Of a DNA stretch of 64,000 nucleotides, positions 1-64,000 are shown one piece after another. The stretch is from the sequence record MN342150. The stretch is one strand, 5' to 3'. The position numbers and the translations under genes were made by a program. The notes beneath the pieces are model-generated. The model did not search any database and was not told the origin of the DNA. It saw only the letters and a list, made by a program, of their open reading frames with translations. The stretch is from Escherichia phage vB_EcoM_3HA11. How positions within the stretch are numbered: position 1 is the first letter of the stretch; each line of letters opens with the position of its first letter.

Positions 1-248
1 CGCGCATGCTGGGGTATGTGGATTTGGTGAGTGGTTCTTGGTATCAACGTACTGCCAAAGGCGGGTTTGATCCAGAAAAAGAAAAGAAATATCGTAAGGC
101 AGAGCTGGGGGATGACTTCTGGTATCCGTTGCTGGAAAACCCAGACTTTGTTGACGATGTGAACAACATGTTCGGTATCTCTCAGAGTTCGGTTATGCCT
201 GCAGATATGCTGGAGCGCCTCGATAATGTCATCAAAACAACCGAGTAA
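1..248 (+). CDS. 3' end of an upstream gene truncated by the window edge (product unknown)
   Basis: Open frame running to the window start, stop at 246-248; lies just upstream of the helicase, where T4 has uvsX/40, but no motif recognised. Confidence 0.3.
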   Translation, partial: RMLGYVDLVSGSWYQRTAKGGFDPEKEKKYRKAELGDDFWYPLLENPDFVDDVNNMFGISQSSVMPADMLERLDNVIKTTE

Positions 249-555
249 TATTGCAGGGGGAGGAGACTCCCCCGTTAATTACAAAATCATCGACCCTGGT
301 TCTGATCAGTTAGCTATTATCGAAATAACGGAAGGCAAGTTCCGCGGTGTTCAATTTCGTATAGGAAAAGTGGGTGTCCATGTAGACAATGGAGAACCTC
401 GGTTATCCTTTACGACGGATATATTGAAGAAACCATGGCGTTTGTTATTTGTTAATTTGAAAGAAAATGACTTGTTCACTGTGGTGTCTGGGGATATCTT
501 AGTTGATCTGATACAGCAAAATGCTCAGGATTACAACAAAATTTTGGTGGGGTAG
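226..555 (+). CDS. hypothetical protein (109 aa)
   Basis: ORF directly abutting the helicase start; no recognisable motif. Confidence 0.4.
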   Translation: MSSKQPSNIAGGGDSPVNYKIIDPGSDQLAIIEITEGKFRGVQFRIGKVGVHVDNGEPRLSFTTDILKKPWRLLFVNLKENDLFTVVSGDILVDLIQQNAQDYNKILVG

Positions 556-1986
556 TTGCCAATGTTACTCGAATCTGTCGTGCTTTCCCAATTAATCTAC
601 AATGAAGAATATCAAAGAAAGATCCAGCCGTATTTGAAAGCCGATTATTTCGATAACGAAGGCGAGAAGATTATATTTGGTCTTATAGACCATTACACTT
701 GCGAATATAATGCTCGTCCTTCGGTTGAAGCGCTGTCTATTATGCTGGAAAAGACTTCGCTCAATGAACACGTATTTGATCAGGCCATTTCTGCTCTTGA
801 AAATATTAATGACAATACTTTTCATCAGGACTGGTTAGTAAAAGAAACAGAAAGTTGGGCGCGTCAGAAAGCTGTTCATAACGCAATTAGACAAGCCGTT
901 AACATATACGGCGATGAGAAACGCAAAGATGAGATGAACAACATCCCTACTTTGCTGCAAGAAGCCCTGGCGATTCAGTTTGATTCATATCTCGGTCACA
1001 TCTATTGGGAAATGGCTGAGCAACAATACGACCACATGAACTCTAATGAAGCGAAGATCCCTTTCGCCGTAGAGATATTCAACAAAGCAACTCGTGGTGG
1101 TGTTGGCAAGAAGACATTGAACATCGTTACAGGCGCAATCAACGCAGGTAAGACAACAACTCTGATTGATTTGGCTGCTGGTTATGCCGAGCAGGGGTTG
1201 AATGTGTTCGTATTCACCCTCGAAGTGGCCGAGAACGTCTGGCGACACCGCCTTGATGCCCGTATGATGCGCAGGGACTTCGAGTCCTTAGAGAAGCTCT
1301 CACGGCACGAGTATATTGCCACCATACAAAAACTGAGAACCCGTCAAGACGGTTCCATGAAGGGTGATATTGTTATCAAGGAATATCCTTCGGGCGCGGG
1401 GCATACAGGTTTGTATCGTCGTGATATTCTTGATTATGCGACTGTAACAGGAATTACACCCGATGTCATCATTATTGACTACTTGGGGGAATCTGCGTCT
1501 TCTCGCCTTCCCGCTCACTTGATGCAAAACACCAACGTGTATTATACATCCGTGGCGCGAGAATTCCGTGCTCTTGGGTTTGAGTTTGATTGCCCTGTTT
1601 GGACAGGTATGCAGTTTAACCGTGAAACGCAATCAGCAACTGATGGTAATATCAGTGACTTGGCAGACGCTATCGGTATCCCGAAGGTCGCTGACTTTAT
1701 CATGGCGTTTTATGCCCCAGACGAACTGGCGGCTGTTAAGAAAGCCAGAGCATCAATCTTGAAAAATCGTTATGCCAACAAGCAGAAACTCAAATCATTC
1801 TTGTTTGGTATGGACCAAGATAAACAGATCTTGTTCGACTTGGACTGGAATGAAGTCAAACGAGACCTGACTGATGAAGAAGCCCGTTATGTTGAGAACG
1901 TGCATATCAAGCATGACTTGAATAAAACGGGGGACTCAAATGATGTTAAAAAAGCCGAGACCGTCAATAGTTGGAATTTCGGTTAA
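556..1986 (+). CDS. 41: replicative DNA helicase, DnaB-like (T4 gp41 homolog)
   Basis: 476 aa; Walker A GAINAGKTT; N-terminal and HQDWLVKETESWARQ segments collinear with remembered T4 gp41 (HSWLVKETEKY); size matches gp41. Confidence 0.85.
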   Translation: MPMLLESVVLSQLIYNEEYQRKIQPYLKADYFDNEGEKIIFGLIDHYTCEYNARPSVEALSIMLEKTSLNEHVFDQAISALENINDNTFHQDWLVKETESWARQKAVHNAIRQAVNIYGDEKRKDEMNNIPTLLQEALAIQFDSYLGHIYWEMAEQQYDHMNSNEAKIPFAVEIFNKATRGGVGKKTLNIVTGAINAGKTTTLIDLAAGYAEQGLNVFVFTLEVAENVWRHRLDARMMRRDFESLEKLSRHEYIATIQKLRTRQDGSMKGDIVIKEYPSGAGHTGLYRRDILDYATVTGITPDVIIIDYLGESASSRLPAHLMQNTNVYYTSVAREFRALGFEFDCPVWTGMQFNRETQSATDGNISDLADAIGIPKVADFIMAFYAPDELAAVKKARASILKNRYANKQKLKSFLFGMDQDKQILFDLDWNEVKRDLTDEEARYVENVHIKHDLNKTGDSNDVKKAETVNSWNFG

Positions 1987-1987
1987 C

Positions 1988-2015
1988 TTCAATAATGGTG
2001 GTCATAGGGTATAAT
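1988..2015 (+). promoter_or_regulatory. promoter-like motif TTCAATAA-N14-TATAAT
   Basis: Upstream of the gene at 2050. Confidence 0.35.
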
Positions 2016-2049
2016 CTCTATGATCTGAATATTAACCCAGGAGCACATC

Positions 2050-2382
2050 ATGTCGGATGTTGCATTTATAGCTGACCTGATTCGGGCGGCACAACAGGTG
2101 TGCCAGTCTGGAGAAACCAGTCTCAAACTCACTACAGAGCAGACTCTAGAATTTTATAAGAATCGTCGGCATTGGGGTAAGAATGTCAAGATACATTGCG
2201 AACCAGGTGAATTGGTTCAGCTTGATCTTCCGTCTTTTCCATTGCCGGTACAGACCAACACTCAGGAATATTACAATGTTGAAGGCGTTGATATTATTCC
2301 TAAGTTTGGTTTTCACAGTATCGTTTACTTCTTCCTACGCCGTTTGGGAACCAGTATCGGCCCACTCGGTTCTCGTCATTAA
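2050..2382 (+). CDS. hypothetical protein (110 aa)
   Basis: ATG preceded by AGGAG RBS and a TATAAT box; no motif. Confidence 0.4.
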   Translation: MSDVAFIADLIRAAQQVCQSGETSLKLTTEQTLEFYKNRRHWGKNVKIHCEPGELVQLDLPSFPLPVQTNTQEYYNVEGVDIIPKFGFHSIVYFFLRRLGTSIGPLGSRH

Positions 2383-2394
2383 TGAGGATATATT

Positions 2395-2706
2395 ATGTCA
2401 GTTGAACAAATTGGTTTTTATCAACTCCCTTCTGATCCGAAACTGCGTCAAAAGATGATGCAGACATTGGAAAATTGCCGCGCCGCCCAGATCCGTATCA
2501 AGTCTGAACAGACATTTGTTACCGAAGCTCTGGCCGAATTGGCAAAAGAAACAGGCATCAAAGCCGTTGATCTGCGCAAAGTCGTTACTGACCGCGCTGG
2601 CGGAACTTACACCAAGACCATCGAGACCAGCGCCAAATACCAAGATCTCTATGAGTCTCTGTATCCTAATGCAGCGCCTGATCGCGCAGCCGATCCTCAG
2701 CCATAA
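2395..2706 (+). CDS. hypothetical protein (103 aa)
   Basis: ORF followed by a hairpin/T-run terminator at about 2716-2747. Confidence 0.45.
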   Translation: MSVEQIGFYQLPSDPKLRQKMMQTLENCRAAQIRIKSEQTFVTEALAELAKETGIKAVDLRKVVTDRAGGTYTKTIETSAKYQDLYESLYPNAAPDRAADPQP

Positions 2707-2715
2707 ATCCCCCAG

Positions 2716-2747
2716 AAAGCCCAACAAATTGTTGGGCTTTTTATTTG
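2716..2747 (+). terminator. rho-independent terminator
   Basis: Hairpin AAAGCCCAAC-aaatt-GTTGGGCTTT followed by TTATTTG. Confidence 0.5.
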
Positions 2748-2757
2748 AAACCTTTAC

Positions 2758-2781
2758 TTCAATAAAACATACGGCTATCAT
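2758..2781 (+). promoter_or_regulatory. promoter-like motif TTCAATAA-N10-TATCAT
   Basis: Upstream of the gene at 2825. Confidence 0.3.
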
Positions 2782-2824
2782 TTAACCTACTTTGAAAAGT
2801 TTCACTATATCATGAGAGGCAGAT

Positions 2825-4018
2825 ATGAAAGCCAAGACCTTCAGTATTCCTATCGACAACATTGGTCGTGTCAAGGAACGTCTGGCCAAACTTGAAAGAA
2901 CGGCCAAGCGCCTGAATCTCGAGTTCCCTCTTGTCGAATACAGCGAACCATACAAAACCCAGCATCGCGATTCTATCACTGGTGAAAAATTCTATCGGTG
3001 GTGGCAGGATTGTACACTCACTGGTGAAGGCATCGACCGCCCCGTTTCCTACGGCGGGTGGAGCATTATTGGACAATTCAATCACCAATATCCAAAAGTC
3101 ATCTTGAATAAATTAGCAGATGACATCCACCCTAATTTCATTCAAAGATTCGAAGCCGAAAACGTGTCTTGGTGTGAGCATTGTAATAAATCTGTGCGTC
3201 GTCATAACACATATGTTGTTCGTAACGAACAATCCGGCGCTCAAATGTTGGTCGGCAGTAGCTGTATGCACCATTACGTTCCTCATCAGAAATCGCTTGA
3301 TGCCGTGATGTCTTATTATATGTCGATACATGAAATGTTCTCACCTGATGAAGATGACCCTGAAGGCATCTATCGAGTGAACGAACCTGATTACGTTGAC
3401 ACTGAAGGTTATTTGCGGAATTGCTTTCAGGTTCTGCTGTCTGGTATGAGTATGAAGAGCGATGATTTTGGTCGAGTTCTTGGTCATATTTCTAGCGGGA
3501 CTCGTCCGGAGAAAGGTTCTGACATTGAGATATTCTATAACAAGGCTGTTAAAGCCCGTGAAGATGCTCAATCAGAAATGTACCATATGATGCTTTTCAT
3601 CGCCGCGTTGTCTGAGAACAATGATTTCAACGTTCGCCTGAAACGTATGTGTGAACCTGGATATCACCTCGTTAAGGACTCCACGACAGTTCGTTGGGGA
3701 GCAGCAAAGTATTATGATTATATCCACACCCCCCGCCAAATGCGTTCTGTATCAAATTGGGTGGGGGAAGTCGGTGAAATGTTAGAAGTGCAAGTCAAAT
3801 TCGAAGCAAGGATTTTCCTGCATTCATCTGATTATGGTGACACGTATCTGTATACTTTCAAAACCAAAGAAGGCAATACCATTACATGGAAGACTTCTTA
3901 TATGGAAACCGAATTCCTGGAAGGTGATATGATCATTCGTGGTCGCGTCAAAGAATTGACCGAATTCAAAGATGTTAAACAAACTCAGGTAACAAGGGCA
4001 AAACTGAGGAAATTATGA
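2825..4018 (+). CDS. hypothetical protein with Cys/His cluster (397 aa)
   Basis: Long ORF with CEHCNKS...SSCMHHY putative metal-binding cluster; occupies the position where T4 has primase gp61 but no TOPRIM or gp61-like N-terminal zinc ribbon recognised. Confidence 0.5.
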   Translation: MKAKTFSIPIDNIGRVKERLAKLERTAKRLNLEFPLVEYSEPYKTQHRDSITGEKFYRWWQDCTLTGEGIDRPVSYGGWSIIGQFNHQYPKVILNKLADDIHPNFIQRFEAENVSWCEHCNKSVRRHNTYVVRNEQSGAQMLVGSSCMHHYVPHQKSLDAVMSYYMSIHEMFSPDEDDPEGIYRVNEPDYVDTEGYLRNCFQVLLSGMSMKSDDFGRVLGHISSGTRPEKGSDIEIFYNKAVKAREDAQSEMYHMMLFIAALSENNDFNVRLKRMCEPGYHLVKDSTTVRWGAAKYYDYIHTPRQMRSVSNWVGEVGEMLEVQVKFEARIFLHSSDYGDTYLYTFKTKEGNTITWKTSYMETEFLEGDMIIRGRVKELTEFKDVKQTQVTRAKLRKL

Positions 4019-4130
4019 TTCTTTTACAATTTGTTTTGAAAGCATTTGCATTCGGTCTTATCGCATGCGGAGTGATCACAGCTATGCTGTTAATCATAGC
4101 CCTGATCATCCCCTTTAAGAGGAAACGCTG

Positions 4131-4340
4131 ATGGAATGTTCATGCGGAGGGCAAGGCACAAGTGCATACTTGCCATTTAACACCGTCAAGGAAGCCGAAG
4201 ACGCTGGATATGCCGTGGATAAGGCTCCCTGTGTAATTGCCACCAAGGATTGTCCGTGCTGTAAGAGGCACTCTCAGAACGTTTGGTATGCCCCAGAAGC
4301 AAAGGGCAAAATTAATTTATTGAATATGATGAGGAAGTAA
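4131..4340 (+). CDS. small Cys-rich protein (69 aa)
   Basis: AGAGGA RBS; CSCGG...CPCC cysteine pattern. Confidence 0.4.
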   Translation: MECSCGGQGTSAYLPFNTVKEAEDAGYAVDKAPCVIATKDCPCCKRHSQNVWYAPEAKGKINLLNMMRK

Positions 4341-4341
4341 T

Positions 4342-4683
4342 ATGACCACACTCGTAGAAACATTATTCCCAGGATGCACCCTTGGGCGCGGTGGTAGCGA
4401 AGCCAACGGGCTGGCAATTGACGCCGAACCCCAGAACTGCGTTGTTATCGACAAATTCCATGACAATCATTATGCTCTGAATGATCGTCGCGATCATTAT
4501 TTGGTTTCTGTGGGAGAATCTTTGGTTCACCTTCGAATCTGTTCTGCTTTACCAGGATATGGGTATGACGCATTTGCTTATATCCATGATGTTTCCAACG
4601 GCGCGTTGGGGAAAGAATCCCTGATTGAAAAATTCAAGAGTTGGAAGGAGTCCTTCACCTCTGTCACACCACCTAAGAAATAA
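4342..4683 (+). CDS. hypothetical protein (113 aa)
   Basis: ATG 1 nt after previous stop, GAGGAAG RBS. Confidence 0.45.
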   Translation: MTTLVETLFPGCTLGRGGSEANGLAIDAEPQNCVVIDKFHDNHYALNDRRDHYLVSVGESLVHLRICSALPGYGYDAFAYIHDVSNGALGKESLIEKFKSWKESFTSVTPPKK

Positions 4684-4698
4684 TTGAGGAATATATTA

Positions 4699-5307
4699 AT
4701 GTCACTGAAAACATTTTTAAACCGCCTGTTCAGCACTGTCGAGGCCAATTTAACTGCAGGTTTGGATAAACTCACAGATACCGAGAAGCGTTTGAATCTG
4801 GCTGCACGGAAACTATCTGATGAAATCCGGCGTTTAGAAGAAGCCCGTGTAACCAATGTCCACCATGGCGTTAAGATGAAGAAGACCGCTGATGAAAATC
4901 TGGCTGAAGCCATCAAGCGAGAAACCATTTTGAAAGATGCGATCGCTCGTGGAGTAACTCCTACCCGCGCCGAAGCTTTAATCATACTCCACCGCCGTCG
5001 TATTGGTGAAGCCTTGCTGGATAAAGTCAAAGAGATCGAATCTGGCAGCGTGAAATTGAATTCGGCGATTGTTGAATTGGGTGACAAACTGGACGCTGTT
5101 AAGTCTAATCTCGAATTGGTCCGAATTCAGAAAGAATCGAATGATCTTGGGTTAACTTTACCGGAAGACATCGATTACGCGGCTGGAATGATTAATGTCG
5201 ATGTTGATGCTATCCTTCGGGAAGCTGAAATCGCAGATTCCAATTATTCTACCAATAGCCCTTCAGCAACAGAAGCGGACAATTATCTGGCAAATTTATC
5301 AAAATAA
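4699..5307 (+). CDS. coiled-coil protein (about 203 aa)
   Basis: ORF-track frame from 4684 (TTG); first ATG at 4699 with GAGGA RBS; heptad-rich, charged sequence. Confidence 0.45.
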   Translation: MSLKTFLNRLFSTVEANLTAGLDKLTDTEKRLNLAARKLSDEIRRLEEARVTNVHHGVKMKKTADENLAEAIKRETILKDAIARGVTPTRAEALIILHRRRIGEALLDKVKEIESGSVKLNSAIVELGDKLDAVKSNLELVRIQKESNDLGLTLPEDIDYAAGMINVDVDAILREAEIADSNYSTNSPSATEADNYLANLSK

Positions 5308-5344
5308 TATAGAAGGGGCATGTGCCCCTTCATTTGGGGGATTT

Positions 5345-5917
5345 ATGGTCATTATTGACTCAACAGATATTTTGATTGCTGTTCTTAGTATGGTTGGGGT
5401 CTGTATTCTCGTTATGGGAATCAAAAAATCTTTGGGAAAACAAGTTGTTGAGGCCGTCTCCTCAGATTTACAACCAGAAAATACCACGAAAAATGTTAAA
5501 GACATAAAACTTATTCTGAGTAGCCGTGTGTCCAAAAGTTTGGTTCCGAGCATAGATGATTTCAACTTACACTACAAAGACCCAGACACTACTCCTGAAG
5601 AATATTTTCAATATTTCATGAAAGGTTTGGGTTGGCCGTTCATAGAATCGTGTGTATCAAAATCAAATTGTTTCTATTTGAAAATAGCATGTAAAGGTGA
5701 ATATCAGGCTGTATGGTTTTGGAATTACGACGACACTTACGATAAACAATTTTTGATATATCTTCACAGGTTGTTTAAAGAGTATATGAACAACGGCAAT
5801 GTCCCTGTTCACAAGGTAGAAACTGTAGAATCTATCGTGGATCGTGCTCGAACTCGTAATGGAACGAAACCAGATTATCTTTCCAAGTATGGATTTGTTT
5901 GGAAGGAGGACATATGA
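5345..5917 (+). CDS. membrane-anchored protein (about 190 aa)
   Basis: Internal ATG of ORF 5195..5917 located just after the terminator-like hairpin; N-terminal hydrophobic helix ILIAVLSMVGVCILVMGI. Confidence 0.45.
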   Translation: MVIIDSTDILIAVLSMVGVCILVMGIKKSLGKQVVEAVSSDLQPENTTKNVKDIKLILSSRVSKSLVPSIDDFNLHYKDPDTTPEEYFQYFMKGLGWPFIESCVSKSNCFYLKIACKGEYQAVWFWNYDDTYDKQFLIYLHRLFKEYMNNGNVPVHKVETVESIVDRARTRNGTKPDYLSKYGFVWKEDI

Positions 5918-6081
5918 AAGACATTTCATTTTATATTTGGTCTGCAATATTATTTTTCGGGATCTTGATTATTCTTTTTCAACCGTTTTGGGCCGAATGG
6001 ATCAATAATAGAAGAATGCGCAAATATGGAGTGGATGTTCTTCAGATTGTAGATAAGGCTAGAAAAAGACGCAGCAAATAA
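5914..6081 (+). CDS. small membrane protein (about 55 aa)
   Basis: ATGA start/stop overlap with preceding gene, AAGGAGGA RBS; one hydrophobic helix then basic tail. Confidence 0.35.
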   Translation: MKDISFYIWSAILFFGILIILFQPFWAEWINNRRMRKYGVDVLQIVDKARKRRSK

Positions 6082-6134
6082 ATCTATTGAAGTCTCTGGG
6101 GTTATAATAACAAGACGAATAACCCTGGAGACAC

Positions 6135-7562
6135 ATGATGCTTCCTCTCTTAGAAATAATCCAAAATCTTCGTGATACCAAAGGCACTAATGCTAAGAAA
6201 GCCGTGTTGACCGAAGCGTTCAGAACCAATCCGGAACTGGTTGATTTCCTTCAATACGTTTATGATCCAATGCGTTCTTATTATCGCACCCAATTCAATC
6301 TGAATGCATTCCCTCGTATGCTTTCGCGCGGCGTTGTCGGTAGCTGGGATCAGGTTTATGACGTTCTTGATATGATGTCAGAACGTCGTATTGGCGGGAT
6401 GAAGGCCGACCAAGAACTGGCAAAAGCCGCAACGAATATTCACTCTGATTATCACACCCTCATCCAGATCATTCTCGACCGAGACATTAAAGCGGGGATT
6501 GCTGAGAAAGGTATCAACGCAGCATTCAACGCAGCCGGAGGCACAGGTCGCCTGATTAACATCCTCCCATATCATCGTTATGGCAACATGACGATTGATT
6601 TGTTGAAGACGATGGACTTTAAGCGTGGCGTCTTCAGCCAGCTGAAGTCAGATGGCATGTTCGCCAACATCATCTGTCGTTATGGAAGAGACCCAGAGAT
6701 TCGTTCTCGTTCCGGTTCTCTTATTGCAGGAGGTTCTGTTGATAACCTGTCATTAGTTTTCAAAGACCTGATCTACGATGCGGGGATTGGTGAAAGTGTA
6801 TTCCATGGTGAACTCCTCGTCATTGATCTGAAAACGAATACAGTGTTGCCTCGGGCTATCGGCAATGGTAAGCTCAACAGTGTCATCCAAACGGGTGAAC
6901 CCCTGGAAGATCGTTACAAGGTGATCTACCGAGTGTGGGATGTTGTGCCGTATGACAAGTGGTTCGCCGCCGAGCGCGTGGACACGCCTTACGAGCAGCG
7001 CTTCGATATCATACAGCAACTGTTTGATGAAGGCGATGGTCTGGTTCAGGTTCAGGAGACCCGTGTCGTTCATTCGTTCGAAGAGGCGGTTGATCATTTC
7101 AAGGACGCACTGGCCCGTGGTGAAGAAGGAACGATCTGCAAAGCGGCTGATATGCCATGGGAAGACGGCACGTCCTCTGAAGGTCTGAAGCTGAAGATGG
7201 AAGTAGAATGTGACCTTGAAATCGTTGGCTTCAATGAGGCCGACAAGAAAGGGAAACACGCCAAGACATTTGGTTCCCTCCTCTGCAAGACATCCGACGG
7301 CCTATTAGTCGTTGGTGTCTCTGGGATCTCAGATGAGCTGAGACTCCGGATGTGGGAAAACCAGGGCGACTACATTGGCATGATAGCTGCAGTGCTCTCT
7401 AACGGTGTCCAGGATAAAACAGATGACGCCATGAAGTCCTTGTTCCTCCCGCGACTTGTCGAAGTGCGCACAGACAAGAAAGTTGCCAACACGCTGGCTG
7501 AAGTCTATGCTATCCAGAAAGCGTACATTGAAAACATTCTGGTGTTGTTAGAGGCAGCATAG
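6135..7562 (+). CDS. 30: ATP-dependent DNA ligase (T4 gp30 homolog)
   Basis: 475 aa; adenylation motif KSDG (LKSDGMF); N-terminus LLEIIQNL...KKAVLTEAF parallels remembered T4 ligase ILKILNEIASIGSTKQKQAIL. Confidence 0.85.
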   Translation: MMLPLLEIIQNLRDTKGTNAKKAVLTEAFRTNPELVDFLQYVYDPMRSYYRTQFNLNAFPRMLSRGVVGSWDQVYDVLDMMSERRIGGMKADQELAKAATNIHSDYHTLIQIILDRDIKAGIAEKGINAAFNAAGGTGRLINILPYHRYGNMTIDLLKTMDFKRGVFSQLKSDGMFANIICRYGRDPEIRSRSGSLIAGGSVDNLSLVFKDLIYDAGIGESVFHGELLVIDLKTNTVLPRAIGNGKLNSVIQTGEPLEDRYKVIYRVWDVVPYDKWFAAERVDTPYEQRFDIIQQLFDEGDGLVQVQETRVVHSFEEAVDHFKDALARGEEGTICKAADMPWEDGTSSEGLKLKMEVECDLEIVGFNEADKKGKHAKTFGSLLCKTSDGLLVVGVSGISDELRLRMWENQGDYIGMIAAVLSNGVQDKTDDAMKSLFLPRLVEVRTDKKVANTLAEVYAIQKAYIENILVLLEAA

Positions 7563-7575
7563 TCACGATTGAATT

Positions 7576-7596
7576 AAGGGGGGTATAACCCCCTTT
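7576..7596 (+). terminator. rho-independent terminator after the ligase gene
   Basis: Hairpin AAGGGGGG-tata-ACCCCCTT followed by T-rich TCAATAAAT. Confidence 0.45.
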
Positions 7597-7619
7597 CAAT
7601 AAATCTATGGCAGTATAAT
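7595..7619 (+). promoter_or_regulatory. promoter-like motif TTCAATAA-N11-TATAAT
   Basis: Upstream of the gene at 7648, just after the ligase terminator. Confidence 0.35.
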
Positions 7620-7647
7620 TCCAACAAATCATCACAACGGTATTGTT

Positions 7648-7911
7648 ATGAAACTTGTTGACAAACAACCAAGAAAGAATAATGACTCATTACATCTCTT
7701 AACCATTATGCGGGAGTTGGGAGTTTCTGAATTGCAAATGATGAAGATGATGAATTGTTCTGACGTTGTCTATAATTGGACAAACGGTTATCGTCTTATC
7801 CCAAAATCATTCCGTCGTTTTATTTTGGCATTGGTGTTTATTCATCGCCAAGGAAAAACAGAAGAGTTTCAACGTTTCGTTAAATCAGAGGAGAGATCAC
7901 GTGGTTGGTAA
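7648..7911 (+). CDS. small putative DNA-binding protein (87 aa)
   Basis: Helix-turn-helix-like segment LLTIMRELGVSELQMMK; preceded by TTCAATAA-N11-TATAAT promoter-like motif; position matches dsbA/33 in T4 (synteny only). Confidence 0.35.
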   Translation: MKLVDKQPRKNNDSLHLLTIMRELGVSELQMMKMMNCSDVVYNWTNGYRLIPKSFRRFILALVFIHRQGKTEEFQRFVKSEERSRGW

Positions 7912-8054
7912 AAATCCGCCGTCATATGTCAAAATCGGGATCGCTTTCCGGAACGCCATGCTTTTCATTAAAGAGAAAGGCTTGATGTCGGAGTTCAATC
8001 AGTTCTGTTCTGAACGCCGCAGATTACAGAAACAGAAAAGCAGGGAGAAACGCC

Positions 8055-8717
8055 ATGATAACTGAGTGGGAGAAAATGCAATATGAACGTGCATTTAACG
8101 TTTATTGCATATATATGGCGATCAAGTTGCATTTCACCACCAAAGATTTTGATTATGGTCTGTATGGGCCGATGAACAATTACAAGTTTGAAACATTCTA
8201 TTCTAAACAGGGTGTGGCCAAACAATTTGCCAAACTTGCTCGTCGGTTTGAATCTTCCCAGGGTGAAGTGGTGGAAAATTATATCATCGCCAACTTTGTT
8301 AAATCACCAAAAACATGGGTGACAACATTACTCACCCGTCAGGCTCAAGAAAATTATAATGAATATCGCCGCCTGTACGATAACTTTTCATATAATTTTC
8401 TTGACCATTTTGAACGTTATATGATTCCGGAAATAAAAGAAAGAGGTGTGAACTTTATCCAGTACATCAAAGGAAATGGGAATGGTCACCCACCGTTGCT
8501 GACAGACATTATCATCAAACGTTATCCGATTTGGTTTTTGGTTGGATTGAATAAAGTGGTGGGATTTATTCATTTGTATGATACAATACTCAAGGAAGAT
8601 ATTTATTGGAATTCTGAGTCGTTCTTATTGAAAAAGACTAATTCTGTGGTTCCGGATGAAAATACAGAATACACGAAAGGAAAACTCCGTGAGCTAATCC
8701 TTGCCCACGGAATTTGA
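8055..8717 (+). CDS. 59: helicase loader / helicase assembly protein (T4 gp59-like)
   Basis: 220 aa; N-terminal YCIYMAIKLH and IIANFVKSPKTWV resemble remembered gp59 YKLYLMIKQH / ISNLVANQDAWIG; size matches gp59 (217 aa). Confidence 0.5.
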   Translation: MITEWEKMQYERAFNVYCIYMAIKLHFTTKDFDYGLYGPMNNYKFETFYSKQGVAKQFAKLARRFESSQGEVVENYIIANFVKSPKTWVTTLLTRQAQENYNEYRRLYDNFSYNFLDHFERYMIPEIKERGVNFIQYIKGNGNGHPPLLTDIIIKRYPIWFLVGLNKVVGFIHLYDTILKEDIYWNSESFLLKKTNSVVPDENTEYTKGKLRELILAHGI

Positions 8718-10658
8718 TTACCAATCCCAAAGAATACGACCTGCGTCAGTACGGTTGGACGGCTCCAGTTGTGAACTGTTGAAGTTGTTTGTCGTACTGA
8801 CTTTCTTCGAGTTATCAACATTTTGTTGTACAGGCATTACCACACTGGCTGGCGGGTTGGCGTAGGAAGATTTAACTTCCTCAATGTTGTTAGCCGCTCT
8901 CCCCTGAACCGGATATGCCCCACCCAGAGTACCTCCCCCGATCCCAGCATATGCATCTTTCAATTGAGAAGTGCGATCTGTTACGTTCACAGCATCCGAA
9001 GAAACCCCAGAAGGCATTGGAGTCAGCGTGCTGATATCTGCATTAGGTTGTGCTGGCGATTGACTGTTCGGTGGTGCAGAGGCATTCTCAGGAGCCTTAT
9101 CGTCTTGGCTTATCAGCATAGACTGTCTTGCTTCCGCCATCTTATTCCTGGCTGCTTCACCACCCAACGCATCGGGGATAATGCTGACAAACTTATCCAC
9201 GATATCAAACATCGCATTGGTGATAGCATTCAACATGTTGAAGAAAGGTTTCTTCACATTTTCAGCAAATCCTTTCTTCATGTCTTCAACGACTTTGTTT
9301 GCAGCCGCCATGCCGTCATCTATCAGGCCAGTTATTCCACCCGTTACCCAATCAACCAATTTTATCAATTGGCCTTGCAAGTTATCTGCAAGTTTACCAG
9401 GTATTTCGGTCAGTGATGTACTCTTCCCGATACCCGCAAACAAATCGTTGGTGACCCAATCAACAATCGAGTTCAACCAACGCACGGGCGCTTCGGTCAT
9501 TTTCAGCACTTGTTCACGGAACGCCTTTCCAAACCCAGCATTGTTCCATCCGAATATTTCAGCAACCCAATCGGCGAGATCCCCGAAACTACCGACCAGC
9601 TCTGTTATCCCTGCCTGAACCCGATCAACGATCGATACTTGCGCTTTACCAAGGATTTCTTTAGCATTAAAGAACCCTTTACCGAATTCAAATACAGATG
9701 TTATTAACGCCAGAGGTCCAACTCGAAGCATCTTGGTTGCTGCTTTCAGAGGCGCAAGCAACCCGCCGATCCCAGCACCAAACCCCATGAATAATTTAAT
9801 GAAGCCACCAACAAGTTTTAATGGGGACATCAGGAGTTTTAACGCGCCCAGTCCAAGGAGTGCCCCCAGCGCCGCGCCTAACCCAGAAGATTGACCATCT
9901 TGTTTAGGCTCAGACGGAGGGATAGAACCAGCCTCTGGATTGTTCTTGTTTTCCTTACCTTCTTCGCCACGACGGAATTTCTCTTCTTCTCTATATTTTT
10001 GATCACTTTCATAGATACGTGTCAGAGTATCATTAAGATCTTCGTTCATGTATCCCAATTTGTCATCAATGCTGTCGAGGCGGGTAACAGTTTCGTTACT
10101 GGCATCTTTATTGAAATCTAGCGTGTCCTTATGCGTTTGAAGCATTATGTCAGTCAGGTTTACGATCTTCCCTCCGACCAACGCCAGCTTATCCTTTAAT
10201 CCATCAAGGCGTTCAAGACTATCTTCGTTGGCCGCGCCCAATTGATCTGATATCATGTCAAGATATTCAACTGACATGTCGTCAACCGGACCATTCGCTG
10301 CTTCACCAAATTTTTCGATCTTGGTGGCGATACGCATCAGTTCTTCATTGCCATCCTTTGTTAGACTGACGGTGTCTTTCATCCAAGTGCTGTAATCCCT
10401 TGTGAAAATAGGACTGACGCGGACAAACCCACCAACAATATCATTCACCGATGGGAATTTAATTGGCGGGACTTTCTGCTCCTGATTAGACGCCTGGCGT
10501 GTCTTCAGAGATTGCAGTTGTTTGTTGACATCGGCGAGCTGTTTATTCGTCTCGGATTGGGCGCGCAATTGCTTGCGCTCCATCATTTCTTTTTTGATTT
10601 TATCCAAAACCTTGACGATGTCTTGCTGCCCTGGTGTCGGTTGATTGTTATCTGCCAT
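8718..10658 (-). CDS. tail tape-measure / baseplate hub-like structural protein
   Basis: 646 aa; N-terminal coiled coil, central Gly-rich hydrophobic block (GLGAALGALLGLGALKLL...GFGAGIGGLLAPL); last gene of a four-gene minus-strand structural operon. Confidence 0.4.
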   Translation of the reverse strand: MADNNQPTPGQQDIVKVLDKIKKEMMERKQLRAQSETNKQLADVNKQLQSLKTRQASNQEQKVPPIKFPSVNDIVGGFVRVSPIFTRDYSTWMKDTVSLTKDGNEELMRIATKIEKFGEAANGPVDDMSVEYLDMISDQLGAANEDSLERLDGLKDKLALVGGKIVNLTDIMLQTHKDTLDFNKDASNETVTRLDSIDDKLGYMNEDLNDTLTRIYESDQKYREEEKFRRGEEGKENKNNPEAGSIPPSEPKQDGQSSGLGAALGALLGLGALKLLMSPLKLVGGFIKLFMGFGAGIGGLLAPLKAATKMLRVGPLALITSVFEFGKGFFNAKEILGKAQVSIVDRVQAGITELVGSFGDLADWVAEIFGWNNAGFGKAFREQVLKMTEAPVRWLNSIVDWVTNDLFAGIGKSTSLTEIPGKLADNLQGQLIKLVDWVTGGITGLIDDGMAAANKVVEDMKKGFAENVKKPFFNMLNAITNAMFDIVDKFVSIIPDALGGEAARNKMAEARQSMLISQDDKAPENASAPPNSQSPAQPNADISTLTPMPSGVSSDAVNVTDRTSQLKDAYAGIGGGTLGGAYPVQGRAANNIEEVKSSYANPPASVVMPVQQNVDNSKKVSTTNNFNSSQLEPSNRTDAGRILWDW

Positions 10659-10668
10659 TTGTCACCTC

Positions 10669-12057
10669 TCAGACCTTCTGGGCTTGTCCTTTCTCTATTG
10701 GCGTCGGAGTTGGTGTAGAAGCCACAGTTTGACCAGTCTGAGGCGGTAAGACCTTCTGGATCATACTATCTTTGGCAATCTCAGCGACGCATTGATAATC
10801 ATTTGTCAGGCGTGAAATCTTGTGGCGTATCTTTGTGACGATATAATGGCCTGTTGATAACTTACTTAACTCGGCAATGTTTTCATTAGATTTCGGGCGG
10901 TTCGACAAATCTTCAATATAATAAACCTGCCCAACATTCAGACGGTTATCCCCCACGACCAGCAAACGCATAACCGTTGACGCGAGGCTGAATTCTATAA
11001 CGCGTCGTGCGTAATCTATTTGTTCGGCACCATCCGGTTGCGCTTCAATGTACCTAACGTTCTCACGGTCGAATTGATCAGAGAACAAAGGGAACGGATC
11101 AAGGTGAGCAGTGCTGTCAAACCATTCTGAATAAATGCGTTGGGTCGCTGTCGTGGATTTTGTACTAAAGTCATACACGCGCTCGTTCACTGCCAAGATA
11201 TCCCGATAATTCGCCATGTACTGATCACGCGCCAGTTTCTTTTCAGCCTTGATGATCGTCCGCATAAAACGTTCGGAGTTGAAGTTATTGTCTTGCATCA
11301 ACGGGGCATCTTGAGGATCACGGAAGAATTTCTTTTCCGCGCTTGCCTCTTGTTTCTCTTCGGCAGTCATGGACTGATTGCCCTGGTTGAACAATGTCGT
11401 CATGCTCTTGAAGTGATAGCCTGTGAAGTCTTCATAGAAAACAAATGGCATAAACAATTCGTCGTATGCGCGGCTGGCCATATAATCGATGGAACGAAGT
11501 ACAGGCCAAAGAGGAGTTGCGAATCGTTCTTGCACGCCATACGACGGATCTATGTCTTCAAATTTGGTTCGAGAATTTAACTGCTCAAAAATCTTGGCCG
11601 CCATTTCTGAATAAGAACCGTTCAGACCGATAGACTTACGCAGCATGCTGTCACGGTACGCATCTGTTGTCACCAAGTGCAGCCAAAATGCTTTTTTAGA
11701 TGATGAATTGGATTCATCCGCAACTCTACCCACCCGACTCACGCGCAATGAGAGAGTAGTGTAATCAGAAGCCGCTGGTGATTTGAATGACACCACTACT
11801 TCTTCACCGCCAAGTATCGGCATTGTGTCCAATATATCCCAACCTTCTTTTATCAAGATATTGGCTGTCAGTGAAGGAGAAGCATTACCTTCCAAACCAA
11901 GATCTTGGTAGACGTTGAATTCTTGAAATAAAGAAGACAGGTCATATGGTCTTGGCGTACCACCTTCTGGAGTATGTGGTAGGATCGCCATATACTTCAA
12001 ATCAAATGTGGTGGACGGTGTTAAAATACCGTCTTGAGATTCTTTATTTTCGATCAT
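10669..12057 (-). CDS. putative baseplate/tail structural protein (462 aa)
   Basis: Operon context with neighbouring structural genes; 4-nt overlap with upstream gene; no specific motif. Confidence 0.35.
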   Translation of the reverse strand: MIENKESQDGILTPSTTFDLKYMAILPHTPEGGTPRPYDLSSLFQEFNVYQDLGLEGNASPSLTANILIKEGWDILDTMPILGGEEVVVSFKSPAASDYTTLSLRVSRVGRVADESNSSSKKAFWLHLVTTDAYRDSMLRKSIGLNGSYSEMAAKIFEQLNSRTKFEDIDPSYGVQERFATPLWPVLRSIDYMASRAYDELFMPFVFYEDFTGYHFKSMTTLFNQGNQSMTAEEKQEASAEKKFFRDPQDAPLMQDNNFNSERFMRTIIKAEKKLARDQYMANYRDILAVNERVYDFSTKSTTATQRIYSEWFDSTAHLDPFPLFSDQFDRENVRYIEAQPDGAEQIDYARRVIEFSLASTVMRLLVVGDNRLNVGQVYYIEDLSNRPKSNENIAELSKLSTGHYIVTKIRHKISRLTNDYQCVAEIAKDSMIQKVLPPQTGQTVASTPTPTPIEKGQAQKV

Positions 12058-12611
12058 TTGGTCAGCTCCTGTTCCAGCTGATTAACAAAGGAAGAAACAT
12101 AATCTGGATCGAGCACTTGGATGTTACGTTTGGCTTCGTTTTTGTTTATTGCATCATCGTGATATGTAATGCCAGTCAGCCCGTAATTCGCGATGATTGT
12201 CGCGTCGTCCATAGCGCCAAGGCCATATGCCAAACGGATAGCGCGGGGATCTGTTTCATTCCCAAATTCGTCAACGTAGTATTTTACGTCCCACATCCCA
12301 TCGAGTCCATAACGAGCAGTTAGCTCTTCAATGATTCTGCGTTCTGGTTTTGGCCAGTCTTCTGTGATATCCATGATACCATTGATAAGACATGGTATCC
12401 AGAACAACTCGAAGGAACCATAGACCCGTTCCGCAAAAGACCTTGGGGTTTCCCCATCAAAAACAGTATAAGGCAGGAGAAGCCCTTCTATGTCCCGAAT
12501 TTTCTTAACAACCATAACCCGTCGTGTCAAGTTTTGCAACAGGACTTGGTCATTTTCTTTGACACCAATTAGTTGATGCCATACGAGTGGAAATTTCTCA
12601 AAATATTTCAT
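12054..12611 (-). CDS. putative baseplate structural protein (185 aa)
   Basis: Translationally coupled within the structural operon; size similar to T4 gp28 (not verified). Confidence 0.35.
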   Translation of the reverse strand: MKYFEKFPLVWHQLIGVKENDQVLLQNLTRRVMVVKKIRDIEGLLLPYTVFDGETPRSFAERVYGSFELFWIPCLINGIMDITEDWPKPERRIIEELTARYGLDGMWDVKYYVDEFGNETDPRAIRLAYGLGAMDDATIIANYGLTGITYHDDAINKNEAKRNIQVLDPDYVSSFVNQLEQELTK

Positions 12612-12623
12612 GGCATCTTCCCC

Positions 12624-13592
12624 TTAGAAGCTGTCGCCTTCGGTATCAAAGCGGCCTTTGTGCAACGGTTCCAGTTCGATAAATGTCATATCAATCTGGG
12701 TTGACACGATGCTGTCATCTTTGTGGACAGCATATGAAGAATCCGGCGTCTCGTTGACAAACATGTTTGACAAAACACAAGTCGATATCCGATGCAACCA
12801 TTTGTTGCGTTCCCCCTGCACCATGAACGTGATGTCAAATGTGGAAGGGTGTAGATAGAATGCACTGGAATTCTTGTTGTATTTGTATTCGGGGTACATA
12901 TGCATCTTGAACAGACGAATGATTTCCCTCACCATTTTCGCCTCTTTTTGCGATCTTGGAGTGAATTTGAATGTGAACGGGATTTCTCGGTTGCGCACCC
13001 CTTGGAAAATCATTTCCACATACGGGTTGGTCATCGTACCTGTAAACAATTCTAATGTATCATGAGCATTAATTGTCGGCAAGAAAGGAATTGCTTCCGA
13101 AGCAGATTGGATGGCCTTTGTCGCCGCAAATCTCCCCATTTCTTTCCCAACATTCAAAGCATCCCCAAGTTTGAATTGACTCATATCTTGGGCGGCGCGT
13201 GATAAGAATTGGGCACCCATACCTGCTAATCCCAACTCGGAGCCGTTCCAGCCAACGCCATAGTTGGTTGTAATGGATTCGGGCATACACAACACGATTG
13301 ATTCGTTAGAGCGGACGTGACGCGCCCAAGCATATTTGCTAATAGAACCCGATTTAGAACCATAAACCACAGGAGTCTTACCCAATGGATTTTGTATCGG
13401 ATTTTCGACGGTTTGGGTTGTGGTGTCCCCATATGAAGAACCGGATATTCGGTTGATGTTGAATAGAACATAATGGCCGAGGGTTTTACCCCCTGTTATG
13501 TCTAATGGATAGACCAATTGCTTCTGAGACTTGGCCAAGCCTTTTGTGTTCAGAACTTTGATCTTATCGATGGTCGACTTGAAATTCGCCAT
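12624..13592 (-). CDS. putative baseplate/tail-tube-like structural protein (322 aa)
   Basis: First gene of the minus-strand structural operon; beta-rich sequence; CTAAATAG late-promoter-like motif upstream. Confidence 0.35.
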   Translation of the reverse strand: MANFKSTIDKIKVLNTKGLAKSQKQLVYPLDITGGKTLGHYVLFNINRISGSSYGDTTTQTVENPIQNPLGKTPVVYGSKSGSISKYAWARHVRSNESIVLCMPESITTNYGVGWNGSELGLAGMGAQFLSRAAQDMSQFKLGDALNVGKEMGRFAATKAIQSASEAIPFLPTINAHDTLELFTGTMTNPYVEMIFQGVRNREIPFTFKFTPRSQKEAKMVREIIRLFKMHMYPEYKYNKNSSAFYLHPSTFDITFMVQGERNKWLHRISTCVLSNMFVNETPDSSYAVHKDDSIVSTQIDMTFIELEPLHKGRFDTEGDSF

Positions 13593-13628
13593 GGTCTGAA
13601 GCCCTTTAATTAGAATAGAGTGATGACA

Positions 13629-13636
13629 CTATTTAG
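13629..13636 (-). promoter_or_regulatory. late-promoter-like motif CTAAATAG
   Basis: About 40 nt upstream of structural gene start 13592; resembles the T4 late consensus TATAAATA. Confidence 0.25.
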
Positions 13637-13645
13637 GACTAGAAT

Positions 13646-14266
13646 ATGGCTATGTATTTGCAGGGGAAGTATGTTCCCGTAAATCCCAAGAAATATAAAG
13701 GCGACGTGAACAAAATAGTATTTCGTTCTTCGCTAGAACTTGTCGCCTTTAAATTTTGTGATATGAATCCTGCTATCGTCTATTGGTCTTCAGAAGAAAC
13801 TGTAATCCCTTACATATCTCCGGTTGATGGTCGCGCCCATCGTTATTTCATGGATTTGAAGGTTTGGACTCGTCGGCAGGATTCCGATGAATTACAAATT
13901 ACTCTTATTGAAATAAAACCCAAAGACCAGATTAAAGAACCTCGCAAAACTAAAACGATGAAGGAATCAACATTCAATAATTCAATGCGCACTTGGTTGG
14001 TAAATCAGGCAAAGTGGACAGCAACTAAAGAACATTGCGCGAAGGTAGGTTGGAAATTCATTATCTGGACAGAAGAACATTTGGTGCCAGGTGAAGACCC
14101 AGAAGTTAAAAAACAATTTGCTCTTCGTTCTAAGAAAAAGCGCGAAGTCGAAATGGAAGATCGACGCCGCGCTCAAAGGATTAATGCGTTGAAAGAGCAA
14201 ATGAAGAAGGAAACTGCTAATAAACAACCAACGCAATTGAAAGATGATGGTTTGTTATTACCCTGA
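13646..14266 (+). CDS. 4: head completion protein (T4 gp4-like)
   Basis: 206 aa; N-terminal LQGKYVPVNPKKYKGD...IVFRSSLELVAFKFCDMNPAIVYWSSEETVIPY matches remembered gp4/gp2-family signature (RSSWE...W..E.VVIPY). Confidence 0.5.
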   Translation: MAMYLQGKYVPVNPKKYKGDVNKIVFRSSLELVAFKFCDMNPAIVYWSSEETVIPYISPVDGRAHRYFMDLKVWTRRQDSDELQITLIEIKPKDQIKEPRKTKTMKESTFNNSMRTWLVNQAKWTATKEHCAKVGWKFIIWTEEHLVPGEDPEVKKQFALRSKKKREVEMEDRRRAQRINALKEQMKKETANKQPTQLKDDGLLLP

Positions 14267-14476
14267 TTTCCTTGGATGTCCAGGGGCAAAGCAAGTTTGT
14301 TTGTCCCTGCATATCATCCACCCATCAGCACGGGCTTGTCTAGCACAGTCTCCCCAAGATTCACCAGCATAAGACTTCATCCCACATCTGGGGTGATGCT
14401 CTTGCCAAGCCCAATCACAAGATTTGCATTCCACACATTCACAATACAAATCTATCGTGTATCCTGCGGTAATCAT
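14258..14476 (-). CDS. small Cys-rich protein (72 aa)
   Basis: Abuts upstream minus-strand gene (start 14476, previous stop 14477); CxCxxC...C pattern; 3' end overlaps the convergent gp4-like gene by 9 nt. Confidence 0.3.
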   Translation of the reverse strand: MITAGYTIDLYCECVECKSCDWAWQEHHPRCGMKSYAGESWGDCARQARADGWMICRDKQTCFAPGHPRKSG

Positions 14477-14884
14477 TTAATCCGCCAGGCGTTCGTAAAT
14501 TTTTTGACGGAACTCATTCCCTTTTGCACAACCTGTGGCCAGCAAACGAGTACCGCCTGTCCCGATGACACTGATAGTTGAAAATCTTAAAATACGGCCT
14601 GTAATGGACTGATCCACTTTGATGGTCTCAACTTTACCCAGGCGAAGTTCATCAGCATCACGGCGGATAAATCCTCGTTTTACGATAACCCGTTTGTTGG
14701 TGACTGCGAATTCCGTGGTCATCACATTCAAGATAGTTGGGATCAGGAATAACAAACTGAAACCAAATGTTGGAATAATCGTTAAAGCGACGAGAACATA
14801 AATCCAGAATCCACTCCACCAAGTCGGACGAGTGAATGCAACCACATATTCATTTTCGCTCAGCATACGATCGACGTAACGCAT
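14477..14884 (-). CDS. membrane protein, bacterial PH-domain-like (135 aa)
   Basis: Two N-terminal hydrophobic helices then a soluble domain (TEFAVTNKRVIVKRGF...), an arrangement typical of bPH/DUF304 proteins. Confidence 0.35.
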   Translation of the reverse strand: MRYVDRMLSENEYVVAFTRPTWWSGFWIYVLVALTIIPTFGFSLLFLIPTILNVMTTEFAVTNKRVIVKRGFIRRDADELRLGKVETIKVDQSITGRILRFSTISVIGTGGTRLLATGCAKGNEFRQKIYERLAD

Positions 14885-14885
14885 T

Positions 14886-15407
14886 TTAATTCCTTACTTT
14901 GTCAGGATTAGATAATATTTGTTCGTATCCGACTTCTCCTTGATAGTCGAAAACATGCTGAAGAATCGCCATATCGTCTACCATCCGATAAACTTCAATT
15001 CCAGCGTTCATCAATTTTTTGATTCCATCCATAATACGATATGGCTCACGATAATATACTTTATCGATTTTACCGCTATCTATTATCTTTTGAGTGCAAT
15101 TAGGGCAAGGACTATGTGTCACAAACATAACCAACCCTGTGAAATCATCTGCATTTTCGGGGATACGCATTAGAGCATTTTCCTCCGCATGAACAACACA
15201 CGGGTTTGTAACAATTTGCCCGTGTTGCTCCATCTCACAAACATTCGGCATGCCAGGAGGCGTTCCGTTCCATCCGATAGCCACAGGCTGATCAGTTTCA
15301 GGGTTTACGATAACACAACCGACTTGCAGACGCCGAGCATAACTGGTTACACCATATGCTGCAGCTGATCGCATATGAGCAAACATCATACGTGGTTTGA
15401 TAGCCAT
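14886..15407 (-). CDS. cd: dCMP deaminase
   Basis: 173 aa; zinc-binding cytidine/dCMP deaminase motifs HAEENAL and PCPNC. Confidence 0.85.
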   Translation of the reverse strand: MAIKPRMMFAHMRSAAAYGVTSYARRLQVGCVIVNPETDQPVAIGWNGTPPGMPNVCEMEQHGQIVTNPCVVHAEENALMRIPENADDFTGLVMFVTHSPCPNCTQKIIDSGKIDKVYYREPYRIMDGIKKLMNAGIEVYRMVDDMAILQHVFDYQGEVGYEQILSNPDKVRN

Positions 15408-15739
15408 TATTTTATCAGAGCCTTTTCAAGTAAAAAGATCATGTCATCCTGGTCGGCGCGGCCAAAGATCTGACCGAGGGACACCATGGAATGAACCTCT
15501 TTGACAATCAGGTCTTTGCCTGTTACACCGCTGTTGTCCAATTCGAGAATTGTAGACATGCGCTCAACCATATGAGGTGGATGATTGATATAACGTTGAA
15601 GATACTTTTCACGCAACGCAATTTTTTCGATAAGATCTGACATTTCTGCATTCTCTTCTGAATACAGACGTTCTTTAGATTTCAGTTCTTCGAGGCGTTC
15701 GTACATTTCTTTTAATGAAATCATGTTTATCTCTCCCAA
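15407..15739 (-). CDS. hypothetical protein (110 aa)
   Basis: ATGA-type overlap with downstream gene; GGGAGAG RBS. Confidence 0.4.
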   Translation of the reverse strand: MGEINMISLKEMYERLEELKSKERLYSEENAEMSDLIEKIALREKYLQRYINHPPHMVERMSTILELDNSGVTGKDLIVKEVHSMVSLGQIFGRADQDDMIFLLEKALIK

Positions 15740-15786
15740 TAAATTAAGGGGAAGTATACCTTCCCCTTCTTCAATAAAATAAATTA

Positions 15787-16137
15787 TTATTCAGTACAAG
15801 CTCGACCAAGTTCAGTCAGGCGGTAGAATGTTACTTCTGATTTCGGCCAATGCTTATACTCTTCAGAGTCATCATGAACCATTGTAAACGCAGGTTCGAT
15901 CAGACCTTTAGATAATAATGATTGCCCTGAACGTGTATCCCACGGATCACCTTTTACAGAACGAAACCCACCAGCAATCGGAGGGGTATGGAATGTCCAT
16001 ACTGTCTTGCCCTTTTCATTCGTCCAAGACTTCGGATTGAAATACCAATGACAAAGGCGTCTGGCTTCACCCTTTTCAAAATTTAACATTCCTAAAAGGA
16101 CGCAGAGTTGATGTCCTGTGATTCTTGGCTTTTTCAT
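15787..16137 (-). CDS. hypothetical protein (116 aa)
   Basis: ORF in operon; no motif. Confidence 0.4.
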   Translation of the reverse strand: MKKPRITGHQLCVLLGMLNFEKGEARRLCHWYFNPKSWTNEKGKTVWTFHTPPIAGGFRSVKGDPWDTRSGQSLLSKGLIEPAFTMVHDDSEEYKHWPKSEVTFYRLTELGRACTE

Positions 16138-16466
16138 AAGATCCCCAAGTCAGTAAGGTAACGATAAGACAGGACTACAGATAGAAATCCAATTAACGCC
16201 CAAGACGACAGAATAGGCTTGCAATTTAGCGTAGTCTTTCCATTGGGTATGTTGGGACTTCCAGTAATAACAACCGAATCCGTTTCAGCTCTCAGTGTCA
16301 TGACAGAACCCATGAGAATGATTGGGCGCACATAATATCCTTCATTATTGCGCTTTACGATACATGGTGAAGAAAATCGCAGGAACGGATCACCGCTTTT
16401 ATAACCGAATAACTCGACCTTTTCTATTTCTTCGGGTACTTTCTGACCAGGAAAGAATATTTTCAT
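16134..16466 (-). CDS. hypothetical protein (110 aa)
   Basis: 4-nt overlaps with both neighbours. Confidence 0.4.
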
Positions 16467-17041
16467 AATGCAATTCCTAAATTTGTGTATAACAACTCAG
16501 CCAGGGTGACAGGACGCTTGAATTGTTCCCAACTGCAGTTCAGGTATTCGCGCTCTTCGCGAATATTTTCGTGAAGATGGCCATGGATATTATACGCCCA
16601 ACGGTCTAATTGATAAGGAACATGTGTTGTCAACACACGGCCAACAGGCGTGTCACGTTCGTACATAGCGCCGAAGGAGCTAATCCAGCCGTCCATATAC
16701 AAAGACAACAGCATCTTAAAGCTGTCGTGGTTGCCCTGTGCCACCCTGATGATAAAGTTCGGACGCCAGTCATCGGGGACGGGGCGTCGCTTAAACTCAT
16801 CAATGTTTCGCTTGGCACCCTCCCGCATCAGGCGAATGAACCCTTCAGCCCCGATGAAGCATATATCACCAGCCAGTTCAAGGACGTCCCGAGACTTCAG
16901 CCCCTGGAAGATCGTGTCGATAACCGCAGCGTCATGCGCTTCCTGTGTATCAAATCCACGCGGTTTAAAGACCTTCTTATGCCCAAGGTGAGTGTCACCA
17001 AGGTACTTTACGATTCCCGCCATTATGGTTTCCTCAGCCAT
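16463..17041 (-). CDS. calcineurin-like metallophosphoesterase
   Basis: 192 aa; phosphoesterase motifs GDTHLG, GDICF, GNHD, GHLH in canonical order. Confidence 0.7.
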
Positions 17042-17364
17042 TCTAAAATTGGTACGTTCACAAACCCTTTGTGCCAGCGGTGTGGGTTGTGGCCTCTGTT
17101 ATGATCTAGTAAGCACGTATCGGGAGGAACACTGAAGTGAATGCCTTCGATGTCATAATAATTCCCATCAATCAGGGTGTATACATGACCTTCAATCTGG
17201 CTATAATGGATCTCTGCTTGGGGATACACATGCTTCAGAACCAGAGCAACCTGATAGCACTTTCCGTTCTTCCCGATATACTCGACATCGACCTGTTGTG
17301 GGAACACGTCTTTGATAAGATTTATCAATCTCGTGATATCATTTACAACAACCGAACGTTTCAT
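17023..17364 (-). CDS. hypothetical protein (113 aa)
   Basis: ORF in operon; His-rich C-terminus. Confidence 0.4.
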
Positions 17365-17366
17365 CT

Positions 17367-18029
17367 CTATGATAACTCATGGCGGTGTCGAACACACGCA
17401 GGGCAATTACAATTCTTTTTCAAAATTGGCATTTCACACCATGTCATTAAGTCATGTATTGGGGACATGTGATGATAGAACCAAGATTTCTTGAGACTAA
17501 TCAATGGATATAAAATTTCAATAGGTCTTTCCCCGTCTCTGGTCATCATGTTGTACCCTTCAATGACTTTATTAAAAGCGGGTATCCAGTGTATTGCGTC
17601 ATCGCCGTTAACATATGCCAATATATACGTGGACGGCAAGCCCCTGCCTTTAAATTGCGTGTTTAATAACCATATCGGGGCTTGTGCTAAACAAGCGCGA
17701 AAACCACCGTCAGGGACGTTGATGCCACTGATAGGTTCTTGATGATGTGTCCAACGATACATAAGAAGTGGGGCATTTTTATTAATCCAGTTGTGAATTT
17801 TATTCCTCGCCCAATTTTCGCGTTTAGATTTGCATTTATTATTTTCGAGGTGGCAATACACAGTATGAACTGAATATCCTTTCGATAACAACCAAATCAA
17901 CATGTATGTGCTATCCACCCCACCAGACCAGAACAACGTCACTTCTTGATTATTCTCCGGCAATGGAGCATCCCCTTGAAGAACACGGTATACAAAATCA
18001 CAATCAGATATTGAGACAACAATTTCCAT
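17367..18029 (-). CDS. PP-loop ATP pyrophosphatase, QueC-like (7-cyano-7-deazaguanine synthase-like)
   Basis: 220 aa; N-terminal PP-loop LFWSGGVDST; C-terminal cysteine cluster CNCPAC resembling QueC zinc site; size matches QueC. Confidence 0.5.
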   Translation of the reverse strand: MEIVVSISDCDFVYRVLQGDAPLPENNQEVTLFWSGGVDSTYMLIWLLSKGYSVHTVYCHLENNKCKSKRENWARNKIHNWINKNAPLLMYRWTHHQEPISGINVPDGGFRACLAQAPIWLLNTQFKGRGLPSTYILAYVNGDDAIHWIPAFNKVIEGYNMMTRDGERPIEILYPLISLKKSWFYHHMSPIHDLMTWCEMPILKKNCNCPACVRHRHELS

Positions 18030-18110
18030 TAAAATATTCCTCTTAAAGAATCATTTGTTGTGCGCCATAAAGATATGATGGTGCAATGATAATACATTAT
18101 ACAAATAGAA

Positions 18111-18129
18111 AAGCCCCTTTCGGGGCTTA
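18111..18129 (-). terminator. rho-independent terminator
   Basis: Hairpin AAGCCCC-tttc-GGGGCTT; on the minus strand followed by TTCTATTTG. Confidence 0.4.
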
Positions 18130-18417
18130 TTTGTCTTCAGATTCATACAAACGCCAATTGCCGATGCTAAACCATTCCCCTACATTATTTGAATATCTGG
18201 TTGTTCGGACTCCTCCGACTTCATACGCCCATTTGAAGAATTTCCATTTGGACGATAAAGAAGGACATTCGCTTCCGGATTTCAGAGAACACGCTGTGAG
18301 CCAACGCGTAATACTGAGAGCCTGAAAAATCGGATGGATAAATGAAGAATACAATATCCAAAGCGTTATGACAACAAAAATAATGGTCGTGATCACCCCG
18401 ACAATTTGAAAGAACAT
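18127..18417 (-). CDS. small membrane protein (96 aa)
   Basis: GGAGG RBS; N-terminal transmembrane helix; hairpin terminator just downstream. Confidence 0.35.
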   Translation of the reverse strand: MFFQIVGVITTIIFVVITLWILYSSFIHPIFQALSITRWLTACSLKSGSECPSLSSKWKFFKWAYEVGGVRTTRYSNNVGEWFSIGNWRLYESEDK

Positions 18418-18493
18418 TTAAGAACCTCCAAAATATTGAACACTGACTATGAAGAAAACCATGATTGTAAACAACCATGAAACAAGGAAAGAT

Positions 18494-19126
18494 TCATCCT
18501 TCCACCTTCAGTCCCATCAGGTCTTCCATGGTTTTCTGAATGCGTAACCAATCAAGCGCCGCATCATAACGAGGATCATGATAGACCATACCTTCCAGTT
18601 CCCACGCCTTGATACCAGCATATCGATCTTGCTGCCCAACACCCTTCAGCCAGCTTACGATGTCAAATGTGTGGTGATAGTCCCAAGGTTCGTTGGAATC
18701 TTGCTTACACGTCACCTCAATGATGTGCTGAGCCTTGCGTAGGTCAAACAGATTCCTATCACACCAGTCAACCGAGCGTGGGTCGATCCCAAGGCGATGG
18801 CACCCCTTGCGAATTTCATCGGCCAATTCGAAAATAGAAATATCCTTGTCGGTCGGATATAGACTGATAGCTCGGGCGGCGTCGCACGGGTTGCGTTTAC
18901 CTGTACCCAGCCACCATTCCACAGTACCCTGGTCTTTCACACGGCCAAGTTCAATCTGTTCTTTGACATTCAGTTTGATAAATGTCGTGCGCTCTTCAAC
19001 AAGCTGCTGAAGAGTATAACGCTTTGTCAGGTCGGCGATAGTCTGTGCCCAAGACAACATGACAGCATCATCCCAACGACCGAGAGTTTCGCTATCAGCG
19101 ACGGCCAAGAAATTAGATTTATACAT
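18494..19126 (-). CDS. DEDD-type 3'-5' exonuclease-like protein (possible DexA analogue)
   Basis: 210 aa; Exo I-like FLAVADSETLG, Exo II-like RNLFDL, Exo III-like YHHTFD; motif-level only. Confidence 0.4.
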   Translation of the reverse strand: MYKSNFLAVADSETLGRWDDAVMLSWAQTIADLTKRYTLQQLVEERTTFIKLNVKEQIELGRVKDQGTVEWWLGTGKRNPCDAARAISLYPTDKDISIFELADEIRKGCHRLGIDPRSVDWCDRNLFDLRKAQHIIEVTCKQDSNEPWDYHHTFDIVSWLKGVGQQDRYAGIKAWELEGMVYHDPRYDAALDWLRIQKTMEDLMGLKVEG

Positions 19127-19463
19127 CAGTTTCCCCTGCTTTCTCTAAAAGGAGTTTCAAAGGATATGTCCCACAAGCGGTGGCATACTCGACTTTGAAA
19201 TATGAATTATCGTTCATGGCGAAATTTCGATGTGGGAAATATTCCCCGTCATCCAACCCGCCTAATCCCCCGCCGACGCGATATTGTTTCAACTCAACTT
19301 CGCCGCCATAACGGAGTTGGGCATATAGGCCGATAGGAGCGCGAACGTAATTCTCCAGCCATACCCAATTTCCATCGTGTAAACGTGTAGGGATAAATGC
19401 AAAACGCACCTTGGGATGAAGAACGGCTTTGGCGAGCATCTCTTCTGTTATTTCACGTTTCAT
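19119..19463 (-). CDS. hypothetical protein (114 aa)
   Basis: ORF overlapping neighbours by 4-8 nt. Confidence 0.4.
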   Translation of the reverse strand: MKREITEEMLAKAVLHPKVRFAFIPTRLHDGNWVWLENYVRAPIGLYAQLRYGGEVELKQYRVGGGLGGLDDGEYFPHRNFAMNDNSYFKVEYATACGTYPLKLLLEKAGETDV

Positions 19464-20080
19464 CCAATACCTTCCTCTTCGATAATATCTTCTTCACTAG
19501 CGACGACAGAGATTCCGTAGTCTACCATCTGGGAAAGTTCTTGTAAATCTTGTTCAAACCCGTCACCCTGTCGGATATAAAAGACGGGTACGACACGACG
19601 CCTGGTATCTTCGAAGATAGTCTCCGCGATTTTATTAATCTGGCTCACTACATGAAACAGTTTCAAACCACCGATACCACAGCCGATGGCGGGTAAACCG
19701 ACATAGACTGTTTCGTCGGTTTTTGCCTCAATGATATCGTGAACTTGTTCAAACATAATCTGAACTGAACTGATAATGGAAGGCATGCGTGCGTTAGGAC
19801 CAGGATAGAACTGAGTGTACAAATTGAATCCCCAGACACCCGTGTCATGATCAAACGCATAGGACATGTTCCCCAAACGTTGTTCCGGACCACGTTCATC
19901 TAATTGGTCGGCTCGGTAAATTTCTGGGAAATCCAATCGAACATGGTTGGCGATACCTGCGCCCATCACAGACCAACAATTTGCGCCATGAGCAAAGGCA
20001 TTGATGAGATTGAAACTCGTGGCAGCTTTCAGTAAATCGCCGTTTGTGATAACATATGTGGTCATGCGTAACGTCTCCAT
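19460..20080 (-). CDS. macro domain protein (ADP-ribose binding/hydrolase-like)
   Basis: 206 aa; LINAFAHGANCWSVMGAGIANHV and VGLPAIGCGIGGL match the macro-domain NAAN...GGG and distal glycine-rich motifs. Confidence 0.6.
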   Translation of the reverse strand: METLRMTTYVITNGDLLKAATSFNLINAFAHGANCWSVMGAGIANHVRLDFPEIYRADQLDERGPEQRLGNMSYAFDHDTGVWGFNLYTQFYPGPNARMPSIISSVQIMFEQVHDIIEAKTDETVYVGLPAIGCGIGGLKLFHVVSQINKIAETIFEDTRRRVVPVFYIRQGDGFEQDLQELSQMVDYGISVVASEEDIIEEEGIG

Positions 20081-20298
20081 TGTATAATTTCGTTGTTGAC
20101 ACAGCTAACCTGGATGATACACATATTCTGGCGATGGTCAGTGAGTGTCATAATAAAACTGTCTGGTTGTGACATGACACGATTAACAGATATCCCGCGC
20201 GACATCAAACGAACACAGATTTCTTGATACAAACGTTGCATGTATCCTGAAACAGAAGCCGATTCATACACACGTTCAAATTCATATAAGTCGTTCAT
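20062..20298 (-). CDS. hypothetical protein (78 aa)
   Basis: ORF in operon. Confidence 0.35.
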   Translation of the reverse strand: MNDLYEFERVYESASVSGYMQRLYQEICVRLMSRGISVNRVMSQPDSFIMTLTDHRQNMCIIQVSCVNNEIIQWRRYA

Positions 20299-20519
20299 TT
20301 GTTCAGACCATTAATAGCATTTTCAGAGATGTATTCGACAAATTGATTGTCAGCCGCCATTTTTAAAAGTTCAAATAATTCCGTTCCGACGGTACTCCCG
20401 AACATTCCTTCCAATACGCCTTGGACATCTTCATCTATTTCTTCGATGATGAGTCCATAAGATTTCAGGCGGCGCGAAATAGCACGGAACTGGGCGATAT
20501 CACCAATTTCATTTGCCAT
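20295..20519 (-). CDS. hypothetical acidic protein (74 aa)
   Basis: ORF in operon. Confidence 0.35.
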   Translation of the reverse strand: MANEIGDIAQFRAISRRLKSYGLIIEEIDEDVQGVLEGMFGSTVGTELFELLKMAADNQFVEYISENAINGLNK

Positions 20520-20567
20520 GTTATTGTCTCATTATGGGATTAGGCGGCAATTATACCGCCAATTTAT

Positions 20568-20981
20568 TCAATAGAGGTCTTCGGAAAAGAGTTCACGGAA
20601 AGGAGTGTTCTTCAAACGAACTTGATTAGTTTGTCCGGCTTCACGGGCGACCACAGCGGCCTCTTCACGGGACATCCATTGCCCATAGTTATCAATAAAA
20701 CCTTGTTCACGAGTGTGAGTGGTTTCGATAATACCTGCTTCTTTCAATCGTTTGAGTTGCGCGTTCATCAATTTGTCGTGATGTCGAGCGCTTACAACGA
20801 TCACATCACCATATTTGTTGGCAGCAGCCACAACACGCCGATCAAACTTGGTTGGGTCAGGTATATCACGAGCATACAAGGCGATGTGAGTGTCGTCCAC
20901 GTCCCCTTTCACTTCAGAGTATAACTGACACCCATTAGGAGATCCAGTAGGTAAAGAACGAAAATATCCAAGTAATTTCAT
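20568..20981 (-). CDS. hypothetical protein (137 aa)
   Basis: ORF; no motif. Confidence 0.4.
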   Translation of the reverse strand: MKLLGYFRSLPTGSPNGCQLYSEVKGDVDDTHIALYARDIPDPTKFDRRVVAAANKYGDVIVVSARHHDKLMNAQLKRLKEAGIIETTHTREQGFIDNYGQWMSREEAAVVAREAGQTNQVRLKNTPFRELFSEDLY

Positions 20982-20984
20982 AAT

Positions 20985-21296
20985 CTAATCTATCCATATT
21001 TCAGGTTCAGGAATATCGACCATCTCCACGGTTTGATTCTTTAATTCGTGGAAACAATCTCCAAGGAATTGTAATTTACCATCTGTCAAAAATAAATGGC
21101 AACGGCTATTTGGATCAGAATGATTCACCAACAGACTAGGAGTGAAAGTCGGTGATTCGAGATCGTGATTCCATTGCCATATTGGGCCAGGCATTTGCCC
21201 TGAAATGCGATAAGGATGAAGCATATTACAACCAGGACAATGAAAATATATGGAACCACCCATTGACAATAATTTTGAAGTCAGCAACTTTGACAT
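20985..21296 (-). CDS. small zinc-finger-like protein (about 103 aa)
   Basis: Start moved to Met 1 nt after the upstream stop; HCPGC...CH...C..H pattern. Confidence 0.4.
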   Translation of the reverse strand: MSKLLTSKLLSMGGSIYFHCPGCNMLHPYRISGQMPGPIWQWNHDLESPTFTPSLLVNHSDPNSRCHLFLTDGKLQFLGDCFHELKNQTVEMVDIPEPEIWID

Positions 21297-21297
21297 A

Positions 21298-21609
21298 TTA
21301 CGCCTCCACTTCTTCATCAGGAAAATAAGGGCGTAAATCCCCAATTAATTTAGGGAAGAGGGCAAACCCGAACAGATTAAAAGAACGCATGGTCCCAACC
21401 ATACCAACATCATCCAATTCGGTAACGTCAGAAAGGGCACACAACGGTATCCACACGTCTTCTTGTCCTTCGTAATTTACGAAGGCAACTTCCTCTTTGA
21501 TGAATCGAGGACACAGAATATCAAACAGCCAATAGACGTATGCCAGCAATGAGAGACTGCGGAAATATACAAACATGGTGAACCCCTCACAGGTTTGGAG
21601 GGAATTCAC
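21298..21609 (-). CDS. hypothetical protein (103 aa)
   Basis: ORF following the topoisomerase genes. Confidence 0.4.
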   Translation of the reverse strand: MNSLQTCEGFTMFVYFRSLSLLAYVYWLFDILCPRFIKEEVAFVNYEGQEDVWIPLCALSDVTELDDVGMVGTMRSFNLFGFALFPKLIGDLRPYFPDEEVEA

Positions 21610-21618
21610 CCTCCAGAT

Positions 21619-22950
21619 TTATAGGCTTAATACCTTTTCAAGATCATCTAAATCATCATTGTAGAGATCAATGTCTTGTTTGTTATTTAATTCTTCTCTT
21701 TGTTCTTCCAGATTCTTTATCTGATTCAACAATCGTTCACGTGCGTCTAACGTGATTGATGATAAAGACATCTTGAATAATTCATCAAGATCACCATCAA
21801 AATCCGGATAATCCGTTTGAAACAACGCTTTCAGTTCTGTAATGCTGCGACGCATATCCGTAACCACAGCCCAACTGATGAATAATGCACGGTTGTTCAG
21901 GCGATGAATTTTATCAGTCATCTCCTTTAACAGGTATTGACGACGGTCTTCATAACGGATCAAACGATAGTTGAAGAAGGAAAGCAGCATCTCCTTCCAC
22001 CCAGAATAACGTCGGATGACACCATCTTCATCCCATGCCGTCCAGACGGGTTTGTTCGCAGAGTACAGTTTGAACATCTGCTCGATTTGTGCATCATCCA
22101 GCTTAGACAATTCACCACGTTTGAACACGACAGTAATGTCCCAGCCGTCTTCGGTCGTGTCATTGGCGTATTCAGTGAGCAAACCCGCCTTATACAACGG
22201 CAACAGAACTTTGGTCTCATACGATTTAGCGAACCAACCAATTGGGACCTCGGTGATGTGAAGGGTTGTAGCATTGATGCGTTTGAAGATGCCGCGACTG
22301 TATGCTCTTCCTTCCTCAGTATAGCCTGTCTCTCCTTTATATCCATTCCAGTACGGTTTTAAGTCCGTAGGGTCTTCGCCACGGAGAAGTGCTCTCAGAG
22401 CGCCGAGGACTGATTTAACGCAATGGCATGGGGTGTCCGTTGAGTACCCAGATCCGATACCATTAATTCCGTTCACCAAGAACATGGGAATAACAGGCAA
22501 AAAGAACTTTGGTTCCAATTGTTCTTCACCCAAGTAGTTGTAATCCAAAATCCCCTCATCTTCCTTACGGAATATTTTACGGATAACATCGGATACAGAA
22601 ACAGAGATGTAACGAGCAGACGATGCATCACGTCCCATGATAGAACCAAATTGACCATCACGGTCAAAGTATGGAATATTGTTCGTACCAGGAAACGCCT
22701 GAGCCATGTTCACAATCGTATTGCCCATGTTCTCACCACCGGACTTGTAGTTGGTACGAGCGGCGGCGAACATACCCAGACGATCAACAATCTCTTCCTT
22801 GCCATATTCTAATGCAGTGAAAAGAATTTTGCGCTGACTTGGTTTCAAACTGTCAATCAACTGAGGTATTTGACGGATGCTGTTGAACACAGAAAATGCC
22901 TTGTGATCATTATTGACATAATCCGTGACATTGATACTTTGAGCGACCAT
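21619..22950 (-). CDS. 52: DNA topoisomerase II medium subunit (T4 gp52 homolog, GyrA-like)
   Basis: Start moved to Met 1 nt downstream of the large-subunit stop; KPSQRKILF...GNFGS segments collinear with remembered gp52 (KPVQRFVI...GNFGSR). Confidence 0.8.
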   Translation of the reverse strand: MVAQSINVTDYVNNDHKAFSVFNSIRQIPQLIDSLKPSQRKILFTALEYGKEEIVDRLGMFAAARTNYKSGGENMGNTIVNMAQAFPGTNNIPYFDRDGQFGSIMGRDASSARYISVSVSDVIRKIFRKEDEGILDYNYLGEEQLEPKFFLPVIPMFLVNGINGIGSGYSTDTPCHCVKSVLGALRALLRGEDPTDLKPYWNGYKGETGYTEEGRAYSRGIFKRINATTLHITEVPIGWFAKSYETKVLLPLYKAGLLTEYANDTTEDGWDITVVFKRGELSKLDDAQIEQMFKLYSANKPVWTAWDEDGVIRRYSGWKEMLLSFFNYRLIRYEDRRQYLLKEMTDKIHRLNNRALFISWAVVTDMRRSITELKALFQTDYPDFDGDLDELFKMSLSSITLDARERLLNQIKNLEEQREELNNKQDIDLYNDDLDDLEKVLSL

Positions 22951-22951
22951 C

Positions 22952-24862
22952 TTATTCTCCCTCTGTTTCAAACAAACAAACATCACTAAACCAGGTTTTG
23001 CGGTAATCGGAGGCCTCATCACCGAAGCCGTTCTTCAGTGATTCTTTGTAGTTGTCATCCAACGTGACCGTCGTAGTATACGCATCCAGATTGTTTAGAA
23101 TACGTTTGAAGTCTTCAGTGCTGTTACCACCAAGACCTTTCAGATATTTCTTCTTCGTAATCTTCTTGGCGTCAGGGGTTTTTAAAAATTCTTCATATTC
23201 CGTATTGCTCATAAACTCATACATCGTTTTACCACACCAAATACGCATGTATGGTGTGCGCAGGAGTTTCAGCCTACCCTGACGGACGTACTCCGGCCAA
23301 TATGTGCAATACAGGGTAATCAACAAACCACGGATGTGAATGCCATCATCGTCCGCATCGGTGGCTACAACAGTCTGTGGATAGCGGGTGATATCAATCG
23401 GCTGACCTGGGACTGCGCCTCCATGAATCGTGCAAAGATTCTTGAACTCCTCATTATTCATTACCTTTGATCGCGGATTGTTTAAACAATTGATGAATTT
23501 ACCACGCAAAGGGAATAATCCGATCTTTTTAGTATCACGGGCGTTCAGGATAGGATTGGACGCGCTGTCACCTTCAGTCAATAACAGAGAGCACCCACTG
23601 CGATCACCACGGGCGGTCGCCGGATAATACTTCTCTATCTCACGATAATCCCGTTTGCTAATATCCTTCTTGGCCTTTTCAAATTCAGCATCATCTTGGT
23701 CGTTACGCAAGGCGGCCAATTCTTTGCTCAGGCCAGCTGTGACAAACTCCAGAGCCTTCCGGATTAGTTTATCGCTGGGTTTATAGGTCGTACCAAACTG
23801 ACTAACAGGAGTCGTCATGCGCTCCTTGGTTTGGCTATCAAAGCGTGGATTGTTGATATCCGCCGAGATGAAAAGCATCATATGGTTTTTAATCATAGAA
23901 GGCTTCAGATCAGTCTTAAACTTTTTCACCAATTGTGGGCGAATCGCATTCACGATCTGGTCAGCAACGTAATCCACATGAGGACCACCGATATGGGTGG
24001 CAATGCTGTTCACATATGATGCATGAATAAACGCCCCCTGCGAAGGAGCAACAGCGACAGACCACTCCTCTGTTTCATCAACAGAAGAACCTTGGCAAAA
24101 GTAATCCACAAAATGGCCAAAGCGGTCGATACGGATTTGTTTCCCGTTCAGAATGACTTTCAGGCGCGGGTTACAAGCAGCCACTTCAAATGCTCGGCGA
24201 TAGATCATCAACAAGTTATTTTGATCAAGACCTTTGACACCCAGACGCGCATAATCAGGTATCCATGCGATAGACGTCCCAGGGGCATTCAAATTACTGA
24301 TCACCGGATTAGAACGTTTGCTCAAATTGTCTTCAAATGTTTGAGTGTAAGACTTCTTCCCGTCATTTGTCGTGACACGGAACCATTTTGAAAATACGTT
24401 GACCAGTGAAGCCCCTTCACCGTTCTGACCACCTGATTTTTTGTTATTGTATTCTTCATCGTCGTCGTTGAAGTTGCTACCCGCATAGAGGGAGCCAAAT
24501 AACATTTCAGGGAGCCATTCTTTGGTCTCCCCGTGTTTAACAACCGGAATACCCCCATTGTCAGCCACGATGATCTGACCATTCATAGGAGAAACGGTAA
24601 TGGTGATTTCTGTGAGGCTTTTACCTTCTGGCGTTTTGCTATGATCTACAGAGTTGGTGATAATTTCATCAAACTGTTTAATCAATGCAGGAGAATATTC
24701 AAAATTATCCTTGAATATAACTTGATCTTTTATTGGATCATATATCCAAGTTGTTCCAACGGATGAACGGATACTGCCCAGATGACGCTCTGGGCGAAGA
24801 AGGATATGCTCTATGTGAGTGAGCTTTTTGTATTTTCGTTCAATATCAATCATATTAGACAT
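22952..24862 (-). CDS. 39: DNA topoisomerase II large subunit (gp39 plus gp60 equivalent in one ORF, GyrB-like)
   Basis: 636 aa; GHKL ATPase N-terminus, RFDSQTKER, TOPRIM LLLTEGDSA; continuous ORF covering the region split into genes 39 and 60 in T4. Confidence 0.85.
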   Translation of the reverse strand: MSNMIDIERKYKKLTHIEHILLRPERHLGSIRSSVGTTWIYDPIKDQVIFKDNFEYSPALIKQFDEIITNSVDHSKTPEGKSLTEITITVSPMNGQIIVADNGGIPVVKHGETKEWLPEMLFGSLYAGSNFNDDDEEYNNKKSGGQNGEGASLVNVFSKWFRVTTNDGKKSYTQTFEDNLSKRSNPVISNLNAPGTSIAWIPDYARLGVKGLDQNNLLMIYRRAFEVAACNPRLKVILNGKQIRIDRFGHFVDYFCQGSSVDETEEWSVAVAPSQGAFIHASYVNSIATHIGGPHVDYVADQIVNAIRPQLVKKFKTDLKPSMIKNHMMLFISADINNPRFDSQTKERMTTPVSQFGTTYKPSDKLIRKALEFVTAGLSKELAALRNDQDDAEFEKAKKDISKRDYREIEKYYPATARGDRSGCSLLLTEGDSASNPILNARDTKKIGLFPLRGKFINCLNNPRSKVMNNEEFKNLCTIHGGAVPGQPIDITRYPQTVVATDADDDGIHIRGLLITLYCTYWPEYVRQGRLKLLRTPYMRIWCGKTMYEFMSNTEYEEFLKTPDAKKITKKKYLKGLGGNSTEDFKRILNNLDAYTTTVTLDDNYKESLKNGFGDEASDYRKTWFSDVCLFETEGE

Positions 24863-24909
24863 CGGCCTATCCCGTCAATGGTAAACACAAGATTATGTAT
24901 GGGGTCGGC

Positions 24910-25488
24910 TTATAGACCAAATTTACCGCGCCATTTCTGTACTTTGTGTTCAATGGCATGCTCAACTTTGACTATGGTGCTTTTTAGATTATGGTTGTGA
25001 TCACAAGCCAGTTTGGCAGTGTGTCGGATGACACCATTTACCAAATCGGCCAGATTATCATCTGTTCTTTGTGGTTGGTTGAGTAATCTGGTAATGCGAC
25101 CTTTGTAGTGGTTGATCATCGCTAGTTGCTCGTCCAAACTATCAACCCCACCACAGAACCAATAATCTTCTAAGGTGTGTTGTGTGAGGTCACTTGTACA
25201 GTTGGCCCGAGACAGAGAGAACACGATCGAATCAAATATCTCGTCTTTGTTCATAGAGCCGTATTGTTGAATATGCTGATATTCACAAACATACAACAAG
25301 TCCAGTGCTGAAATAATAACGTCTGCCACTTCACCATTCAGAGGTTCTGAAGCAGAAATCTCATATAACACGTCAGACAATTCGCAAGTTTCTTCAACAA
25401 GTTTACAGAACACAAATACAGATGGGCGATTCGGTTCTTTCTGGCTGAGTTCATAAGATGTTTCTAAGATGCGACGAATAAATTTCAT
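24910..25488 (-). CDS. MazG-like all-alpha NTP pyrophosphohydrolase (putative)
   Basis: 192 aa; paired acidic helices CKLVEETCELSDVLYEI ... EVADVIISALDLLY consistent with the MazG/dUTPase-like EExxE motif. Confidence 0.4.
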   Translation of the reverse strand: MKFIRRILETSYELSQKEPNRPSVFVFCKLVEETCELSDVLYEISASEPLNGEVADVIISALDLLYVCEYQHIQQYGSMNKDEIFDSIVFSLSRANCTSDLTQHTLEDYWFCGGVDSLDEQLAMINHYKGRITRLLNQPQRTDDNLADLVNGVIRHTAKLACDHNHNLKSTIVKVEHAIEHKVQKWRGKFGL

Positions 25489-25985
25489 TTCAAATATCCT
25501 TCTAAGCGAAAGCGGTTGATATGTTGTATGATAAAGTCCATAGAGTTTTGAAAACTATATTTCCCCTGATGCTCATATGCATGAATAAGGGGAAGTCGGC
25601 TGTGAGCCAATTGGAATCGCAGTCTTGGTGGCATAGACAACAACTTGGCTGATGTCGCCGCGATAATACGAGAACGCAATATGGGGGAATCCGAATCAAC
25701 GAGAGGGATTTGCGTTTTACCCAAATCCAATCCATACTTCTTGGCTTCATAACCACTCAGATGCCGAAGAGCATCATCGCGATATTTTATCCAGTACCAA
25801 TAACCCTCGATAGAATCGAAGTGTCCGTCCAGGGTTTCAATCGGATGATGGGTAAAATGCGATAGGAATTTTCCCAGATCAGTCCGGCTTTGGCTGTATA
25901 TGTTGTAATGATTGACACCCTCAGTTATAGGCGTCATCGCTTTCTTTGAAACATTCAGTAATATAAGCATGATATAGAGTCTCAA
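25485..25985 (-). CDS. hypothetical protein (166 aa)
   Basis: 4-nt overlap with downstream gene. Confidence 0.4.
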   Translation of the reverse strand: MRLYIMLILLNVSKKAMTPITEGVNHYNIYSQSRTDLGKFLSHFTHHPIETLDGHFDSIEGYWYWIKYRDDALRHLSGYEAKKYGLDLGKTQIPLVDSDSPILRSRIIAATSAKLLSMPPRLRFQLAHSRLPLIHAYEHQGKYSFQNSMDFIIQHINRFRLEGYLK

Positions 25986-26249
25986 ATCAAAATTGCTGTG
26001 TGTAATCAGGTCAAATCTTTTTATATGCTTTCAGGGTACAGATAATAGAGACGCCGCCAAACAGAACGAGCAATATGAATCGTTCCATCCTGAAATCAGG
26101 AAGGGAAAGCAGTCCCACAAGGCTGTCTAAAGCAATCATGAACGTTACTCCAGTCAGCATGCCTAACTTAAAGGAGTTGGAACCTCTTTTGCAACGTAGC
26201 ATAAATCACCTCCGATTCAAATGGGGAGTTTCCTCCCCATACAAATTAT

Positions 26250-26753
26250 CTAGCCCAGAAACACTACTAAAGTCAAATTTGTAAAGCAGCTGCGATTATC
26301 TTTTAACATTTGATGGGCAGCGGAAAGGCGCTTAGCATCATGCAGAGTATCTGAAAACACGATGATATTGGCCTTGTCGATTTTGGTTCCCATAAAATTG
26401 GCCATGGTCGACGTTTTCTCTTTTCGATCAAATTTTTCATACTGCTCCCCTGTGGTTACATTTTTCGATTGAGTGAAAAACGTATCACGTTCACGAGCAG
26501 TGTGAAATACACCGAATACGTCGATTTCATTTTCAATTTGGAATTTTTCAGAAAGGAGTTTCTTTAACGCCGCAGTGTGACCAGTCTGGCGAAGCATTCG
26601 ATAGTAGAGCATGCTCCCACTGTCTGCGGGATCAAGGTCGTGACGAATCCGACGATCTTTTTGAATTTCATACACATCTAGAACCAATTGTTGTAGCATT
26701 TCAATATGCGCATTAAGGGATACTTCTACTTTTCGTTTAACTAAAGATTTCAT
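26250..26753 (-). CDS. hypothetical protein (167 aa)
   Basis: ORF; no motif. Confidence 0.4.
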   Translation of the reverse strand: MKSLVKRKVEVSLNAHIEMLQQLVLDVYEIQKDRRIRHDLDPADSGSMLYYRMLRQTGHTAALKKLLSEKFQIENEIDVFGVFHTARERDTFFTQSKNVTTGEQYEKFDRKEKTSTMANFMGTKIDKANIIVFSDTLHDAKRLSAAHQMLKDNRSCFTNLTLVVFLG

Positions 26754-26825
26754 TGTTGTAGCCTCGAATTTACGTTCCGCTCATGGGGAACATAAAAATT
26801 ATACCCTTAGACACAACAATGAAAA

Positions 26826-26841
26826 AGAGGCCGAAGCCTCT
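26826..26841 (-). terminator. rho-independent terminator
   Basis: Hairpin AGAGGC-cgaa-GCCTCT with T-run on the minus strand. Confidence 0.45.
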
Positions 26842-27063
26842 TTAATCGTCATATTTGCCTGTCCTGAAATTCCATTTCCTGGCCTTGGATAGGTCAAGAT
26901 CTTTGAATATATTACCGAAGATCTTTTTAAACCCTGACTCTTCTTCAAGATCTTTCGGTCTCTTGACAGGTTCTTGAACCATACCGCCTTCGGGTTTCCC
27001 CACATCAGCGGTAGTGGTGGCCGGAGCAGAAGAGTCTTCGAGGTAATCCTGGAAGCTCTTCAT
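26842..27063 (-). CDS. hypothetical small protein (73 aa)
   Basis: ORF followed by hairpin terminator at 26826-26841. Confidence 0.35.
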   Translation of the reverse strand: MKSFQDYLEDSSAPATTTADVGKPEGGMVQEPVKRPKDLEEESGFKKIFGNIFKDLDLSKARKWNFRTGKYDD

Positions 27064-27066
27064 AAA

Positions 27067-27888
27067 TTACACCACAGCCAGTTCACAACGGGCGGAAGTT
27101 ACAGAATGGCCGTCCGCGTCTTCTACAACACACCAGTACTCACCCTCAGAAGCAGCGGTGACAGCGTGGTTGACCAGAGACGCAGTCGCTGCTGTTGGGT
27201 TAACACCAGCATCAATCACCACACCTTCGCCGCCAGGGGTGTCAGAGTAATACCACACATAAGAGTACGGCGCGGTGCCGCCAGCAGCAACGATAGTGAA
27301 TGTCGCATCAGCGCCGTCGGCCACGTCCTGAGAAGCAGCCAGATCGGTTGTCAACGACAACAGTCCTGCGATGGTAATGACGGTAGAATCGGTGTGATTT
27401 CCTTCTACAGTAACACCATAAACTGTAACAGAACCAGACTGAAGCAGTTTGAATTTACCACCGCCGATATGGATCGCCTTCGCCAGGTCGCCAGAATACC
27501 AGTTCACTCCTTGATATGTTGCGTTCACAGGAGCAACAGTGGCCAGCAATTCAACGATTTGGCCTATTTCCCCGCTGGCAGTAGCCGGAGTAATGGTCAG
27601 ACCCGTGGTCAGAACAGCAGTCGGATCATGGATTTCATAAGAAACCTGGAAACCTACTGGCTTGGTCGGATCAACTTTGGTGACACCGTCCGCTTGCAGA
27701 TTGCTTTTGGTCAGCAATGCATCAAGACCTTTACATTCGGTCAGGATCTCATCAGGATCTTGATTTAGGCTGGTTTTTTGCCAACCCTTTGCAACACCCG
27801 TCACGACATGATTGCGTTCGGTTTCCGGTTTGTTGCGGACAACTTCCGGCGCGACTAATACTGTGATTGTTGGCATGGTTTCCTCCAC
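27067..27888 (-). CDS. Ig-like (Big_2-type) domain protein
   Basis: 273 aa; ATVAPVNATYQGVNWYSGDLAKA resembles Big_2 signature; C-terminal Y.C...G Ig-like motif; Thr/Ala/Val-rich beta sequence. Confidence 0.45.
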   Translation of the reverse strand: MEETMPTITVLVAPEVVRNKPETERNHVVTGVAKGWQKTSLNQDPDEILTECKGLDALLTKSNLQADGVTKVDPTKPVGFQVSYEIHDPTAVLTTGLTITPATASGEIGQIVELLATVAPVNATYQGVNWYSGDLAKAIHIGGGKFKLLQSGSVTVYGVTVEGNHTDSTVITIAGLLSLTTDLAASQDVADGADATFTIVAAGGTAPYSYVWYYSDTPGGEGVVIDAGVNPTAATASLVNHAVTAASEGEYWCVVEDADGHSVTSARCELAVV

Positions 27889-28247
27889 TCATCCAAATCG
27901 TTGTTCAGAGCCATCATCAGCTCGTTATCTGGTTCGTATGAACCGGAACATAAATCATCTCTCCAAACTCCTAACGTCAACAGTGCTGCCTTTAGACGAG
28001 GATGTTGGTTCTTATCCGTTTTCAACACCAGCATTCGACACACAGCTTCAGTTTCGAAAGTATTGAAAAGAATAATCAATTGATTGATAAGCACACGAGG
28101 ACTTTTCCCTGGCACAAATCTCTTCAATGATTGATTAATTAGCGAAATTCGCTGAATGTCTACCATCAAATCATCCCGTGAGACACCAGCAGTGATATAG
28201 TGTCTCAGGGCATATTCCATCAAATTGCTTTCGTCAACGATAGCCAT
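27855..28247 (-). CDS. hypothetical protein (130 aa)
   Basis: ORF overlapping downstream gene start. Confidence 0.4.
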   Translation of the reverse strand: MAIVDESNLMEYALRHYITAGVSRDDLMVDIQRISLINQSLKRFVPGKSPRVLINQLIILFNTFETEAVCRMLVLKTDKNQHPRLKAALLTLGVWRDDLCSGSYEPDNELMMALNNDLDEWRKPCQQSQY

Positions 28248-28279
28248 ATTGAATTATAATCAGCAGTTATACACTGGGA

Positions 28280-28693
28280 TTATTTAATCTGGAGTTTTTC
28301 AGTCAATTGAGCAATAATTTCATTCCGGTCGGTAGAAACAATTCCCAAAGGTTCGGCCAATGTTTTAAGATCATTGATGTCAAGCAAGAGAAGGACTTCA
28401 ACCGTAATATCGGTGGATACCACAGTGCCTGGTTTCATAGGCTTACCGAACTTGTCTAACCCATATCGACGTAAAGTACCCGCCAGCCCCGTAAGTTCCT
28501 CCAGAAGCTCCTTCGTGCCGTCTTTGTATTCACAGACCCAACCGTAGTCACCAGCATAAACTACGCCACCGTCGCCCCCCTGAGGGATGTTATCCACCAC
28601 ACGCTGGAGATAACTTGGAAGTTTGTTTTCTTCCTGGGCGGTGATTTCCTGGGAAGTTTGGGTATTTTCAATTTTCTTTGGTGTCTTCGCCAT
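28280..28693 (-). CDS. hypothetical protein (about 137 aa)
   Basis: Start moved to Met with AGGAGA RBS (track ORF begins at 28789). Confidence 0.4.
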   Translation of the reverse strand: MAKTPKKIENTQTSQEITAQEENKLPSYLQRVVDNIPQGGDGGVVYAGDYGWVCEYKDGTKELLEELTGLAGTLRRYGLDKFGKPMKPGTVVSTDITVEVLLLLDINDLKTLAEPLGIVSTDRNEIIAQLTEKLQIK

Positions 28694-28967
28694 GATCAGT
28701 TCTCCTATAGACTGTAATGTATTTACCACAGCAATTGCAGCAATAAACGTGCATGGAATATCCGTCGTCATTGAAATCACACCCACCACAACGACAGAAC
28801 AATTTCACAAACTGGTCACCACTGACTTCTCTTGGAGGAAAATTCTTAAACGAGTATTCTCTGAGTTCACCCTCAAATTGGAATGAATCAACAAGGAACT
28901 TTGTTTTTCGGCGCAGTGATCCAAATGCCTGTTGCTCATACACGAAGTAAACATCTCTGGTTTCCAT
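28668..28967 (-). CDS. Cys-rich small protein (99 aa)
   Basis: CRCGGC...CCNCCGK cysteine cluster; first gene after the rIIB terminator. Confidence 0.35.
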   Translation of the reverse strand: METRDVYFVYEQQAFGSLRRKTKFLVDSFQFEGELREYSFKNFPPREVSGDQFVKLFCRCGGCDFNDDGYSMHVYCCNCCGKYITVYRRTDHGEDTKEN

Positions 28968-28984
28968 ATTAACCTCAAAGAAAA

Positions 28985-29000
28985 GGAGGCCGAAGCCTCC
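28985..29000 (-). terminator. rho-independent terminator after rIIB
   Basis: Hairpin GGAGGC-cgaa-GCCTCC, T-rich on both sides (bidirectional). Confidence 0.5.
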
Positions 29001-29020
29001 TCTTTTATGTCAGTTCGCGG

Positions 29021-30604
29021 TTACTTGTACAGACCGTCAACGTCAATAGATTTATGTTGGCGGTTGTATTCCGTGGTATAGTCATCCATCACGAGATATT
29101 CACAGCAACGGATTTTACTAGAACCGTAATCATCAGTGATAGACACGATGTCTTTCGGGTTCAGTTTACAACGCACAACCCGCTGGCCCAGGCTACCGAA
29201 ACATTGTTTCAGATACGCCAGAGAACAAACGTGAAGACCATAGGAGCACAGGTCTTTGTTGTTATCGTTCACGAATGAGCGAGCCATCCGGACGATAGTG
29301 CCAGGTGCGTTGCTGACTTTACCTGTGCGCTTATCCATATAATTTCCGCGAACGGATTTGTATAGAATAATGTCGCCGTCTTCATGAATCTCAATGTCTG
29401 AGTATGCCATGAATTCATAGATCCGACCAGACTGAACCAGCGCGGCGCTCGGGTTTTGGAACATCTTGTCAAGGAAACGGCCCAAGCGTTCCAAGTTCGG
29501 ATAATCGCCTTTTAATGCCAAAGCCAAAATGCGTTTGGCAACGGAAGTTCCGGTGATATCATAGCCACCCCAGCGAACACGGTTGTCTGAAAGATCAACC
29601 ATGCCTGTAGTGAATTGTTTGATGGCTTCACGCGGTTTCATCAGAGTGTAAGCTGTTTTGACGTCACGATTTTTAATCGCTTCAACAATACGGTCATACG
29701 CCTGGTGGCTCGTTGTGATCGTTTCCGGTTTACCATCGACCACAATCACGATACTTTCCGGCAAAATCATGATCTGGTGTTCGTTCAGGAACACAGACAG
29801 TTCTTTTTCATTAAATGAATTCTGAGTTTGCTTGTCGCCTGTTTCTTCAACAACTGCAACCGTCTTGACCACGAATAATACGGATGACAATGCCAGACGA
29901 AGTGTACGGCCTAAAATTGCATCAAAGTAACCCACGCGCCGACGGGCATCAAGGGAACCGCGCATCGGATATGTTTCACCGTCATGCTGTACGCTGATTT
30001 CCACACCATCATTGACTTTAACCACGCCATCAACCAATGCAGTAGCCAGTTCTGCTAACGGCGAAATATTTTCTTCATTGAAGCGGCTTGACCGAGTTTC
30101 TAACGGTTTCAGTTCTTCGCTTCTGAAAAGTTTGGCCTGAATAGCAGCAGAGCTATCATAACGCATACAGATAAACACTGTTTGGTTTTCCAGGAAACGG
30201 CCAACATACCATTCTTCGCCTTCAGAATCGACAGACACCGAACCTTCCAGAACTTCATAGGTGTCGGGGATTTTGCCTTCTTCAGTCAATTCTTTAATTG
30301 GCGAAATCACGACCACGTTATTAGATTCTTTGATGATACGAACCATCAGGGCGCGGGCAATTGTTTTGGCACTGACACCATAAATTGATGCCAGAGAAGA
30401 ATTGCTTTCACCTTTGCTGCTCTTGGTTTGTATTTCTTGAATCTGTTCTGTGGTCAGAGACTTAATCGAAGCCGGATCCACTCCCAGTTCTTTATCCGAC
30501 ACGCGTTGTATCATTGAGCGCGGTACGCCCAATTCACTGGCTATTGAACTTTGACTTCTGTTCTCATTCAACAGCTTGAGAATACGTTTTTCTATAGCAT
30601 TCAT
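29021..30604 (-). CDS. rIIB: rIIB-like protein
   Basis: 527 aa; N-terminal HTH (SQSSIASELGVPRSMIQRV) and C-terminal CSYGLHVCSLAY...FGS...RVV...DY...RCCEY collinear with remembered T4 rIIB (CSRGLHVCSKSY...FGS...RVV...DY...RTCQY). Confidence 0.7.
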   Translation of the reverse strand: MNAIEKRILKLLNENRSQSSIASELGVPRSMIQRVSDKELGVDPASIKSLTTEQIQEIQTKSSKGESNSSLASIYGVSAKTIARALMVRIIKESNNVVVISPIKELTEEGKIPDTYEVLEGSVSVDSEGEEWYVGRFLENQTVFICMRYDSSAAIQAKLFRSEELKPLETRSSRFNEENISPLAELATALVDGVVKVNDGVEISVQHDGETYPMRGSLDARRRVGYFDAILGRTLRLALSSVLFVVKTVAVVEETGDKQTQNSFNEKELSVFLNEHQIMILPESIVIVVDGKPETITTSHQAYDRIVEAIKNRDVKTAYTLMKPREAIKQFTTGMVDLSDNRVRWGGYDITGTSVAKRILALALKGDYPNLERLGRFLDKMFQNPSAALVQSGRIYEFMAYSDIEIHEDGDIILYKSVRGNYMDKRTGKVSNAPGTIVRMARSFVNDNNKDLCSYGLHVCSLAYLKQCFGSLGQRVVRCKLNPKDIVSITDDYGSSKIRCCEYLVMDDYTTEYNRQHKSIDVDGLYK

Positions 30605-30636
30605 CTTGTAGTTCTCACTGTGGGGTAATGGGGCTA

Positions 30637-33378
30637 TTATGCCCCGAGAATACGTTTTGAAATAGCCTTCACAAATCTAGTGGCATCTTCAATCGCATTA
30701 TGCGCCGTTGGCTGATATTTTGACATCATGAATTTCACCAAACGATGACATTCAACTCGGTATCGGTTTTTGGCCTTTTGCTTTTGAGATATAGTGCTAG
30801 TGACCTTTATCTCATCAAATCCTTCAGTAGTTAATTTTTCATTCAATAAATCAACAACTTGAGTTAACTGGTTACAGGCGCGGAAAAATCTCGTAGTTGA
30901 GAAAGGCATTTCTATACGATAATGTAATTCCTCAACAGCCTTGCGGAAATAACCGTACCCCGATCCAGACGGGTTTCGTTTGGCCAGCATACGAACAACC
31001 TTCCATTCTTCTTCAGTGATTTGTTGTTTCGCATAACCGATGATTGCTTTTGCCCTGTGTTGATGATGAGCATAGCCATCCGTAACTTCTCCATGGGAAT
31101 CAATCAACAGCTTGGCACCATAATCAATGCGATGAGACATGATGTTTATGCCCTTGCGAAGTTTCAGGAGTTTCTTAGATTCAAGCGCCTGAAATTCATC
31201 TTTATAATGCTCAAGCAACATATCAAACACTGCGTCAATGGGGATGAATACTTCTGGGAATTTCTTCATCATCGGAACAGATTTACGACGCGCAAGAACG
31301 ATTGTTGGATGCGCTCCCAGCAAATCAAACATGTTTTCGTTTCCATTCTCGCCGAACTTCGTTCTTTCCATCGCTTCACGCAAATGTCCAGCCGTGGATT
31401 GTCGTAAGGTATTACCATGAATTTTATGGATACCTTCTCGGCCAGATACTTCGATGTATACGATCTTTTTGCCTGAATCAATAATATCTGAAACGGTTTT
31501 TCCATCCAATTCATAAACGCTGTCGAAGTTAAATGAATTGTAATGGAAACTAAACATCCCAGGATCTTTTTCAACGGTCGGGCGAACATATTCCATTTCA
31601 TGCATGAAATAAACTTCATCCGGATTGAATAAATCGCCAAAAACCTCGATCAGTTTATCGGCAAAGACCAGGTAGTCCGGTGTTGTTTCTTGTACACCGA
31701 TCCATGATTCAAAATAAGACTTCAATTCCTCATGGTTGGTGAATGATTCTTTATGTGCCGCCAGCTGATTCCGATTACTGAAATAATTTTCATTCGGTTT
31801 GACGACGATAACGACATTGAAGTTATTGCGTGCTGTTTGTATCTTCAGGTTTCGAGCACGATTCGAGTTATCAATAATAACAGCAATTTTTGATTTAGAT
31901 TTCAACCAATTTCCGACAGAGTTCACATAAATGCTGTCGTGTACTACACCGTCGTCGTGTACTTCAATTTCGTAAGGACTACCAATAGACCGGAAAGGTG
32001 CATCCACAGAGTAATCGCGCACGACGTCCGGCGCTCCGATATAACGGAACGTGCCTTTGTAGAAACGGTTATCTGCAGGAAATTCTCGCTCCACTAATTT
32101 ACGGAAACCACTACCGAACATATCGGTCAATTGAGCCTTCTTCATATAAAGCATAAGAGGACCCATAGATTCGGCCTGGCGAAGTTCATACATCTTCGCC
32201 TGCATAATATTGTCAGCCACATATTTGAACACTCGGTTCAGGCTTTCACGGGTGAACTCGTCATATGACAAGTCTTCACGTGATGGAGGAACATTCAATT
32301 CTCCAAGTTCAAAGAATGTATAGGAACTCGGGAATTTCTCCAGCACCGAACGTATTTCAGAATCCAATTGCTCAAGATCTATCGGATAAGAAACCCCGCC
32401 CATAACGGCATAGTGGGTATTATCAGAATCAGACTTCGGCTGAATATACGTGTTGCCCACACGGTTTTCAAAATTGATGTCCTGCCAGCGGAAAGAATAA
32501 CTGGCATTTTCAACCTTCGGGCGCATTGATGGGCGCATAACTCGACCCAGACGGACCAGTTCTTGTTCAAATGCGGTAAATCGCTGATTCTTTACAGGCA
32601 CTTTAACAGTCAGACCATTGAACTCATCAGTGTCTTCTGGTTTCGGATCACGGGTATCCAAATCCTTGGTGATCAGGTCCACAGTAGGAATCCTGTCCGC
32701 ATTCAGATACATAAGGAAGCGATACAGTTTACCTTCATAACGACTTTCTACAGTAAATGAGTCCGACACTGCAAATGGGGATTTAGAACCCAGACCAAAC
32801 GCGCCGATCTGCCCGTCGTCGTCCTCTTTGGTGCTATGGAAGAGTGTGGTGTACAAACCAGGTCCACGGATGATCTCGCCATCCTCAGCGCGGAATACCA
32901 ACACCCCATTGTAATAACCAGGCGTCCCAATAACAGCAGTGCTGTCAGGGATCTCATCTTCCTTTACAACAATGTTGCCTTCGACAAGCACTTCATCTTC
33001 CCGCGCTGCGATAGGTTCCCCGATAATCATTTCTAACGGAAGGCCAATCCCATAATCCTTGATTTCCAACCATGGTTCCATAACATCAGGTAAATGGACC
33101 ACAACGGGCGTCCCTTTGGGAGCAAGATGCTTGCTGTATCTTTGGGGCATAGGGGTAAGAGGGGCATAATGGGACGGCAACCAACGCTGTTGGCGATCGC
33201 GCATATTATGCGAGTCTATACCGTTACATAACGTCTCACGCAAAGATGCGGCCTCTTTATATTTGTAGAGACTTGAGAACAATGTTTCAAATAATTTATC
33301 CGTCATCTTGACATTAAATGTCTGTCCGACGATAGTGGAAGAAGAGCGCACGAAATGCTCAGACTTGCGCATTTTCAT
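30637..33378 (-). CDS. rIIA: rIIA-like protein with GHKL-type ATPase domain
   Basis: 913 aa; Bergerat-fold motifs ETLCNGIDS (ExxxNxxD), DYGIG, GAFGLGSKSPFAV; immediately upstream of rIIB. Confidence 0.7.
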   Translation of the reverse strand: MKMRKSEHFVRSSSTIVGQTFNVKMTDKLFETLFSSLYKYKEAASLRETLCNGIDSHNMRDRQQRWLPSHYAPLTPMPQRYSKHLAPKGTPVVVHLPDVMEPWLEIKDYGIGLPLEMIIGEPIAAREDEVLVEGNIVVKEDEIPDSTAVIGTPGYYNGVLVFRAEDGEIIRGPGLYTTLFHSTKEDDDGQIGAFGLGSKSPFAVSDSFTVESRYEGKLYRFLMYLNADRIPTVDLITKDLDTRDPKPEDTDEFNGLTVKVPVKNQRFTAFEQELVRLGRVMRPSMRPKVENASYSFRWQDINFENRVGNTYIQPKSDSDNTHYAVMGGVSYPIDLEQLDSEIRSVLEKFPSSYTFFELGELNVPPSREDLSYDEFTRESLNRVFKYVADNIMQAKMYELRQAESMGPLMLYMKKAQLTDMFGSGFRKLVEREFPADNRFYKGTFRYIGAPDVVRDYSVDAPFRSIGSPYEIEVHDDGVVHDSIYVNSVGNWLKSKSKIAVIIDNSNRARNLKIQTARNNFNVVIVVKPNENYFSNRNQLAAHKESFTNHEELKSYFESWIGVQETTPDYLVFADKLIEVFGDLFNPDEVYFMHEMEYVRPTVEKDPGMFSFHYNSFNFDSVYELDGKTVSDIIDSGKKIVYIEVSGREGIHKIHGNTLRQSTAGHLREAMERTKFGENGNENMFDLLGAHPTIVLARRKSVPMMKKFPEVFIPIDAVFDMLLEHYKDEFQALESKKLLKLRKGINIMSHRIDYGAKLLIDSHGEVTDGYAHHQHRAKAIIGYAKQQITEEEWKVVRMLAKRNPSGSGYGYFRKAVEELHYRIEMPFSTTRFFRACNQLTQVVDLLNEKLTTEGFDEIKVTSTISQKQKAKNRYRVECHRLVKFMMSKYQPTAHNAIEDATRFVKAISKRILGA

Positions 33379-33463
33379 AGTATAGAATTCCTATTCAGTT
33401 TCAAAGGGAAACACATTATTGGGTAATGGGTATGATACTGGTGGGAGACTCAATAGAAAAAGC

Positions 33464-33481
33464 CTCCAAAAGGAGGCTTAA
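33464..33481 (-). terminator. rho-independent terminator
   Basis: Hairpin AGCCTCC-aaaa-GGAGGCT followed by TTTTT on the minus strand. Confidence 0.45.
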
Positions 33482-33487
33482 TCAGGT

Positions 33488-33841
33488 TTAACTCTGGTCT
33501 ACATTTACAACGGCAGCGTTAAAGTTGAATGTCGGATGGGTAGCGCCTGGCTCTAACGTTTCTTCCAGATAACCCGCGATATTCCGCACCACGGTTTTAG
33601 GCTCAGAACGTGAAGGCTTCGTTGCTCCAAGTTCAATGATACTGGAAGTAACTTGTTCGACTTGGGTGTGGGCCACAACAAAATGGTAACGACTACCAAA
33701 CGCCGCCACTTCAACTTCTGTAATTTCCAAACCACTCAATTCAGAGCTGCTCAACTGCTTCACATTCAGTTGTGAACGAAGGTGTTCCACAATGTTGCTG
33801 TAAACATATTGTGGCGTGATCAGCTGTTCAATAGAACTCAT
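33488..33841 (-). CDS. hypothetical protein (117 aa)
   Basis: ORF followed by hairpin terminator at about 33464-33481. Confidence 0.4.
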   Translation of the reverse strand: MSSIEQLITPQYVYSNIVEHLRSQLNVKQLSSSELSGLEITEVEVAAFGSRYHFVVAHTQVEQVTSSIIELGATKPSRSEPKTVVRNIAGYLEETLEPGATHPTFNFNAAVVNVDQS

Positions 33842-34041
33842 GACATATCCTCATTTCTTTGGGGGTTATTGTTACTTAACCGGACGACCTCTGCTCGAAG
33901 GAAAAGGATTTCATCGGCCATTATCTTTCCCTCTTCAAACATCACATGGCAACGTGATAATCTGGGTTCGCCTTCAGATAATGCGTGAAGACGATATTCA
34001 GGGATGACATCATTTACGGCGTTTCTTTTTGTTCTTTCCAT
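33838..34041 (-). CDS. hypothetical small basic protein (about 67 aa)
   Basis: Shortened from track ORF 33838..34128 to an internal Met; ATGA overlap with downstream gene; overlaps the next small gene, so uncertain. Confidence 0.25.
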   Translation of the reverse strand: MERTKRNAVNDVIPEYRLHALSEGEPRLSRCHVMFEEGKIMADEILFLRAEVVRLSNNNPQRNEDMS

Positions 34042-34216
34042 GCGTCTTGGCCTTTTTAGGACGACTAACGGAAGGACGGGCATGCCCAGGCTCCCCAGGG
34101 GTACAACCTTGGGCATAACGTTGGTCATCCCAGAGGCGTCCTTTGTGAGACATATCTTCAGCCATCGCGGACAAGGCGAGGGTTGCTACAGCCGCAGCAG
34201 ATAATGGTTTAGACAT
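34010..34216 (-). CDS. small secreted basic protein (about 68 aa)
   Basis: Internal Met of ORF 34010..34237 preceded by AAGGAG RBS; signal-peptide-like MSKPLSAAAVATLALSAMA then Lys/Arg-rich tail. Confidence 0.3.
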   Translation of the reverse strand: MSKPLSAAAVATLALSAMAEDMSHKGRLWDDQRYAQGCTPGEPGHARPSVSRPKKAKTHGKNKKKRRK

Positions 34217-34655
34217 CTGTTTCTCCTTTTGCTGCATATGCCAGTGCTTTTACAATCATCACGGCCAATCCGATTGGGTCGCACGTACCTTCGAATTCTT
34301 GTTCTAAAATCTCACGTATTTCATCAGAAGATTGTACTTCGGAGCAGTTCTTGCTCTGTCGACGTTGTTCTTGCTCAACGAGGTCTTTGAACAGAAGGTC
34401 TTTGAAAGAATACTCATCGAAGTTTTCCAGATACTGCTGGATACTTGGTTGTTTCGCATCCATCGTTCTACGCAGATTGCTGATAGTTGAACTCGCCTGT
34501 TCGCGGTGTTTGTTCATAACGGAAAAGTTCACGGGTTTCCCCCAAGCGTTCGTCACTGTGTTGGAACACACTTGTCCGAAGAGATCTTGGAAGGCGTCAT
34601 CCAGATGAATCAGCGCGGCGGCCAGTTCATCATAAGTTGGTTTTTGAGCAGTCAT
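34209..34655 (-). CDS. hypothetical protein (148 aa)
   Basis: ORF in operon. Confidence 0.4.
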   Translation of the reverse strand: MTAQKPTYDELAAALIHLDDAFQDLFGQVCSNTVTNAWGKPVNFSVMNKHREQASSTISNLRRTMDAKQPSIQQYLENFDEYSFKDLLFKDLVEQEQRRQSKNCSEVQSSDEIREILEQEFEGTCDPIGLAVMIVKALAYAAKGETDV

Positions 34656-35035
34656 TTTCGTTTATTCCTATTTTTAGATTTCTTGGCTTGACGTTTATGC
34701 TGAGCGGCTCCATACAAGCGCGGAGGCTTTTGATAACGCTGTGAGGCAATTATATCCCTGTAGTCGGCTTCGGCTTCACAGCAAGAAACATCCGTTCTTC
34801 GTAATTGTGCGACCGCTTGAGATACCAATGTTTTGCGTTCACTTTCTACCAGATCATCACAAATTATCATGCGTTCACCTGGTTCACAACGACGTTTAGG
34901 AATATCGTCTACACTGATACATTCTACTTCAACGCCTTTCAACTTTTCTTGAAGGATAATGGCCATAGTACGAGCGCCCACCCCTCCTCCAATAATTGCA
35001 ATCTTTCTTGGCTTGTCAGACATATTACATTCCAT
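34652..35035 (-). CDS. small Rossmann-like nucleotide-binding protein with basic C-terminal tail
   Basis: 127 aa; N-terminal IAIIGGGVGA dinucleotide-binding signature; C-terminal KRQAKKSKNRNKRK; promoter-like motif upstream. Confidence 0.4.
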   Translation of the reverse strand: MECNMSDKPRKIAIIGGGVGARTMAIILQEKLKGVEVECISVDDIPKRRCEPGERMIICDDLVESERKTLVSQAVAQLRRTDVSCCEAEADYRDIIASQRYQKPPRLYGAAQHKRQAKKSKNRNKRK

Positions 35036-35053
35036 AAAAAAGAGGATAGAGCA

Positions 35054-35079
35054 ATAATACCCTATCCCCCTTTATTGAA
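35054..35079 (-). promoter_or_regulatory. promoter-like motif TTCAATAA-N12-TATTAT (minus strand)
   Basis: Upstream of gene 34652..35035; part of an 18-nt block CGTTCTTCAATAAAGGGG repeated at 38021-38038. Confidence 0.35.
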
Positions 35080-35085
35080 GAACGA

Positions 35086-35529
35086 TTAGTCTTTGGATTC
35101 TACTTTATCACCGCGCAGATCCTGGACGAGTTTGCCATCCGGCGACATGATGTAGATGGTGTTAATTGTCTCAAACCAGGATAGTTCATCAACTCCTTCA
35201 GTGTATGGAGTTACCGGAACTGAAGTTTTGATATGATCACCATCGTTATTTGGGGTGCCATCAGACTTCAGCACTGGCTCCAGGAAGGCGAAACGACCAT
35301 TTGGATAAATCACCCCGCCTTTAAACATGCGGATCTTCTTGCGAGGGTTGTTGGCCTCGCCAAGGCACACGACCAGATGATGGATCATCTCCGGACGGGT
35401 AAGCAACGTGTCGTCACGGATGATACCCTGTTTAATAGCGGAGATCACCACTTCGTCCAACAGCGCCTGCTGCTGGTCCAGCGTCAGTGATTCAGTAAGT
35501 TTCAGAGCCATTATTCGTACCCCAAACAT
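35086..35529 (-). CDS. hypothetical protein (147 aa)
   Basis: ORF; no motif. Confidence 0.4.
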   Translation of the reverse strand: MFGVRIMALKLTESLTLDQQQALLDEVVISAIKQGIIRDDTLLTRPEMIHHLVVCLGEANNPRKKIRMFKGGVIYPNGRFAFLEPVLKSDGTPNNDGDHIKTSVPVTPYTEGVDELSWFETINTIYIMSPDGKLVQDLRGDKVESKD

Positions 35530-35643
35530 TTGTTTAAGAAAGTCAGGACATCGTCCATGGTCTTGACCTCAATTTCAATGCCGAGTTGTTCCGCCAACTT
35601 GTTGGTGTTCTCGACGATCTCTTTGTCTCGCGCTGACATGATG

Positions 35644-36213
35644 TCAGCCTTTGAAGTTGATCGGTTTCTGAACCCCAGCGTCAAACGCGGCCTGGGTACG
35701 GGTATCGCTCACCACCTGGCAGGTCTTGTCAAGATCGATGCGCGGGTAGCCAAACACACCAGCAATCAACGAACCAGGGAACTGAGCCAGCTTGGTTTCG
35801 TACATCGCGCAGATGTCAAGCTTCTTGGTCTGACTGATACGGAACTCATCGCGGCCTGAGCTGATGACAACCTGGATCTCTTTGTACAGACTGGAATCAA
35901 ACTGAATGTTCTGTTCCTGGATCCACTGCATCACAGCCTTGGAACCATCAGCACCATAACGCCCTTCGAACGTACCTTTGATAACTTCCTTCAGGCCGTC
36001 TTTGTACATGTCAGGAATCTGCGCCGTCTCCTGAACTTTGAGCGTGTAGTTGCTCAGGTAGTTCTCAGAGTCTTTGTTGAACTTCTTGACCTGTTGCTCA
36101 GTGCGGTTGAAGTCGTTGAAATAACTGACGAAACTACCAACACCGATTACAACAAAAGCCAGAATCGCCAAACCGATGATCCAACCAATTGAAATACCTT
36201 TACGCTGCGACAT
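35644..36213 (-). CDS. LemA-family membrane protein
   Basis: 189 aa; N-terminal TM helix; C-terminal KLAQFPGSLIAGVFGYP matches the conserved LemA FP..IIAG.FGF segment. Confidence 0.55.
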   Translation of the reverse strand: MSQRKGISIGWIIGLAILAFVVIGVGSFVSYFNDFNRTEQQVKKFNKDSENYLSNYTLKVQETAQIPDMYKDGLKEVIKGTFEGRYGADGSKAVMQWIQEQNIQFDSSLYKEIQVVISSGRDEFRISQTKKLDICAMYETKLAQFPGSLIAGVFGYPRIDLDKTCQVVSDTRTQAAFDAGVQKPINFKG

Positions 36214-36228
36214 CTTTACTTCCTCTTG

Positions 36229-37338
36229 TTAAAACAAACGTTTGTAAGTGCGACCATTGTAGTGCATATGGCCTAATATGAAAATTGCGGTAAACGGAAC
36301 ACAACCTAATAAAACGACGATAATCACTTCCCATGTCTTGAGGTCACGCCATTTCAGATACTCCATTTCCTTCATTTCAACGCGGTTATAGCCTTTGCTT
36401 ATATTGACTGCAACTTCTTGGAATACTGATATCCCCATGGGTTTGCCAGTCAATGAAAGACCGTTTCGGGAATGAAGTTCCATGTTATTCATCCCATCAG
36501 CAAATGACGTGGATTTACCCCAATTGATTTTCATATCCTTCGATATGTCAGTAACCACAATGACATCGTTCTTTTTACCACCGGGCCATGCATATAGCAG
36601 CCCCTGAAAATATTCCACAGGCTGGCCAGAAGTCACTACCCACACGATATTGACCTGACGTGATGCCCCCAATGTTTTCAAAGTGTTGTTCAGATAATCA
36701 TTCCAATAATCAACGGGAATATCCATCCCCGACATATTCAGAACACGAGTCACCCGATAATAATCATACACCCTTGGATATGACGGGATATGGTCTTTGA
36801 ACTTCTCAGCGAATTGTTGGTCAGATTTGGAGAATAAAGAATCCTTGTTCCCCAGAACATAGTTCATATATGCATGTTCACGCGCTGCAGGTTCTCCGAT
36901 TTTAACTTGTGCCCAACGTGGAGGCTCTGTAGTACCCTGACGATCAATACGGTCAATGCTCAGATCACCGACGGTTGTTAATACGTCCCAATCAACGTCA
37001 TAAGAGTGCTCATAGCACGTGCTGCAATGACGCGTTTGTGTACAAGATCGGTTATTTCCTGAACCAGAGCAAGAAGTTGTGTAATAGCACATACATTCAT
37101 AAGAATGGCTACAACCCACCTTATTTCGTTGCTTGTCAGTAACGTACCCATTCAAAATTTCAACATCTCCCGAACTACCCAGGGAAAATGCAGCGTATGC
37201 TCCCGCCTGGATAAGACAGGATAATACAACCACTATCGCAGTAGCAATTAGCGTTTCTTTTGGTTCATGGGTTTTGCGATGGTAAACCACGAACAATATG
37301 GCTAAAATAATAGGGACCACAAACAGAAGGTAAATCAT
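36229..37338 (-). CDS. polytopic membrane protein with Cys-rich extracytoplasmic domain
   Basis: 369 aa; two N-terminal and one C-terminal hydrophobic helices; CSHSYECMCYY...CSGSG...CTQTRHCSTC cysteine cluster; immediately upstream of the LemA-like gene. Confidence 0.45.
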   Translation of the reverse strand: MIYLLFVVPIILAILFVVYHRKTHEPKETLIATAIVVVLSCLIQAGAYAAFSLGSSGDVEILNGYVTDKQRNKVGCSHSYECMCYYTTSCSGSGNNRSCTQTRHCSTCYEHSYDVDWDVLTTVGDLSIDRIDRQGTTEPPRWAQVKIGEPAAREHAYMNYVLGNKDSLFSKSDQQFAEKFKDHIPSYPRVYDYYRVTRVLNMSGMDIPVDYWNDYLNNTLKTLGASRQVNIVWVVTSGQPVEYFQGLLYAWPGGKKNDVIVVTDISKDMKINWGKSTSFADGMNNMELHSRNGLSLTGKPMGISVFQEVAVNISKGYNRVEMKEMEYLKWRDLKTWEVIIVVLLGCVPFTAIFILGHMHYNGRTYKRLF

Positions 37339-37721
37339 AACACACCATCCACGAGTTGTTCCTTCGTCATACCAAGAAGTTGATTTTTATGATCTGATTC
37401 AGCTCCATTTTTCAACAACAGATCCCAACGTTCTTCATGATACTGTGGAGCCATCGCATCGTCAAAAGAAACATGGTGGCGATGCATAATTGTTGCAACG
37501 GTATGAAGAACGATTGCTGTCGCTCTTTTTAAAGCACGTGTATCAGTGATATGGTCTTCATATTCGATACCCATCAAATCGAGTTCTTTCCGAATATATG
37601 CAATAGACAAATCACCTTCAGAATGCAATTTAACAATAGTCGCTTTCTTAGGATGTAACACGCCGTCTGTTTCTTTCATGAACAGATCGTACAAATATTG
37701 TTTGTATTCGGGGCGCATCAT
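37335..37721 (-). CDS. hypothetical protein (128 aa)
   Basis: 4-nt overlap with neighbours. Confidence 0.4.
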   Translation of the reverse strand: MMRPEYKQYLYDLFMKETDGVLHPKKATIVKLHSEGDLSIAYIRKELDLMGIEYEDHITDTRALKRATAIVLHTVATIMHRHHVSFDDAMAPQYHEERWDLLLKNGAESDHKNQLLGMTKEQLVDGVL

Positions 37722-37972
37722 CTCGTAATCCCTCCGGCACAGATAATATTCAGTTCACCGCGACGGAAACCGCCTTGCCCCTCGCCATGTAGTAGACCAA
37801 ACGCACTCTTGCCGGAATTTTTGTTGCCGTTCAGTATATTCCAAAGAGCATCAGCATCGCCTAACTCAGTCATCTGGTATTTTGTTGGATTTTTATGATC
37901 TTCTTCCAGAATCACCGATACCATAGATTCAATATCGAGGGAGTCCATATCTTCAATTCGTTGCATTGCCAT
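37718..37972 (-). CDS. hypothetical protein (84 aa)
   Basis: Preceded by TTCAATAA-N12-TATTAT promoter-like motif. Confidence 0.35.
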   Translation of the reverse strand: MAMQRIEDMDSLDIESMVSVILEEDHKNPTKYQMTELGDADALWNILNGNKNSGKSAFGLLHGEGQGGFRRGELNIICAGGITR

Positions 37973-38007
37973 GATGTATTTCCTTGTAAAAGAAAGGGGA
38001 ACGGGCT

Positions 38008-38033
38008 AATAATAACCCATTCCCCTTTATTGA
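38008..38033 (-). promoter_or_regulatory. promoter-like motif TTCAATAA-N12-TATTAT (minus strand)
   Basis: Upstream of gene 37718..37972; same 18-nt block as at 35067-35084. Confidence 0.35.
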
Positions 38034-38053
38034 AGAACGCAATCGCAGTCAGA

Positions 38054-38221
38054 TTACTTTTTCTTCAGCTCTTCCAGCTTGGCTTCAATTTGGTCCAGAA
38101 TCTCTTTACCTTTCTGGACGATGGCTTCACCGTCTTGCGCGTGTTTACGAAAAACCAGAGCGCCAGCAATGAAACCAACAACCACGCCTGGGAGCGCATA
38201 CACCAACAGATCTTGTAACAT
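38054..38221 (-). CDS. small membrane protein (about 55 aa; below ORF-track cutoff)
   Basis: ATG with GTGAGGA RBS; sequence MLQDLLVYALPGVVVGFIAGALVF then charged tail; coordinates hand-counted. Confidence 0.35.
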   Translation of the reverse strand: MLQDLLVYALPGVVVGFIAGALVFRKHAQDGEAIVQKGKEILDQIEAKLEELKKK

Positions 38222-38259
38222 GATTTATATCCTCACTTTTATAAGCAAGGATATTTATA

Positions 38260-39495
38260 TCATCGTTTCAACAAAGACATGAGGTTTACACTGGTCGACT
38301 TCGGATTGTCCTCTATCTTCCGGACGGGCATTTTCAGATTAGTGTAAACCTCAGATGGTTCCCAACGCGTACCCTGCTGCAGGTGCCATATATGTAGAGG
38401 AACACCCGTCTCAAAGAACACAGACATCTTCCACTTCTGGACGCCAGGAACGTGCCCTGCAGGAGCTTTTTCGCATAACAGGGTATCTGGTAGCCAGAGG
38501 GAACGGGCTTCCCATAATGCCTTACAGGAGTACTCAGGCCAGATGCGTTCCATGTAGTCGATCTCATCCCAAGTACGCTCGGCATCCCACCCGATGTAAC
38601 GAGTGTTTTTCAGACGGAAGAATTTCTTAAGCCAACAAGCACCGGAAGTCTCAAAGTTCAAACGATTGATGAACGTGATGTGACCAAACTCGGCGACACA
38701 ATCTTTGAATGCCTGTTCAAGATCAGCCTCAAGGATGTCGCATTCTTCATCGGTGATAGGACAGCCGTTGATCTTTTTCTTTCCGTGCTTGGTCACCCAG
38801 TCGTCACGGTTTGACAAGAATGCCGCGCCGTTACGGTTGGACTCACTACCATCACGGTCACGCAACATGAACCCAGGGACGTCGATCTGATACATGTTGC
38901 CGAATACCATGTTCAGGGCTTCCAGGAAGTTCCAGGCGCTCAGGCGACCGAAGTATTTCCACCCCATAGCCGTGTCCCATAGCTTAACGAATTGATCACT
39001 TTGCAGTTTAGTCTCCAACAACGGACGGAAAGCATCCATCTGAGTACGACCAGCCAGCCAATCAATGTAGGACTGAACACACGGGATCATCTTCGATTTG
39101 CGATAGCGGCAATCAGTATCGAATCGCATACGCTCGAAGTTCAGGTTATACCAATCACAGAATCGCTTGAACTCTTGTGGTGACTGAGGCGGTACAGGAA
39201 ACTCACTATAAATCGTCCATGGGCCAACCCCATTATAACAACAGCCCCAAAGGAACGCCATCCAGATCTTGCGCTCGATCTTCTCAAGCTGCGTAATGCC
39301 TTCAGTGACTTCAATCGCATAATCCATCAGACGAACTTGTTGGTTGTGTTCTTCCGTATACGACAGCGCCTCCACCCATGCTTTGAGCAGATACATCCGA
39401 TTCTCTGGCTTACGATAATCGATTGACAAATCAATTGGGTACTTCCATTCAGCCGGAGGCGTATAACCTGTCGGCATTTTAGATAGATGCGTCAT
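38260..39495 (-). CDS. hypothetical protein (411 aa); candidate DNA-modification enzyme by context
   Basis: Large Trp/Cys-rich ORF with no motif I can name; upstream in the same operon as the P-loop kinase. Confidence 0.4.
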   Translation of the reverse strand: MTHLSKMPTGYTPPAEWKYPIDLSIDYRKPENRMYLLKAWVEALSYTEEHNQQVRLMDYAIEVTEGITQLEKIERKIWMAFLWGCCYNGVGPWTIYSEFPVPPQSPQEFKRFCDWYNLNFERMRFDTDCRYRKSKMIPCVQSYIDWLAGRTQMDAFRPLLETKLQSDQFVKLWDTAMGWKYFGRLSAWNFLEALNMVFGNMYQIDVPGFMLRDRDGSESNRNGAAFLSNRDDWVTKHGKKKINGCPITDEECDILEADLEQAFKDCVAEFGHITFINRLNFETSGACWLKKFFRLKNTRYIGWDAERTWDEIDYMERIWPEYSCKALWEARSLWLPDTLLCEKAPAGHVPGVQKWKMSVFFETGVPLHIWHLQQGTRWEPSEVYTNLKMPVRKIEDNPKSTSVNLMSLLKR

Positions 39496-39853
39496 CCTTC
39501 ACCTCGGCTTCGAGTTGGATATCTTCAGGGTTTAAAACGGGCTGGCCCAAAGACCAAATTGGAAGGAACCGACGGTCATTGGATACTACCCAGATTTGCT
39601 TGGCGGTTTTCGTTTTTTCAGAAATATAATGCTGGGCATTAACCTGAGTCCGTGCCAGCCCAATTTGCCGCCATGCACCGAAATCTTTAGAAGATGGATT
39701 GGTGTTCAGCTGAAATTGTGGGACGATTTTATTCTGTTCCGGATAGTAACGGACAGCGTTAATCATCTTCGCATCACCACGGTAATCAATAGCAACAGCG
39801 ACAACGTTGCGTGGAATGAGGATTTTCATTTTAATTCCTTTTGAAACTTTCAA
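39479..39853 (-). CDS. hypothetical protein (124 aa)
   Basis: ORF in operon. Confidence 0.35.
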   Translation of the reverse strand: MKVSKGIKMKILIPRNVVAVAIDYRGDAKMINAVRYYPEQNKIVPQFQLNTNPSSKDFGAWRQIGLARTQVNAQHYISEKTKTAKQIWVVSNDRRFLPIWSLGQPVLNPEDIQLEAEVKDDASI

Positions 39854-40034
39854 TTATGTTGTAAACGAACGGCGTTAATAAAGCAACACCGCCCGAATAA
39901 TATAACGCGTAAACATTCAATATTTCGGTTGAGTCTAATTCAACGATGCCCAAATATTTCATAACACCGACAAGCATAGCTGAAAAGCACATCACCAGAC
40001 CGACGAACACAAAATATTTAGACATCTGTTTCAT
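39831..40034 (-). CDS. small membrane protein (67 aa)
   Basis: Two hydrophobic helices. Confidence 0.35.
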   Translation of the reverse strand: MKQMSKYFVFVGLVMCFSAMLVGVMKYLGIVELDSTEILNVYALYYSGGVALLTPFVYNIIESFKRN

Positions 40035-40036
40035 TT

Positions 40037-40951
40037 CTAACCCTTGCTCAACAGGCCGAGAAGGGACACGGATGAGGTCTTTGGTTCTTCCTTGGCGACG
40101 GCCTTGTTTTTAGTTTTGGATGCCTTCTGCGGCTTCTCAGGCACTCTGTGAGCCAAAGGATCCTGACCGCCGACTTCACGCGTCATCGGATTGGTTTCGC
40201 AATAGCCGTAGAAGTCTTTCGACATCAGATTGTTAGCGCGGCAAACTGTGCCAAGCTGATGATAGATAGCATTACCCACCACCCACAACGGGGCGTCGAA
40301 CGGCAACATAGCCAATTCGCTATCATTCCCAGTCTTGAATTCTTGGGTGTTCGTAGCCGTTTGGTGGTACAAAACGTCTTGCCCACTGTAATCATCCACG
40401 GCAACATTCCAGCCAAGCGCCAGCATTTCAGCCTTGGACTTCTCGAACTCCTTGGAGTAAGATTCGTTGCGCGACCAGCCGGAATCCCCCGCTTCTTTAC
40501 CAGAGCGTCCACGGATGCGGGCATCGTACTGATAGCGGTCTGGATATGCAAAGTACAGCAGCGCCAAAGAATCAATCGGATAGTTATTGAACATCCATTC
40601 AGGACGCCACTTGTCCGACAGCATCAGAGGTTCGCCCTCACACACCAGGGTATATCCCTGAGCCAGCCAACCCTTGACGAGGTCGCGAGCAATATCCCCA
40701 GAGCCTGTGGCCGCATGAATGGCGTCCATAGAGGTCCAAGACGCCAGGCCGGATTTATTGGACACTGTGTATTGGCCGACGAAGATTAACTTCAGCTCTT
40801 CAAATTTCAGGCCGAAGGGGCGCGTCTTATCCCCAACAGTGTACGACAATTCAGTCGGCTTCAGCTTAGTGCGGAGCCACTCGATGAACTGTACGACACG
40901 AGTGCCTTTACCCGTGCCGCTGGTTCCTTTGATTACAATGATCTTTGCCAT
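40037..40951 (-). CDS. P-loop kinase (candidate nucleotide/DNA-base kinase)
   Basis: 304 aa; N-terminal Walker A IVIKGTSGTGKGT; no match to T4 dNMP kinase gp1 as remembered. Confidence 0.45.
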   Translation of the reverse strand: MAKIIVIKGTSGTGKGTRVVQFIEWLRTKLKPTELSYTVGDKTRPFGLKFEELKLIFVGQYTVSNKSGLASWTSMDAIHAATGSGDIARDLVKGWLAQGYTLVCEGEPLMLSDKWRPEWMFNNYPIDSLALLYFAYPDRYQYDARIRGRSGKEAGDSGWSRNESYSKEFEKSKAEMLALGWNVAVDDYSGQDVLYHQTATNTQEFKTGNDSELAMLPFDAPLWVVGNAIYHQLGTVCRANNLMSKDFYGYCETNPMTREVGGQDPLAHRVPEKPQKASKTKNKAVAKEEPKTSSVSLLGLLSKG

Positions 40952-41256
40952 TATGCAGCATCCTCAATGCGCCAACTCACTCCACCCAACCAAGGTGCCC
41001 AAAACACGGCAACTTGCGGATGACCATTCTCAACAAACTTCACTTTATACTGGTCATCAAAGTTATAGAAAATTTCGTCGTCATCAGGTGCCATACCGTT
41101 TTCAATCAGAACTCGTTTTAATTCCAACGCTGCGCCAACGGAAGTTGGTGGATTCTGATTACGGATGAAGTTGTTTACATGGATAATGATACCATCCATA
41201 TCACTGTCACCGGAACGCTTGTCAGGGCTTTCTACAACTTTATTTTGTTCTTGCAC
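40951..41256 (-). CDS. hypothetical protein (101 aa)
   Basis: ORF in operon. Confidence 0.35.
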   Translation of the reverse strand: MQEQNKVVESPDKRSGDSDMDGIIIHVNNFIRNQNPPTSVGAALELKRVLIENGMAPDDDEIFYNFDDQYKVKFVENGHPQVAVFWAPWLGGVSWRIEDAA

Positions 41257-41265
41257 GATGTGCTC

Positions 41266-42048
41266 CTATCGGACATATTGATAATGAGAAACCAGGCGAT
41301 TCACCACTTCATCGAGGTTACGATTTAAGAAGTCAAAGTGGTTTTGGCCTTCTACATGCTTAATATAAAGCATATCCTCGCAATTCGAAAGATCCAGTTT
41401 TTCATAATTGCCCTGAGGGACGAAGATGACGAAGATGTTATTCAGGGCACACGGCTCAACATACTTCGGATTGTCGTCGATCAGGACATCGCCAGCAAGC
41501 AGATGCTTTTCATCCGTGCTCACGAACCCATTAATCAACGATTCAAAGTGATGGTATGTGAACTGACGCTTGCTGCGTTCGTGTTCCGGTTCGCATTTTG
41601 TAACTGCCACCATTTCCACTTGCTCAAACTTCTGAAGGAGAGCGGCCTTTAAATTCGTAAGGAATTCAACAGCCCCTGGCAGTGGTGACATTCTGGAATA
41701 CAGATCAGGCATACGCCACCAATCCATCGGATCACGTCCTGTTGGCGAATCCATCCACTGACCAGCAACGAATACACGGCGCGTTAACCAGGCCGGATGC
41801 GCGCGTTCACGCATGAGGATCGCCAGATCACCAGCGTGTGACATATAGCACTCTTTGGTGATTGGTTGAAATTCAGATGGGTAGTCGTGACATCCCATAT
41901 TTTCCGCAGCGGCTTTAGAATTAGAGATATTGAACCATTCAACCCACGGCGAAAGGGAATCAACCAGAGTCAAATCCACATCCACCAGAACGCGATATAA
42001 CCCGCCAATTTTAGAACATGCGTCATACAGACCAACGTGATTATTCAT
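41266..42048 (-). CDS. HAD-superfamily hydrolase/phosphatase-like protein
   Basis: Start moved to Met with GGAGA RBS (track ORF begins at 42108, which would overlap the upstream gene by 68 nt); HAD motif I VLVDVDLTL. Confidence 0.45.
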   Translation of the reverse strand: MNNHVGLYDACSKIGGLYRVLVDVDLTLVDSLSPWVEWFNISNSKAAAENMGCHDYPSEFQPITKECYMSHAGDLAILMRERAHPAWLTRRVFVAGQWMDSPTGRDPMDWWRMPDLYSRMSPLPGAVEFLTNLKAALLQKFEQVEMVAVTKCEPEHERSKRQFTYHHFESLINGFVSTDEKHLLAGDVLIDDNPKYVEPCALNNIFVIFVPQGNYEKLDLSNCEDMLYIKHVEGQNHFDFLNRNLDEVVNRLVSHYQYVR

Positions 42049-42385
42049 CAGATTTCTCCACTTGATCATAACCAGTTGCGGTGCATTGTTCTTCGGTGCA
42101 ATCAGCATACAGAACCACAGAAGATTCCTTCACGTAAGTGGTGCAGTGATAGGTTTCATCTTCCTGGATGGAATCATCATAATTGCAAACTGTTTGCAAC
42201 GGACCAGGAGTGGTGTTGTCCAAAGCTGCATGTGCCTTGATGGTGTCTTCCATCTTATTCACCGCTTGCTGATTGGTGAACGTCGGCGCATCGAGGTCAA
42301 CAGTAGACGCAACGTCCAGAAGGGTAGAGCATGCAGTGGTAGAGAAAGCCAGAGCACACACCAGAAGAATCTTATTGAGTTTCAT
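42041..42385 (-). CDS. secreted protein or lipoprotein (about 114 aa)
   Basis: Signal-peptide-like MKLNKILLVCALAFSTTAC with Cys after the hydrophobic core; TTCAATAA-N12-TATAAT motif upstream. Confidence 0.4.
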   Translation of the reverse strand: MKLNKILLVCALAFSTTACSTLLDVASTVDLDAPTFTNQQAVNKMEDTIKAHAALDNTTPGPLQTVCNYDDSIQEDETYHCTTYVKESSVVLYADCTEEQCTATGYDQVEKSDE

Positions 42386-42419
42386 AATAATACCTGTTGT
42401 CAAAGGGATAACAGGGGGA

Positions 42420-42445
42420 ATTATATCCCCCTTTGATTTATTGAA
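42420..42445 (-). promoter_or_regulatory. promoter-like motif TTCAATAA-N12-TATAAT (minus strand)
   Basis: Upstream of the secreted/lipoprotein gene. Confidence 0.35.
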
Positions 42446-45442
42446 TCAACCTTTCTTGCCCATCATGGACAACAGATTAACTCGACGTTTGTGAGACCAA
42501 CCAACCACATCCAAGATAGACTGAATTGGCTCTATGAAGGTCTTTTCAAACGTGGTGTGGTAATCTACCCACTTATCCAGCCCCAACTCCGGAGGGAGGA
42601 AGTCAGGGAAGGCTATGCGGTCGTTCCCCACAGGATTGCCAGGTTTCAGGTTGATGATTTTAACCTTATCACCGGATTCAATAGGCGGAAGACCGAGATC
42701 TTCGTGCTTATCGATCAGCTTGTTGTACATAATACAAGCCTTGGCAGCAAAGTGTGTACCGCTGATATAATTCCCGTTCGCGTCCAGCCACTTCTCAATA
42801 TCGCTTACACCAGATGCCTGAGCGATATCATCCACGGTGAGTTCCATATATTCCTTTTTGTATCCAGCGATTAATTCCTGAACTTCAGCCTCCGTCCCGA
42901 GCAGGACTTTCTCATAACATTTGACAAGACGCTCACGACACCATTCCGGCGTTGTAGACTTACGCGCTTCCAGACCTTTGAATTTTATCTTTGGCTTCTC
43001 ATACTTGATGCCTTCGCTATCGTATACTGCCATGCAATACATCTTCTTGGCTCGCCATACAGCAGACGATGCGATGACCTCACGTTCCCAGACCATGCGC
43101 TGCTCAAACCCGTTCATGGTATTACACAACAACTGCGCCCATTCACTGGTTTTTGGCTGGTAATTCTCTTTGATCCATTGGTCAATGTTATCAACGAGTT
43201 TGTGATGGTCCTTTTCTTCAGGCCACAATTGCTTGACCAGGCGTTCAATGCAAATGTAGTTGGAGTCAGTATCACCCGCGATAACAAAATCCTGACCAGT
43301 AGTGCCGCAAAGTTTGTTCAGATAATCATCGGTGTGGCGTTTGTTCCATTTGTTGATCAGCTGGCCGGAAGTGGTGATTGCTTCAGCGATGTTGATGTTG
43401 AAGTATTCTTTAAACCAGACGTTGGAGATTGCGCCATAACCTGCGTTCATCAAGATCTTCAGACCTTGTTGTAACGTATCTTGAGCAACCCCCAGATCTT
43501 CCCATTTGTGCATGACTTCAGTCAGGTGATCAAGATCGATATGCTTGTGTTCTTCATACCATTCAGGATCGTAGAAACGAGATTTCATGGCGGACTCAAG
43601 GTGGAAATCACCTTTAGACATTTCCTTACACCAACCAGCCCATTGCTCATACTTCAGGCCAGTTGCTTTCTCTCCTTTACGGTCAGCGTATATGCCTCGC
43701 ATAATTTCGGAAAGGAAGGACATCTTCTCATTACTGAAGAACTGAACGTTCGGGGTAAACGAAACGTTATATCGGCGTAATGTTTCAAAATGGAATTCGC
43801 CCAGCGCGACCAATTCATCAACAACTTGTATGCGTTCATCAATAGCACGCTGCAACTTGTCGTGAAGATTTTTGAGATGACGACGTTTATTCATCGGCGT
43901 TGTCATATCATTCATCGCTTTGGTCAATTCCTCACACATGGCCTCAATAATATCACGGCGTGTGTGCTTATCAGAAACGATAGTCTCTGGACCAAGGTTG
44001 TATTGCTGTATGATGTGGGGATACAGGGAGTTTAAGTCCTCAGAGAAGACCCAGAAATATATCCCTGGGGCAACCTCCATGACATATGCGCCTTCAAAAT
44101 CTGTTGGCCCATCATAGACGCGCTGGATTTTCGGGACAATCCCCTTCTCATAAAGACGATAATAACACATCGCCAGCCACGGCGCTACAGTGCCGAGACC
44201 GTCTTCATAGTTGGATTTAGTGCGATAAGCCAATACAAACATCAGCTGTATCAAACGCAGTTTTTGTTCTAAGCGCCACACCAGCTTGACGTCTTTGATA
44301 CCATATCGCGTATGCTTGCAATAATCATTGAAATAAAGGTCATACAATGATTTGCTTTCACTATAATCCAACTTCTTCTCACCGAGTTCACAATAAGCGA
44401 TCCAGTCCAGTGAGTATTTTTCGCGGGTGGTGTAAGTGTGTTTCTTGTACACTTGCATGTAGTCCATCATTGGACAACCCACAAACTGATAAGACGTGAC
44501 GTCGCCTTTACGGTCTTTGATGAAACGTTTCTTCAGTTTACCCCAAGGACTGAGACGTTGGGCTTCAGATTCACCAAGAACCTGCGTAATTCGTTCAACC
44601 AAATAGGGGCTATCGAACGTTTCAATGTTCCAACCAGTCCAACCGTCAAATTGACGTTCCGACCAGTAATCCAAGAAGGCGCGAAGCAGATCTTGTTCCG
44701 TCGTATATTCTTTATATTCAACCTCAAGACCGCCGACTTCTTCATCATTGGGGTCATATTTGAATTTATGGCGATCCTTGGAACACGGCATGCCCCAGAC
44801 ATAGAATTTATTGGTATTCATATCTTGGAGCTGTATCAGCGTAATAGGGAACGCCGCATTCATGTTCTGTGTGATTTTACCGTTACTGTCAATTATAGGG
44901 AATTGGTCAGTCACGTTGTTGGAAATAAAGGAACCAGGGAAATGCTCCCGAACGAAATCATGGTTGGCCAGTACTTGCTTATGGAAACGACGAACCCGCG
45001 CCTCGCTGCCTTTAAACGTGTGAGATTCAATCGTTGCGTGTGGGAATGGACCTTTAGTCATTTCTCCGTCACGCCAACCAGCCGAGAACACTTCGATATC
45101 CACGTTGGCGATGTGGATATTTGAATAATCAGGTGTGATCATCCCAGGAAAACTATGGGCGATGAATTGATATGCATAATCCGTTTGTCCATACACCGCA
45201 GCCCCTTCGACCTCCTTGTACTCCTCAAGATAGTTGTCAGCGTCGCGCATTGATGCAAACTTTTTAGACACCAACGGTTCGTTGAGGAGGCCAATCTTTT
45301 CAACTTTGGAATAATCAGCTGTGGGTAAATACAAGGTGGGTTCGAATTTCTTACGCAACATGCGGCGATTGCCGTTGTCGTCTGCGATACGAATCAGAAG
45401 GTCGTTACCCTGTCGGGCAACGTTCGTATAGAAAACAGTCAT
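42446..45442 (-). CDS. 43: family B DNA polymerase (T4 gp43 homolog)
   Basis: Exo I DIE, Pol motif A DLNSLYP, motif C YGDTDS; start moved to Met 35 of the track ORF (GGAGA RBS; MTVFYTNVARQGNDLLIRIADDNGN parallels gp43 N-terminus), giving about 998 aa. Confidence 0.9.
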   Translation of the reverse strand: MTVFYTNVARQGNDLLIRIADDNGNRRMLRKKFEPTLYLPTADYSKVEKIGLLNEPLVSKKFASMRDADNYLEEYKEVEGAAVYGQTDYAYQFIAHSFPGMITPDYSNIHIANVDIEVFSAGWRDGEMTKGPFPHATIESHTFKGSEARVRRFHKQVLANHDFVREHFPGSFISNNVTDQFPIIDSNGKITQNMNAAFPITLIQLQDMNTNKFYVWGMPCSKDRHKFKYDPNDEEVGGLEVEYKEYTTEQDLLRAFLDYWSERQFDGWTGWNIETFDSPYLVERITQVLGESEAQRLSPWGKLKKRFIKDRKGDVTSYQFVGCPMMDYMQVYKKHTYTTREKYSLDWIAYCELGEKKLDYSESKSLYDLYFNDYCKHTRYGIKDVKLVWRLEQKLRLIQLMFVLAYRTKSNYEDGLGTVAPWLAMCYYRLYEKGIVPKIQRVYDGPTDFEGAYVMEVAPGIYFWVFSEDLNSLYPHIIQQYNLGPETIVSDKHTRRDIIEAMCEELTKAMNDMTTPMNKRRHLKNLHDKLQRAIDERIQVVDELVALGEFHFETLRRYNVSFTPNVQFFSNEKMSFLSEIMRGIYADRKGEKATGLKYEQWAGWCKEMSKGDFHLESAMKSRFYDPEWYEEHKHIDLDHLTEVMHKWEDLGVAQDTLQQGLKILMNAGYGAISNVWFKEYFNINIAEAITTSGQLINKWNKRHTDDYLNKLCGTTGQDFVIAGDTDSNYICIERLVKQLWPEEKDHHKLVDNIDQWIKENYQPKTSEWAQLLCNTMNGFEQRMVWEREVIASSAVWRAKKMYCMAVYDSEGIKYEKPKIKFKGLEARKSTTPEWCRERLVKCYEKVLLGTEAEVQELIAGYKKEYMELTVDDIAQASGVSDIEKWLDANGNYISGTHFAAKACIMYNKLIDKHEDLGLPPIESGDKVKIINLKPGNPVGNDRIAFPDFLPPELGLDKWVDYHTTFEKTFIEPIQSILDVVGWSHKRRVNLLSMMGKKG

Positions 45443-45503
45443 TGTTTGTCTCCGGTTAACCGTGCCGTCAGCACGTCCCCGTAATTTAACCGAGGAACGT
45501 TCA

Positions 45504-46094
45504 ATGACCAAGGAGTTTAAAATGGCAATCCCCTTTGTGAGCATGATTCCAGGGGCGCTAAAGCAACTCTGGAATCTTGGGACTGATTTGGTGCAATATA
45601 AGCGGGAAATTGTTCAGGCTAAACACGATGTTAAACTGGAGGCAATAAAGTCTTCTTCAGAATGGGAACTTTCTAAGATTACCGAAGTCGGCGGATCTTG
45701 GAAAGATGAATTCTGGACAATCGTTTTGGCTGTTCCCGCTATCCTTGTTATGATCGCTCCGGTTGTGGAACTTCTAATGTTCCCCACCGAGTATCATAAA
45801 GGGGATTTCATCAAAGCAGTAATTGATGGTATGCAAGCCCTTGAAACAGCGCCTGATTGGTATACTGCTTCGCTATTGACAGCAATTAGTGCATCATTCG
45901 GTATCAAGGGGTACAACCATTACAAAAGCAATAGCCGGAAGGCGCAAGCTGTGGATGCTCTCAAACAGTTTGGGGTCAAAGTGGTTAACAAAGATCCCAC
46001 TGTTGTTACTCAGTCGGGTTCTCCCGATCTTGAGTCTGCTCCCCCAGCTGGGTCTACTGCGACCTCTGGTGCGTGGCCTGATCTGAAGAAATAA
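45504..46094 (+). CDS. membrane protein (about 196 aa)
   Basis: Divergent from DNA polymerase; GAGGA RBS (alternative ATG at 45522 with AAGGAG); central hydrophobic helix FWTIVLAVPAILVMIAPVV. Confidence 0.4.
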   Translation: MTKEFKMAIPFVSMIPGALKQLWNLGTDLVQYKREIVQAKHDVKLEAIKSSSEWELSKITEVGGSWKDEFWTIVLAVPAILVMIAPVVELLMFPTEYHKGDFIKAVIDGMQALETAPDWYTASLLTAISASFGIKGYNHYKSNSRKAQAVDALKQFGVKVVNKDPTVVTQSGSPDLESAPPAGSTATSGAWPDLKK

Positions 46095-46100
46095 GTTCAA

Positions 46101-46126
46101 GGGGAGGAAACTCCCCTTTCTTTTGG
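46101..46126 (+). terminator. rho-independent terminator
   Basis: Hairpin GGGGAG-gaaa-CTCCCC followed by TTTCTTTTGG. Confidence 0.5.
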
Positions 46127-46135
46127 TGTTAGGGA

Positions 46136-46348
46136 ATGAAAGTGGTAAACAAGAGATTGCTCGTCACCCAAGGCGGGGCGACGATAGTACGCGGACGGAT
46201 ATATGAACAAACCAAGCTGGGTGATCATAAGACTCGTCTGACGGTTAAAGCCCCCGACGGCGGTTGGCCAACAAAGGTGATTGTCCCAGACGGCCTCATA
46301 GAACGAGGGACGGCGACGTATAAGGGTGCAGAGTTCAAAATTTATTAA
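46136..46348 (+). CDS. hypothetical small protein (70 aa)
   Basis: ORF after a hairpin terminator. Confidence 0.35.
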   Translation: MKVVNKRLLVTQGGATIVRGRIYEQTKLGDHKTRLTVKAPDGGWPTKVIVPDGLIERGTATYKGAEFKIY

Positions 46349-46443
46349 AATATTTATTGAATAAAGTTTACTTCTTCAATAACTGGCGTATACTTCTAAT
46401 TGTAGTACGAACAAACAACAATCTGAAGAGAAGGAAATACATC

Positions 46444-47001
46444 ATGGCAATCGAAATTATCGCTCAATCAAAATCAGGCAAGACTGTAATGTACGGCACT
46501 GAAGAAGGCCGCTGCATCATCAACTACGGCACTATCACTGGCGAGTCTCCAGAGAAAGGTGGTCGCTATCTGGTTGAGTACGGATCACGCCTCCTGATGG
46601 TAAGCAAAGTCGATGGTCGTGAAATCATGATTCCTCGTAAAGAATACTTTGACTCACGCTCTGCCGCGATGACTTTCTTCCTCTTCCAGAAACGCCACGA
46701 ACTCTTCGTTGAAGCGAAAGACGCAGGTCTGGACGACGCGACGGCTGAGCTGATTGCCGAAGGTAAAATGACTCTCGAAGCTGCTCTGGGGGACATGGAT
46801 TGCGAAGCCGAAGCACATTATATTGAATATTCCGCATATCAGAACGAATGTGAAGATGATCCGGAAGACGACGGATTCGACCCTGACCTCCACGGCGGCG
46901 AAGACGATAACACCCCTTCCTTAGAAGTTCTGATGGCTGGCGGCCAGGCCGCTTGGGAATGGCAGAACGAGAAGAACGCCTGGCTGGATTCCCGTATCTA
47001 A
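46444..47001 (+). CDS. hypothetical protein with strongly acidic C-terminus (about 185 aa)
   Basis: ATG with AAGGAA RBS inside track ORF 46357..47001; C-terminal ECEDDPEDDGFDPDLHGGEDD. Confidence 0.45.
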   Translation: MAIEIIAQSKSGKTVMYGTEEGRCIINYGTITGESPEKGGRYLVEYGSRLLMVSKVDGREIMIPRKEYFDSRSAAMTFFLFQKRHELFVEAKDAGLDDATAELIAEGKMTLEAALGDMDCEAEAHYIEYSAYQNECEDDPEDDGFDPDLHGGEDDNTPSLEVLMAGGQAAWEWQNEKNAWLDSRI

Positions 47002-47008
47002 TTGACTG

Positions 47009-47030
47009 AAGCCCCTTCGGGGGCTTACTT
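47009..47030 (+). terminator. terminator-like hairpin
   Basis: AAGCCCC-ttcg-GGGGCTT followed by ACTTTG (weak T-run). Confidence 0.35.
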
Positions 47031-47049
47031 TGAACTGAAGGACTATATC

Positions 47050-47202
47050 ATGATTTTAATCTTATGGTTTGTATTCACATTTCTGGCCATGGCCGACATC
47101 GGCAAGTATCACGTTCTCCCAAGCGACCTGACCGTCCTGCTATACGGCATAGTTTCGTTTGTGCTGGGTTCCTTGCGCGCCCATATGAGGACTATATCAT
47201 GA
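47050..47202 (+). CDS. small membrane protein (about 50 aa)
   Basis: ATG with GAAGGA RBS inside ORF 47002..47202; hydrophobic MILILWFVFTFLAMA. Confidence 0.35.
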   Translation: MILILWFVFTFLAMADIGKYHVLPSDLTVLLYGIVSFVLGSLRAHMRTIS

Positions 47203-47396
47203 GCACCCCAAAAACTCCTGTCCGTATCGCTGTTGAGCCTCTGCTGGTTGATGCTGAGAATGCTGCTGAGCAGTACGCGAACAAAATCATCAAGAACATA
47301 ATGGACGATCTAGCATCCAACGGCTGGGACGTTGAGAAGTGCGCTCCGTGGCCATCTTCGGTTGGCGTCAAGTTTGGTGATCCAGTTTACAAATGA
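47199..47396 (+). CDS. hypothetical small protein (about 65 aa)
   Basis: ATGA overlap with previous gene; GAGGA RBS; leader sequence duplicated from the preceding gene. Confidence 0.4.
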   Translation: MSTPKTPVRIAVEPLLVDAENAAEQYANKIIKNIMDDLASNGWDVEKCAPWPSSVGVKFGDPVYK

Positions 47397-47489
47397 AAGA
47401 CTCATACTGCATCGCGGCGTTTCGACGTGCTTCCTTGACAAACAGAGCATGGCGTTCAGGATCAGCTTTGACAATATCCGGCTTCCCAG

Positions 47490-47744
47490 GTGTGTAAGAA
47501 GGATTCACTGCCTGGGTCAAAGAACGGTAGAGTGCGTGTTTTGATTTCATTCGTTGGTAATCTGGAAAACAAAATTGGTGGTCACAGCGCGGCTGTACTG
47601 AATGGTTCCCATGTATGGGGGTATTCAATCCTGACCGTGACTACACCAGAGGGGATCGAGCGCTGGAAGACTCAGACGATTATCAATGTGTCCAAGCTGG
47701 GCAAACTCTTTAACCAATATCCAACCAGGAAGGTGAAGGAGTAA
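47490..47744 (+). CDS. hypothetical small protein (84 aa)
   Basis: Plus-strand ORF ending before the hairpin at about 47757-47777; preferred over the overlapping minus ORF 47368..47628. Confidence 0.3.
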   Translation: MCKKDSLPGSKNGRVRVLISFVGNLENKIGGHSAAVLNGSHVWGYSILTVTTPEGIERWKTQTIINVSKLGKLFNQYPTRKVKE

Positions 47745-47756
47745 AATTAGAACAAC

Positions 47757-47777
47757 AAAGGGGCATTAAGCCCCTTT
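47757..47777. terminator. bidirectional terminator between convergent genes
   Basis: Hairpin AAAGGGGC-attaa-GCCCCTTT with T-rich flanks on both strands. Confidence 0.45.
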
Positions 47778-47779
47778 GT

Positions 47780-48238
47780 TTATTTCCCATCCCAAAAGTC
47801 GTCTTCATCGTCTACTTCATCAAACGCAGAATCCAATTCTTCGTCAGAGTACTCTGGAAGGCGACCATTCTGTTTCAGATATTCAATCTCGTCATCTTCC
47901 AATTGAAGATCCGTTGCTATAAACAGTGCTCCGGTCTCTTCATCATGTTCAATGCTATAAGACGTATATTCAGAACCCTGAACTGTAATGATGATAGATG
48001 TTGGATCTTCTGGATCCACGTGAGCTTCAAACGGGATACCGTCAATTGGGGCGTCTTCTAAGAACGTTGCAAGGGCTACGGCAGCGCGGACAACATCCGT
48101 GCCCTGTACCGATGCATAAATTTCTTCTGCACCCGTTTCCCCGCGCTCAAAGAATTCAATCGTAGTTCCGTCTTGAACCCCAGTCCAGATAGGCATATCT
48201 GCTGGTGTATCGGCTTCAAATAATTTTGAAATTGGCAT
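47780..48238 (-). CDS. highly acidic protein (152 aa), candidate DNA mimic
   Basis: About a quarter of residues are Asp/Glu with few Lys/Arg; C-terminal DEVDDEDDFWDG; last gene of the operon before a terminator. Confidence 0.45.
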   Translation of the reverse strand: MPISKLFEADTPADMPIWTGVQDGTTIEFFERGETGAEEIYASVQGTDVVRAAVALATFLEDAPIDGIPFEAHVDPEDPTSIIITVQGSEYTSYSIEHDEETGALFIATDLQLEDDEIEYLKQNGRLPEYSDEELDSAFDEVDDEDDFWDGK

Positions 48239-48273
48239 GTTCGTTTCCTCTATGGATAAACCTTATGGGATAT

Positions 48274-48723
48274 TTAGGCTTCTCTCTTCGCCAGCCCTGG
48301 TTTAAACACGACCATTTCTTCAACGTTATTAGCGCTCATAGAGGCTATGGAATCGAATCCTTTATTGATAAGTTCCTTCACATTATCGTGAATCTTACCA
48401 GGTTCTATCCCCAACTCACGCATTTTGTTTTCCCAAACAGAAACGTTATTAGAATCTATCACCAGAGTCTTCTTGGCCTTAACACGAAATGCCATGACAA
48501 CAGGTTCACCAGATTGACGATAGCGAACGGCGTTTTCCGCGTAGATCTGCGCTTTTTCTGGATCCCCTGTCAGGTAAAATCCAGCACCCATCGTACCTGA
48601 GTCAGTCTGGCCAAATTTTTCAAAGTCAAAGACGTCGAATTCAACATTCGACCCATGATATAAAACAATATCCGTAAAATCGGGCAATGTTGATTCACGA
48701 TAGAATTCTAGGAAGGTTTTCAT
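48274..48723 (-). CDS. hypothetical protein (149 aa) with HGS motif (speculative ADP-ribosyltransferase-fold)
   Basis: LYHGSN near the N-terminus, then aromatic-rich GAGFYLTGD and a later Glu; pattern-level resemblance only. Confidence 0.4.
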   Translation of the reverse strand: MKTFLEFYRESTLPDFTDIVLYHGSNVEFDVFDFEKFGQTDSGTMGAGFYLTGDPEKAQIYAENAVRYRQSGEPVVMAFRVKAKKTLVIDSNNVSVWENKMRELGIEPGKIHDNVKELINKGFDSIASMSANNVEEMVVFKPGLAKREA

Positions 48724-48762
48724 AGATACCCCACACTTGCTGTATGGGGTATTTAGGAGGGA

Positions 48763-50037
48763 TCAATCAGGGGTAAACTCGTTCACAGGAACTTGTTCCG
48801 GCATAGACAATTCGGGGCATGCTGCCTTCATTGGCTCAATATACGGCTTGCTACCAACAATCCAGAACAGAGCGTTTTCGTTGAGCAGTTCTGGCTTATG
48901 CTGTTGGATCCAGGTCATGACCTTGCCTTCATAGCGAGGATGCAGCTCAATATCACCCCACTGATAATCCATCAGGTCATTATAGCGAACCCAATTCGTT
49001 GTATGCAAATCCCAATGGTGTACTGCAAAGCGTGGGAGCGTTATCTCCGACTCTCCCTTCTCGCGGATACCCATCAGGAGGCCAGCCAGCGAAACGCTCT
49101 TAGAGGCATGCTGAAGATCCTTCTTGCCGTACACATAATCTGGGTTGTCGTGATAGCAACGAGTGAAATCCGTTATGTGCGGAAGATTAGCTTGTTTTCC
49201 AATAATACGCAAACGGCTTTCAATAAAGTCCAGACGGTTGGGACCAATCCCGATCAGATATACATTTTTCAGATTCGGTTTCGGGTGCATTGCCAGCCCT
49301 GTCAAAATGCTGGTACAAGAATTACATGAACCAGCAGGAATGATCAGATCTGTGATATGGTCCGGAATGTTAGCAACCTGCTCGCCGCCCAGCATATGAA
49401 ATCCTGCAATCCTCTCCGGAGAATGCAACGTATGATCCAGAGTGATCCCATACTCTAGATAATATGCTTTTGGATTCTGCTGCTCAATCAATTTCTTGCA
49501 GCGCGGCTGGATAGTGCTGTTGTAACCCGAACCGACAAAGTTGAATTCGCTGCCGAACCAGGCGCTCATCTTCACCATGTCATGGTTCATACACGTGGTG
49601 GGTTTGGTAGCGCCCAGGACTGTAGTTGTCTTGCCGCCGAAATGCCGTGAGACTGCTGTCGCCATAGGGGACTGCGGACTACCAACGACAGTACCATGGA
49701 TAAGGTCTGGGGAGCCTCCGGCCTTTAAATGCTCAACCATCAGCCAGATGGCCTGACGCAATTTACTACCATTGATCCCCTGCTTACCATTCATATAACA
49801 AGACAGCGGCGCGAAGTAATCTTCACGTTTGAACCAGACCTGCTGATTAGTTTCAGGGTTGGCAACGAGTTCGCATGGGGTGTGCTTATAGAGATAGTCT
49901 TCCCAATGGATATGGTCTCTGTTAAGGGAAAGAACATTAAAGATAGTTTTGTATGGACCTTTCCCAATATGATGCATCGGGATATATGGGGAAAGCGGTT
50001 GGCTGGGAAAAGATTTTGGATCAATTGGTTCGTTCAT
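48763..50037 (-). CDS. PLP-dependent enzyme, fold type II (ACC deaminase / D-cysteine desulfhydrase-like)
   Basis: 424 aa; FKREDYF...NGSKLRQAIWL resembles the KRED...GGNKxRK PLP-lysine region of that family. Confidence 0.45.
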   Translation of the reverse strand: MNEPIDPKSFPSQPLSPYIPMHHIGKGPYKTIFNVLSLNRDHIHWEDYLYKHTPCELVANPETNQQVWFKREDYFAPLSCYMNGKQGINGSKLRQAIWLMVEHLKAGGSPDLIHGTVVGSPQSPMATAVSRHFGGKTTTVLGATKPTTCMNHDMVKMSAWFGSEFNFVGSGYNSTIQPRCKKLIEQQNPKAYYLEYGITLDHTLHSPERIAGFHMLGGEQVANIPDHITDLIIPAGSCNSCTSILTGLAMHPKPNLKNVYLIGIGPNRLDFIESRLRIIGKQANLPHITDFTRCYHDNPDYVYGKKDLQHASKSVSLAGLLMGIREKGESEITLPRFAVHHWDLHTTNWVRYNDLMDYQWGDIELHPRYEGKVMTWIQQHKPELLNENALFWIVGSKPYIEPMKAACPELSMPEQVPVNEFTPD

Positions 50038-50106
50038 TCTATTTCTCCTGTAGACATTGGCTTATCATAGCGTATCTACAGGAGTATAGAAAAGGAGAAT
50101 CTCGGG

Positions 50107-50790
50107 TTACTTGGTCAGAAAATCCATCAGGCGGCGGAAAAACGATTTGTGTGAGTCACTCACCTTCGGAGGATACTGAAGGATGGGTGGAAGTTCAGGA
50201 TCCACACCAACAGGCGCTCCCTGATCGTTCAGAACACGACTGGCTGGTGGAGTCGGTGGAGTCGGCTTCAAAGATTTGATCGCCTGATTCAGATCGGAAT
50301 TGTCCACAACACTCGCTTCTTCAGCCACAGAAACACACGGCTTGATTAAAACAGATTTCTTAGACTGCTCATACTGATGAGCGATATCTAGATATTTCTT
50401 GCGCTCAGCGTAGAAATCGACGTTCTTAACTTTACGGCGGCGAGCAGTAGAACTCTCTTCACCATAAAAGTCATATCCATTTTTGAACATCCAATTCACT
50501 GCTTGCTCAAATGAATTGAATACCATATACAGGCCGCGCCGCCCGTTGACCATATCGTCTTCGCTGGAATAACCGATGAACACCGCTTGGCCTTTCTTGT
50601 TCAGATCAAATGGGGTGCAGACGCCCGTATCATCTAGGGAACGCGGTGCGAGGTGCCCGTCTCTGTAAATGTAAGCCGGATACAAGAACTCATTCAGAGT
50701 GCGCTTGTTGCCTTTATATGTGTACAGACGAGCAAATGGAGGCAGATCACAAACAACATCATTGTAATCCCAAATTGTTACATTGCGCAT
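50107..50790 (-). CDS. hypothetical protein (227 aa)
   Basis: ORF; Pro-rich C-terminal segment TPPTPPAS. Confidence 0.4.
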   Translation of the reverse strand: MRNVTIWDYNDVVCDLPPFARLYTYKGNKRTLNEFLYPAYIYRDGHLAPRSLDDTGVCTPFDLNKKGQAVFIGYSSEDDMVNGRRGLYMVFNSFEQAVNWMFKNGYDFYGEESSTARRRKVKNVDFYAERKKYLDIAHQYEQSKKSVLIKPCVSVAEEASVVDNSDLNQAIKSLKPTPPTPPASRVLNDQGAPVGVDPELPPILQYPPKVSDSHKSFFRRLMDFLTK

Positions 50791-50861
50791 GGTGTTTCCT
50801 CAAATCAATGAAGGGGTTTATAAACGGTTAAATTTTAAACCCCTTATTGTCATTGAACAAA

Positions 50862-51380
50862 TCAAATGCTGGTCATATAGAGTGGGACAACCTGCTCGGC
50901 AATCAACACGACCTCAGTAATAGTGAAGTCACCGCCATAAGAGTACAGTTTGATTTGCGCCCCGTTTGTCGCCAGATTCCCATCCTTGTCAACACTGAAG
51001 AACGTAATGAAAGACAGGGTGTCCGGCGGCGGTACGCTAGCATCACGACTTCTTGATAACTGGTTCCCAAGAGAGCCAACAAAGTCAACAATCATGGTTC
51101 TGTTTGAAGTGGATCCAGACCATGAACCGACGATATTGACCTTCACCGGAAGAATAGAATCATAAGGAAACGCGTGAAATTTGTGATCTGATAATTTAAA
51201 GAACGGAGCCAAACCAGTAGGAGAAGAAGGGTTCGGAGTCTTCCCATCCAACACAGTTAACAAATCTATTCCAGTTGCCCCAGAAGTTAGAAGTTGTGAC
51301 AAACCGGAAAATCTGACTTCTGTTTTGATGCGATGGGTCTGAAGCATATTCCCCAAATAGGGAGATGTCAAAATGGCCAT
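50862..51380 (-). CDS. hypothetical beta-rich protein (172 aa), possibly structural
   Basis: Ser/Thr/Gly-rich beta-type composition. Confidence 0.4.
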   Translation of the reverse strand: MAILTSPYLGNMLQTHRIKTEVRFSGLSQLLTSGATGIDLLTVLDGKTPNPSSPTGLAPFFKLSDHKFHAFPYDSILPVKVNIVGSWSGSTSNRTMIVDFVGSLGNQLSRSRDASVPPPDTLSFITFFSVDKDGNLATNGAQIKLYSYGGDFTITEVVLIAEQVVPLYMTSI

Positions 51381-51389
51381 ACCCCCTCC

Positions 51390-51623
51390 TTAAGAAACGA
51401 TAACCGTCGCATCAGAATTAATTGCCTTAACCCATCCCACCGTCGGCGGGGTTAAAACGACCATATTTCCTTGATATATGATATGCGCGTTGTTACCCGT
51501 TGGAGTGCTGGGGTTATCACACAGATACACAGAACCGTGAGTCACTTGAAGAGTTTTCAAAGATGTGCCGTCTGAGACTTGCGTCCATGTACTTGCGTTT
51601 GGTGTGATCTTAGCAGTTGCCAT
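51390..51623 (-). CDS. hypothetical beta-rich protein (77 aa), possibly structural
   Basis: TAAATAG late-promoter-like motif upstream; beta-type composition. Confidence 0.4.
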   Translation of the reverse strand: MATAKITPNASTWTQVSDGTSLKTLQVTHGSVYLCDNPSTPTGNNAHIIYQGNMVVLTPPTVGWVKAINSDATVIVS

Positions 51624-51648
51624 AATAGACCTCCTTTACAAGTCAGAT

Positions 51649-51658
51649 CTATTTATTA
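51649..51658 (-). promoter_or_regulatory. late-promoter-like motif TAATAAATAG
   Basis: Upstream of gene 51390..51623. Confidence 0.25.
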
Positions 51659-51660
51659 CA

Positions 51661-51691
51661 GACAAAAAGAAACCCGATCATCCTGATCGGG
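51661..51691 (-). terminator. terminator downstream of the tRNA array
   Basis: Hairpin CCCGATCA-tcc-TGATCGGG followed on the minus strand by TTTCTTTTTGTC. Confidence 0.4.
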
Positions 51692-51744
51692 CTATGTTAA
51701 ACCATCGTGGGGATGGAAAGACTACTCACAGCAATTTCTGATAA

Positions 51745-51835
51745 TGGGCGTTGGGAGAGTGCGTCGGGAATCGAACCCGAAACCGTCAGGACAATGAAAA
51801 GCTATTGCATTTCACCTTGCATATCCTCCGGCTTT
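51745..51835 (-). tRNA. tRNA-like element (T-arm present, cloverleaf not resolved; possible pseudo-tRNA)
   Basis: GGGTTCGATTCCC T-arm signature on the minus strand, but no complementary 5' acceptor strand found by eye. Confidence 0.2.
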
Positions 51836-51917
51836 CTTAACTTCCTTAACCCCAGATTGTTATGAAGTCGGCATGCACACCTTCTTCATCTTCAGGAAGT
51901 CACACTCATTATTCTGA

Positions 51918-52003
51918 TTGCTTCAACTGGATTCGAACCAGTGACCTCAGGCACCTTGTTCTCTCGAAACTTTCCTGCGCTCTACCACTCGAGCTATGAA
52001 GCA
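51918..52003 (-). tRNA. tRNA-like element, 86 nt, anticodon arm non-canonical
   Basis: Perfect acceptor stem (TGCTTCA/TGAAGCA), canonical D-arm and T-arm (ACTGG-TTCGAAT-CCAGT), but 35 nt between D- and T-arms with no standard 5-bp/7-nt anticodon stem-loop. Confidence 0.35.
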
Positions 52004-52006
52004 ATT

Positions 52007-52095
52007 TGGCGGAAGGTGAAGGATTCGAACCTTCGGGGGCTAAAAGCCCCACTCGATTAGCAGTCGAGTCCCTTAAACCTCTCGGGCAACCTTCC
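52007..52095 (-). tRNA. tRNA-Ser (anticodon GCU)
   Basis: Hand-folded cloverleaf: acceptor GGAAGGT/ACCTTCC, anticodon stem CTCGA/TCGAG with loop CTGCTAA, long variable arm, T-loop TTCGAAT, encoded CCA. Confidence 0.7.
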
Positions 52096-52099
52096 AATT

Positions 52100-52183
52100 T
52101 GGAGCGGGAGAACAGGATTCGAACCTGTCCAGTGATCGTCGCCGATGATCAGTCGGCTACTGGCCAACCCCTATGGCTCCCGC
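52100..52183 (-). tRNA. tRNA-like element (anticodon loop CTGATCA, possible GAU), non-canonical junctions
   Basis: Acceptor GCGGGAG/CTCCCGC and T-arm present, but one extra nucleotide between T-stem and acceptor, no clean D-stem, pyrimidine at position 37. Confidence 0.3.
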
Positions 52184-52544
52184 GAAATTAGGACGGGCTT
52201 CACACCCGATTGAGCATTTCATCTGCCCGTTTGAAGGGCGACCAGTGCCTTCTGGTCTGTACACAGCTGGCTGCAACGCTTACCGTGTTTGGTCTACCGC
52301 TACGTGCTGGGCCACGCTCGAGGACATCGGCCATCCTTCCTCAGCTAATCCACGCAGCGGCAGATTTGTATCAGAGTGTCCGGTGTAGCTTTCCGTGAGG
52401 TGCGCACTACTGTAGCCTCTACACTCTGAATTTGGTGGGCGTTACTATCGTCGTCTTCGGATTCCGTTCTGCTATTGGACAGAGGCTTGGAGCTTGTCGG
52501 TCGCATACTTCGTGCCTATTCACTTTCGTTCACACCCGTAATTC

Positions 52545-52619
52545 TGGCGGTGCCTCAAGGACTCGAACCTTGCTATCACGGATTAACAGTCCGCCGCTTC
52601 ACCATTTAGCTAAAGCACC
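52545..52619 (-). tRNA. tRNA-Asn (anticodon GUU)
   Basis: 75 nt; acceptor GGTGCTT/AGGCACC, anticodon stem GCGGA/TCCGT with loop CTGTTAA, T-arm CAAGG-TTCGAGT-CCTTG, encoded CCA. Confidence 0.65.
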
Positions 52620-52627
52620 TGAATATT

Positions 52628-52703
52628 TGGCATGCCCTCCAGGACTCGAACCTGGGTTGTACGGTTTTGGAGACCGACCTCATAGCCGCTAGATCAAGGG
52701 CAC
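52628..52703 (-). tRNA. tRNA-Trp (anticodon CCA), weak D-stem
   Basis: 76 nt; acceptor GTGCCCT/AGGGCAT, anticodon loop CTCCAAA, T-arm CCAGG-TTCGAGT-CCTGG, encoded CCA. Confidence 0.5.
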
Positions 52704-52717
52704 ACACCTTACAACGA

Positions 52718-52742
52718 ACTATACTGTATAAAGGTTATTGAA
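52718..52742 (-). promoter_or_regulatory. promoter-like motif TTCAATAA-N11-TATAGT (minus strand) upstream of tRNA-Trp
   Basis: The -10-like hexamer ends about 15 nt before the mature tRNA-Trp 5' end. Confidence 0.35.
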
Positions 52743-52771
52743 ACAAACCTTTATTTTATTCAACCATAATA

Positions 52772-52848
52772 TGGTGATCCTGGTTGGGTTTGAACCAACG
52801 ACCAATGAATTATGAGTTCACTGCTCTAACCGACTGAGCTACAGGACC
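52772..52848 (-). tRNA. tRNA-Met (anticodon CAU; initiator/elongator/Ile-lysidine not distinguished)
   Basis: 77 nt canonical cloverleaf: acceptor GGTCCTG/CAGGATC, D-arm GCTC-AGTCGGTTA-GAGC, anticodon stem GTGAA/TTCAT with loop CTCATAA, T-loop TTCAAAC, CCA. Confidence 0.75.
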
Positions 52849-53252
52849 TTTTGATTCTTCAAATTTCTCAACACGTGTGGGTTGGATTCTAACATCTTCT
52901 TCATGTTGTCCTCCTTACTTAACAATTGTAAATTCCACAGTGCGCAATTATATTTGTTCTCATCAATATGGTCTATTTCAAACCCTTCTGGAACTGGGCC
53001 ATTAAACGCCACCCAGACAAACCAGTGTAGATATTTCCTGAGATATACACCCAGATATTCCACTTTTATTTGCAAATAGCCAGTCCCGTTGTCCACTGCA
53101 GTCAAATACTTCTCTGGCAGTTTCTGTTCATATTCCCTAAACTGGTTCTTACGGAGTATAGTCAATTCAGGCTTCTTGACCTTTCCGTAGTTGCTGACAA
53201 ATACGCAGATTCCGAGTTTATCCAAACACAACTCTTTCCAAATCTCTTCCAT
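52839..53252 (-). CDS. HNH homing endonuclease
   Basis: 137 aa; HNH motif EIDHIDENKYNCALWNLQLL; adjacent to the tRNA array; 3' end overlaps tRNA-Met by about 10 nt. Confidence 0.6.
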   Translation of the reverse strand: MEEIWKELCLDKLGICVFVSNYGKVKKPELTILRKNQFREYEQKLPEKYLTAVDNGTGYLQIKVEYLGVYLRKYLHWFVWVAFNGPVPEGFEIDHIDENKYNCALWNLQLLSKEDNMKKMLESNPHVLRNLKNQKVL

Positions 53253-53259
53253 GCCAACT

Positions 53260-55600
53260 ATTCCCCGTTATTTGTGATGTGTCCAACCAAGGTCTCTCAA
53301 CCCTTTATCCCGTTTGTGCATGATCAGTTCATGCATGCCTGTTTGTGCGCCTCACGGCAACGCGCTTCTGTGGGTCTTTGGCTTGCACCGTAGCCTCACC
53401 ACAGGCGTTTATTTTTCCAGGGCTTTCCACTTGCAAGTCTTGACCATATAGGGATACGGGCTTGCAAGATCGGGTTGGACACAACTTTGATGGCTCTAGG
53501 ACTAAAGATCCCGCGTCACCCATAGACTTGGTTTATAAAATCTAGAGCCATCAAAGTTGCAACCAATGTCGCAACTCGCACTTCAGCGTCTTCGTCTCGC
53601 TTCAGCACTTGTCCTCTACGCTCGGACCAAACGAGGCTGGCCGACAGAAACATGACACCACTCATCACTAGAGCGAGGATGTGGTTGATAGCCACGATGT
53701 TACATCTCTGTCGCAGAGTGATCACACTTGTCAGGATGATCACTGTTTTGCGAACTTGAAAATACTGCGCCTGTCTCGGGTTTCCCCTTAGTTCGGCCTC
53801 TCATTGTTCGTCTAGTCAGGGAGCTACCCTTGATGACCAGCTTATTTTGAGATCTTCGCCAGCACCCACTAGTGTCTAGAATATGTAGGTGTCGAGGTCC
53901 GCAAGGCATTGCCCTATTTCATACAACGCTCTCTCAAGTACGCAAATCGAAGTTCTCTGGGCTTAACAGGTTCGACCCAACATGTTGTATATCGCCTAAC
54001 TTACTCATGGGACGGCCACTTCTGTGTACAGACCTTGAGGGTTAAAAGATATACCCAAAGAACTTCGATTTGCGTTGTGGGGCAAACCCCCACACGGCTA
54101 CTTCTTTGACAGGGATTGCTAGCCCTGGGGATTCCACTGTTTAAGGCTTTATCCCATAACGCCCGAGGCGCGTTTTAACTTATTGAAGCTTGCATAACTG
54201 CAAACTGATGCGCTGTGAGACACATCTTTGAGGGCACTCAGTGTACAACAGGCTCCGATATTTCATAGGGCATTACTGCCTCGGATTTAAGTTGCCTTTC
54301 TCCTGAAACTCCATACAGTCTCGCGTCTGACGCGGAATGCCCTCAAAGATATGGAGCCGTTTTAGGGAGTCGAACCCAAATGCTTGGCCAGCGCTGACCT
54401 TACATCCCATCTGACTTAGGCAACCCACCTCTGCTTACTCAGGAGCTTATCCCCTTTGGACAGTCAGATATAACGGCTTTGGGATTGGAGGAAGGACTCG
54501 AACCTTCTCATGTACGCTCCTGATTTCTCAGAAGTAGTCTGCTCCCATCGACCTATTAAGTACACGCTCCGCTCATTGTTCGGCGGGAGCTTATTAATCA
54601 CACCCTCCCGCCTATTGTTAGTGCGCCGAATTTTGTTATGAGGAATCGGAAGACCTCACTGGTGTATGGCTATTAAGCTACTGCCAGGAACGTGTTATCA
54701 TTAGCGATTATTTTTGTGGTCAGTTTCTAAAAACCCGCAAAGTCACGCACAACGAAAACGAAAACCTGTTTGAGTCCTAAACCTACCTGTCTTGGTCTCA
54801 CATCGCTATGAGTGGCCAGGACTCAAACAGCTTGCCGTTCAGTGAGTTAACTATACTTTGTAACCCGTTATTGATAAAACCTTTTATTTTTGTTGACGAG
54901 GGTGTGGAATCGAACCACACTTCTGAGCGCTGCCCCGTGTCACCAATGCACCACCTCACCATCGATTTGCCGGAACTTACGCATCCGGCCTCGTCCTGTC
55001 GGTGTTCTTCTGAATCCGGGAAGATCAGCAGGAACTATGAATCAAGTTAATTCAACCAACAGGAATCCTCGTGTTGCCCTTTGACGCAACATTATGAACC
55101 CTCTATGAAGACTCATAATGTTGTCGGCGTGATGGAGATTAGCGCCCCCGACCTCCCCTTATATGTTGGTGTCGACTTGCCAACAGGGTGCTCTCTGATT
55201 CTGAGCTAATCACGCTACAACAGGGAGTTTCGTTCTCCGACGGTCAAGTGCGTCCACTGACACCAGCGAGGTGGATATTATGCCTCTATTCACACAAGCC
55301 CCAGAGACTAGGGGTTCACTGTTTTCGGTTTCAAGCCTACTCACACTGTGCTGTTTCCCTCATGTTTGATACTTTACTGCAAGCCAGCCAATTTGAAAAA
55401 TCCTCTCCCCTTTGAATTACACTGCCCACAGCAGTGCGGACGAACCTTCATTCAAAACCGGATGCGCCGAAATGGGCGACTGTGTACCGGACTGATCAGG
55501 TCGACCCAGGAGAGAGCAGGTAATCCCGATCAGGAGGATGAGGAGTAACATCATGTAAAACATAGTGTTCCCTCCCTTCCATGCAACTAACTTTACCGCA
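53260..55600. other. ORF-poor structured region with tRNA-like fragments and long-range inverted repeats (candidate ncRNA, intron or pseudo-tRNA remnants)
   Basis: No credible ORF of 60 aa or more; T-arm-like motifs at about 54366, 54496 and 54910 with acceptor-like pairings at non-tRNA spacing; inverted repeats such as 53483-53500/53551-53568, 53943-53957/54060-54074 and 54225-54234/54341-54350. Confidence 0.4.
55414..55560 (-). CDS. small hydrophobic peptide (about 48 aa; below ORF-track cutoff)
   Basis: ATG preceded by strong GGAAGGGAGGGA RBS; MFYMMLLLILLIGITC signal-like N-terminus; coordinates hand-counted. Confidence 0.3.
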
Positions 55601-55613
55601 TTTATTTATTGAA
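55590..55613 (-). promoter_or_regulatory. promoter-like motif TTCAATAA-N10-TAAAGT (minus strand, weak -10)
   Basis: Upstream of the small peptide gene 55414..55560. Confidence 0.25.
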
Positions 55614-55620
55614 TAAAGCG

Positions 55621-56190
55621 TTATTTTATCAATTCTAACTTCACAACGCGGCGCAGAAGATAAACATATTCACCAGACGCTTCATGCGACATATAATGTG
55701 TAGAAGGGGTGGAATGGTTGTTCTGGGTTTCTTTTAACCCAACGCGTTCAGCCCAACCATTAATGGAGTTCCCGTAAAACCCGATAATCGCGCCGAAATA
55801 AATGCGCTGGCTCTCTGGTTCTAAAATATAGTTGACAGTGAAGCAGATGTCAGAACGAATAGATTCTAATTTTATACCAACCCGACCTTCAGAGAATTCG
55901 TTGCGAACATACAAATGACGAAAACGATCGCGTCGCGCTTGTGATGACTCTTCCAATTCTTGGCGAAGTGAGGATGTTGCATCGATATTAAATGAAAATG
56001 TCGGGTTTTGCAAATCGGTACGGGCTAACTCTAATGCTGATTCAACAACACGGCGGAAATTAATATTTTTGCCAGTCAGACGTTTCACTTCTTCTGTAAT
56101 TGTTCCGAAAGGAATTTTTGTAGCACGTTCCCCTTCGTATTTTGCTAACAAAGGGATGATGTGTTTCATTATTGCTGTATTAATGTGCAT
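55621..56190 (-). CDS. hypothetical protein (189 aa)
   Basis: Isolated minus-strand ORF between the ncRNA-like region and the plus-strand structural operon. Confidence 0.4.
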   Translation of the reverse strand: MHINTAIMKHIIPLLAKYEGERATKIPFGTITEEVKRLTGKNINFRRVVESALELARTDLQNPTFSFNIDATSSLRQELEESSQARRDRFRHLYVRNEFSEGRVGIKLESIRSDICFTVNYILEPESQRIYFGAIIGFYGNSINGWAERVGLKETQNNHSTPSTHYMSHEASGEYVYLLRRVVKLELIK

Positions 56191-56506
56191 TTCCTGAGCC
56201 TCGTCAAATTAATTAAATGTCCCCACTATTATATTGGGAATATGTTTATTGAATATAACCCCAAGAAAGGCCAATAAAATAATGACAGCGATTATTAATA
56301 GGTAAAAACTACTTTTCTACAACATCAAGAAACTGTATCTTAACGCGGTGCCCTTCGAGTTGTGAGTGTTAACGAACAACGAGAAGCAGCCTCCATGGCT
56401 GCGGAATGGGACTGCCTGTCAAGGCGGTGTTACGAGCGAGGGCGTCAGCCCCCTCGCGAGTATATTCGAATAAATTAACGCGCGAGAGCGTTTTGATTCC
56501 CTTTGG

Positions 56507-56513
56507 CTAAATA
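56507..56513 (+). promoter_or_regulatory. late-promoter-like motif CTAAATA
   Basis: About 40 nt upstream of the baseplate gene ATG at 56554. Confidence 0.25.
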
Positions 56514-56553
56514 TCTTCAACACCATATTCAAACTCAGGTGATGGAGATTATC

Positions 56554-58335
56554 ATGGCCACGCAAACAGTTCCTTCACTCGACGTCAGAGCCTTTGAGTA
56601 CATTATCAAACAGCGAATGAAAGCTGATCCCACCTTTAAAGATTATGACTTTGAAGGTTCCGGTCTTAGTGCTATTATTCGTTTGTTGGCATCTGATGCG
56701 AACGCCATAGCCTTTATGCAGAACATGCTTAATGGTGAAGGCCATTTAAAAACAGCAAATCAACGTTCTAATGTTGGTTTGTCTGCTGCTTTTCTTTCTT
56801 ATACCCCCGACAACTATCGGGCGGCATACATGTATGCCAACATCAAAGTAACGCCGTATGACGCCAGTACAGCTCCTAATGAGATCATTATGGACCGCCG
56901 TGTGATGTTCGTTGGGGCGAAGGATGGGAGTTCCTACAACTTTACTGTTGAAAAACCCGTGTCCGCCACGTTGACAACAGACGGTTATTACATGTTCAAC
57001 AACGTGAAACTGATTCAGGGTAACTGGTTGTACAAGACATATGATGTTGAAGGAAGCGCGATTTCGACTTATACGATACCTTCGGAAAATGTTGATATCA
57101 ATCATCTGGTCGTACAGGTACAGGAATCAGAGTCCTCTGATGTTTCAACGACATACCAGAGATACAACAGTCCGTTCGACCTGAATCAATATGCATATCT
57201 CTATTTTGTGGAATTAGGGATAGATGGCCTGTATGTGTTTGAGTTCGGAGATGGTTATCTGTCTCGCCGAGTAGAAGATGGCAACGTTATTTTCCTCCAG
57301 TATTTAGAAACTTCTGGCGCTGAAGGTAATGACATCACTAGTTTATCTTCCGCATCTTCGATAGGCGGGTTTAACCAGGTTGATATAGAATTGGTTTCCG
57401 AACGCAGTGCGGGTGGGGGAGATCCGGAATCTATTGAAGATACGAAGCGTCTGGCACCTTTGGCTTATCAGGCTGATGGCGCTGCCGTTACGGAAACCGA
57501 TTACGGTGTTTTAACTGAACGCTTGTTTTCTAACGTTGCCCGTGCTAAATCATATGGGGGTGATACGCTTTCCCCTCCGGATTCTGGTTACGTTTATATC
57601 GCTGTGATACCATCTGTTGGGGAGACTCTTTCAGACGCAGAGAAGGCTGATATCGTTGCCGCGTTGGACAAATACAACGTTGGGTCCATCACCCCCAAAG
57701 TGGTAGATTCTGAGATCACATATATCCAAGTCGCCACGACTATATTTTGGGATCCGACTTCAACGGTTTATGTTGAAGAACAAATGAAAGTGGTGGTGGG
57801 TAATAGTATCACCAAATGGGGTGAAAACAATCTCGGTGGTTTTGATCAATTGTTCGATAAAGAGATATTGCAGGAAGCAATTACTAAAATGGAACGATCC
57901 ATCAATTCGAATATTACAGCTGTTGGGTATAAACGCCATTTCAAACCAGAATACGGGATTTTGGACAGCTTTACGTTTAATTATGGAAGAAGTATCAAAT
58001 CTGGTTCTGTGAAAATAACAGGGTTCAAACCGCTTCCAGCAGAAGTTGATTTCACTTATTATATGCGCGATGACAATGGCGATTTGAACATGTATAAAGT
58101 GAACAACAACGACACCACTAAAGAATTTTTGGTTCAAAAGACTGGTGTTGTGGATTACGCCAACGGCGTCGTAGATCTTCAGCAGATTACGGTTTCAAAC
58201 TATAATACTGAAGGAGTAACGATCGTTGTGCTACCAGATGGCCTGAACCAGAACATACAGGCTACGCAAAACCAGGTATTCAAGATTGGTGATGTGGTTG
58301 TTACGCCAGAGGTGCGCTATGTCCAAAGATCTTAA
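56554..58335 (+). CDS. baseplate wedge protein (gp6 / Baseplate-J-like, putative)
   Basis: About 593 aa from an ATG with GGAG RBS (track ORF begins at 56503); first gene of a coupled baseplate/fibre operon; CTAAATA late-promoter-like motif upstream. Confidence 0.4.
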   Translation: MATQTVPSLDVRAFEYIIKQRMKADPTFKDYDFEGSGLSAIIRLLASDANAIAFMQNMLNGEGHLKTANQRSNVGLSAAFLSYTPDNYRAAYMYANIKVTPYDASTAPNEIIMDRRVMFVGAKDGSSYNFTVEKPVSATLTTDGYYMFNNVKLIQGNWLYKTYDVEGSAISTYTIPSENVDINHLVVQVQESESSDVSTTYQRYNSPFDLNQYAYLYFVELGIDGLYVFEFGDGYLSRRVEDGNVIFLQYLETSGAEGNDITSLSSASSIGGFNQVDIELVSERSAGGGDPESIEDTKRLAPLAYQADGAAVTETDYGVLTERLFSNVARAKSYGGDTLSPPDSGYVYIAVIPSVGETLSDAEKADIVAALDKYNVGSITPKVVDSEITYIQVATTIFWDPTSTVYVEEQMKVVVGNSITKWGENNLGGFDQLFDKEILQEAITKMERSINSNITAVGYKRHFKPEYGILDSFTFNYGRSIKSGSVKITGFKPLPAEVDFTYYMRDDNGDLNMYKVNNNDTTKEFLVQKTGVVDYANGVVDLQQITVSNYNTEGVTIVVLPDGLNQNIQATQNQVFKIGDVVVTPEVRYVQRS

Positions 58336-59173
58336 TAATGGGCACAACGGGGTTAAGTATGAAACTCCGTTGTTCTACCAGAATGATTTCCCTCTGTTCA
58401 TAGAATTTATGGACACGTTCTTCAATTGGTTGTATAGGCAGCAGGGGTTCACTCAAGAAGAGATATTGGCATATTTGGCAGATACGTCTAGTTGGATGAA
58501 TCCCGAGAGTGAAGATTCTCCTGTTAAACAACTCATAGATTTAAAGGCCGACAAAACGCCAGGCTCTGAAGCCAAAGATTATTTGTCAGATAAATTTTTG
58601 GTCAGAACATTTGAGAACATGATGGCTCTTGATGCCGAGACGCTGCTAGACGCTGATGGAAGGCCGTTGCTTTCTATTGAAGACAAGAACAAGCAGATAG
58701 ACGACTGGTATAATGATTTTGGGTTTCAACGAACTGTCGATAAATCATTTCAAGAATTTGGACATTTTATCCCAGTCGGTTCGGATTCTTTATTGACGGC
58801 CACGGGCGATACGTTCTCTGTTTATATTGAAGGAACTAAACGAAGAACTCTGGATCATCCGCGTTGGCTGAAATTGTTGAAACACATTTATAAAATACGT
58901 GGAACAAAGAAAGCGATTGAATTGTTCTTTTGGATATATTTCGGTTGTCCAGTCAGCGTCTATTTTACGAAAGAAGACATAGGCGGTCTGGACGGAAATT
59001 TTGAATGTGACGGCACGACAGGGATGCGTGATGATTACTATTATGATGAATACACTTATGTTATAGGAGTCCCAGGCGACGTATCTGATTTTGAAGGTGT
59101 GTTTGAGCGCGTCTTCCGTCAGCATTTCCATCCTGCTGGATTTACTGTATTCCTAGAAAGCACAAGGAGCTAA
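58319..59173 (+). CDS. baseplate/tail-fibre-associated protein (putative)
   Basis: About 284 aa; ATG inside track ORF 58286..59173, 17-nt overlap with the preceding gene. Confidence 0.4.
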   Translation: MSKDLNNGHNGVKYETPLFYQNDFPLFIEFMDTFFNWLYRQQGFTQEEILAYLADTSSWMNPESEDSPVKQLIDLKADKTPGSEAKDYLSDKFLVRTFENMMALDAETLLDADGRPLLSIEDKNKQIDDWYNDFGFQRTVDKSFQEFGHFIPVGSDSLLTATGDTFSVYIEGTKRRTLDHPRWLKLLKHIYKIRGTKKAIELFFWIYFGCPVSVYFTKEDIGGLDGNFECDGTTGMRDDYYYDEYTYVIGVPGDVSDFEGVFERVFRQHFHPAGFTVFLESTRS

Positions 59174-59175
59174 AA

Positions 59176-60366
59176 ATGGCCGATTTCCTGAGTCAATATA
59201 CAGGTCAGCAGATAGATCAGATATTGGGTTCTGTTGACGACAAAGTAAGTAAAAACGACGTCATTGATGATTTTGAAGTCAGTGACCCATTGTTTCCGCC
59301 TTCTGCTCGCCTGACTTATGAGTTGAAAAGGTCTGTGGATACGATTAATGATACCCTGACCAACAAAGTTATAAGAACGGATAGTGGCGAACAGACAATC
59401 AATGGCAAAAAGACTTTCAATGCTTTGTTGGTGACCAATGGGGGCATACAAGTCCCCGCTGGAAAATCCGTTTCAATCACAGATGAACCAACGAACTCGA
59501 CAGATGGTGTTAACCTGAGCATGTTGAGAAAGCATGGCGTCAGTGAAGACACTACCCCGCCTGGTTCTGGTTTGGCTGGGGAGTTGTTGACATCCGGATA
59601 TTACAAATTCAATTTGGATTTCACCAGATTGTCTGCGTATACCGGACCAACGTTGCCGACTTCAGTTCCTGTACAGACAGATTCTGGAGCGCGTTATTGG
59701 ACAATGACTGCATTTTTTGATGCGTTGTTTGCAGACAACCGATTTAATGGATATGTGACAACGACAGCGTATGACGCAGATATGCTGAGTCTAGAGTCTC
59801 AGATTAATAACATCAACACGTCGTTGAACGGGAAAGTCAACACCTCAACTTACAACACTAAGATGGCGTCGTTGGATTTGAGTATCTCCAATATCAACAC
59901 GTCTCTGGGTAATAAAGTCGAGGTCAGCACATATAATACGAAGATGACTTCCTTGGACGGCAGTATCAGTTCTCTCACGACTGGTAAGGTCGATGTATCA
60001 ACGTATAATGCCAAAATGACCACAATTGATAACAGTTTAGGGAACGCAGTTTATCGTACCAAAACGAATTTGTCGTCATACACGGTTTCGGCTTCGGGAA
60101 CGACGGCTCTTCCAGATTTTGATTTGGTAAACCTTTGTCAAATACTGGTAACTGCGCAATGGGGGACAGGTAACGTTGTTGACACATATCGAGTAACCAT
60201 AACTCGTGACGGAACGATCAAATCAGAGTTGTTGGTTCAGAAAAGTACGAGCGGTACAGTGACGTTCACAGGGGCTGTGGTGGGTGGCAAATTGAGAATT
60301 TCCGTTGTTAATGCAAATACAACAACCGCTTGTTCTGTCGATTATTCTATTGCAGCTTATTTCTAA
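59176..60366 (+). CDS. tail fibre protein with tandem repeats
   Basis: 396 aa; SGEQTINGKKTFNALLVTNGGIQVPAG fibre-like motif; three tandem repeats of about 20 aa (KVNTSTYNTKMASLD / KVEVSTYNTKMTSLD / KVDVSTYNAKMTTID). Confidence 0.5.
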   Translation: MADFLSQYTGQQIDQILGSVDDKVSKNDVIDDFEVSDPLFPPSARLTYELKRSVDTINDTLTNKVIRTDSGEQTINGKKTFNALLVTNGGIQVPAGKSVSITDEPTNSTDGVNLSMLRKHGVSEDTTPPGSGLAGELLTSGYYKFNLDFTRLSAYTGPTLPTSVPVQTDSGARYWTMTAFFDALFADNRFNGYVTTTAYDADMLSLESQINNINTSLNGKVNTSTYNTKMASLDLSISNINTSLGNKVEVSTYNTKMTSLDGSISSLTTGKVDVSTYNAKMTTIDNSLGNAVYRTKTNLSSYTVSASGTTALPDFDLVNLCQILVTAQWGTGNVVDTYRVTITRDGTIKSELLVQKSTSGTVTFTGAVVGGKLRISVVNANTTTACSVDYSIAAYF

Positions 60367-60368
60367 AA

Positions 60369-60375
60369 CTAAATA
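60369..60375 (+). promoter_or_regulatory. late-promoter-like motif CTAAATA followed by a 9-bp 5'-UTR hairpin
   Basis: Upstream of the tailspike ATG at 60413; inverted repeat AATACCCCT/AGGGGTATT between motif and start. Confidence 0.25.
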
Positions 60376-60412
60376 CCCCTAGATGACATGAATACATTTA
60401 GGGGTATTACAA

Positions 60413-63400
60413 ATGGCCAACAAACCAACACAGCCTCTTTTCCCTTTGGGTTTAGAAACTTCTGAGTCTTCGAACATAAAAGGCTTCAACAACTCCGGCA
60501 CTATTGAGCATTCCCCTGGTGCCGTAATGACATTCCCTGAAGATACTGAAGTTGCAGGTCTTCCATCTTCTGTACGTTACAATCCTGATAGCGATGAATT
60601 TGAAGGTTATTACGAAAACGGTGGTTGGTTGTCTTTGGGGGGCGGTGGAATACGCTGGGAAACGCTCCCTCACGCTCCCTCTAGCAATTTGTTAGAAGGT
60701 CGCGGCTATCTCATTAATAACACCACAGGGGCATCTACAGTGGTTCTCCCTCCCCCTACACGTGTTGGGGATTCCGTTACTATTTGTGATGCTTATGGAA
60801 AATTCGCCACTTACCCATTGACTGTATCTCCAGCGGGAAATAACCTTTACGGCTCCACCGAAGATATGACGATATCCACCGATAACGTGTCGGCGACTTT
60901 CACTTGGTCTGGGCCTGAACAAGGTTGGGTTGTCACATCCGGCGTCGGCCTTGGCCAAGGCCGTGTCTACAGTCGTGAGATTTTTACACAAATTTTGGCG
61001 TCTGAAACAAGCGCTGTCACTCTCAATACTCCACCAACAATCGTGGACGTGTATGCTGACGGAAAACGTCTTGCGGAATCCAAATATTCACTAGATGGGA
61101 ATGTGATCACTTTCAGTCCTTCTTTGCCAGCCAGCACAGAACTTCAGGTGATTGAATATACTCCTATTCAATTGGGTAATGGCGGTGGTTCTAGTTCTTC
61201 TACGATTACCTGGGTCTATAATGGGGGTTCTGCGATTGGTGGTGAAACCGAAATCACGTTAGACATCGTTGTCGATGATGTTCCGGCCATTGATATAAAC
61301 GGAAGTCGCCAGTATAAAAATCTGGGGTTCACATTTGATCCATTAACCAGTAAAATCACTCTTGCGCAAGAACTGGATGCAGAGGATGAAGTTGTTGTAA
61401 TTATCAATGGAACGCCAAACATCTATAATCAAATTGATTATACTTTGCGGGAAGTGGCTCGTGTAACCAATGTTAAAGATACAGAGGTTGTTTATTTTAG
61501 TGTTGGTGCGGTGTTAAGCGGGTATAAAGTTATCTATGATAAAGTAACACAGAGATCATATTTTATTCCAGAGCTACCGACTGGAACCACGGCAGTCAGC
61601 CTTAGTTCTTCGGCTGTACTTGTGCATTCTGCTGGTAGTGTTGATCTGGGCGCATTAGCTGTATCTCGTGAAGAATATGTTACCTTGTCTGGGACATTTG
61701 ATTCTGGTGCTGTTATCAATGTTAAAAATGAATTACTCACCCATACGAACGGTAAGTATCGTTGGGATGGTGCACTTCCTAAAACTGTCGATGCTGGCTC
61801 AACACCTGAGACAACTGGCGGCGTTGATTTAGGTGCATGGGTTAGTGTTGGTGATGCTTCTCTACGTAATGATTTAAAATCTGATGATGTACAGTTAGGT
61901 GATAACTTAATTACAGTAAAGCAACCATTCTCTTCAGCATCTACCAGAACCCAACACAATAAGAACTCAGAATTCGTCAGTCTGATGGATTTTGTCGACC
62001 CTAATACCGTCACTACGGATTACACGATTGCTATTTTTAATGCTATATCTGATGGTGTGACTGGTCTGATAATTCCTCCAGGAAAATATGTAGTCAGTAA
62101 TCTTGAGATTGGTATCCCATTACAATTTCTTCCAGGTAGTTCGTTGTCTGTCACAGCAGGGTCAACCTTAACAATCAGGGGACAAATTTTTGCTCCTGAT
62201 GTTAGAATTTTTTATGGTGATGGTACTGTTAATATTCAGGGGCCAGCCAGAAAAAATAAATCAGGTGCTTACTGGTTTGGGCTACATGGAAATGATGTAC
62301 GTGTAACTGCAACATGTGCAATTGGTAATCCGGTAATATCTGCCCCAGGTCATTTCTTCCAGGAAGGGGATGGTGTAGCTATAGAACATGTTGGGTCTGC
62401 TGCTGCATTACCCATCCCTACAAATGTCACTGTAGCGGCAACAGGACTTAATAGACAAGGGCCAACAGGAACCACAACATACAGCTATCGCGTTGCTACC
62501 GTTGATGAGAATGGTGCTGTAAGTGTAGCTAGTGCACCAATTACCATTACTAATGGTAATGACACTCTTGGTAAATTGACACCAAGCATACGTGGTTTAG
62601 CTTTTAACGTTATTCGTTGGGATAGTTCTATAGGAAGTGCTGCTGTATGGCGCAGTAAAGCTGGTGGTGCATATGAACTATTGGGTGTATTTGGTATGGG
62701 TCAATCTGACTCTATAGCTAATGGCCTAATGGATTCTGGATTGCCTGCTATCACTATACCGTGGATTCCACCACAACCTACGGAAGCGGCATTACCTCCA
62801 CGTATTATTACTAAAGTTGTTTCTGTAACTACTAATACGGTTACTGTGAAGAATGCACCACAAGTAACTGGTGCTGCATTGATACGTAATGATGCGTCAG
62901 TAGACTTGGTTAGTTACATGAATAATTGTGATGAGGCATTTATCCCCTCTGGTGTGCATAACGTAACAAGCTGCACTGTTCCTACCACAGTTAAACGAAT
63001 TTTTGGTAATGGATACCAGTCTCTTATATATGGTTGGGGTAACTTAAATAGCGTACTTAATTGTACTGGGATGGGGGCTGGATTCTCGATTGAAGGTATT
63101 CGTGTGCATAGTACAGCTTGGCATAACCAGATTGGCATTCAATTGAACCAGCTTACTAAGGCAAAGGTCAAAGATTGTTATACGTCTGGTAACTTGCCCA
63201 TATTCCTCAATGGTTGTACCCGCACAGTTGTATCCGATGTGCTTGTTGAAGAGTGGATTGATTCCGCAATTTTCGACTACATGGGTAACTGGAATACCAT
63301 CAAAGATATTGACGTGGAACAAGGCTGTGCAGCTATCCCACAAAACGCTGCTGCTATTCACTTGTATGGTACAAGTACTGGCATTGTTAGGGATATTCGC

Positions 63401-63994
63401 ACATCTGGTTTCCATGTGTATGGGGTTAAGATAGAAAGTGGTAATCAGAACTGGGCATATCAGAACTACATCAGTAACTCTTGGGTAGAATCTCTTCACA
63501 TTACTGGTAGTTCTTCTGGCAACAGGCTTACCAATAACTCAGTGTTCGGTGGCACTCATTGCATGGATTATGCTATTAGTATTAGCAACGATGACCGACC
63601 AAACTGCGTTATGCACGCGAATGAGGTTGCCTACAACTTCATTTATGAATGCGGTACTAGTGCAATAGCTGTTTGTGAATTTGGAGGTGCTAACCCAGAT
63701 ATAAATTACACGGTAGTTAAGGGTAATACCGTATTTGGTGCTAATAAGAATGGTATTGCAAATACACCAGAAATTTATATTGAAGGTTCCCACGTACATA
63801 ATACGTACGTAAGTGACCATCATTCGTTTTCTTCTGGTGCTGTGAATTATACGGTACAAGAAGTTAACGACCTCTACGGATTACCCAACAACACACAAGT
63901 TGGTACTCTTTTTGGCGATACACCAACAACAGGCCTCGTTATGTTGACTGGTACTGGCAGTGCTAAACTAGCAGGCGGAGGAACTGGCTTATAA
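60413..63994 (+). CDS. tailspike / large tail fibre protein (receptor-binding, possible beta-helix depolymerase)
   Basis: 1193 aa; Gly/Ser/Thr/Asn/Val-rich beta composition; CTAAATA motif and 5'-UTR hairpin upstream; GC content falls in the distal two-thirds. Confidence 0.5.
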   Translation: MANKPTQPLFPLGLETSESSNIKGFNNSGTIEHSPGAVMTFPEDTEVAGLPSSVRYNPDSDEFEGYYENGGWLSLGGGGIRWETLPHAPSSNLLEGRGYLINNTTGASTVVLPPPTRVGDSVTICDAYGKFATYPLTVSPAGNNLYGSTEDMTISTDNVSATFTWSGPEQGWVVTSGVGLGQGRVYSREIFTQILASETSAVTLNTPPTIVDVYADGKRLAESKYSLDGNVITFSPSLPASTELQVIEYTPIQLGNGGGSSSSTITWVYNGGSAIGGETEITLDIVVDDVPAIDINGSRQYKNLGFTFDPLTSKITLAQELDAEDEVVVIINGTPNIYNQIDYTLREVARVTNVKDTEVVYFSVGAVLSGYKVIYDKVTQRSYFIPELPTGTTAVSLSSSAVLVHSAGSVDLGALAVSREEYVTLSGTFDSGAVINVKNELLTHTNGKYRWDGALPKTVDAGSTPETTGGVDLGAWVSVGDASLRNDLKSDDVQLGDNLITVKQPFSSASTRTQHNKNSEFVSLMDFVDPNTVTTDYTIAIFNAISDGVTGLIIPPGKYVVSNLEIGIPLQFLPGSSLSVTAGSTLTIRGQIFAPDVRIFYGDGTVNIQGPARKNKSGAYWFGLHGNDVRVTATCAIGNPVISAPGHFFQEGDGVAIEHVGSAAALPIPTNVTVAATGLNRQGPTGTTTYSYRVATVDENGAVSVASAPITITNGNDTLGKLTPSIRGLAFNVIRWDSSIGSAAVWRSKAGGAYELLGVFGMGQSDSIANGLMDSGLPAITIPWIPPQPTEAALPPRIITKVVSVTTNTVTVKNAPQVTGAALIRNDASVDLVSYMNNCDEAFIPSGVHNVTSCTVPTTVKRIFGNGYQSLIYGWGNLNSVLNCTGMGAGFSIEGIRVHSTAWHNQIGIQLNQLTKAKVKDCYTSGNLPIFLNGCTRTVVSDVLVEEWIDSAIFDYMGNWNTIKDIDVEQGCAAIPQNAAAIHLYGTSTGIVRDIRTSGFHVYGVKIESGNQNWAYQNYISNSWVESLHITGSSSGNRLTNNSVFGGTHCMDYAISISNDDRPNCVMHANEVAYNFIYECGTSAIAVCEFGGANPDINYTVVKGNTVFGANKNGIANTPEIYIEGSHVHNTYVSDHHSFSSGAVNYTVQEVNDLYGLPNNTQVGTLFGDTPTTGLVMLTGTGSAKLAGGGTGL

Positions 63995-64000
63995 CAAAAA

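Follow-up and report, generated by a model that had tools for sequence, protein, structure and literature searches.

The window analysed here, a stretch of 64,000 nucleotides from a phage of the genus Kuttervirus (Ackermannviridae), carries on both strands a recurrent box, TTCAATAA, followed by a TATAAT-like hexamer. The question raised by this arrangement was whether the sites are promoters and, if so, whether they form a class of their own. A preliminary description had listed eight sites, all of which exist, and had suggested a distinct and by implication new class. The motif TTCAAT[N14]TATAAT is said to have been described first by Adriaenssens et al. in 2012 (Arch Virol). It is quoted as a regulatory motif of Viunalikevirus/Ackermannviridae in the EspM4VN genome paper (PMC7283392), so the claim of novelty falls and, because the motif was already in print, the window contributes no new element. 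The signal formed by TTCAATAA plus TATAAT is real, and it is the promoter motif that had already been published for the ViI-like (Ackermannviridae) phages. New in the present analysis are conserved variants of the box and a second, sigma-70-like class whose spacer holds the box; promoters were also found fused with terminator hairpins, and one site showed covariation.

Distribution, orientation and spacing of the motif

The TTCAATAA box was matched 21 times in the window against 4.5 ± 2.2 times in shuffled sequences (0 of 100 shuffles reached 21), and the pattern TTCAATN{12,16}TAWWWT was matched 8 times, with 1.4 matches expected. Intergenic DNA made up 8.5% of the window and held 13 of the 21 boxes (binomial p = 1e-9); the eight copies within genes look like chance occurrences. 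Exact composite sites were defined as TTCAAT-N12-16-TAnnnT with at most one mismatch to TATAAT, and all ten of them in the window were intergenic and aimed at the next gene. One of the ten, at 45500, overlaps the downstream start codon and is probably due to chance. In ECML-4, a relative with a complete genome sequence, 16 of 21 composite sites were intergenic and forward (7 of 7 if both hexamers were exact), and the intergenic ones were 16 forward against 1 reverse. Both the gene-forward direction given in the preliminary description and the intergenic enrichment that it proposed to check were thus found. Downstream of the TTCAATAA promoters lay replication, nucleotide-metabolism, tRNA and small unknown genes, and the structural genes had a different motif, CTAAATA.

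The earlier coordinates held apart from offsets of 1 nt at the fifth site, which truly lies at 38009-38034, and in the second copy of the shared 18-nt block. This block, CGTTCTTCAATAAAGGGG, was real, with its copies at 35067-35084 and 38022-38039. The box had been called invariant, which proved wrong, as the conserved variants TTCATT (26798-26823) and TTCTAT (33432-33458) exist. A distance of 20-60 nt to the start codon or tRNA had also been given; the distance from the -10 was in fact 14-72 nt at most sites, and at site 7595 it was 28 or 118 nt, depending on the start codon chosen. Two good sites, 56228-56253 and 50832-50857, were absent from the earlier list.

Two classes were distinguished: class A, with TTCAATAA about 12 nt from the -10, and class B, which is sigma-70/T4-early-like with a TTTAC -35. 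The distance from the end of the box to the -10 peaked at 12 nt, and 11 of 25 intergenic boxes lay at 10-14 nt; measured from TTCAAT, the modal spacer was 14 nt, and the class A range was 12-15 nt except for 16 nt at site 1988. The spacer of sigma-70 promoters ranges from 16 to 18 nt. A -35-like hexamer 16-18 bp from the -10 was found only at 2753-2781 and 46367-46394; class A had none, the positions that a -35 at N17 would occupy were not conserved, and a TG extended -10 was not seen at TTCAATAA sites. A generic sigma-70 promoter scan showed no enrichment (37 found, 33 ± 6 in shuffles), and TTGACA-N16-18 and T4 MotA-box promoters were essentially absent in a pattern scan. The box at 2758, from the earlier list, and the related 46375 do not belong to class A; both sit in the spacer of sigma-70-like TTTACT-N16/17 promoters.

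Individual sites, hairpins and conservation

Salmonella phage Sajous1 demonstrated 99% identity to window positions 30000-50000. In relatives from Taipeivirus, Limestonevirus and IMG/VR, box, spacing and -10 were kept at orthologous sites, and the spacer varied. On the plus strand, the class A promoter at 1988..2015 (TTCAATAA, 14 nt, TATAAT at 2010-2015) lies 34 nt upstream of the gene at 2050-2382. Its -10 stands in the loop of a hairpin at about 2000-2025 that lacks a T-run (dG -14, z -2.2); 13 distinct Ackermannviridae sequences keep both box and -10, and compensatory substitutions have preserved the pairing of the stem. At 7577..7619, also on the plus strand, the terminator hairpin of the ligase gene (GGGGGG-TATAA-CCCCC) runs directly into TTCAATAA at 7595-7602, followed by 11 nt and TATAAT at 7614-7619 (z -2.1), and ECML-4 has the same layout.

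Three class A promoters on the minus strand were closely joined to hairpins. The promoter at 35036..35084 (box 35072-35079, -10 TATTAT 35054-35059), upstream of the gene at 34652-34981, lies within a terminator hairpin of 16 bp that leads into a T-run (dG -22.5, z -5.7), and in 19 loci, with downstream proteins 32-99% identical, box, spacing and -10 were invariant and the stem nearly so. The promoter at 37993..38039 (box 38027-38034, -10 TATTAT 38009-38014), upstream of the gene at 37718-37972, also lies within a terminator hairpin followed by a T-run (dG -26.5, z -5.4). At these two sites the promoter and terminator constraints are inseparable, because the stem and (nearly) all bases were invariant across the loci examined. 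The third, 42413..42445 (box 42438-42445, -10 TATAAT 42420-42425), is placed immediately 3' of the DNA polymerase stop codon and upstream of the gene at 42041-42385. Its -10 is in the loop of a GGGGGA/TCCCCC hairpin that resembles an intrinsic terminator in part, and the site was conserved in 19 loci from several genera, the 5' part of the spacer being variable.

The remaining minus-strand sites ranged from strong hairpins to none. TTCAAT-N14-TAAAAT at 50832..50857, upstream of the gene at 50107-50790, lies within a strong hairpin (dG -18.6, z -5.0). The variant TTCATT-N14-TATAAT at 26798..26823, upstream of a gene annotated 'histone family DNA-binding' (26250-26753), has a box that prolongs the T-run of the upstream terminator (z -2.5), and the TTCATT variant was kept in LIMEstone1. 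At 33432..33479, upstream of rIIA, a terminator hairpin (33460-33479) has a T-run extending into the variant box of TTCTAT-N15-TATCAT (z -4.4); the Taipeivirus orthologue has the exact TTCAAT-N15-TATCAT. An inverted box, TTATTGAA, precedes TATACT by 11 nt at 15741..15777, upstream of the gene at 15407-15724, with the hexamer in a hairpin loop (z -2.6), and this site was kept in Taipeivirus and LIMEstone1. The class A site TTCAATAA-N11-TATAGT at 52718..52742 stands 14 nt ahead of the 5' end of tRNA-Trp (52703); at this place ECML-4 carries another tRNA cassette, which has a TTCAATAA-N12-TATGAT of its own. TTCAATAA-N10-TAAAGT at 55590..55613, upstream of the small ORF 55417-55563, has the weakest -10 of the set, and the class A site TTCAATAA-N12-TATAAT at 56228..56253, 37 nt upstream of the gene at 55621-56190, is also present in ECML-4. 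Fold analysis gave no significant hairpin at 2758, 52718, 55590 or 56228.

The two class B promoters are on the plus strand. The one at 2753..2781 (TTTACT, 17 nt, TATCAT), upstream of the 397-aa gene at 2825-4018, has TTCAATAA at 2758-2765, overlapping the -35 and the spacer. Its orthologues were TTTACT-N16-TATATT in Taipeivirus and TTTACT-N17-TATTAT in LIMEstone1, the latter with the box relocated upstream of the -35 and labelled 'putative middle promoter' in the LIMEstone1 record. The other, 46354..46394 (TTTACT-N16-TATACT at 46367-46394), lies upstream of the gene at 46444-47001, and an inverted repeat of TTATTGAA (46354-46361) and TTCAATAA (46375-46382) brackets its -35, as it does in ECML-4 (376-404) and Taipeivirus.

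Taken over the 14 exact-box sites, the -10 was in a hairpin loop at 6, against a background of 13% (p = 0.007), and fold z-scores went down to -5.7. The bases were G-rich just 5' of the -10, C-rich downstream and then T-rich. Stable GC-rich hairpins with a T-run, as in intrinsic terminators, were found at 35054 and 38009 and upstream of 7595, 26798 and 33432. The interleaving of promoter and terminator suggested in the preliminary description therefore holds for a subset, several sites having the -10 in the loop of a strong hairpin with a T-run after it.

Proposed mechanism and alternative explanations

The sites are probably family-conserved pre-late promoters of an Ackermannviridae phage, of the published TTCAAT[N14]TATAAT type, working as follows. 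The near-consensus -10 (TATAAT/TATTAT) would be used by the host sigma-70 RNA polymerase, and TTCAATAA, at about -32 to -25, would substitute for the -35, since no -35 hexamer can be read there at the normal 17-bp spacing. To our knowledge, this placement is a position where only the T4 MotA box is known to work. The reader of the box would most likely be a putative phage-encoded factor, a functional analogue and not a homologue of T4 MotA/AsiA. Class A would comprise the delayed-early or middle promoters of replication, nucleotide-metabolism, tRNA and small accessory genes, and a smaller sigma-70/T4-early-like set, TTTAC(T/A)-N16/17-TATAaT (2753-2781, 46367-46394), would be the first to fire. 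Many members of class A appear to be fused to intrinsic terminators, with the hairpin and T-run just before the box or the -10 in the loop; incoming transcripts from upstream genes would fold into the hairpin and terminate, and transcripts initiated about 7 nt beyond the -10, having no 5' arm, would continue.

Searches for the reader of the box covered the relative ECML-4 as well as candidate proteins. With T4 MotA and AsiA query sequences verified against PDB entries, phmmer --max was run over all 1775 six-frame ORFs of ECML-4 and its best E-value was 2.4, so the check for a MotA/AsiA-like activator elsewhere in the genome revealed no homologue by sequence in this relative. For 15 candidate proteins, neither Pfam nor PHROGs offered anything informative, and the one candidate that was modelled had no MotA-like fold. 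Kutter et al. (PMC3184105) likewise reported no MotA or AsiA, and the CBA120 paper stated that early promoters were not identifiable by informatics and that MotA and AsiA were absent. Transcript 5'-end data for any Ackermannviridae phage were not found in the searchable literature. The activator dependence implied in the preliminary description thus found no backing in these searches, and that the TTCAATAA promoters depend on an activator is something we only infer.

A wider proposal, tentative when all its parts are taken jointly, is that TTCAATAA is the site of a putative Ackermannviridae-specific transcription factor unrelated in sequence to MotA/AsiA. Placed at about -30, the box would replace the sigma-70 -35 contact and turn on middle genes, an independently evolved second case of sigma appropriation; in early TTTAC promoters, where it stands in the spacer or brackets the -35, it would shut transcription off; and the promoter-terminator fusion would make each unit rely on its own promoter.

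Plain host sigma-70 promoters would need no phage factor: the -10 would suffice, TTCAAT would be a degenerate, badly spaced -35-like element or an A/T-rich aid to polymerase binding, and the promoters would be early, not middle. We regard this as unlikely, although the -10 hexamers are excellent, no activator was found, T, T and A are common to TTCAAT and TTGACA, the spacer at site 1988 is 16 nt, and some T4 middle promoters with a perfect -10 work with RNA polymerase alone (PMC2988021). The usual spacer of 13-14 nt falls outside the 16-18 nt range, and reading by sigma region 4 would favour TTGACA at 17 bp, yet TTCAAT(AA) is kept across genera instead. The TG extended -10 is missing, and the same genome has another class of promoters, in which a TTTAC -35 stands at the proper spacing.

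The register of the box raises a different alternative, in which TTCAATAA is operator-like and binds a phage or host regulator that switches promoters by position, for example in early shut-off. In 5 of 8 sigma-70-like promoters the register was variable, with boxes also 5-8 nt from the -10, two conserved promoters had an inverted box, the inverted repeat noted above flanks the -35 on both sides, and the box is shifted in LIMEstone1. Such varied or inverted registers are easier to reconcile with a protein-binding site free in its placement than with an element fixed at -30, and boxes at other registers, rarely inverted, are not expected of a strictly positioned activator site. Most intergenic boxes nevertheless lie 10-14 nt from the -10 in one orientation, and the candidate searches yielded no regulator; as a replacement for the pre-late promoter reading, with which it is compatible, this explanation appears improbable. 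That the sites are terminators only, with TTCAATAAA as the A-rich flank on the 5' side of terminators that work in both directions and with incidental TATAAT-like loops, is very improbable. The strong hairpins at 35054, 38009 and 50832 (the first two with a T-run pairing to AATAAA) and the succession of G-rich, C-rich and T-rich bases around the hexamer would agree with it, but the sites at 2758, 52718, 55590 and 56228 lack a significant hairpin, the hairpin at 1988 lacks a T-run, and at 7595, 26798 and 33432 the terminator comes first and then box and -10. A fixed TTCAAT and a TATAAT loop are needless for termination yet conserved across genera, and the sites are strictly oriented to a start codon 14-72 nt away, except 7595 (28 or 118 nt).

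The ViI-like (Ackermannviridae) phages are widely isolated as biocontrol candidates and reporter phages, and promoter-terminator fusion may help in annotating Ackermannviridae genomes and in designing expression cassettes for engineered phages of the family.

Comparison with known systems

Intrinsic and bidirectional terminators share with the window the GC-rich stem and T-run at 35036-35073 and 37993-38028 and the A-rich 5' flank, and ordinary intrinsic terminators adjoin the box at 7577, 26824 and 33460. Unlike them, the window sites have a conserved -10 in the loop or upper stem and a fixed TTCAAT in the 5' flank, and several copies are hairpin-free. Sigma-70/T4-early promoters are matched by 2753-2781, 46367-46394 and eight ECML-4 sites (TTTAC(T/A), 16-17 bp, TATAaT), whereas class A has no -35 at that spacing, and its TTCAAT is 3 bp too near the -10.

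In T4 middle promoters the MotA box, (a/t)(a/t)(a/t)TGCTTtA, is centred at -30, with 12 ± 1 bp between it and the -10 (PMC2988021), and MotA and AsiA activate by sigma appropriation. Transcription from T4 middle promoters begins 1-2 min into infection and requires early phage proteins. The T4-middle-like geometry seen earlier was confirmed, as the window box is about 12 bp from a near-perfect -10 with no -35 at 16-18 bp, and so was the difference in sequence, TTCAATAA being unrelated to TGCTT(t/c)A. A single TGCTTYA-N11-13-TAnnnT was found in the window, and ECML-4 had 3, none of them at identified promoter sites. The window promoters, known from sequence alone, further differ in their other box registers, in having no TG extended -10 and in that no MotA/AsiA homologue was found by sequence in the complete ECML-4 genome. 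The two systems are alike in that a box at an equal distance from a stringently conserved -10 takes the place of the -35, that the genes served are of the same kind (replication, nucleotide metabolism and tRNAs), and that early sigma-70-like and gp55-type late promoters coexist.

The closest match is the published Ackermannviridae motif. Ten exact-box sites have TTCAAT, about 14 nt and a TATAAT-like hexamer, intergenic and gene-forward in a genome of the same family, and orthologous positions are conserved in other genera. Spacing is identical, as TTCAATAA plus 12 nt equals TTCAAT plus 14 nt, the late partner motif CTAAATAcCcc of the published system is found in the window too, and in sequence, phage family and intergenic placement there is no essential difference between the two.

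Distribution of the box and its -10 hexamer

Database searches showed that positions 30000-50000 of the window were 99.2% identical to Salmonella phage Sajous1 and matched 284 phage records, nearly all of Salmonella, Klebsiella, Escherichia, Dickeya, Serratia, and Shigella phages, and that positions 1-25000 had about 95% identity to the same phage set. The gene map of the window was obtained by transferring the RefSeq annotation of Escherichia phage ECML-4 (Ackermannviridae, Cvivirinae, Kuttervirus) by tblastn and filling the gaps with ORFs, which gave a genic share of 91.5% and an intergenic share of 8.5%. Whole-genome statistics were taken from the complete ECML-4 genome (157,308 bp, 203 features).

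The 8-mer box TTCAATAA, whose core is TTCAAT, occurred 21 times in the window against 4.5 ± 2.2 copies in dinucleotide-preserving shuffles. Intergenic DNA, 8.5% of the window, held a large proportion of the copies (13 of 21; p = 1e-9), and 10 of these 13 faced the next gene at a distance of 31-135 nt, counted from the box. The pattern TTCAATN{12,16}TAWWWT was found 8 times where 1.4 were expected. Composite sites, defined as an exact TTCAAT followed after 12-16 nt by a TAnnnT hexamer with at most one mismatch to TATAAT, were intergenic and gene-forward in 10/10 cases in the window and in 16/21 cases in ECML-4, or 7/7 when both hexamers were exact. The composite match at 45500, overlapping a start codon, probably arose by chance. 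The repetition of the motif reported in the preliminary description was confirmed by the counts against shuffles and the intergenic excess, and its enrichment in intergenic, gene-forward position held in the window and in ECML-4. The sites described there were real and their coordinates correct overall, with a 1-nt offset at 38009-38034 and at the second copy of the shared 18-nt block; sites at 56228-56253 and 50832-50857 had been missed. The box had also been called invariant, and this did not hold, as conserved variants were found at 26798-26823 (TTCATT) and 33432-33458 (TTCTAT, upstream of rIIA).

The finding is already known, because the TTCAAT/TATAAT motif has been published for the Ackermannviridae and the window is near-identical to sequenced phages. 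A TTCAATAA box followed by 12 nt is equivalent to TTCAAT followed by 14 nt. The motifs of ViI-like phages reportedly originate in the paper that proposed the genus Viunalikevirus in 2012. The 8-mer by itself, used as a literature query, retrieved nothing but unrelated primer sequences, the motif was absent from a related ISME J paper, and searches for studies that mapped transcripts of an Ackermannviridae phage found none. The 2011 paper on phage CBA120 stated that informatics had failed to identify early promoters (PMC3184105).

Probable promoter classes and their conservation

A listing of all upstream regions of ECML-4 separated the sites into two classes. Class A consists of TTCAAT(AA) with 10-14 nt (mode 12) between the end of the box and the -10; bases at the position of a -35 with a 17-bp spacer were not conserved, and a TG extended -10 was absent. 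A hidden -35 hexamer at N17, just 5' of TTCAAT, was looked for and rejected, the positions there not being conserved. In ECML-4, class A sites precede nrdA, the td cluster, the helicase-loader operon, rIIA, the post-polymerase cluster, the HU-type gene with the helicase, the tRNAs, and small unknown genes. Class B, TTTAC(T/A)-N16/17-TATAaT, is sigma-70-like, and its -35 region is similar to the GTTTAC of T4 early promoters. ECML-4 contained 8 intergenic class B sites, all 8 with hypothetical genes downstream. The same number of sigma-70-like promoters, 8, was reported by Kutter et al. (PMC3184105). The site at 2758, earlier described as a box-type promoter, belongs to class B, as does the previously unlisted site at 46375. 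Canonical TTGACA promoters and promoters with a T4-type MotA box were essentially absent. A conserved 397-aa protein of phrog_2319 (function unknown) with Cys/His clusters, encoded at 2825-4018 (+) downstream of a class B promoter, was found in all three genera examined.

The motif CTAAATA stood directly 5' of structural genes in 5 of its 7 window copies. This second published family motif, CTAAATA(cCcc), was located at 13630 (-), 48271 (-), 48750 (-), 56507 (+), and 60369 (+), before structural/late genes (baseplate tail tube cap, two small genes, gp6, and a tail protein), and none of these five genes carried a TTCAAT box.

The box was also found in other registers. Five class B promoters contained TTCAATAA within the spacer, 5-10 nt from the -10, and at 46354-46382 a sigma-70-like promoter has its -35 (TTTAC) enclosed by a perfect inverted repeat of 8 bp, TTATTGAA / TTCAATAA, which looks like an operator. 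The bracketed -35 recurred in ECML-4 (376-404) and upstream of hyp85 in Taipeivirus (L009), and in the Dickeya phage LIMEstone1 the box was placed upstream of the -35. Inverted boxes, (C/T)TATTGAAG, lay 11 nt 5' of TATAAT or TATACT at 6084-6108 (+) and 15741-15777 (-), before the DNA ligase gene and the gene at 15407-15724, and were kept in Kuttervirus, Taipeivirus, and Limestonevirus. General activity of the box in both orientations was rejected, as a single exact inverted 8-mer at promoter distance in ECML-4 and the two conserved near-matches just named make such copies rare. The spacer, bracketing, displaced, and inverted copies count against a strictly positioned element.

Comparison with Klebsiella phage 0507-KN2-1 (Taipeivirus) showed the box, spacing, and -10 kept in three orthologous intergenic regions: those that follow the primase-helicase and DNA polymerase genes, and the one preceding hyp73, whose orthologue in the window is gene 34652-34981. 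The rIIA promoter of this phage reads TTCAAT-N15-TATCAT, with an exact box in place of the TTCTAT of the window. LIMEstone1, of a different subfamily, retained the sites behind gp41 and in front of the tk-td cluster. It also retained the TTCATT variant, here preceding ORF008, which corresponds in position to the window 'histone family DNA-binding' gene. Among IMG/VR relatives of three downstream proteins, the box and -10 were invariant except at one locus with TTCAATAC, and variation was seen in the 5' portion of the spacer and in the adjoining coding sequence. The IMG/VR matches listed for exact TTCAATAA-N12-TATAAT were single chance matches that carry no information on taxonomic spread.

Terminator-like hairpins and the tRNA region

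The bases flanking the class A -10 were G-rich upstream and C-rich, then T-rich, downstream, and 6 of the 14 exact-box sites of ECML-4 had the -10 in a hairpin loop, against 13% of other -10-like hexamers (p = 0.007). Terminator-like hairpins with a T-run were found at 35054 (dG -22.5, z -5.7) and 38009 (dG -26.5, z -5.4), and a hairpin of comparable strength at 50832 (z -5.0). The stems at 1988 and 42420 were shorter, with TATAAT in the loop, while at 7595, 26798, and 33432 the T-run of an ordinary terminator continued into the box. Folding gave no significant structure at 2758, 46375, 52718, 55590, and 56228. The proposed interleaving of promoter and terminator is retained for about half of the sites. 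The stem at 1988 read TCATAG:CTATGA in the window, TCGTAG:CTACGA in LIMEstone1, and ATCATGA:TCATGAT at Taipeivirus-like loci; the changes are compensatory, with pairing kept. The simplest reading of the promoter-terminator fusion is insulation: in transcripts from upstream the hairpin would form and transcription would stop, and transcripts begun just past the -10 would not contain its 5' arm.

Rfam matches in the window were tRNAs only. ARAGORN predicted an 84-nt tRNA-Ile (gat) at 52100-52183 (-), below the threshold of the Rfam tRNA model, which may correspond to the degenerate tRNA noted in CBA120. The tRNA region at 51900-55600 was unlike ECML-4 and contained a cassette in which tRNA-Trp has a box and -10 of its own; the ECML-4 counterpart held a different insert with its own copy. 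By eye, an HNH-like motif was noted in a 137-aa ORF at 52839-53252 (-). This suggests that the inserts could be mobile cassettes bringing their own promoter. The segment 4131-6081, which precedes the ligase gene, contained ORFs (4131-4340, 4684-5307 / 5195-5917, and 5914-6081) missing from ECML-4 and is possibly a homing-endonuclease-type insertion.

Possible recognition of the box and comparison with T4

The sites are very likely promoters. For their recognition, dependence of class A on a phage factor would be plausible, with the chances about even. A dedicated factor is favoured mainly because TTCAAT at 14-nt spacing persists in every genus with no drift to TTGACA at 17 nt, a pattern that argues against ordinary reading of TTCAAT by sigma region 4.

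ViI-like phages are described as lacking MotA, AsiA, Alt, and ModA (PMC3184105). T4 MotA and AsiA queries, verified against PDB entries, gave no match when searched against ECML-4 ORFs from all six frames (best E = 2.4), so that no activator of this type was detected by sequence. Searches of Pfam (10 proteins) and PHROGs (10) with 15 different early/regulatory candidates returned nothing relevant to reading of the box; the informative exceptions were the HU-type protein (ECML-4 gp126) and a phrog_639 'transcriptional regulator'. The latter, a 103-aa protein encoded at 2395-2706 (+) and so annotated in ECML-4, resembles T4 DsbA by eye and is placed between one class A and one class B promoter. 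A basic 189-aa protein at 55621-56190 (-), by eye a winged-helix domain plus a beta domain, was confined to Ackermannviridae (31 clusters). Its AlphaFold model was confident (pLDDT 89.6) and had no significant PDB match, the weak top matches being the PD-(D/E)XK restriction enzymes SfiI, BglI, and PvuII, and it was rejected as MotA-like.

In T4 middle promoters, a MotA box lies 12 ± 1 bp from a stringent -10 in place of the -35, and replication, nucleotide-metabolism, and tRNA genes follow (PMC2988021). The analogy drawn in the preliminary description extends to the build of the sites and not to membership of that promoter family; class A matches T4 middle promoters in geometry and in the set of genes downstream.

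Follow-up and report, generated by a model that had tools for sequence, protein, structure and literature searches.

Likely gp55-type late promoters of a Kuttervirus and the predicted hairpins that overlap them

Boxes of the form CTAAATA stand upstream of baseplate and tailspike genes in the window, by which we mean the whole stretch of 64 000 nucleotides of Escherichia phage vB_EcoM_3HA11 (MN342150) that was analysed, and the question is whether they are late promoters. The window belongs to a Kuttervirus (Ackermannviridae); Salmonella phage UTK0005 is 99.9% identical to it over 6 kb and ∼98% identical window-wide. Genome-wide counts were taken from this related, near-identical complete genome (OQ359884.1), to which all 'UTK' coordinates refer. 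The boxes are, in all likelihood, gp55-type late promoters of a Kuttervirus. This reading is supported, but it is already known, and the promoter itself adds little because the motif has been listed in silico for ViI-like phages and for Aeh1. The added result is a coupling of promoter and predicted hairpin at five of the nine window promoters.

Box sites in the window

Four boxes had been cited in the sequence-only reading (before the gp48-like, gp6-like and tailspike genes and before gene 51390–51623), and all four are present where it placed them. The list was incomplete, as five more of the same geometry had been overlooked (48271, 48750, 38252, 28281 and 28720; all on the minus strand). 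We count about nine putative late promoters in the window, located ahead of genes for the baseplate, tailspike and tail needle and of small genes of unknown function.

13630–13636 (−), putative late box CTAAATA (CTAAATAG, read from 13636 to 13629), 37 nt from the ATG (13592) of a gp48-like gene
12624–13592 (−), gp48-like baseplate tube cap gene (phrog_230, baseplate tail tube cap), the first of a four-gene operon
28281–28287 (−), putative late box TTAAATA, 33 nt before gene 27855–28247
28720–28726 (−), weaker candidate late box GTAAATA, 26 nt before gene 28280–28693
38252–38259 (−), putative late box TATAAATA, the exact T4 late consensus, 30 nt before gene 38054–38221
48271–48277 (−), putative late box CTAAATA, 32 nt before gene 47780–48238
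48750–48756 (−), putative late box CTAAATAcccc, 26 nt before gene 48274–48723
51650–51656 (−), putative late box ATAAATA (AATAAATAG, core 51650–51655), 26 nt before the ATG at 51623
55603–55609 (−), ambiguous ATAAATA, part of TTCAATAAATA, 39 nt before an unannotated small ORF
56507–56513 (+), putative late box CTAAATA (CTAAATAT, 56507–56514), 40 nt before the ATG at 56554
56554–58335 (+), gp6-like baseplate wedge gene
60369–60375 (+), putative late box CTAAATAcccc (CTAAATAC, 60369–60376), 37 nt before the ATG at 60413
60413–63994 (+), tailspike TSP4, 1193 aa

The box at 28281–28287 contains the TAA stop codon of the upstream gene, and the gene that it serves (27855–28247) precedes one annotated as a tail fiber protein (27067–27876). 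The weaker candidate at 28720–28726 lies within the end of the upstream coding region and has G at −12, a base found there in just one of 30 genome sites. The box at 38252–38259 immediately follows the stop of gene 38260–39477, and its downstream gene, which encodes a 55-aa membrane protein, closes the DNA polymerase gene string. The tailspike box begins 2 nt past the stop of the upstream gene. Gene 51390–51623 is followed by a tail needle knob gene (50862–51380), and a terminator-like hairpin (51693–51671) is located just upstream of its box. The ATAAATA at 55603–55609 may belong instead to an early-type −35-like element; owing to its overlap with the early-type element TTCAATAA, it was left ambiguous as a tenth promoter. 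Two other copies of CTAAATA were rejected as promoters, one at 40015 (−), 13 nt inside an ORF, and one at 57301 (−), antisense within the gp6 gene.

Predicted hairpins at the boxes

At five of the nine window promoters a stable hairpin is predicted (z from −2.4 to −5.7), in which the promoter makes up the 5′ arm and the 3′ arm covers the Shine–Dalgarno sequence.

38227–38254 (−), hairpin with its 5′ arm (38254–38243) beginning within the box and its 3′ arm (38238–38227) over the Shine–Dalgarno GAGGA
48726–48752 (−), hairpin ATACCCCATAC/GTGTGGGGTAT with its 5′ arm overlapping the box and the GGGG Shine–Dalgarno as its 3′ arm
51624–51653 (−), hairpin AATAGATCT/AGGTCTATT covering part of the Shine–Dalgarno GGAGG
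56513–56549 (+), interrupted hairpin in which 56513–56519 and 56521–56524 pair with 56538–56541 and 56543–56549
60372–60385/60395–60408 (+), 14-bp hairpin including G–U pairs with its 5′ arm beginning within the box

The tailspike hairpin (60372–60408) has a predicted energy of −19.1 kcal/mol (z = −5.7), none of 200 shuffles folds as well and its 3′ arm, AGGGGTATT, is the Shine–Dalgarno region. A 9-bp inverted repeat spanning the 5′ UTR had been described here; the repeat is real but longer, with ten perfect base pairs (AATACCCCTA/TAGGGGTATT), or 14 with G–U pairs. Its placement needs correction, since the promoter and the sequence from there to the predicted start point (∼60381) are shared with the 5′ arm, so that a late transcript should lack most of the repeat. 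An 11-bp core is invariant in nine distinct orthologues, with a genus-specific loop and stem extension.

The hairpin at 38227–38254 (−13.3 kcal/mol, z = −4.4, 0/200 shuffles as stable) has the predicted start point (∼38246) within its 5′ arm. At 48726–48752 (−17.9 kcal/mol, z = −4.9) both arms are conserved in orthologues and the five-base loop varies. The 3′ arm of the interrupted hairpin at 56513–56549 (−17.1 kcal/mol, z = −3.4; predicted start point ∼56519) includes the Shine–Dalgarno GGAG, and MAM1-like phages carry a structurally equivalent hairpin of different sequence. In a Limestonevirus-like orthologue, the hairpin at 51624–51653 (−8.6 kcal/mol, z = −2.4) has C–G in place of a G–C pair, and an intermediate with a mismatch is also seen. 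This sole clean change on both sides of a stem falls outside the consensus alignment, and RNAalifold covariation on the orthologous hairpins gave no information owing to stem cores that never vary. No hairpin was found at 13630 (z = +0.8; predicted start point ∼13624) or at 48271 (z = −0.05), where the MAM1-like orthologue carries one, and the structure at 28281–28287 is weak (z = −1.3).

Promoters folded with their own pre-ATG segments give a mean of −5.7 kcal/mol, compared with −3.55 kcal/mol for mismatched pairs (permutation p = 5e-5). In silico and genome-wide, genes behind the boxes have a predicted Shine–Dalgarno accessibility of 0.35 in read-through RNA, compared with 0.45 for other genes (p = 4e-5); for RNA that begins at the predicted start point the two values are 0.51 and 0.53. 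The predicted start points were carried over from T4; with a T4-type start 6 nt past the box, a promoter in the 5′ strand of the hairpin fits all five hairpin sites.

The hairpin sites might alternatively be mainly intrinsic terminators or 3′-end stabilizers of the upstream gene, with TAAATA serving as an A-tract that pairs with a U-tract and any effect on translation being incidental. The hairpins do begin 2–10 nt past the upstream stop codon, several copies are followed by TATTTTT or TATTTTC (UTK 43615, 55432, 96601 and 124482, and the Agtrevirus-like TSP4 site) and a few copies of TAAATA lie in the loops of clear terminators. However, a terminator scan of 46000–64000, a range that excludes site 38252, reported none of the window hairpins, which lack the T-run that the terminator consensus demands; nor did the same scan place a terminator-like site on 48750, 56507 or 60369 or immediately before them. 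Hairpins occur at about a third of all late promoters in the related genome, the box standing without one at ∼20 of the 30 genome sites and at four window promoters, and where a hairpin is present its 3′ arm always falls on the Shine–Dalgarno sequence, whose distance to the ATG is fixed. We consider a mainly terminating role improbable; as terminator and promoter functions can coexist, it would not conflict with promoter function.

Composition, position and class of the promoters

Base composition was compared across 30 aligned sites of the related genome. Position −12 is C at 17 sites, A at seven, T at five and G at one, and −13 is unconstrained; in the window, C occupies −12 in five of the nine sites, with the full CTAAATAcccc at 48750 and 60369. 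Positions −13 and −12 are the known variable ones of the T4 late promoter octamer TATAAATA, which spans −13 to −6 (PMC1524935, PMC2988020). The resemblance to T4 claimed in the sequence-only reading stands, but the C that it put at position 1 sits at −12 of this octamer and is a preference only. No conserved −35 element is present at the 30 sites, where no upstream column exceeds 16/30 for any base. From −5 to −2 the sites are rich in C and T (C at 14, 16, 11 and 14 of the 30 sites), and A-rich sequence starts only at about −1 to +3, so that the A/T-rich segment reported directly downstream of the box in T4 late promoters (PMC2988020) is not seen at these sites. The genome-wide consensus agrees with the CTAAATA(cCcc) variant of Aeh1 and ViI-like phages in having C at −12 and a C-rich extension.

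These features bear on whether the boxes could be −10 elements of host sigma-70 promoters, early or middle, and not gp55 promoters. TAAATA shares T1, A2 and A4 with TATAAT, and a sigma-70 scan of the region returns many weak matches; their number, however, is at shuffle level (35 against 31.5 expected), the box ends in A where sigma-70 requires its most conserved T and neither a conserved −35 nor a TG element lies upstream. A separate sigma-70-like class, TTCAAT-N14-TATAAT, is found before other genes with almost no overlap: in the related genome this early motif precedes 14 genes and the late box 30, with one of the 43 genes common to both. The late boxes themselves have no −35-like TTCAAT and no −10 ending in T. 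Furthermore, the genes downstream of the boxes are mostly virion and lysis genes (gp48, gp54, gp2, gp26, gp18, gp6, three tailspikes, neck proteins and endolysin; in the window, gp48, gp6, TSP4 and the needle-knob operon), although several motif-bearing genes are of unknown function. A sigma-70 origin of the boxes is very unlikely.

No exact TAAATA lies within 90 nt upstream of the major capsid gp23, portal gp20 or tail tube gp19 genes of the related genome, which are three very abundant late genes.

The late-promoter reading is further supported by where the motif occurs. CTAAATA is found seven times in the window compared with 6.84 expected, which is chance level, and tests of position and orientation were therefore used in place of over-representation. 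The upstream zone was defined as sense orientation, 15–65 nt before an annotated start. In the window, this zone holds five of the seven CTAAATA copies (0.22 expected, p = 7e-7), all 26–40 nt from the start codon, and nine of the 17 TAAATA copies (0.54 expected, p = 7e-10). In the related genome the values are 30/62 for TAAATA (2.1 expected, p = 1e-27) and 17/23 for CTAAATA (0.8 expected, p = 7e-21), and in reverse orientation 6/62 copies of TAAATA fall in the zone. TAAATA is depleted outside upstream zones; its observed/expected ratio in the window is 0.48 (rank 15 of 3492 hexamers) and it is the rarest of the 15 hexamers with four A and two T. A genome-wide motif count had been proposed as a check, and it reveals the enrichment upstream of structural genes that a late promoter calls for, in position and orientation but not in the raw window count.

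Across four Ackermannviridae genera the box does not change at orthologous sites, whereas the upstream flank diverges; its invariance covers 12 orthologous loci with protein identity as low as ∼60% at 48750–48756 (−), and 21 loci, down to 60%, at 56507–56513 (+). Vibrio phage K356 and Delftia phage PhiW-14 likewise carry the box ahead of structural genes. That the boxes are a functionless A/T-rich word recurring by chance in A/T-rich intergenic DNA would suit the raw CTAAATA count, but is scarcely credible and is already refuted statistically by the 48% of TAAATA copies in the upstream zone (6–10% for the control A/T-rich hexamers TAAATT, AAATAT, TTAAAT and ATAAAT), the orientation bias of 30 to 6, the depletion elsewhere and the invariance of the box between diverging neighbours.

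Genes for gp55- and gp33-like late factors, whose presence had been suggested as a check, were found in OQ359884.1, outside the window, together with a gp45 sliding clamp homologue (phrog_223, 4.8e-65). The gp33 homologue matches PF16805 (4.6e-19). The gp55 homologue (256 aa) was assigned only from PHROGs (phrog_234, 3.6e-53) and tblastn matches to cyanophage gp55; it has no match in Pfam, in NCBIfam or by phmmer against Protein Data Bank chains. Structures of T4 gp55 complexes (PMC7892883) are expected among these chains, and the phmmer result is attributed to excessive divergence.

Known late promoters and a proposed mechanism

The Kuttervirus sites share with the T4 late promoter a single −10-like element with an identical TAAATA core and no −35, short leaders, a location ahead of virion and lysis genes on both strands, and the gp55, gp33 and gp45 homologues of the related genome; site 38252–38259 is the exact octamer. 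They differ in that −12 is mostly C and not A, −13 is unconstrained, −5 to −2 is C/T-rich where T4 is A/T-rich and the promoters here are predicted from sequence. The motif CTAAATAcCcc of ViI-like phages is said to have been first given by Adriaenssens and co-workers in 2012 (Arch Virol). It is listed, with positions, as a regulatory motif of these phages (Viunalikevirus/Ackermannviridae; PMC7283392), which are the same group as ours, and is paired with the early motif TTCAAT[N14]TATAAT; both motifs were recovered here. PMC7283392 gives the string and its positions, and no link between the cCcc extension and Shine–Dalgarno pairing was found in it. For Aeromonas phage Aeh1, the accessible text of Nolan et al. 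(2006; PMC1524935) places CTAAATA from −12, in silico, upstream of late-gene orthologues and links it to a diverged gp55. The heptamer and the C at −12 are the same as ours, whereas the phage lineage is another and that text mentions no C-rich extension or hairpin coupling.

Hairpins that mask the ribosome-binding site and carry the late promoter in their 5′ strand are known from the T4 genes e, soc, 49 and I-TevI (PMC3014915). The arrangement is alike here, with the box up to the start point as the 5′ arm and the Shine–Dalgarno sequence in the 3′ arm, so that only transcripts from the late promoter should be open. It differs in extent (a handful of T4 genes compared with about a third of late promoters here, including tailspike and baseplate), in that some of the upstream RNA would itself be late, in the terminator-like character of some copies and in being in silico here.

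No 5′-end mapping, start-site map or time-resolved RNA-seq for any Ackermannviridae was found in the literature searched. The analysis shows a motif that is biased in position and orientation, depleted elsewhere and conserved, together with the presence of the factor genes and the geometry of the predicted hairpins; from these we infer gp55 recognition, start point, timing and translational effect, the mechanism being modelled by homology on T4. At late times of infection, the phage sigma-like gp55, aided by gp33 and the sliding clamp gp45, would be carried by the host RNA polymerase core. This polymerase would recognize a single −10-like (C>A>T)TAAATA at −12 to −6 without a −35 box and initiate ∼6 nt downstream of it. 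At five of the nine promoters, the last bases of the box and the C/T-rich stretch up to the start point would pair with the Shine–Dalgarno region of the gene. The ribosome site would therefore be concealed in RNA arriving from upstream, or, in some relatives, such RNA would be terminated. RNA begun at the late promoter would lack the 5′ arm and be translatable. On this model the hairpins probably silence read-through transcripts. RNA that reaches the tailspike from the gp6 promoter would itself be late, and timing thus cannot be the whole purpose of the tailspike hairpin.

A wider proposal, which we judge evenly balanced between true and false, is that roughly one late promoter in three of the enterobacterial Ackermannviridae forms part of the 5′ arm of a hairpin with the ribosome-binding site as the 3′ arm, cCcc acting as an anti-Shine–Dalgarno and the whole as a genome-wide gate. 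If so, tailspikes, baseplate wedge, endolysin and the small membrane protein would be blind to RNA that had not begun at their own late promoter. Hairpin coupling, if real, would matter more than the promoter itself: a classic control device, which T4 applies to a few genes, would become a general design rule in a second phage family. Expression of a tailspike or reporter could then differ strongly when it is exchanged without its promoter–hairpin cassette. The boxes also offer a precise map of late transcription units for phages in wide use for the biocontrol of Salmonella and E. coli and for the engineering of tailspikes. Three annotated start codons of the related genome lie inside hairpins, which aids their correction, and the endolysin gene of that genome has the promoter–hairpin layout too (UTK 55432).

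Boxes in the window and the reference genome

The baseplate and tailspike region (6 kb) shares 99.9% identity with Salmonella phage vB_SenM_UTK0005 (OQ359884.1; Ackermannviridae, Kuttervirus) and 92–98% with many further ViI-like phages. The full window aligns to UTK0005 at ~95–99.5% identity with few indels; the complete UTK0005 record (157,767 bp, 208 annotated genes) was used as a proxy for the whole genome, and gene starts in the window were taken over from its annotation by tblastn. Alignment is poor or absent at window ~4680–6130, where ORF 4684..5307 scores 33.6 bits against the Pfam PspA/IM30 model, marginally short of the 33.9 cut-off. A five-tRNA cluster lies at 52007–52848(-) (Ser-GCT, Ile-GAT, Asn-GTT, Trp-CCA, Met-CAT), in which ARAGORN assigns tRNA-Ile where the UTK0005 record gives 'tRNA-OTHER'.

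The sequence-only reading had described (C)TAAATA boxes as late-promoter-like elements upstream of four genes. All four boxes were confirmed, in coordinates and strand, 26–40 nt 5' of the start codons of:

ATG 13592, gp48-like baseplate tube cap gene
ATG 56554, gp6-like baseplate wedge gene
ATG 60413, tailspike TSP4 (1193 aa)
Gene 51390..51623

Five further boxes had been overlooked:

48271–48277, minus strand
48750–48756, minus strand
38252–38259, minus strand, TATAAATA
28281–28287, minus strand
28720–28726, minus strand

The CTAAATA count in the window is at chance: 7 copies, where dinucleotide shuffling predicts 6.84. Of these, five are sense-oriented 15–65 nt before a start codon versus 0.22 expected (p=7e-7), since this upstream zone, taken in gene orientation, makes up 3.2% of strand positions; for the core TAAATA the figures are 9/17 versus 0.54 (p=7e-10). 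The chance-level raw count arises because TAAATA is excluded where it would be unwanted: the core is depleted in the window (17 copies versus 36 expected), is less frequent, in window and genome alike, than any other of the 15 hexamers with four A and two T, and has the 15th lowest observed/expected ratio of 3492 hexamers in the window, beside avoided restriction-type palindromes. Two CTAAATA copies were rejected as promoters, one at 40015(-), 13 nt within an ORF, and one at 57301(-), antisense in gp6.

G+C-rich palindromes are themselves strongly avoided, both in the window (found versus expected: GGCGCC 0 versus 23.5, CGGCCG 0 versus 18.1, CCGCGG 2 versus 17) and in the UTK0005 genome (GCCGGC, 0 versus 21; L001–L004), a shortage consistent with restriction-site avoidance.

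Evidence for a late promoter

The genome-wide count against gene starts proposed in the sequence-only reading was made on UTK0005, where 30 of 62 TAAATA copies fall in the sense upstream zone (2.1 expected, p=1e-27), as do 17 of 23 CTAAATA copies (0.8 expected, p=7e-21). Only 6–10% of copies of the control A/T-rich hexamers TAAATT, AAATAT, TTAAAT and ATAAAT, and 6 of 62 TAAATA copies in reverse orientation, lie in this zone. The 30 aligned sites give the consensus (C17/A7/T5/G1)TAAATA, followed by C/T-rich bases and then an A-rich patch; no position 5' of the box is conserved among them, and a -35 box is therefore lacking. Genes served include gp48, gp54, gp2, gp26, gp18, gp6, three tailspikes, neck genes and the endolysin. 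The UTK0005 major capsid, portal and tail tube genes have no exact TAAATA within 90 nt upstream, so these genes must depend on variant boxes or on longer operons.

Orthologous regions were collected from IMG/VR genomes of four genus-level groups, as judged by gp6 identity and contig size (Kuttervirus, Agtrevirus-like, Limestonevirus and Serratia MAM1-like); gp6 identity to the window spans 60–99%. Comparison of five sites (47780, 48274, 51390, gp6 and TSP4) shows the TAAATA core unchanged in all recovered orthologues, as ATAAATA at 51390 and CTAAATA at the other four, whereas the 30–40 nt 5' of the box are largely rewritten. (C)TAAATA also stands 20–46 nt before structural genes in Vibrio phage K356 and Delftia phage PhiW-14 (40% and 32% gp6 identity).

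The suggested check for gp55- and gp33-like genes found none in the window, nor gp45; all three are present in the near-identical UTK0005. Its gp33 homologue matches PF16805 (phage late-transcription coactivator; 4.6e-19) and its sliding clamp (gp45) matches phrog_223. A 256-aa protein, which the record labels sigma factor for late transcription, has a phrog_234 hit (late sigma transcription factor; 3.6e-53) and, by tblastn, hits to gp55 genes of cyanophages and Aeromonas phages; Pfam, NCBIfam and phmmer against solved structures gave no match, and this gp55 homologue is therefore a diverged member.

Positional bias, conservation and the factor genes of UTK0005 thus support the late-promoter reading, which confirms a published in silico motif. 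Host sigma-70 promoters are an unlikely alternative, as the last base of the box is A, a position at which sigma-70 needs T, neither a -35 nor a TG element accompanies the boxes, and a sigma-70-like promoter class of its own exists in this phage. The ViI-like CTAAATAcCcc motif reportedly originates with Adriaenssens et al. 2012 (Arch Virol). A 2011 paper on CBA120 regarded the late motif of ViI-like phages as still to be identified (PMC3184105), and in 2020 the two unique regulatory motifs of the Ackermannviridae phage EspM4VN were listed as "TTCAAT[N14]TATAAT and CTAAATAcCcc" (PMC7283392); homologues of gp55, gp33 and gp45 are noted in the ViI-like CBA120 and AG3 genome papers (PMC3184105, PMC3121705). 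Aeromonas phage Aeh1 was found to use CTAAATA from -12 (Nolan et al. 2006, PMC1524935; repeated in PMC2988020). The motif is thus already known for ViI-like phages as well as for Aeh1, and its detection here is a rediscovery. T4 late promoters consist of the octamer TATAAATA at -13 to -6, without a -35 element, and gp55 recognises them together with gp33 and the gp45 clamp (PMC2988020, PMC7892883, PMC1524935); the segment downstream of the box is A/T-rich in T4 (PMC2988020) but C-rich in this phage. A literature search found no transcript mapping for Ackermannviridae.

Predicted promoter-hairpin coupling

The inverted repeat noticed at the tailspike is real and is one instance of a recurring design: at five of nine window promoters, the promoter forms part of the 5' arm of a predicted stable hairpin.

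Hairpins at window boxes (folding energy, z score)
60369: -19.1 kcal/mol, z -5.7
48750: -17.9 kcal/mol, z -4.9
38252: -13.3 kcal/mol, z -4.4
56507: -17.1 kcal/mol, z -3.4
51650: -8.6 kcal/mol, z -2.4

Folding found no significant structure at 13630, 48271, 28281 or 28720 (z=+0.2 for the last, 300 shuffles). In all five hairpins the 5' arm runs from the ATA of the box through C/T-rich bases, and the G-rich Shine-Dalgarno region, 2–8 nt before the ATG, makes up the 3' arm. If +1 lies six bases after the box, as in T4, late RNA would begin at the 3' border of the anti-Shine-Dalgarno segment, and helix formation would be impossible. At the tailspike the hairpin would serve insulation or dosage rather than timing, because RNA reaching this site from upstream would start at the gp6 late promoter. 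A terminator scan of 46000–64000 called none of the hairpins there, and the window hairpins lack the T-run of an intrinsic terminator. Several paralogous and orthologous copies do have one; termination of upstream transcripts, their silencing, or both may therefore be the effect of the hairpins.

Among the 30 UTK0005 sites, the mean pairing energy between the 11-base stretch "TAAATA+5" and the pre-ATG segment of the same gene is -5.7 kcal/mol, versus -3.55 with other genes' leaders (permutation p=5e-5), and pairing of -8 kcal/mol or stronger occurs at 10 of 30 sites versus 9% of mismatched pairs. When the RNA is extended by 60 nt at its 5' side, predicted accessibility of the Shine-Dalgarno/AUG region is 0.35 in motif genes versus 0.45 in the other 177 (p=4e-5); in RNA from the predicted start point it is at the common level (0.51 versus 0.53). 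Across genera the stem arms are kept and the loops are free to change: the 48750 loop has five different sequences among orthologues, TSP4-site stem extensions vary by genus, the gp6 hairpin of MAM1-like phages is rebuilt from other bases, and the 51650 stem has a G–C to C–G swap in one lineage and a mismatched intermediate in another. A strong hairpin at the 48271 site is confined to MAM1-like phages. RNAalifold gave essentially no covariation because stem cores never vary; support for the hairpins therefore comes from recurrence at unrelated sites.

The layout is that of T4 genes e, soc, 49 and I-TevI, in which the ribosome site is masked in RNA made from upstream promoters and a late promoter within the 5' strand yields translated transcripts (PMC3014915). 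The UTK0005 endolysin gene carries the same device (TTAAATACCTCTGCA...TGCGGAGGTATTT, -18 kcal/mol). It is plausible that the predicted coupling, at about one third of late promoters, extends the T4 device; the literature consulted did not state it for Ackermannviridae.

Gene 38054–38221(-), at the end of the DNA-polymerase gene string, encodes a 55-aa protein with a single predicted membrane-spanning segment and a charged tail (MLQDLLVYALPGVVVGFIAG...). Upstream of the gene stand the exact T4 consensus and a hairpin that would mask its Shine-Dalgarno sequence, the arrangement of the T4 lysozyme gene. Its product has no Pfam match and falls in phrog_3879, of unknown function. The gene is a candidate lysis or holin-type gene; the 2011 CBA120 paper reported no holin for the ViI-like group up to that time (PMC3184105).

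In UTK0005, the annotated start codons of 42979..43590, 45976..47601 and 122179..124461 lie inside the 3' arm of promoter hairpins; the true start is more likely the next ATG, 12–15 nt downstream, with the G-rich arm as Shine-Dalgarno. Two further tailspike genes have promoter-hairpin cassettes near-identical over ~45 nt (taaattttattagttcagRcTAAATAccccatattgg...), which could act as recombination points for tailspike gene swaps:

L041 (sequence past the window 3' end) 17030–17090; UTK0005 124482
L041 19240–19300; UTK0005 126692

Early-type promoter motifs

A second motif, TTCAAT-N13-15-TAnnnT, marks a different gene set in UTK0005 (14 genes versus 30, one shared with the TAAATA class). TTCAAT(AA)-N14-TATAAT occurs in the window at:

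42420–42445, minus strand
38009–38034, minus strand
35054–35079, minus strand
56228–56253, minus strand
7595–7619, plus strand

At some early-type sites the -10 box occupies the loop or centre of a G+C-rich palindrome, such as GGGGGA-TATAAT-TCCCCC, and the UTK0005 counterparts are often followed by a T-run; these look like promoters built into terminator-like hairpins. An early-type TTCAAT...TAAAAT also lies at 50832–50857(-), before gene 50107..50790, within the otherwise late-looking 51623->47780 cluster.

Follow-up and report, generated by a model that had tools for sequence, protein, structure and literature searches.

What a QueC-like enzyme does in a phage that carries no other gene of 7-deazaguanine biosynthesis is the question raised by positions 17367–18029 of the window, the 64,000-nucleotide stretch of Escherichia phage vB_EcoM_3HA11 DNA (MN342150) that was analysed. 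An earlier note, made from the letters alone, had described there a 220-aa protein with an N-terminal SGGxDS loop and a C-terminal cysteine cluster placed like the zinc site of QueC. Both descriptions held: the ORF, on the minus strand, has 220 codons and a stop, starts with ATG and encodes an intact SGGVDS at residues 35–40, and C198, C207, C209 and C212 align with the zinc ribbon of QueC and Cap9. The window belongs to a Kuttervirus (ViI/CBA120-like) and is 98.7% identical to Salmonella phage SeSz-1. Orthologues of the product are CBA120 orf028/gp024, SeSz-1 gp139 and ECML-4 YP_009101458, the last being syntenic and 92% identical. The ORF far exceeds chance expectation and is kept at 92–99% identity in more than 160 Kuttervirus genomes, and homologues of its product occur in other Ackermannviridae at 30–63% identity. 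The gene and its flanking signals are:

17367–18029, minus strand: CDS of the QueC-like PP-loop ATP pyrophosphatase, 220 aa plus TAG stop (ORF and translation, PHROG 1550)
18037–18044, minus strand: Shine-Dalgarno-like AAGAGGAA, 7 nt 5' of the ATG of the QueC-like gene (direct reading)
18111–18128, minus strand: terminator-like GC hairpin with T-run, directly 3' of the stop of the preceding 96-aa ORF (scanner)

The hairpin (7-bp stem with 5 GC pairs, tail TTCTATTTGT) was detected with a terminator scanner and sets the upstream limit of the transcription unit that the QueC-like gene opens. It is followed at about 18096–18101 by a TATAAT box, which was not scored as a full sigma-70 promoter by the scanner. 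The gene sits among nucleotide-metabolism genes, such as those for dCMP deaminase and the DexA exonuclease. The next small downstream ORF in the window encodes a Phage_YunG-like protein (PF24591), an ORF that does not adjoin the QueC-like gene in Klebsiella phage 0507-KN2-1.

To place the protein among PP-loop enzymes, a profile of 61 family members was compared with PDB sequences. QueC (3bl5, E 9e-12) and Cap9 (9nto_B, E 1.9e-9), the QueC-like enzyme of type IV CBASS (PDB 9NTO) that couples CDG to a CD-NTase at its N-terminal Gly, were each matched from end to end; all other PP-loop families gave E values above 7e-4, at the N-terminal loop only. Comparison of the family profile by hhalign gave 97.8% to Cap9 and 96.3% to QueC, and the product itself scored 24.9 with the Pfam QueC model against a gathering threshold of 22. 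Weak matches to ThiI, MnmA and TilS models were confined to the first 40–70 residues and fell below the NCBIfam cutoffs, with no full-length homology to tRNA-modifying PP-loop enzymes (TilS, MnmA, ThiI, TtuA); Pfam found no THUMP, PUA or other RNA-binding domain, either here or in relatives of greater length. The AF2 model had a pLDDT of 81.8 and a pTM of 0.81, and was weakest in the zinc-ribbon lid (pLDDT ~60, and below 50 at residues 198–201). Judged by full-length profile similarity, predicted fold, PP-loop and four-Cys motif, the product is a genuine member of the QueC superfamily, in agreement with the preference of the earlier note for QueC over TilS, MnmA or GMP synthase, and the family is about equally distant from canonical QueC and Cap9.

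Column frequencies in an alignment of the 61 family members, read against QueC and Cap9, defined the following elements:

17910–17927, minus strand: PP-loop S35-G36-G37-V38-D39-S40, predicted ATP pyrophosphate-binding motif (family columns, QueC/Cap9 alignment)
17817–17843, minus strand: N63-N64-x2-K67-x2-R70-E71, family-specific motif in place of QueC YxQxHxxE (column frequencies, alignments)
17682–17684, minus strand: Q116, opposite the essential stacking Arg of QueC VPxRN and Cap9 RN (frequencies, hhalign)
17586–17615, minus strand: Y139-V-N-G-D143-D144-A-I-H-W148, in place of the QueC YPDC and Cap9 YxDC loop (frequencies, hhalign)
17487–17489, minus strand: K181, equivalent of QueC K165, in a conserved P-L-x4-K segment (61/61, alignments)
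17394–17438, minus strand: putative zinc ribbon C198-E199-x7-C207-x-C209-x2-C212 (frequencies, spacing classes, motif definitions in PMC13329287)

The predicted ATP and zinc sites are intact. In the PP-loop, which aligns with SGGQDS of QueC and SGGMDS of Cap9 and is directly preceded by a conserved W34, 57/61 members have S35/G36, and G37, D39 and S40 never vary. K181 faces the Lys of PLMWLNK (QueC) and of PLLDWHK (Cap9). The C-x8-C-x-C-x2-C cluster aligns with the C-x8-C-x2-C-x2-C ribbon of both enzymes (C198, C209 and C212 in 61/61, C207 in 59/61); it is one residue short between the second and third Cys, a form shared by 10/61 members, the canonical spacing being found in 49/61. The catalytic core that is invariant in all 61 sequences thus comprises G37, D39, S40, D143, K181, C198, C209 and C212. 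The family columns hold no third-Cys Fe-S site outside the ribbon.

The substrate pocket is a different matter. Canonical QueC is recognized by YxQxHxxE, VPxRN and YPDC motifs and a Tyr after the first zinc Cys, as defined in PMC13329287, where alanine mutants of Y35, R99, Y131 and Y189 abolish the function of E. coli QueC; the Tyr of YPDC stacks on the 7-deazaguanine and the Asp hydrogen-bonds it. In the phage family, the Y35 column is I/L (L61 here), the Gln is replaced by N63 and the His column is variable, so that Glu (E71) is the only residue of the first motif common to QueC; the replacing residues are themselves well kept (N63 53/61, N64 56/61, K/Q67 61/61, E71 59/61). R99 lies opposite Q116 (58/61; in hhalign the Q column faces the R of VPGRN) or, in the Cap9 hhalign, opposite the variable column 110, and neither provides a conserved Arg. 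The Y189 position is E199 in 59/61 members. The Y139–W148 loop (Y139 and D143 61/61, D144 50/61, aromatic at 148 58/61) is 3–6 residues shorter than the base-recognition loop of QueC and Cap9, and the two profile alignments disagree in it: against Cap9, D143 lies opposite D117 and Y115 falls in a 4-residue deletion, and against QueC, position 148 lies opposite the Tyr and the Asp falls in a deletion. Either D143 or aromatic-148 may therefore retain its ancestral place, and the Y-x-D dyad is never intact in either alignment. Model scores were of the same kind, with TIGR00364 at 18.5 bits against a cutoff of 150.3 and limited to residues 33–58, and the Gat-QueC of phage 9g, a genuine phage QueC domain, matching the ORF only at E 7.

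The same columns were read against the motif set of Cap9, F/YxQ(x)5E, RN, H(x)4YxDCxxxF, a P-x-K segment and CE(x)6CxxCxxCxD, in which R86 stacks on the base and D117 reads it. Of this set, CE and the Lys segment survive in the family, and D-x4-aromatic may do so too. The family no longer has RN, the terminal Asp, or the His and the Tyr of the YxDC loop, and its Q-to-E spacing differs. N63 lies opposite the Gln of QueC and Cap9 alike. The PADLOC model for CBASS-type QueC matched 59/61 members (best 1.6e-17), and this protein over residues 26–83 only (1.2e-6). The PADLOC QatC model gave weak matches in 4/61 members (E ~1e-3), and PDB QatC was matched at E 0.61.

The absence of FolE, QueD, QueE and DpdA/TGT from the window, reported by the earlier note, was confirmed and extends to the complete genome of SeSz-1, where none of FolE, QueD, QueE and DpdA is annotated among 203 features. 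Searches with the DpdA, FolE, QueD and QueE proteins of phage 9g against SeSz-1 and the window ORFs gave no phmmer match at E ≤ 10 and a best tblastn E of 0.26, so the idea that the rest of the pathway lies elsewhere in the phage genome must be dropped. DNA of ViI-type phages contains normal, unmodified dG, with a single non-canonical nucleoside by LC–MS (PMC5889632), and DpdA is the enzyme that puts deazaguanine into DNA (PMC10516641). Use of host intermediates to make preQ0, the second suggestion of the note, is unlikely in the face of the unconserved Y35, R99, Y131 and Y189, the missing DpdA and the normal dG. With the substrate pocket rebuilt in a separate phage-only branch, the protein is almost certainly not a preQ0 maker for 7-deazaguanine DNA modification. 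Two observations named in the note as telling against a QueC role thus came out differently: pathway genes and modified guanine are indeed absent, but the best homology, far from pointing to another PP-loop family, is still with the QueC family. The gene is a real orphan and was already noted as such in 2019 through its ECML-4 orthologue, when Hutinet et al. (PMC6884629) listed singleton 'QueC-like' proteins in phages ECML-4 and Muddy and flagged the ECML-4 protein as a probable separate subfamily. New in the present analysis are a signature conserved through the whole family, the breakdown of the QueC signature residue by residue and the slight Cap9 affinity, as well as the absence of conserved partners and the within-genus pattern of presence and absence.

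The extent of the family was then considered. The product matches PHROG 1550 at E 6.3e-80 over residues 1–219, as do 61/61 relatives; the name of this group, 'QueC-like queuosine biosynthesis', is an annotation label, not a tested function. At 50% identity the family numbers 476 representatives (E ≤ 1e-3, 1.84 billion proteins), and it also extends to unrelated jumbo and other large phages, with the signature persisting in the jumbo-phage members. Among NCBI-sourced cluster members, the only organism names given were those of Serratia phages. In a viral structure library (BFVD), orphans of Noxifer, Vibrio phage YC, RSF1 and Muddy were retrieved at E 6e-12 to 4e-4, the Muddy 'ATPase' thereby being a structural relative, and genuine phage QueCs were farther away (E ≥ 1.4e-3). 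A literature search returned nothing on the Muddy and jumbo-phage homologues. The family is phage-restricted, a statement that rests partly on a pattern-based genome scan of limited sensitivity, in which only three full-length bacterial loci were seen in the genomes of 185,579 species. One of these, a single anecdote from Geobacteraceae, lies on the opposite strand among WD40, CHAT and TPR-peptidase genes. Within Ackermannviridae the gene is a dispensable accessory, gained and lost even within a genus: among Klebsiella phages it is present in 7 records against 45 with the adjacent DexA gene (absent in 38/45), phage May lacking it at the syntenic site where 0507-KN2-1 has it, and it is present in none of 19 Dickeya phage records.

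A partner gene was sought around 35 IMG/VR loci and isolate loci representing 25 lineages, with flanks of 6–10 kb and with 148 flanking proteins entered in Pfam and PHROG recurrence scans. No conserved neighbour emerged, in that no family recurred in more than 3 of the 25 lineages by blastp, phmmer, Pfam or PHROG; queD, queE, folE and dpdA were not recurrent, no CD-NTase or TGT family was among the neighbour families listed, and CD-NTase, Cap10/TGT-like and OGG neighbours were absent from the window. Small downstream ORFs (113–150 aa), which often overlap the stop of the gene, were considered as a hidden partner and proved mutually non-homologous. A NADAR/T4 gp30.3 neighbour was likewise set aside as a general link, occurring only in one locus (L059), as was linkage to tRNA, a tRNA gene being within 6 kb at only 2/26 loci. 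In longer relatives (300–435 aa), a single sub-threshold HAD match was the only domain fusion found by Pfam. The pI of family members was not consistently basic (median 6.6), so that charge did not point to a nucleic acid as the substrate, and an NAD-synthetase-like role in the manner of NARP3 was rejected, the NARP3 paper containing no PP-loop, QueC or NadE term.

Taken together, we consider it probable that the product is a stand-alone PP-loop ATP pyrophosphatase with a zinc ribbon, from a phage-restricted branch of the QueC superfamily, with a rebuilt pocket, a host-derived substrate and an accessory role that is neither preQ0 nor 5-NeOmdU synthesis; the 'different amidoligase' offered as a last option by the earlier note is hence the favoured reading. 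By extrapolation from QueC, Cap9 and QatC, the chemistry would be that of an adenylate-forming ligase. The SGGxDS loop, D143 and K181 would bind Mg-ATP, whose alpha-phosphate would adenylate a carboxylate (or carbonyl oxygen) of the substrate. The latter would be held in the rebuilt pocket of N63/N64, E71, Q116, Y139, D143/D144, aromatic-148 and E199, under the zinc-ribbon lid, and displacement of AMP by ammonia or an amine would then yield an amide. The host would have to supply the substrate, a small molecule or a macromolecule that very different bacteria share, since the phage has no dedicated pathway for it. An accessory biological role is likewise probable, gain and loss within a genus being expected of a gene for host interaction or auxiliary metabolism and not of core replication machinery.

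Several other readings were weighed against this one. A step in 5-NeOmdU thymidine hypermodification, or in another DNA base modification, is suggested by the hypermodified DNA of Kuttervirus (PMC5889632), the nucleotide-metabolism neighbours and the amidoligases of some thymidine-hypermodification clusters (PMC8989533), and the earlier note had mentioned a possible link to this chemistry. However, 5-NeOmdU has been reconstituted on 5-hmdU DNA with ViI gp67, gp160, gp226, gp243 and gp247 only (PMC8989533), five proteins that do not include the QueC-like one. Thymidine modification genes are reported to be conserved across Ackermannviridae (PMC11721090), many of which, including most of the Klebsiella and all of the Dickeya records above, lack the gene; the family is moreover present in many unrelated phages, and LC–MS reveals just the one non-canonical nucleoside. 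The protein is not a step of 5-NeOmdU synthesis, and the wider reading is highly improbable. If the protein were a PP-loop enzyme that modifies tRNA or RNA (thiolase, lysidine or agmatidine type), with host or phage tRNA as its target, this would account for the weak N-terminal ThiI, MnmA and TilS matches, the five phage tRNA genes (one with a CAT anticodon) and one BFVD relative that bears the label of a TilS N-terminal domain. The three matches do not extend past the generic PP-loop, against full-length ones for QueC and Cap9, and the lack of an RNA-binding domain (Pfam) and of a third-Cys Fe-S site, the median pI and the rarity of nearby tRNA genes all make such an enzyme very unlikely.

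A divergent but functional preQ0 synthase, using CDG made by host FolE, QueD and QueE, for instance for queuosine in host or phage tRNA, draws on the Pfam QueC score just over gathering, the kept zinc motif and equivalents of K165 and E42, the public QueC-like annotation, the production of CDG by enterobacterial hosts (PMC13329287) and a phage tRNA-Asn(GTT) with a queuosine-type anticodon at 52545–52619. It is quite unlikely: all four essential QueC residues are replaced, the TIGR00364 and 9g Gat-QueC matches are poor, genuine phage QueCs are structurally farther than other orphans, Hutinet et al. took the same negative view in 2019 (PMC6884629), and the activity would be redundant in a host that already has QueC. 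A Cap9-like ligase, joining a nucleobase-type carboxylate (e.g. host CDG) to an amine (e.g. a protein N terminus), or an immune-evasion factor against type IV CBASS or QatABCD that consumes the substrate or mis-modifies or sequesters the target, is also unlikely, though it finds some encouragement in the C-E motif and minimal size common to Cap9 and in the alignment that sets Cap9 D117 opposite the invariant D143. Counter-defence genes are typically accessory, patchy in distribution, singletons and confined to phages, as this one is, and one bacterial copy lies among WD40/CHAT conflict-type genes. Nevertheless, the gap between the Cap9 and QueC similarities is small and HMMER puts QueC first, neither the stacking Tyr nor the stacking Arg of Cap9 is conserved, and no adjoining partner or N-terminal-Gly substrate gene was found in 25 lineages, nor any CD-NTase, Cap10, QatA, QatB or QatD. 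The literature search turned up no phage-encoded antagonist of type IV CBASS or Qat, and deazaguanylation of immune proteins appears to be constitutive, so depletion of the substrate after infection may achieve little. That phages own a Cap9-like branch of this kind, ligating a host-derived nucleobase-type carboxylate to an amine or subverting deazaguanylation-dependent immunity, is rather unlikely; if true, viruses would have their own version of a chemistry that has so far been described only in bacterial defence.

For the favoured reading, a phage-restricted ligase with a rebuilt pocket, the consequences are practical. The RefSeq/PHROG label 'QueC-like queuosine biosynthesis' stands on hundreds of phage genomes, and some relatives are called '7-cyano-7-deazaguanine synthase', names that wrongly suggest that 7-deazaguanines are made or used by these phages. 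Our results show that the label 'QueC-like' denotes similarity at the level of the fold only. The QueC scaffold was recently shown to be reused for protein–nucleobase conjugation in two bacterial immune systems, and the present family is a third, phage-only remodelled branch, spread from Ackermannviridae to jumbo phages and always stand-alone; as such, it is a well-defined target for new adenylate-forming chemistry or phage–host interaction. No long-standing question is opened by this, the orphan status having been on record since 2019. Natural pairs of phages with and without the gene in one genus, such as Klebsiella phages 0507-KN2-1 and May, offer a ready-made comparison.

Among known systems, QueC itself is alike in fold, size (~220 aa), the SGGxDS PP-loop, the K165/K181 and E42/E71 equivalences and a C-terminal four-Cys zinc ribbon in equal position. 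The phage protein differs from it in the replacement of Y35, R99, Y-P-D and Y189, in belonging to a phage-restricted family and in the lack of queD, queE, folE and dpdA in its genome. Cap9 shares the 'CE' motif (C198-E199), where QueC has its essential Tyr189, and the minimal size of ~190–220 aa. Unlike Cap9, the phage protein lacks the stacking Y115 and R86 and the F/YxQ(x)5E spacing, the zinc motif ends in Arg/Lys in 55/61 members where Cap9 has Asp, and the gene is phage-encoded and outside defence islands, with no CD-NTase, Cap10 or other conserved partner adjoining. QatC, of the QatABCD system, differs in its length (~400 aa, with N- and C-terminal extensions), its T278/T280 motifs and its C-x19-CGxC zinc motif, and is always accompanied by qatA, qatB and qatD, whereas the phage protein has 220 aa and no Qat context. 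One structural study failed to reconstitute deazaguanylation of QatB by QatC and suggested a different substrate, and two later papers describe this reaction. Since QatC lacks the same motifs as the phage family and is described as deazaguanylating QatB all the same, loss of the QueC motifs alone would still leave room for CDG as the substrate here. As a QueC scaffold in which, as in the phage protein, the CDG-recognition motifs are replaced and the PP-loop and zinc motif are kept, QatC provides the precedent for a remodelled active site.

The QueC-like gene is listed here with the other features of the window that bear on it.

Features of the window
16134–16466, minus strand: DUF7618 neighbour (E 3e-54)
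17023–17364, minus strand: Phage_YunG-like protein (PF24591, E 9e-44), beginning 2 nt past the QueC-like stop codon
17367–18029, minus strand: QueC-like ORF, ATG start, 220 codons and TAG stop
7 nt 5' of the QueC-like ATG, minus strand: ribosome-binding site AAGAGGAA, read from the sequence
18111–18128: terminator-like hairpin, after the preceding 96-aa ORF
20985–21344, minus strand: DUF6527 neighbour (E 2e-13)
52007–52848, minus strand: five tRNA genes, Ser(GCT), Ile(GAT), Asn(GTT), Trp(CCA) and Met(CAT)

The ORF and its translation bore out the description in the earlier note of a PP-loop protein with a C-terminal Cys cluster: the PP-loop reads S35-G-G-V-D-S40, and C198-x8-C207-x-C209-x2-C212 lies close to the C-terminus. 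The hairpin behind the preceding ORF suggests that the gene starts a new transcription unit; it rates as a terminator on both strands, with a T-run on the minus strand and ATTTGTCTTC on the plus strand. The window comes from a Kuttervirus (Ackermannviridae, ViI/CBA120-like), and the 4 kb around the gene are 98.7% identical to Salmonella phage SeSz-1. Orthologues include CBA120 orf028 and SeSz-1 gp139, labelled "QueC-like queuosine biosynthesis" in RefSeq. In a Vi01-like phage, proteomics detected one peptide of the orthologue (PMC10892097), a weak sign that the gene is expressed. In CBA120 the 98-aa orf027 lies immediately upstream of the gene and abuts it, where the window (18030–18126) and SeSz-1 show no more than a spacer of 97 bp with the terminator hairpin; as several Kutterviruses also align to the 4-kb region in two pieces with ∼250–360 extra bases between them, a small-gene indel between close relatives is indicated at this site. 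Two entries, OR844942.1 ("Enterococcus phage Efm 3-10", 111 kb) and MN871475.1 ("Pseudomonas phage Pa-sanjiao", 158 kb), share 96–98% identity with the Kuttervirus region and are probably mislabelled or contaminated.

The lack of FolE, QueD, QueE, DpdA or TGT that had been noted for the window extends to the complete SeSz-1 annotation (203 features). DpdA, FolE, QueD, Gat-QueC and QueE of the characterized deazaguanine phage 9g were searched against the full set of 2,464 stop-to-stop ORFs from SeSz-1 and from the window; no match was obtained by phmmer at E ≤ 10, the best tblastn E value for DpdA, FolE, QueD and QueE was 0.26, and the genuine 9g QueC domain reached the QueC-like ORF only at E 7. 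The gene is an orphan beyond the window as well. This had already been noticed for the ECML-4 orthologue (Hutinet et al. 2019, PMC6884629), which is syntenic and 92% identical to the protein studied here, and such genes are routinely annotated. According to Hutinet et al. (2023), DpdA is encoded by all phages whose DNA is known to contain a 7-deazaguanine, and LC–MS of ViI, CBA6, CBA120 and 1.255.O DNA showed dA, dG, dC, dT and one fifth nucleoside, the hypermodified thymidine 5-NeOmdU (PMC5889632). The suggestion that the protein might serve this modification chemistry was not supported: 5-NeOmdU has been rebuilt on 5-hmdU DNA from ViI gp67, gp160, gp226, gp243 and gp247, with kinase, serine transfer and PLP decarboxylation steps individually assigned (PMC8989533, PMC5889632), none of which requires a PP-loop enzyme. 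Together with the patchy distribution of the gene in Ackermannviridae, this makes a role in thymidine hypermodification very unlikely, the least probable of the readings considered.

Single-sequence searches detected little outside the PP-loop. Pfam QueC scored 24.9 bits (cutoff 22) over residues 33–64, with ThiI, MnmA and argininosuccinate synthase close behind; the QueC equivalog model TIGR00364 gave 18.5 bits against a cutoff of 150.3, and phmmer found no PDB match below E 0.2. The protein matched the PHROG 1550 profile at E 6e-80, and a HMMER search of all 1.84 billion representatives recovered 476 relatives at E ≤ 1e-3; those listed range from ∼130 to 435 aa (mostly ∼180–300 aa), and most align over nearly the whole length. 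All 61 aligned relatives belong to PHROG 1550. Their profile covered both B. subtilis QueC (3BL5, E 9e-12) and the type IV CBASS enzyme Cap9 (9NTO, E 1.9e-9) end to end, so that "QueC-like" is correct at the superfamily level. Other PP-loop families, TilS, MnmA and GMP synthase being the competitors proposed earlier, matched over the first 40–60 residues only (E > 7e-4), and the defence protein QatC gave E 0.61. Cap9 ranked ahead of QueC by hhalign (97.8%, E 8e-13, against 96.3%, E 1.8e-9) and by Foldseek (rank 1, 1.6e-5, against rank 6, 4.7e-4), and the 190-position PADLOC "QueC" model matched 59 of 61 relatives (best 1.6e-17), the QatC model four, weakly. QueC and Cap9 thus lie at about the same distance from the family, Cap9 being slightly the nearer. 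In a viral structure library, orphans of Noxifer, Vibrio phage YC, RSF1 and Muddy outranked genuine QueCs, i.e. those from phages annotated or described as deazaguanine-pathway carriers.

Among isolates, the family occurs in Ackermannviridae (Kuttervirus, Agtrevirus, Taipeivirus, Erwinia and Serratia phages, Vibrio Campanilevirus), Pseudomonas and Ralstonia jumbo phages, other Vibrio phages and relatives of Mycobacterium phage Muddy, and many metagenomic contigs of 50–358 kb also carry it. A scan of 185,579 species of bacteria and archaea, one genome each, yielded only three full-length copies. In Ackermannviridae it is an accessory gene: 45 Klebsiella phage records contain the neighbouring DexA exonuclease and seven contain the QueC-like gene, the syntenic site holds two small ORFs in Klebsiella phage May versus the gene in 0507-KN2-1, and the gene is absent from all 19 Dickeya phage records matching the flanking DNA. 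One viral contig (IMGVR_UViG_3300025122_000440) carries three divergent paralogues (5908–6624, 6621–7244 and 10384–11091), two of which lie in tandem, the stop of one overlapping the start of the other; Q116 and Y139, both part of the core signature, are missing from the paralogues.

Across 25 lineages (<50% identity between lineages), no recurring neighbour was found by blastp (maximum three lineages), phmmer, Pfam or PHROG (maximum two), and the longer relatives carry no Pfam-recognized domain. The Phage_YunG-like ORF is missing beside the gene in 0507-KN2-1. Wider neighbourhoods are an ordinary accessory and nucleotide-metabolism region of large phages (thymidylate synthase, DHFR, NAMPT, DNA ligase), with nothing specific. 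One bacterial full-length copy (5815–6585, Geobacteraceae MAG JACABD010000018) lies on the opposite strand to its flanking genes, which encode giant proteins with WD40 repeats (988 and 1292 aa), a protein with a CHAT protease domain and a TPR/M48 peptidase; these surroundings look like a conflict-system island, not a prophage. On a 293-kb jumbo phage contig (Ga0654438_0000002, 10711–11148), a NADAR-domain protein (PF08719, E 1e-28; T4 gp30.3-like) overlaps the QueC-like stop codon, an adjacency confirmed in this lineage only. NADAR enzymes reverse guanine-base ADP-ribosylation.

The QueC signature was placed on column frequencies of the 61 relatives via profile and hhalign alignments. Libby et al. 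2026 (PMC13329287), who defined this canonical signature, found by mutagenesis that E. coli QueC depends on Y35, R99, Y131 and Y189 for its function, and in Cap9 and QatC structures 7-deazaguanine is held by the Tyr and Asp of a Y-x-D motif and the Arg of an RN motif. The family shares with QueC the PP-loop, the zinc ribbon, K165 (invariant K181) and E42 (E71). In contrast, Y35 is replaced by I/L, Q37 by N63 within a motif of the family's own (N-N-x2-K/Q-x2-R-E), R99 is opposite Q116 (58/61), and Y189 becomes E199 (59/61), giving a "C-E" in common with Cap9. The YPDC loop is shortened by 3–6 residues to Y139-V-x-x-D143-D144-A-x-x-aromatic148. There the alignments conflict: against Cap9, D143 is opposite D117, which reads the base, and a deletion removes the Tyr, whereas against QueC aromatic 148 is opposite the Tyr and the deletion removes the Asp, so that the Y-x-D dyad is intact in neither. 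Jumbo-phage members retain the family's own signature, which argues for one conserved activity.

Conservation of the ATP site, the Lys, the Asp and the zinc lid points to an active adenylate-forming PP-loop enzyme. By analogy with QueC and Cap9, a carboxylate (or carbonyl) would be adenylated with the α-phosphate of ATP, and ammonia or an amine would then form the amide. The rebuilt pocket is strongly conserved although the hosts of these phages differ widely, and the phages encode no partner for the enzyme; its substrate is therefore expected to be a host molecule that many bacteria share. As an accessory gene with a patchy distribution confined to phages, it fits a role in host interaction or auxiliary metabolism. 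As one general statement, a ligase of this kind with a host-derived substrate and such a role is probable. That the protein is a phage version of a Cap9-like ligase, or counteracts immunity that depends on deazaguanylation, would suit the small similarity margins, the C-E motif and the distribution pattern, but we consider it unlikely. True QueC activity on host CDG would agree with the shared catalytic scaffold, and is a little less likely again given the replaced essential residues. A tRNA enzyme has little chance, the gene showing no linkage to tRNA genes in other lineages. In the window the tRNA cluster is ∼34 kb away; its tRNA-Asn(GTT) has a queuosine-type anticodon, and its CAT tRNA could be of the Ile2 type that requires lysidine.

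The protein is best filed as a so far uncharacterized, remodelled QueC scaffold, and its public label should not be read as deazaguanine biosynthesis. A 2026 survey of PF06508 covered only the ten largest clusters and described no phage-specific cluster. What is added here is a residue-by-residue account of how the QueC signature fails, the signature that replaces it throughout the family, a distance to Cap9 nearly equal to that to QueC, a systematic lack of partners and a pattern of presence and absence within a genus. QatC likewise lacks the QueC motifs, and yet deazaguanylation of QatB is ascribed to it in two later papers; one structural study was unable to reconstitute that reaction and suspected another substrate. 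By this comparison, loss of the motifs lowers, but does not eliminate, the chance that the phage family acts on a 7-deazaguanine substrate.
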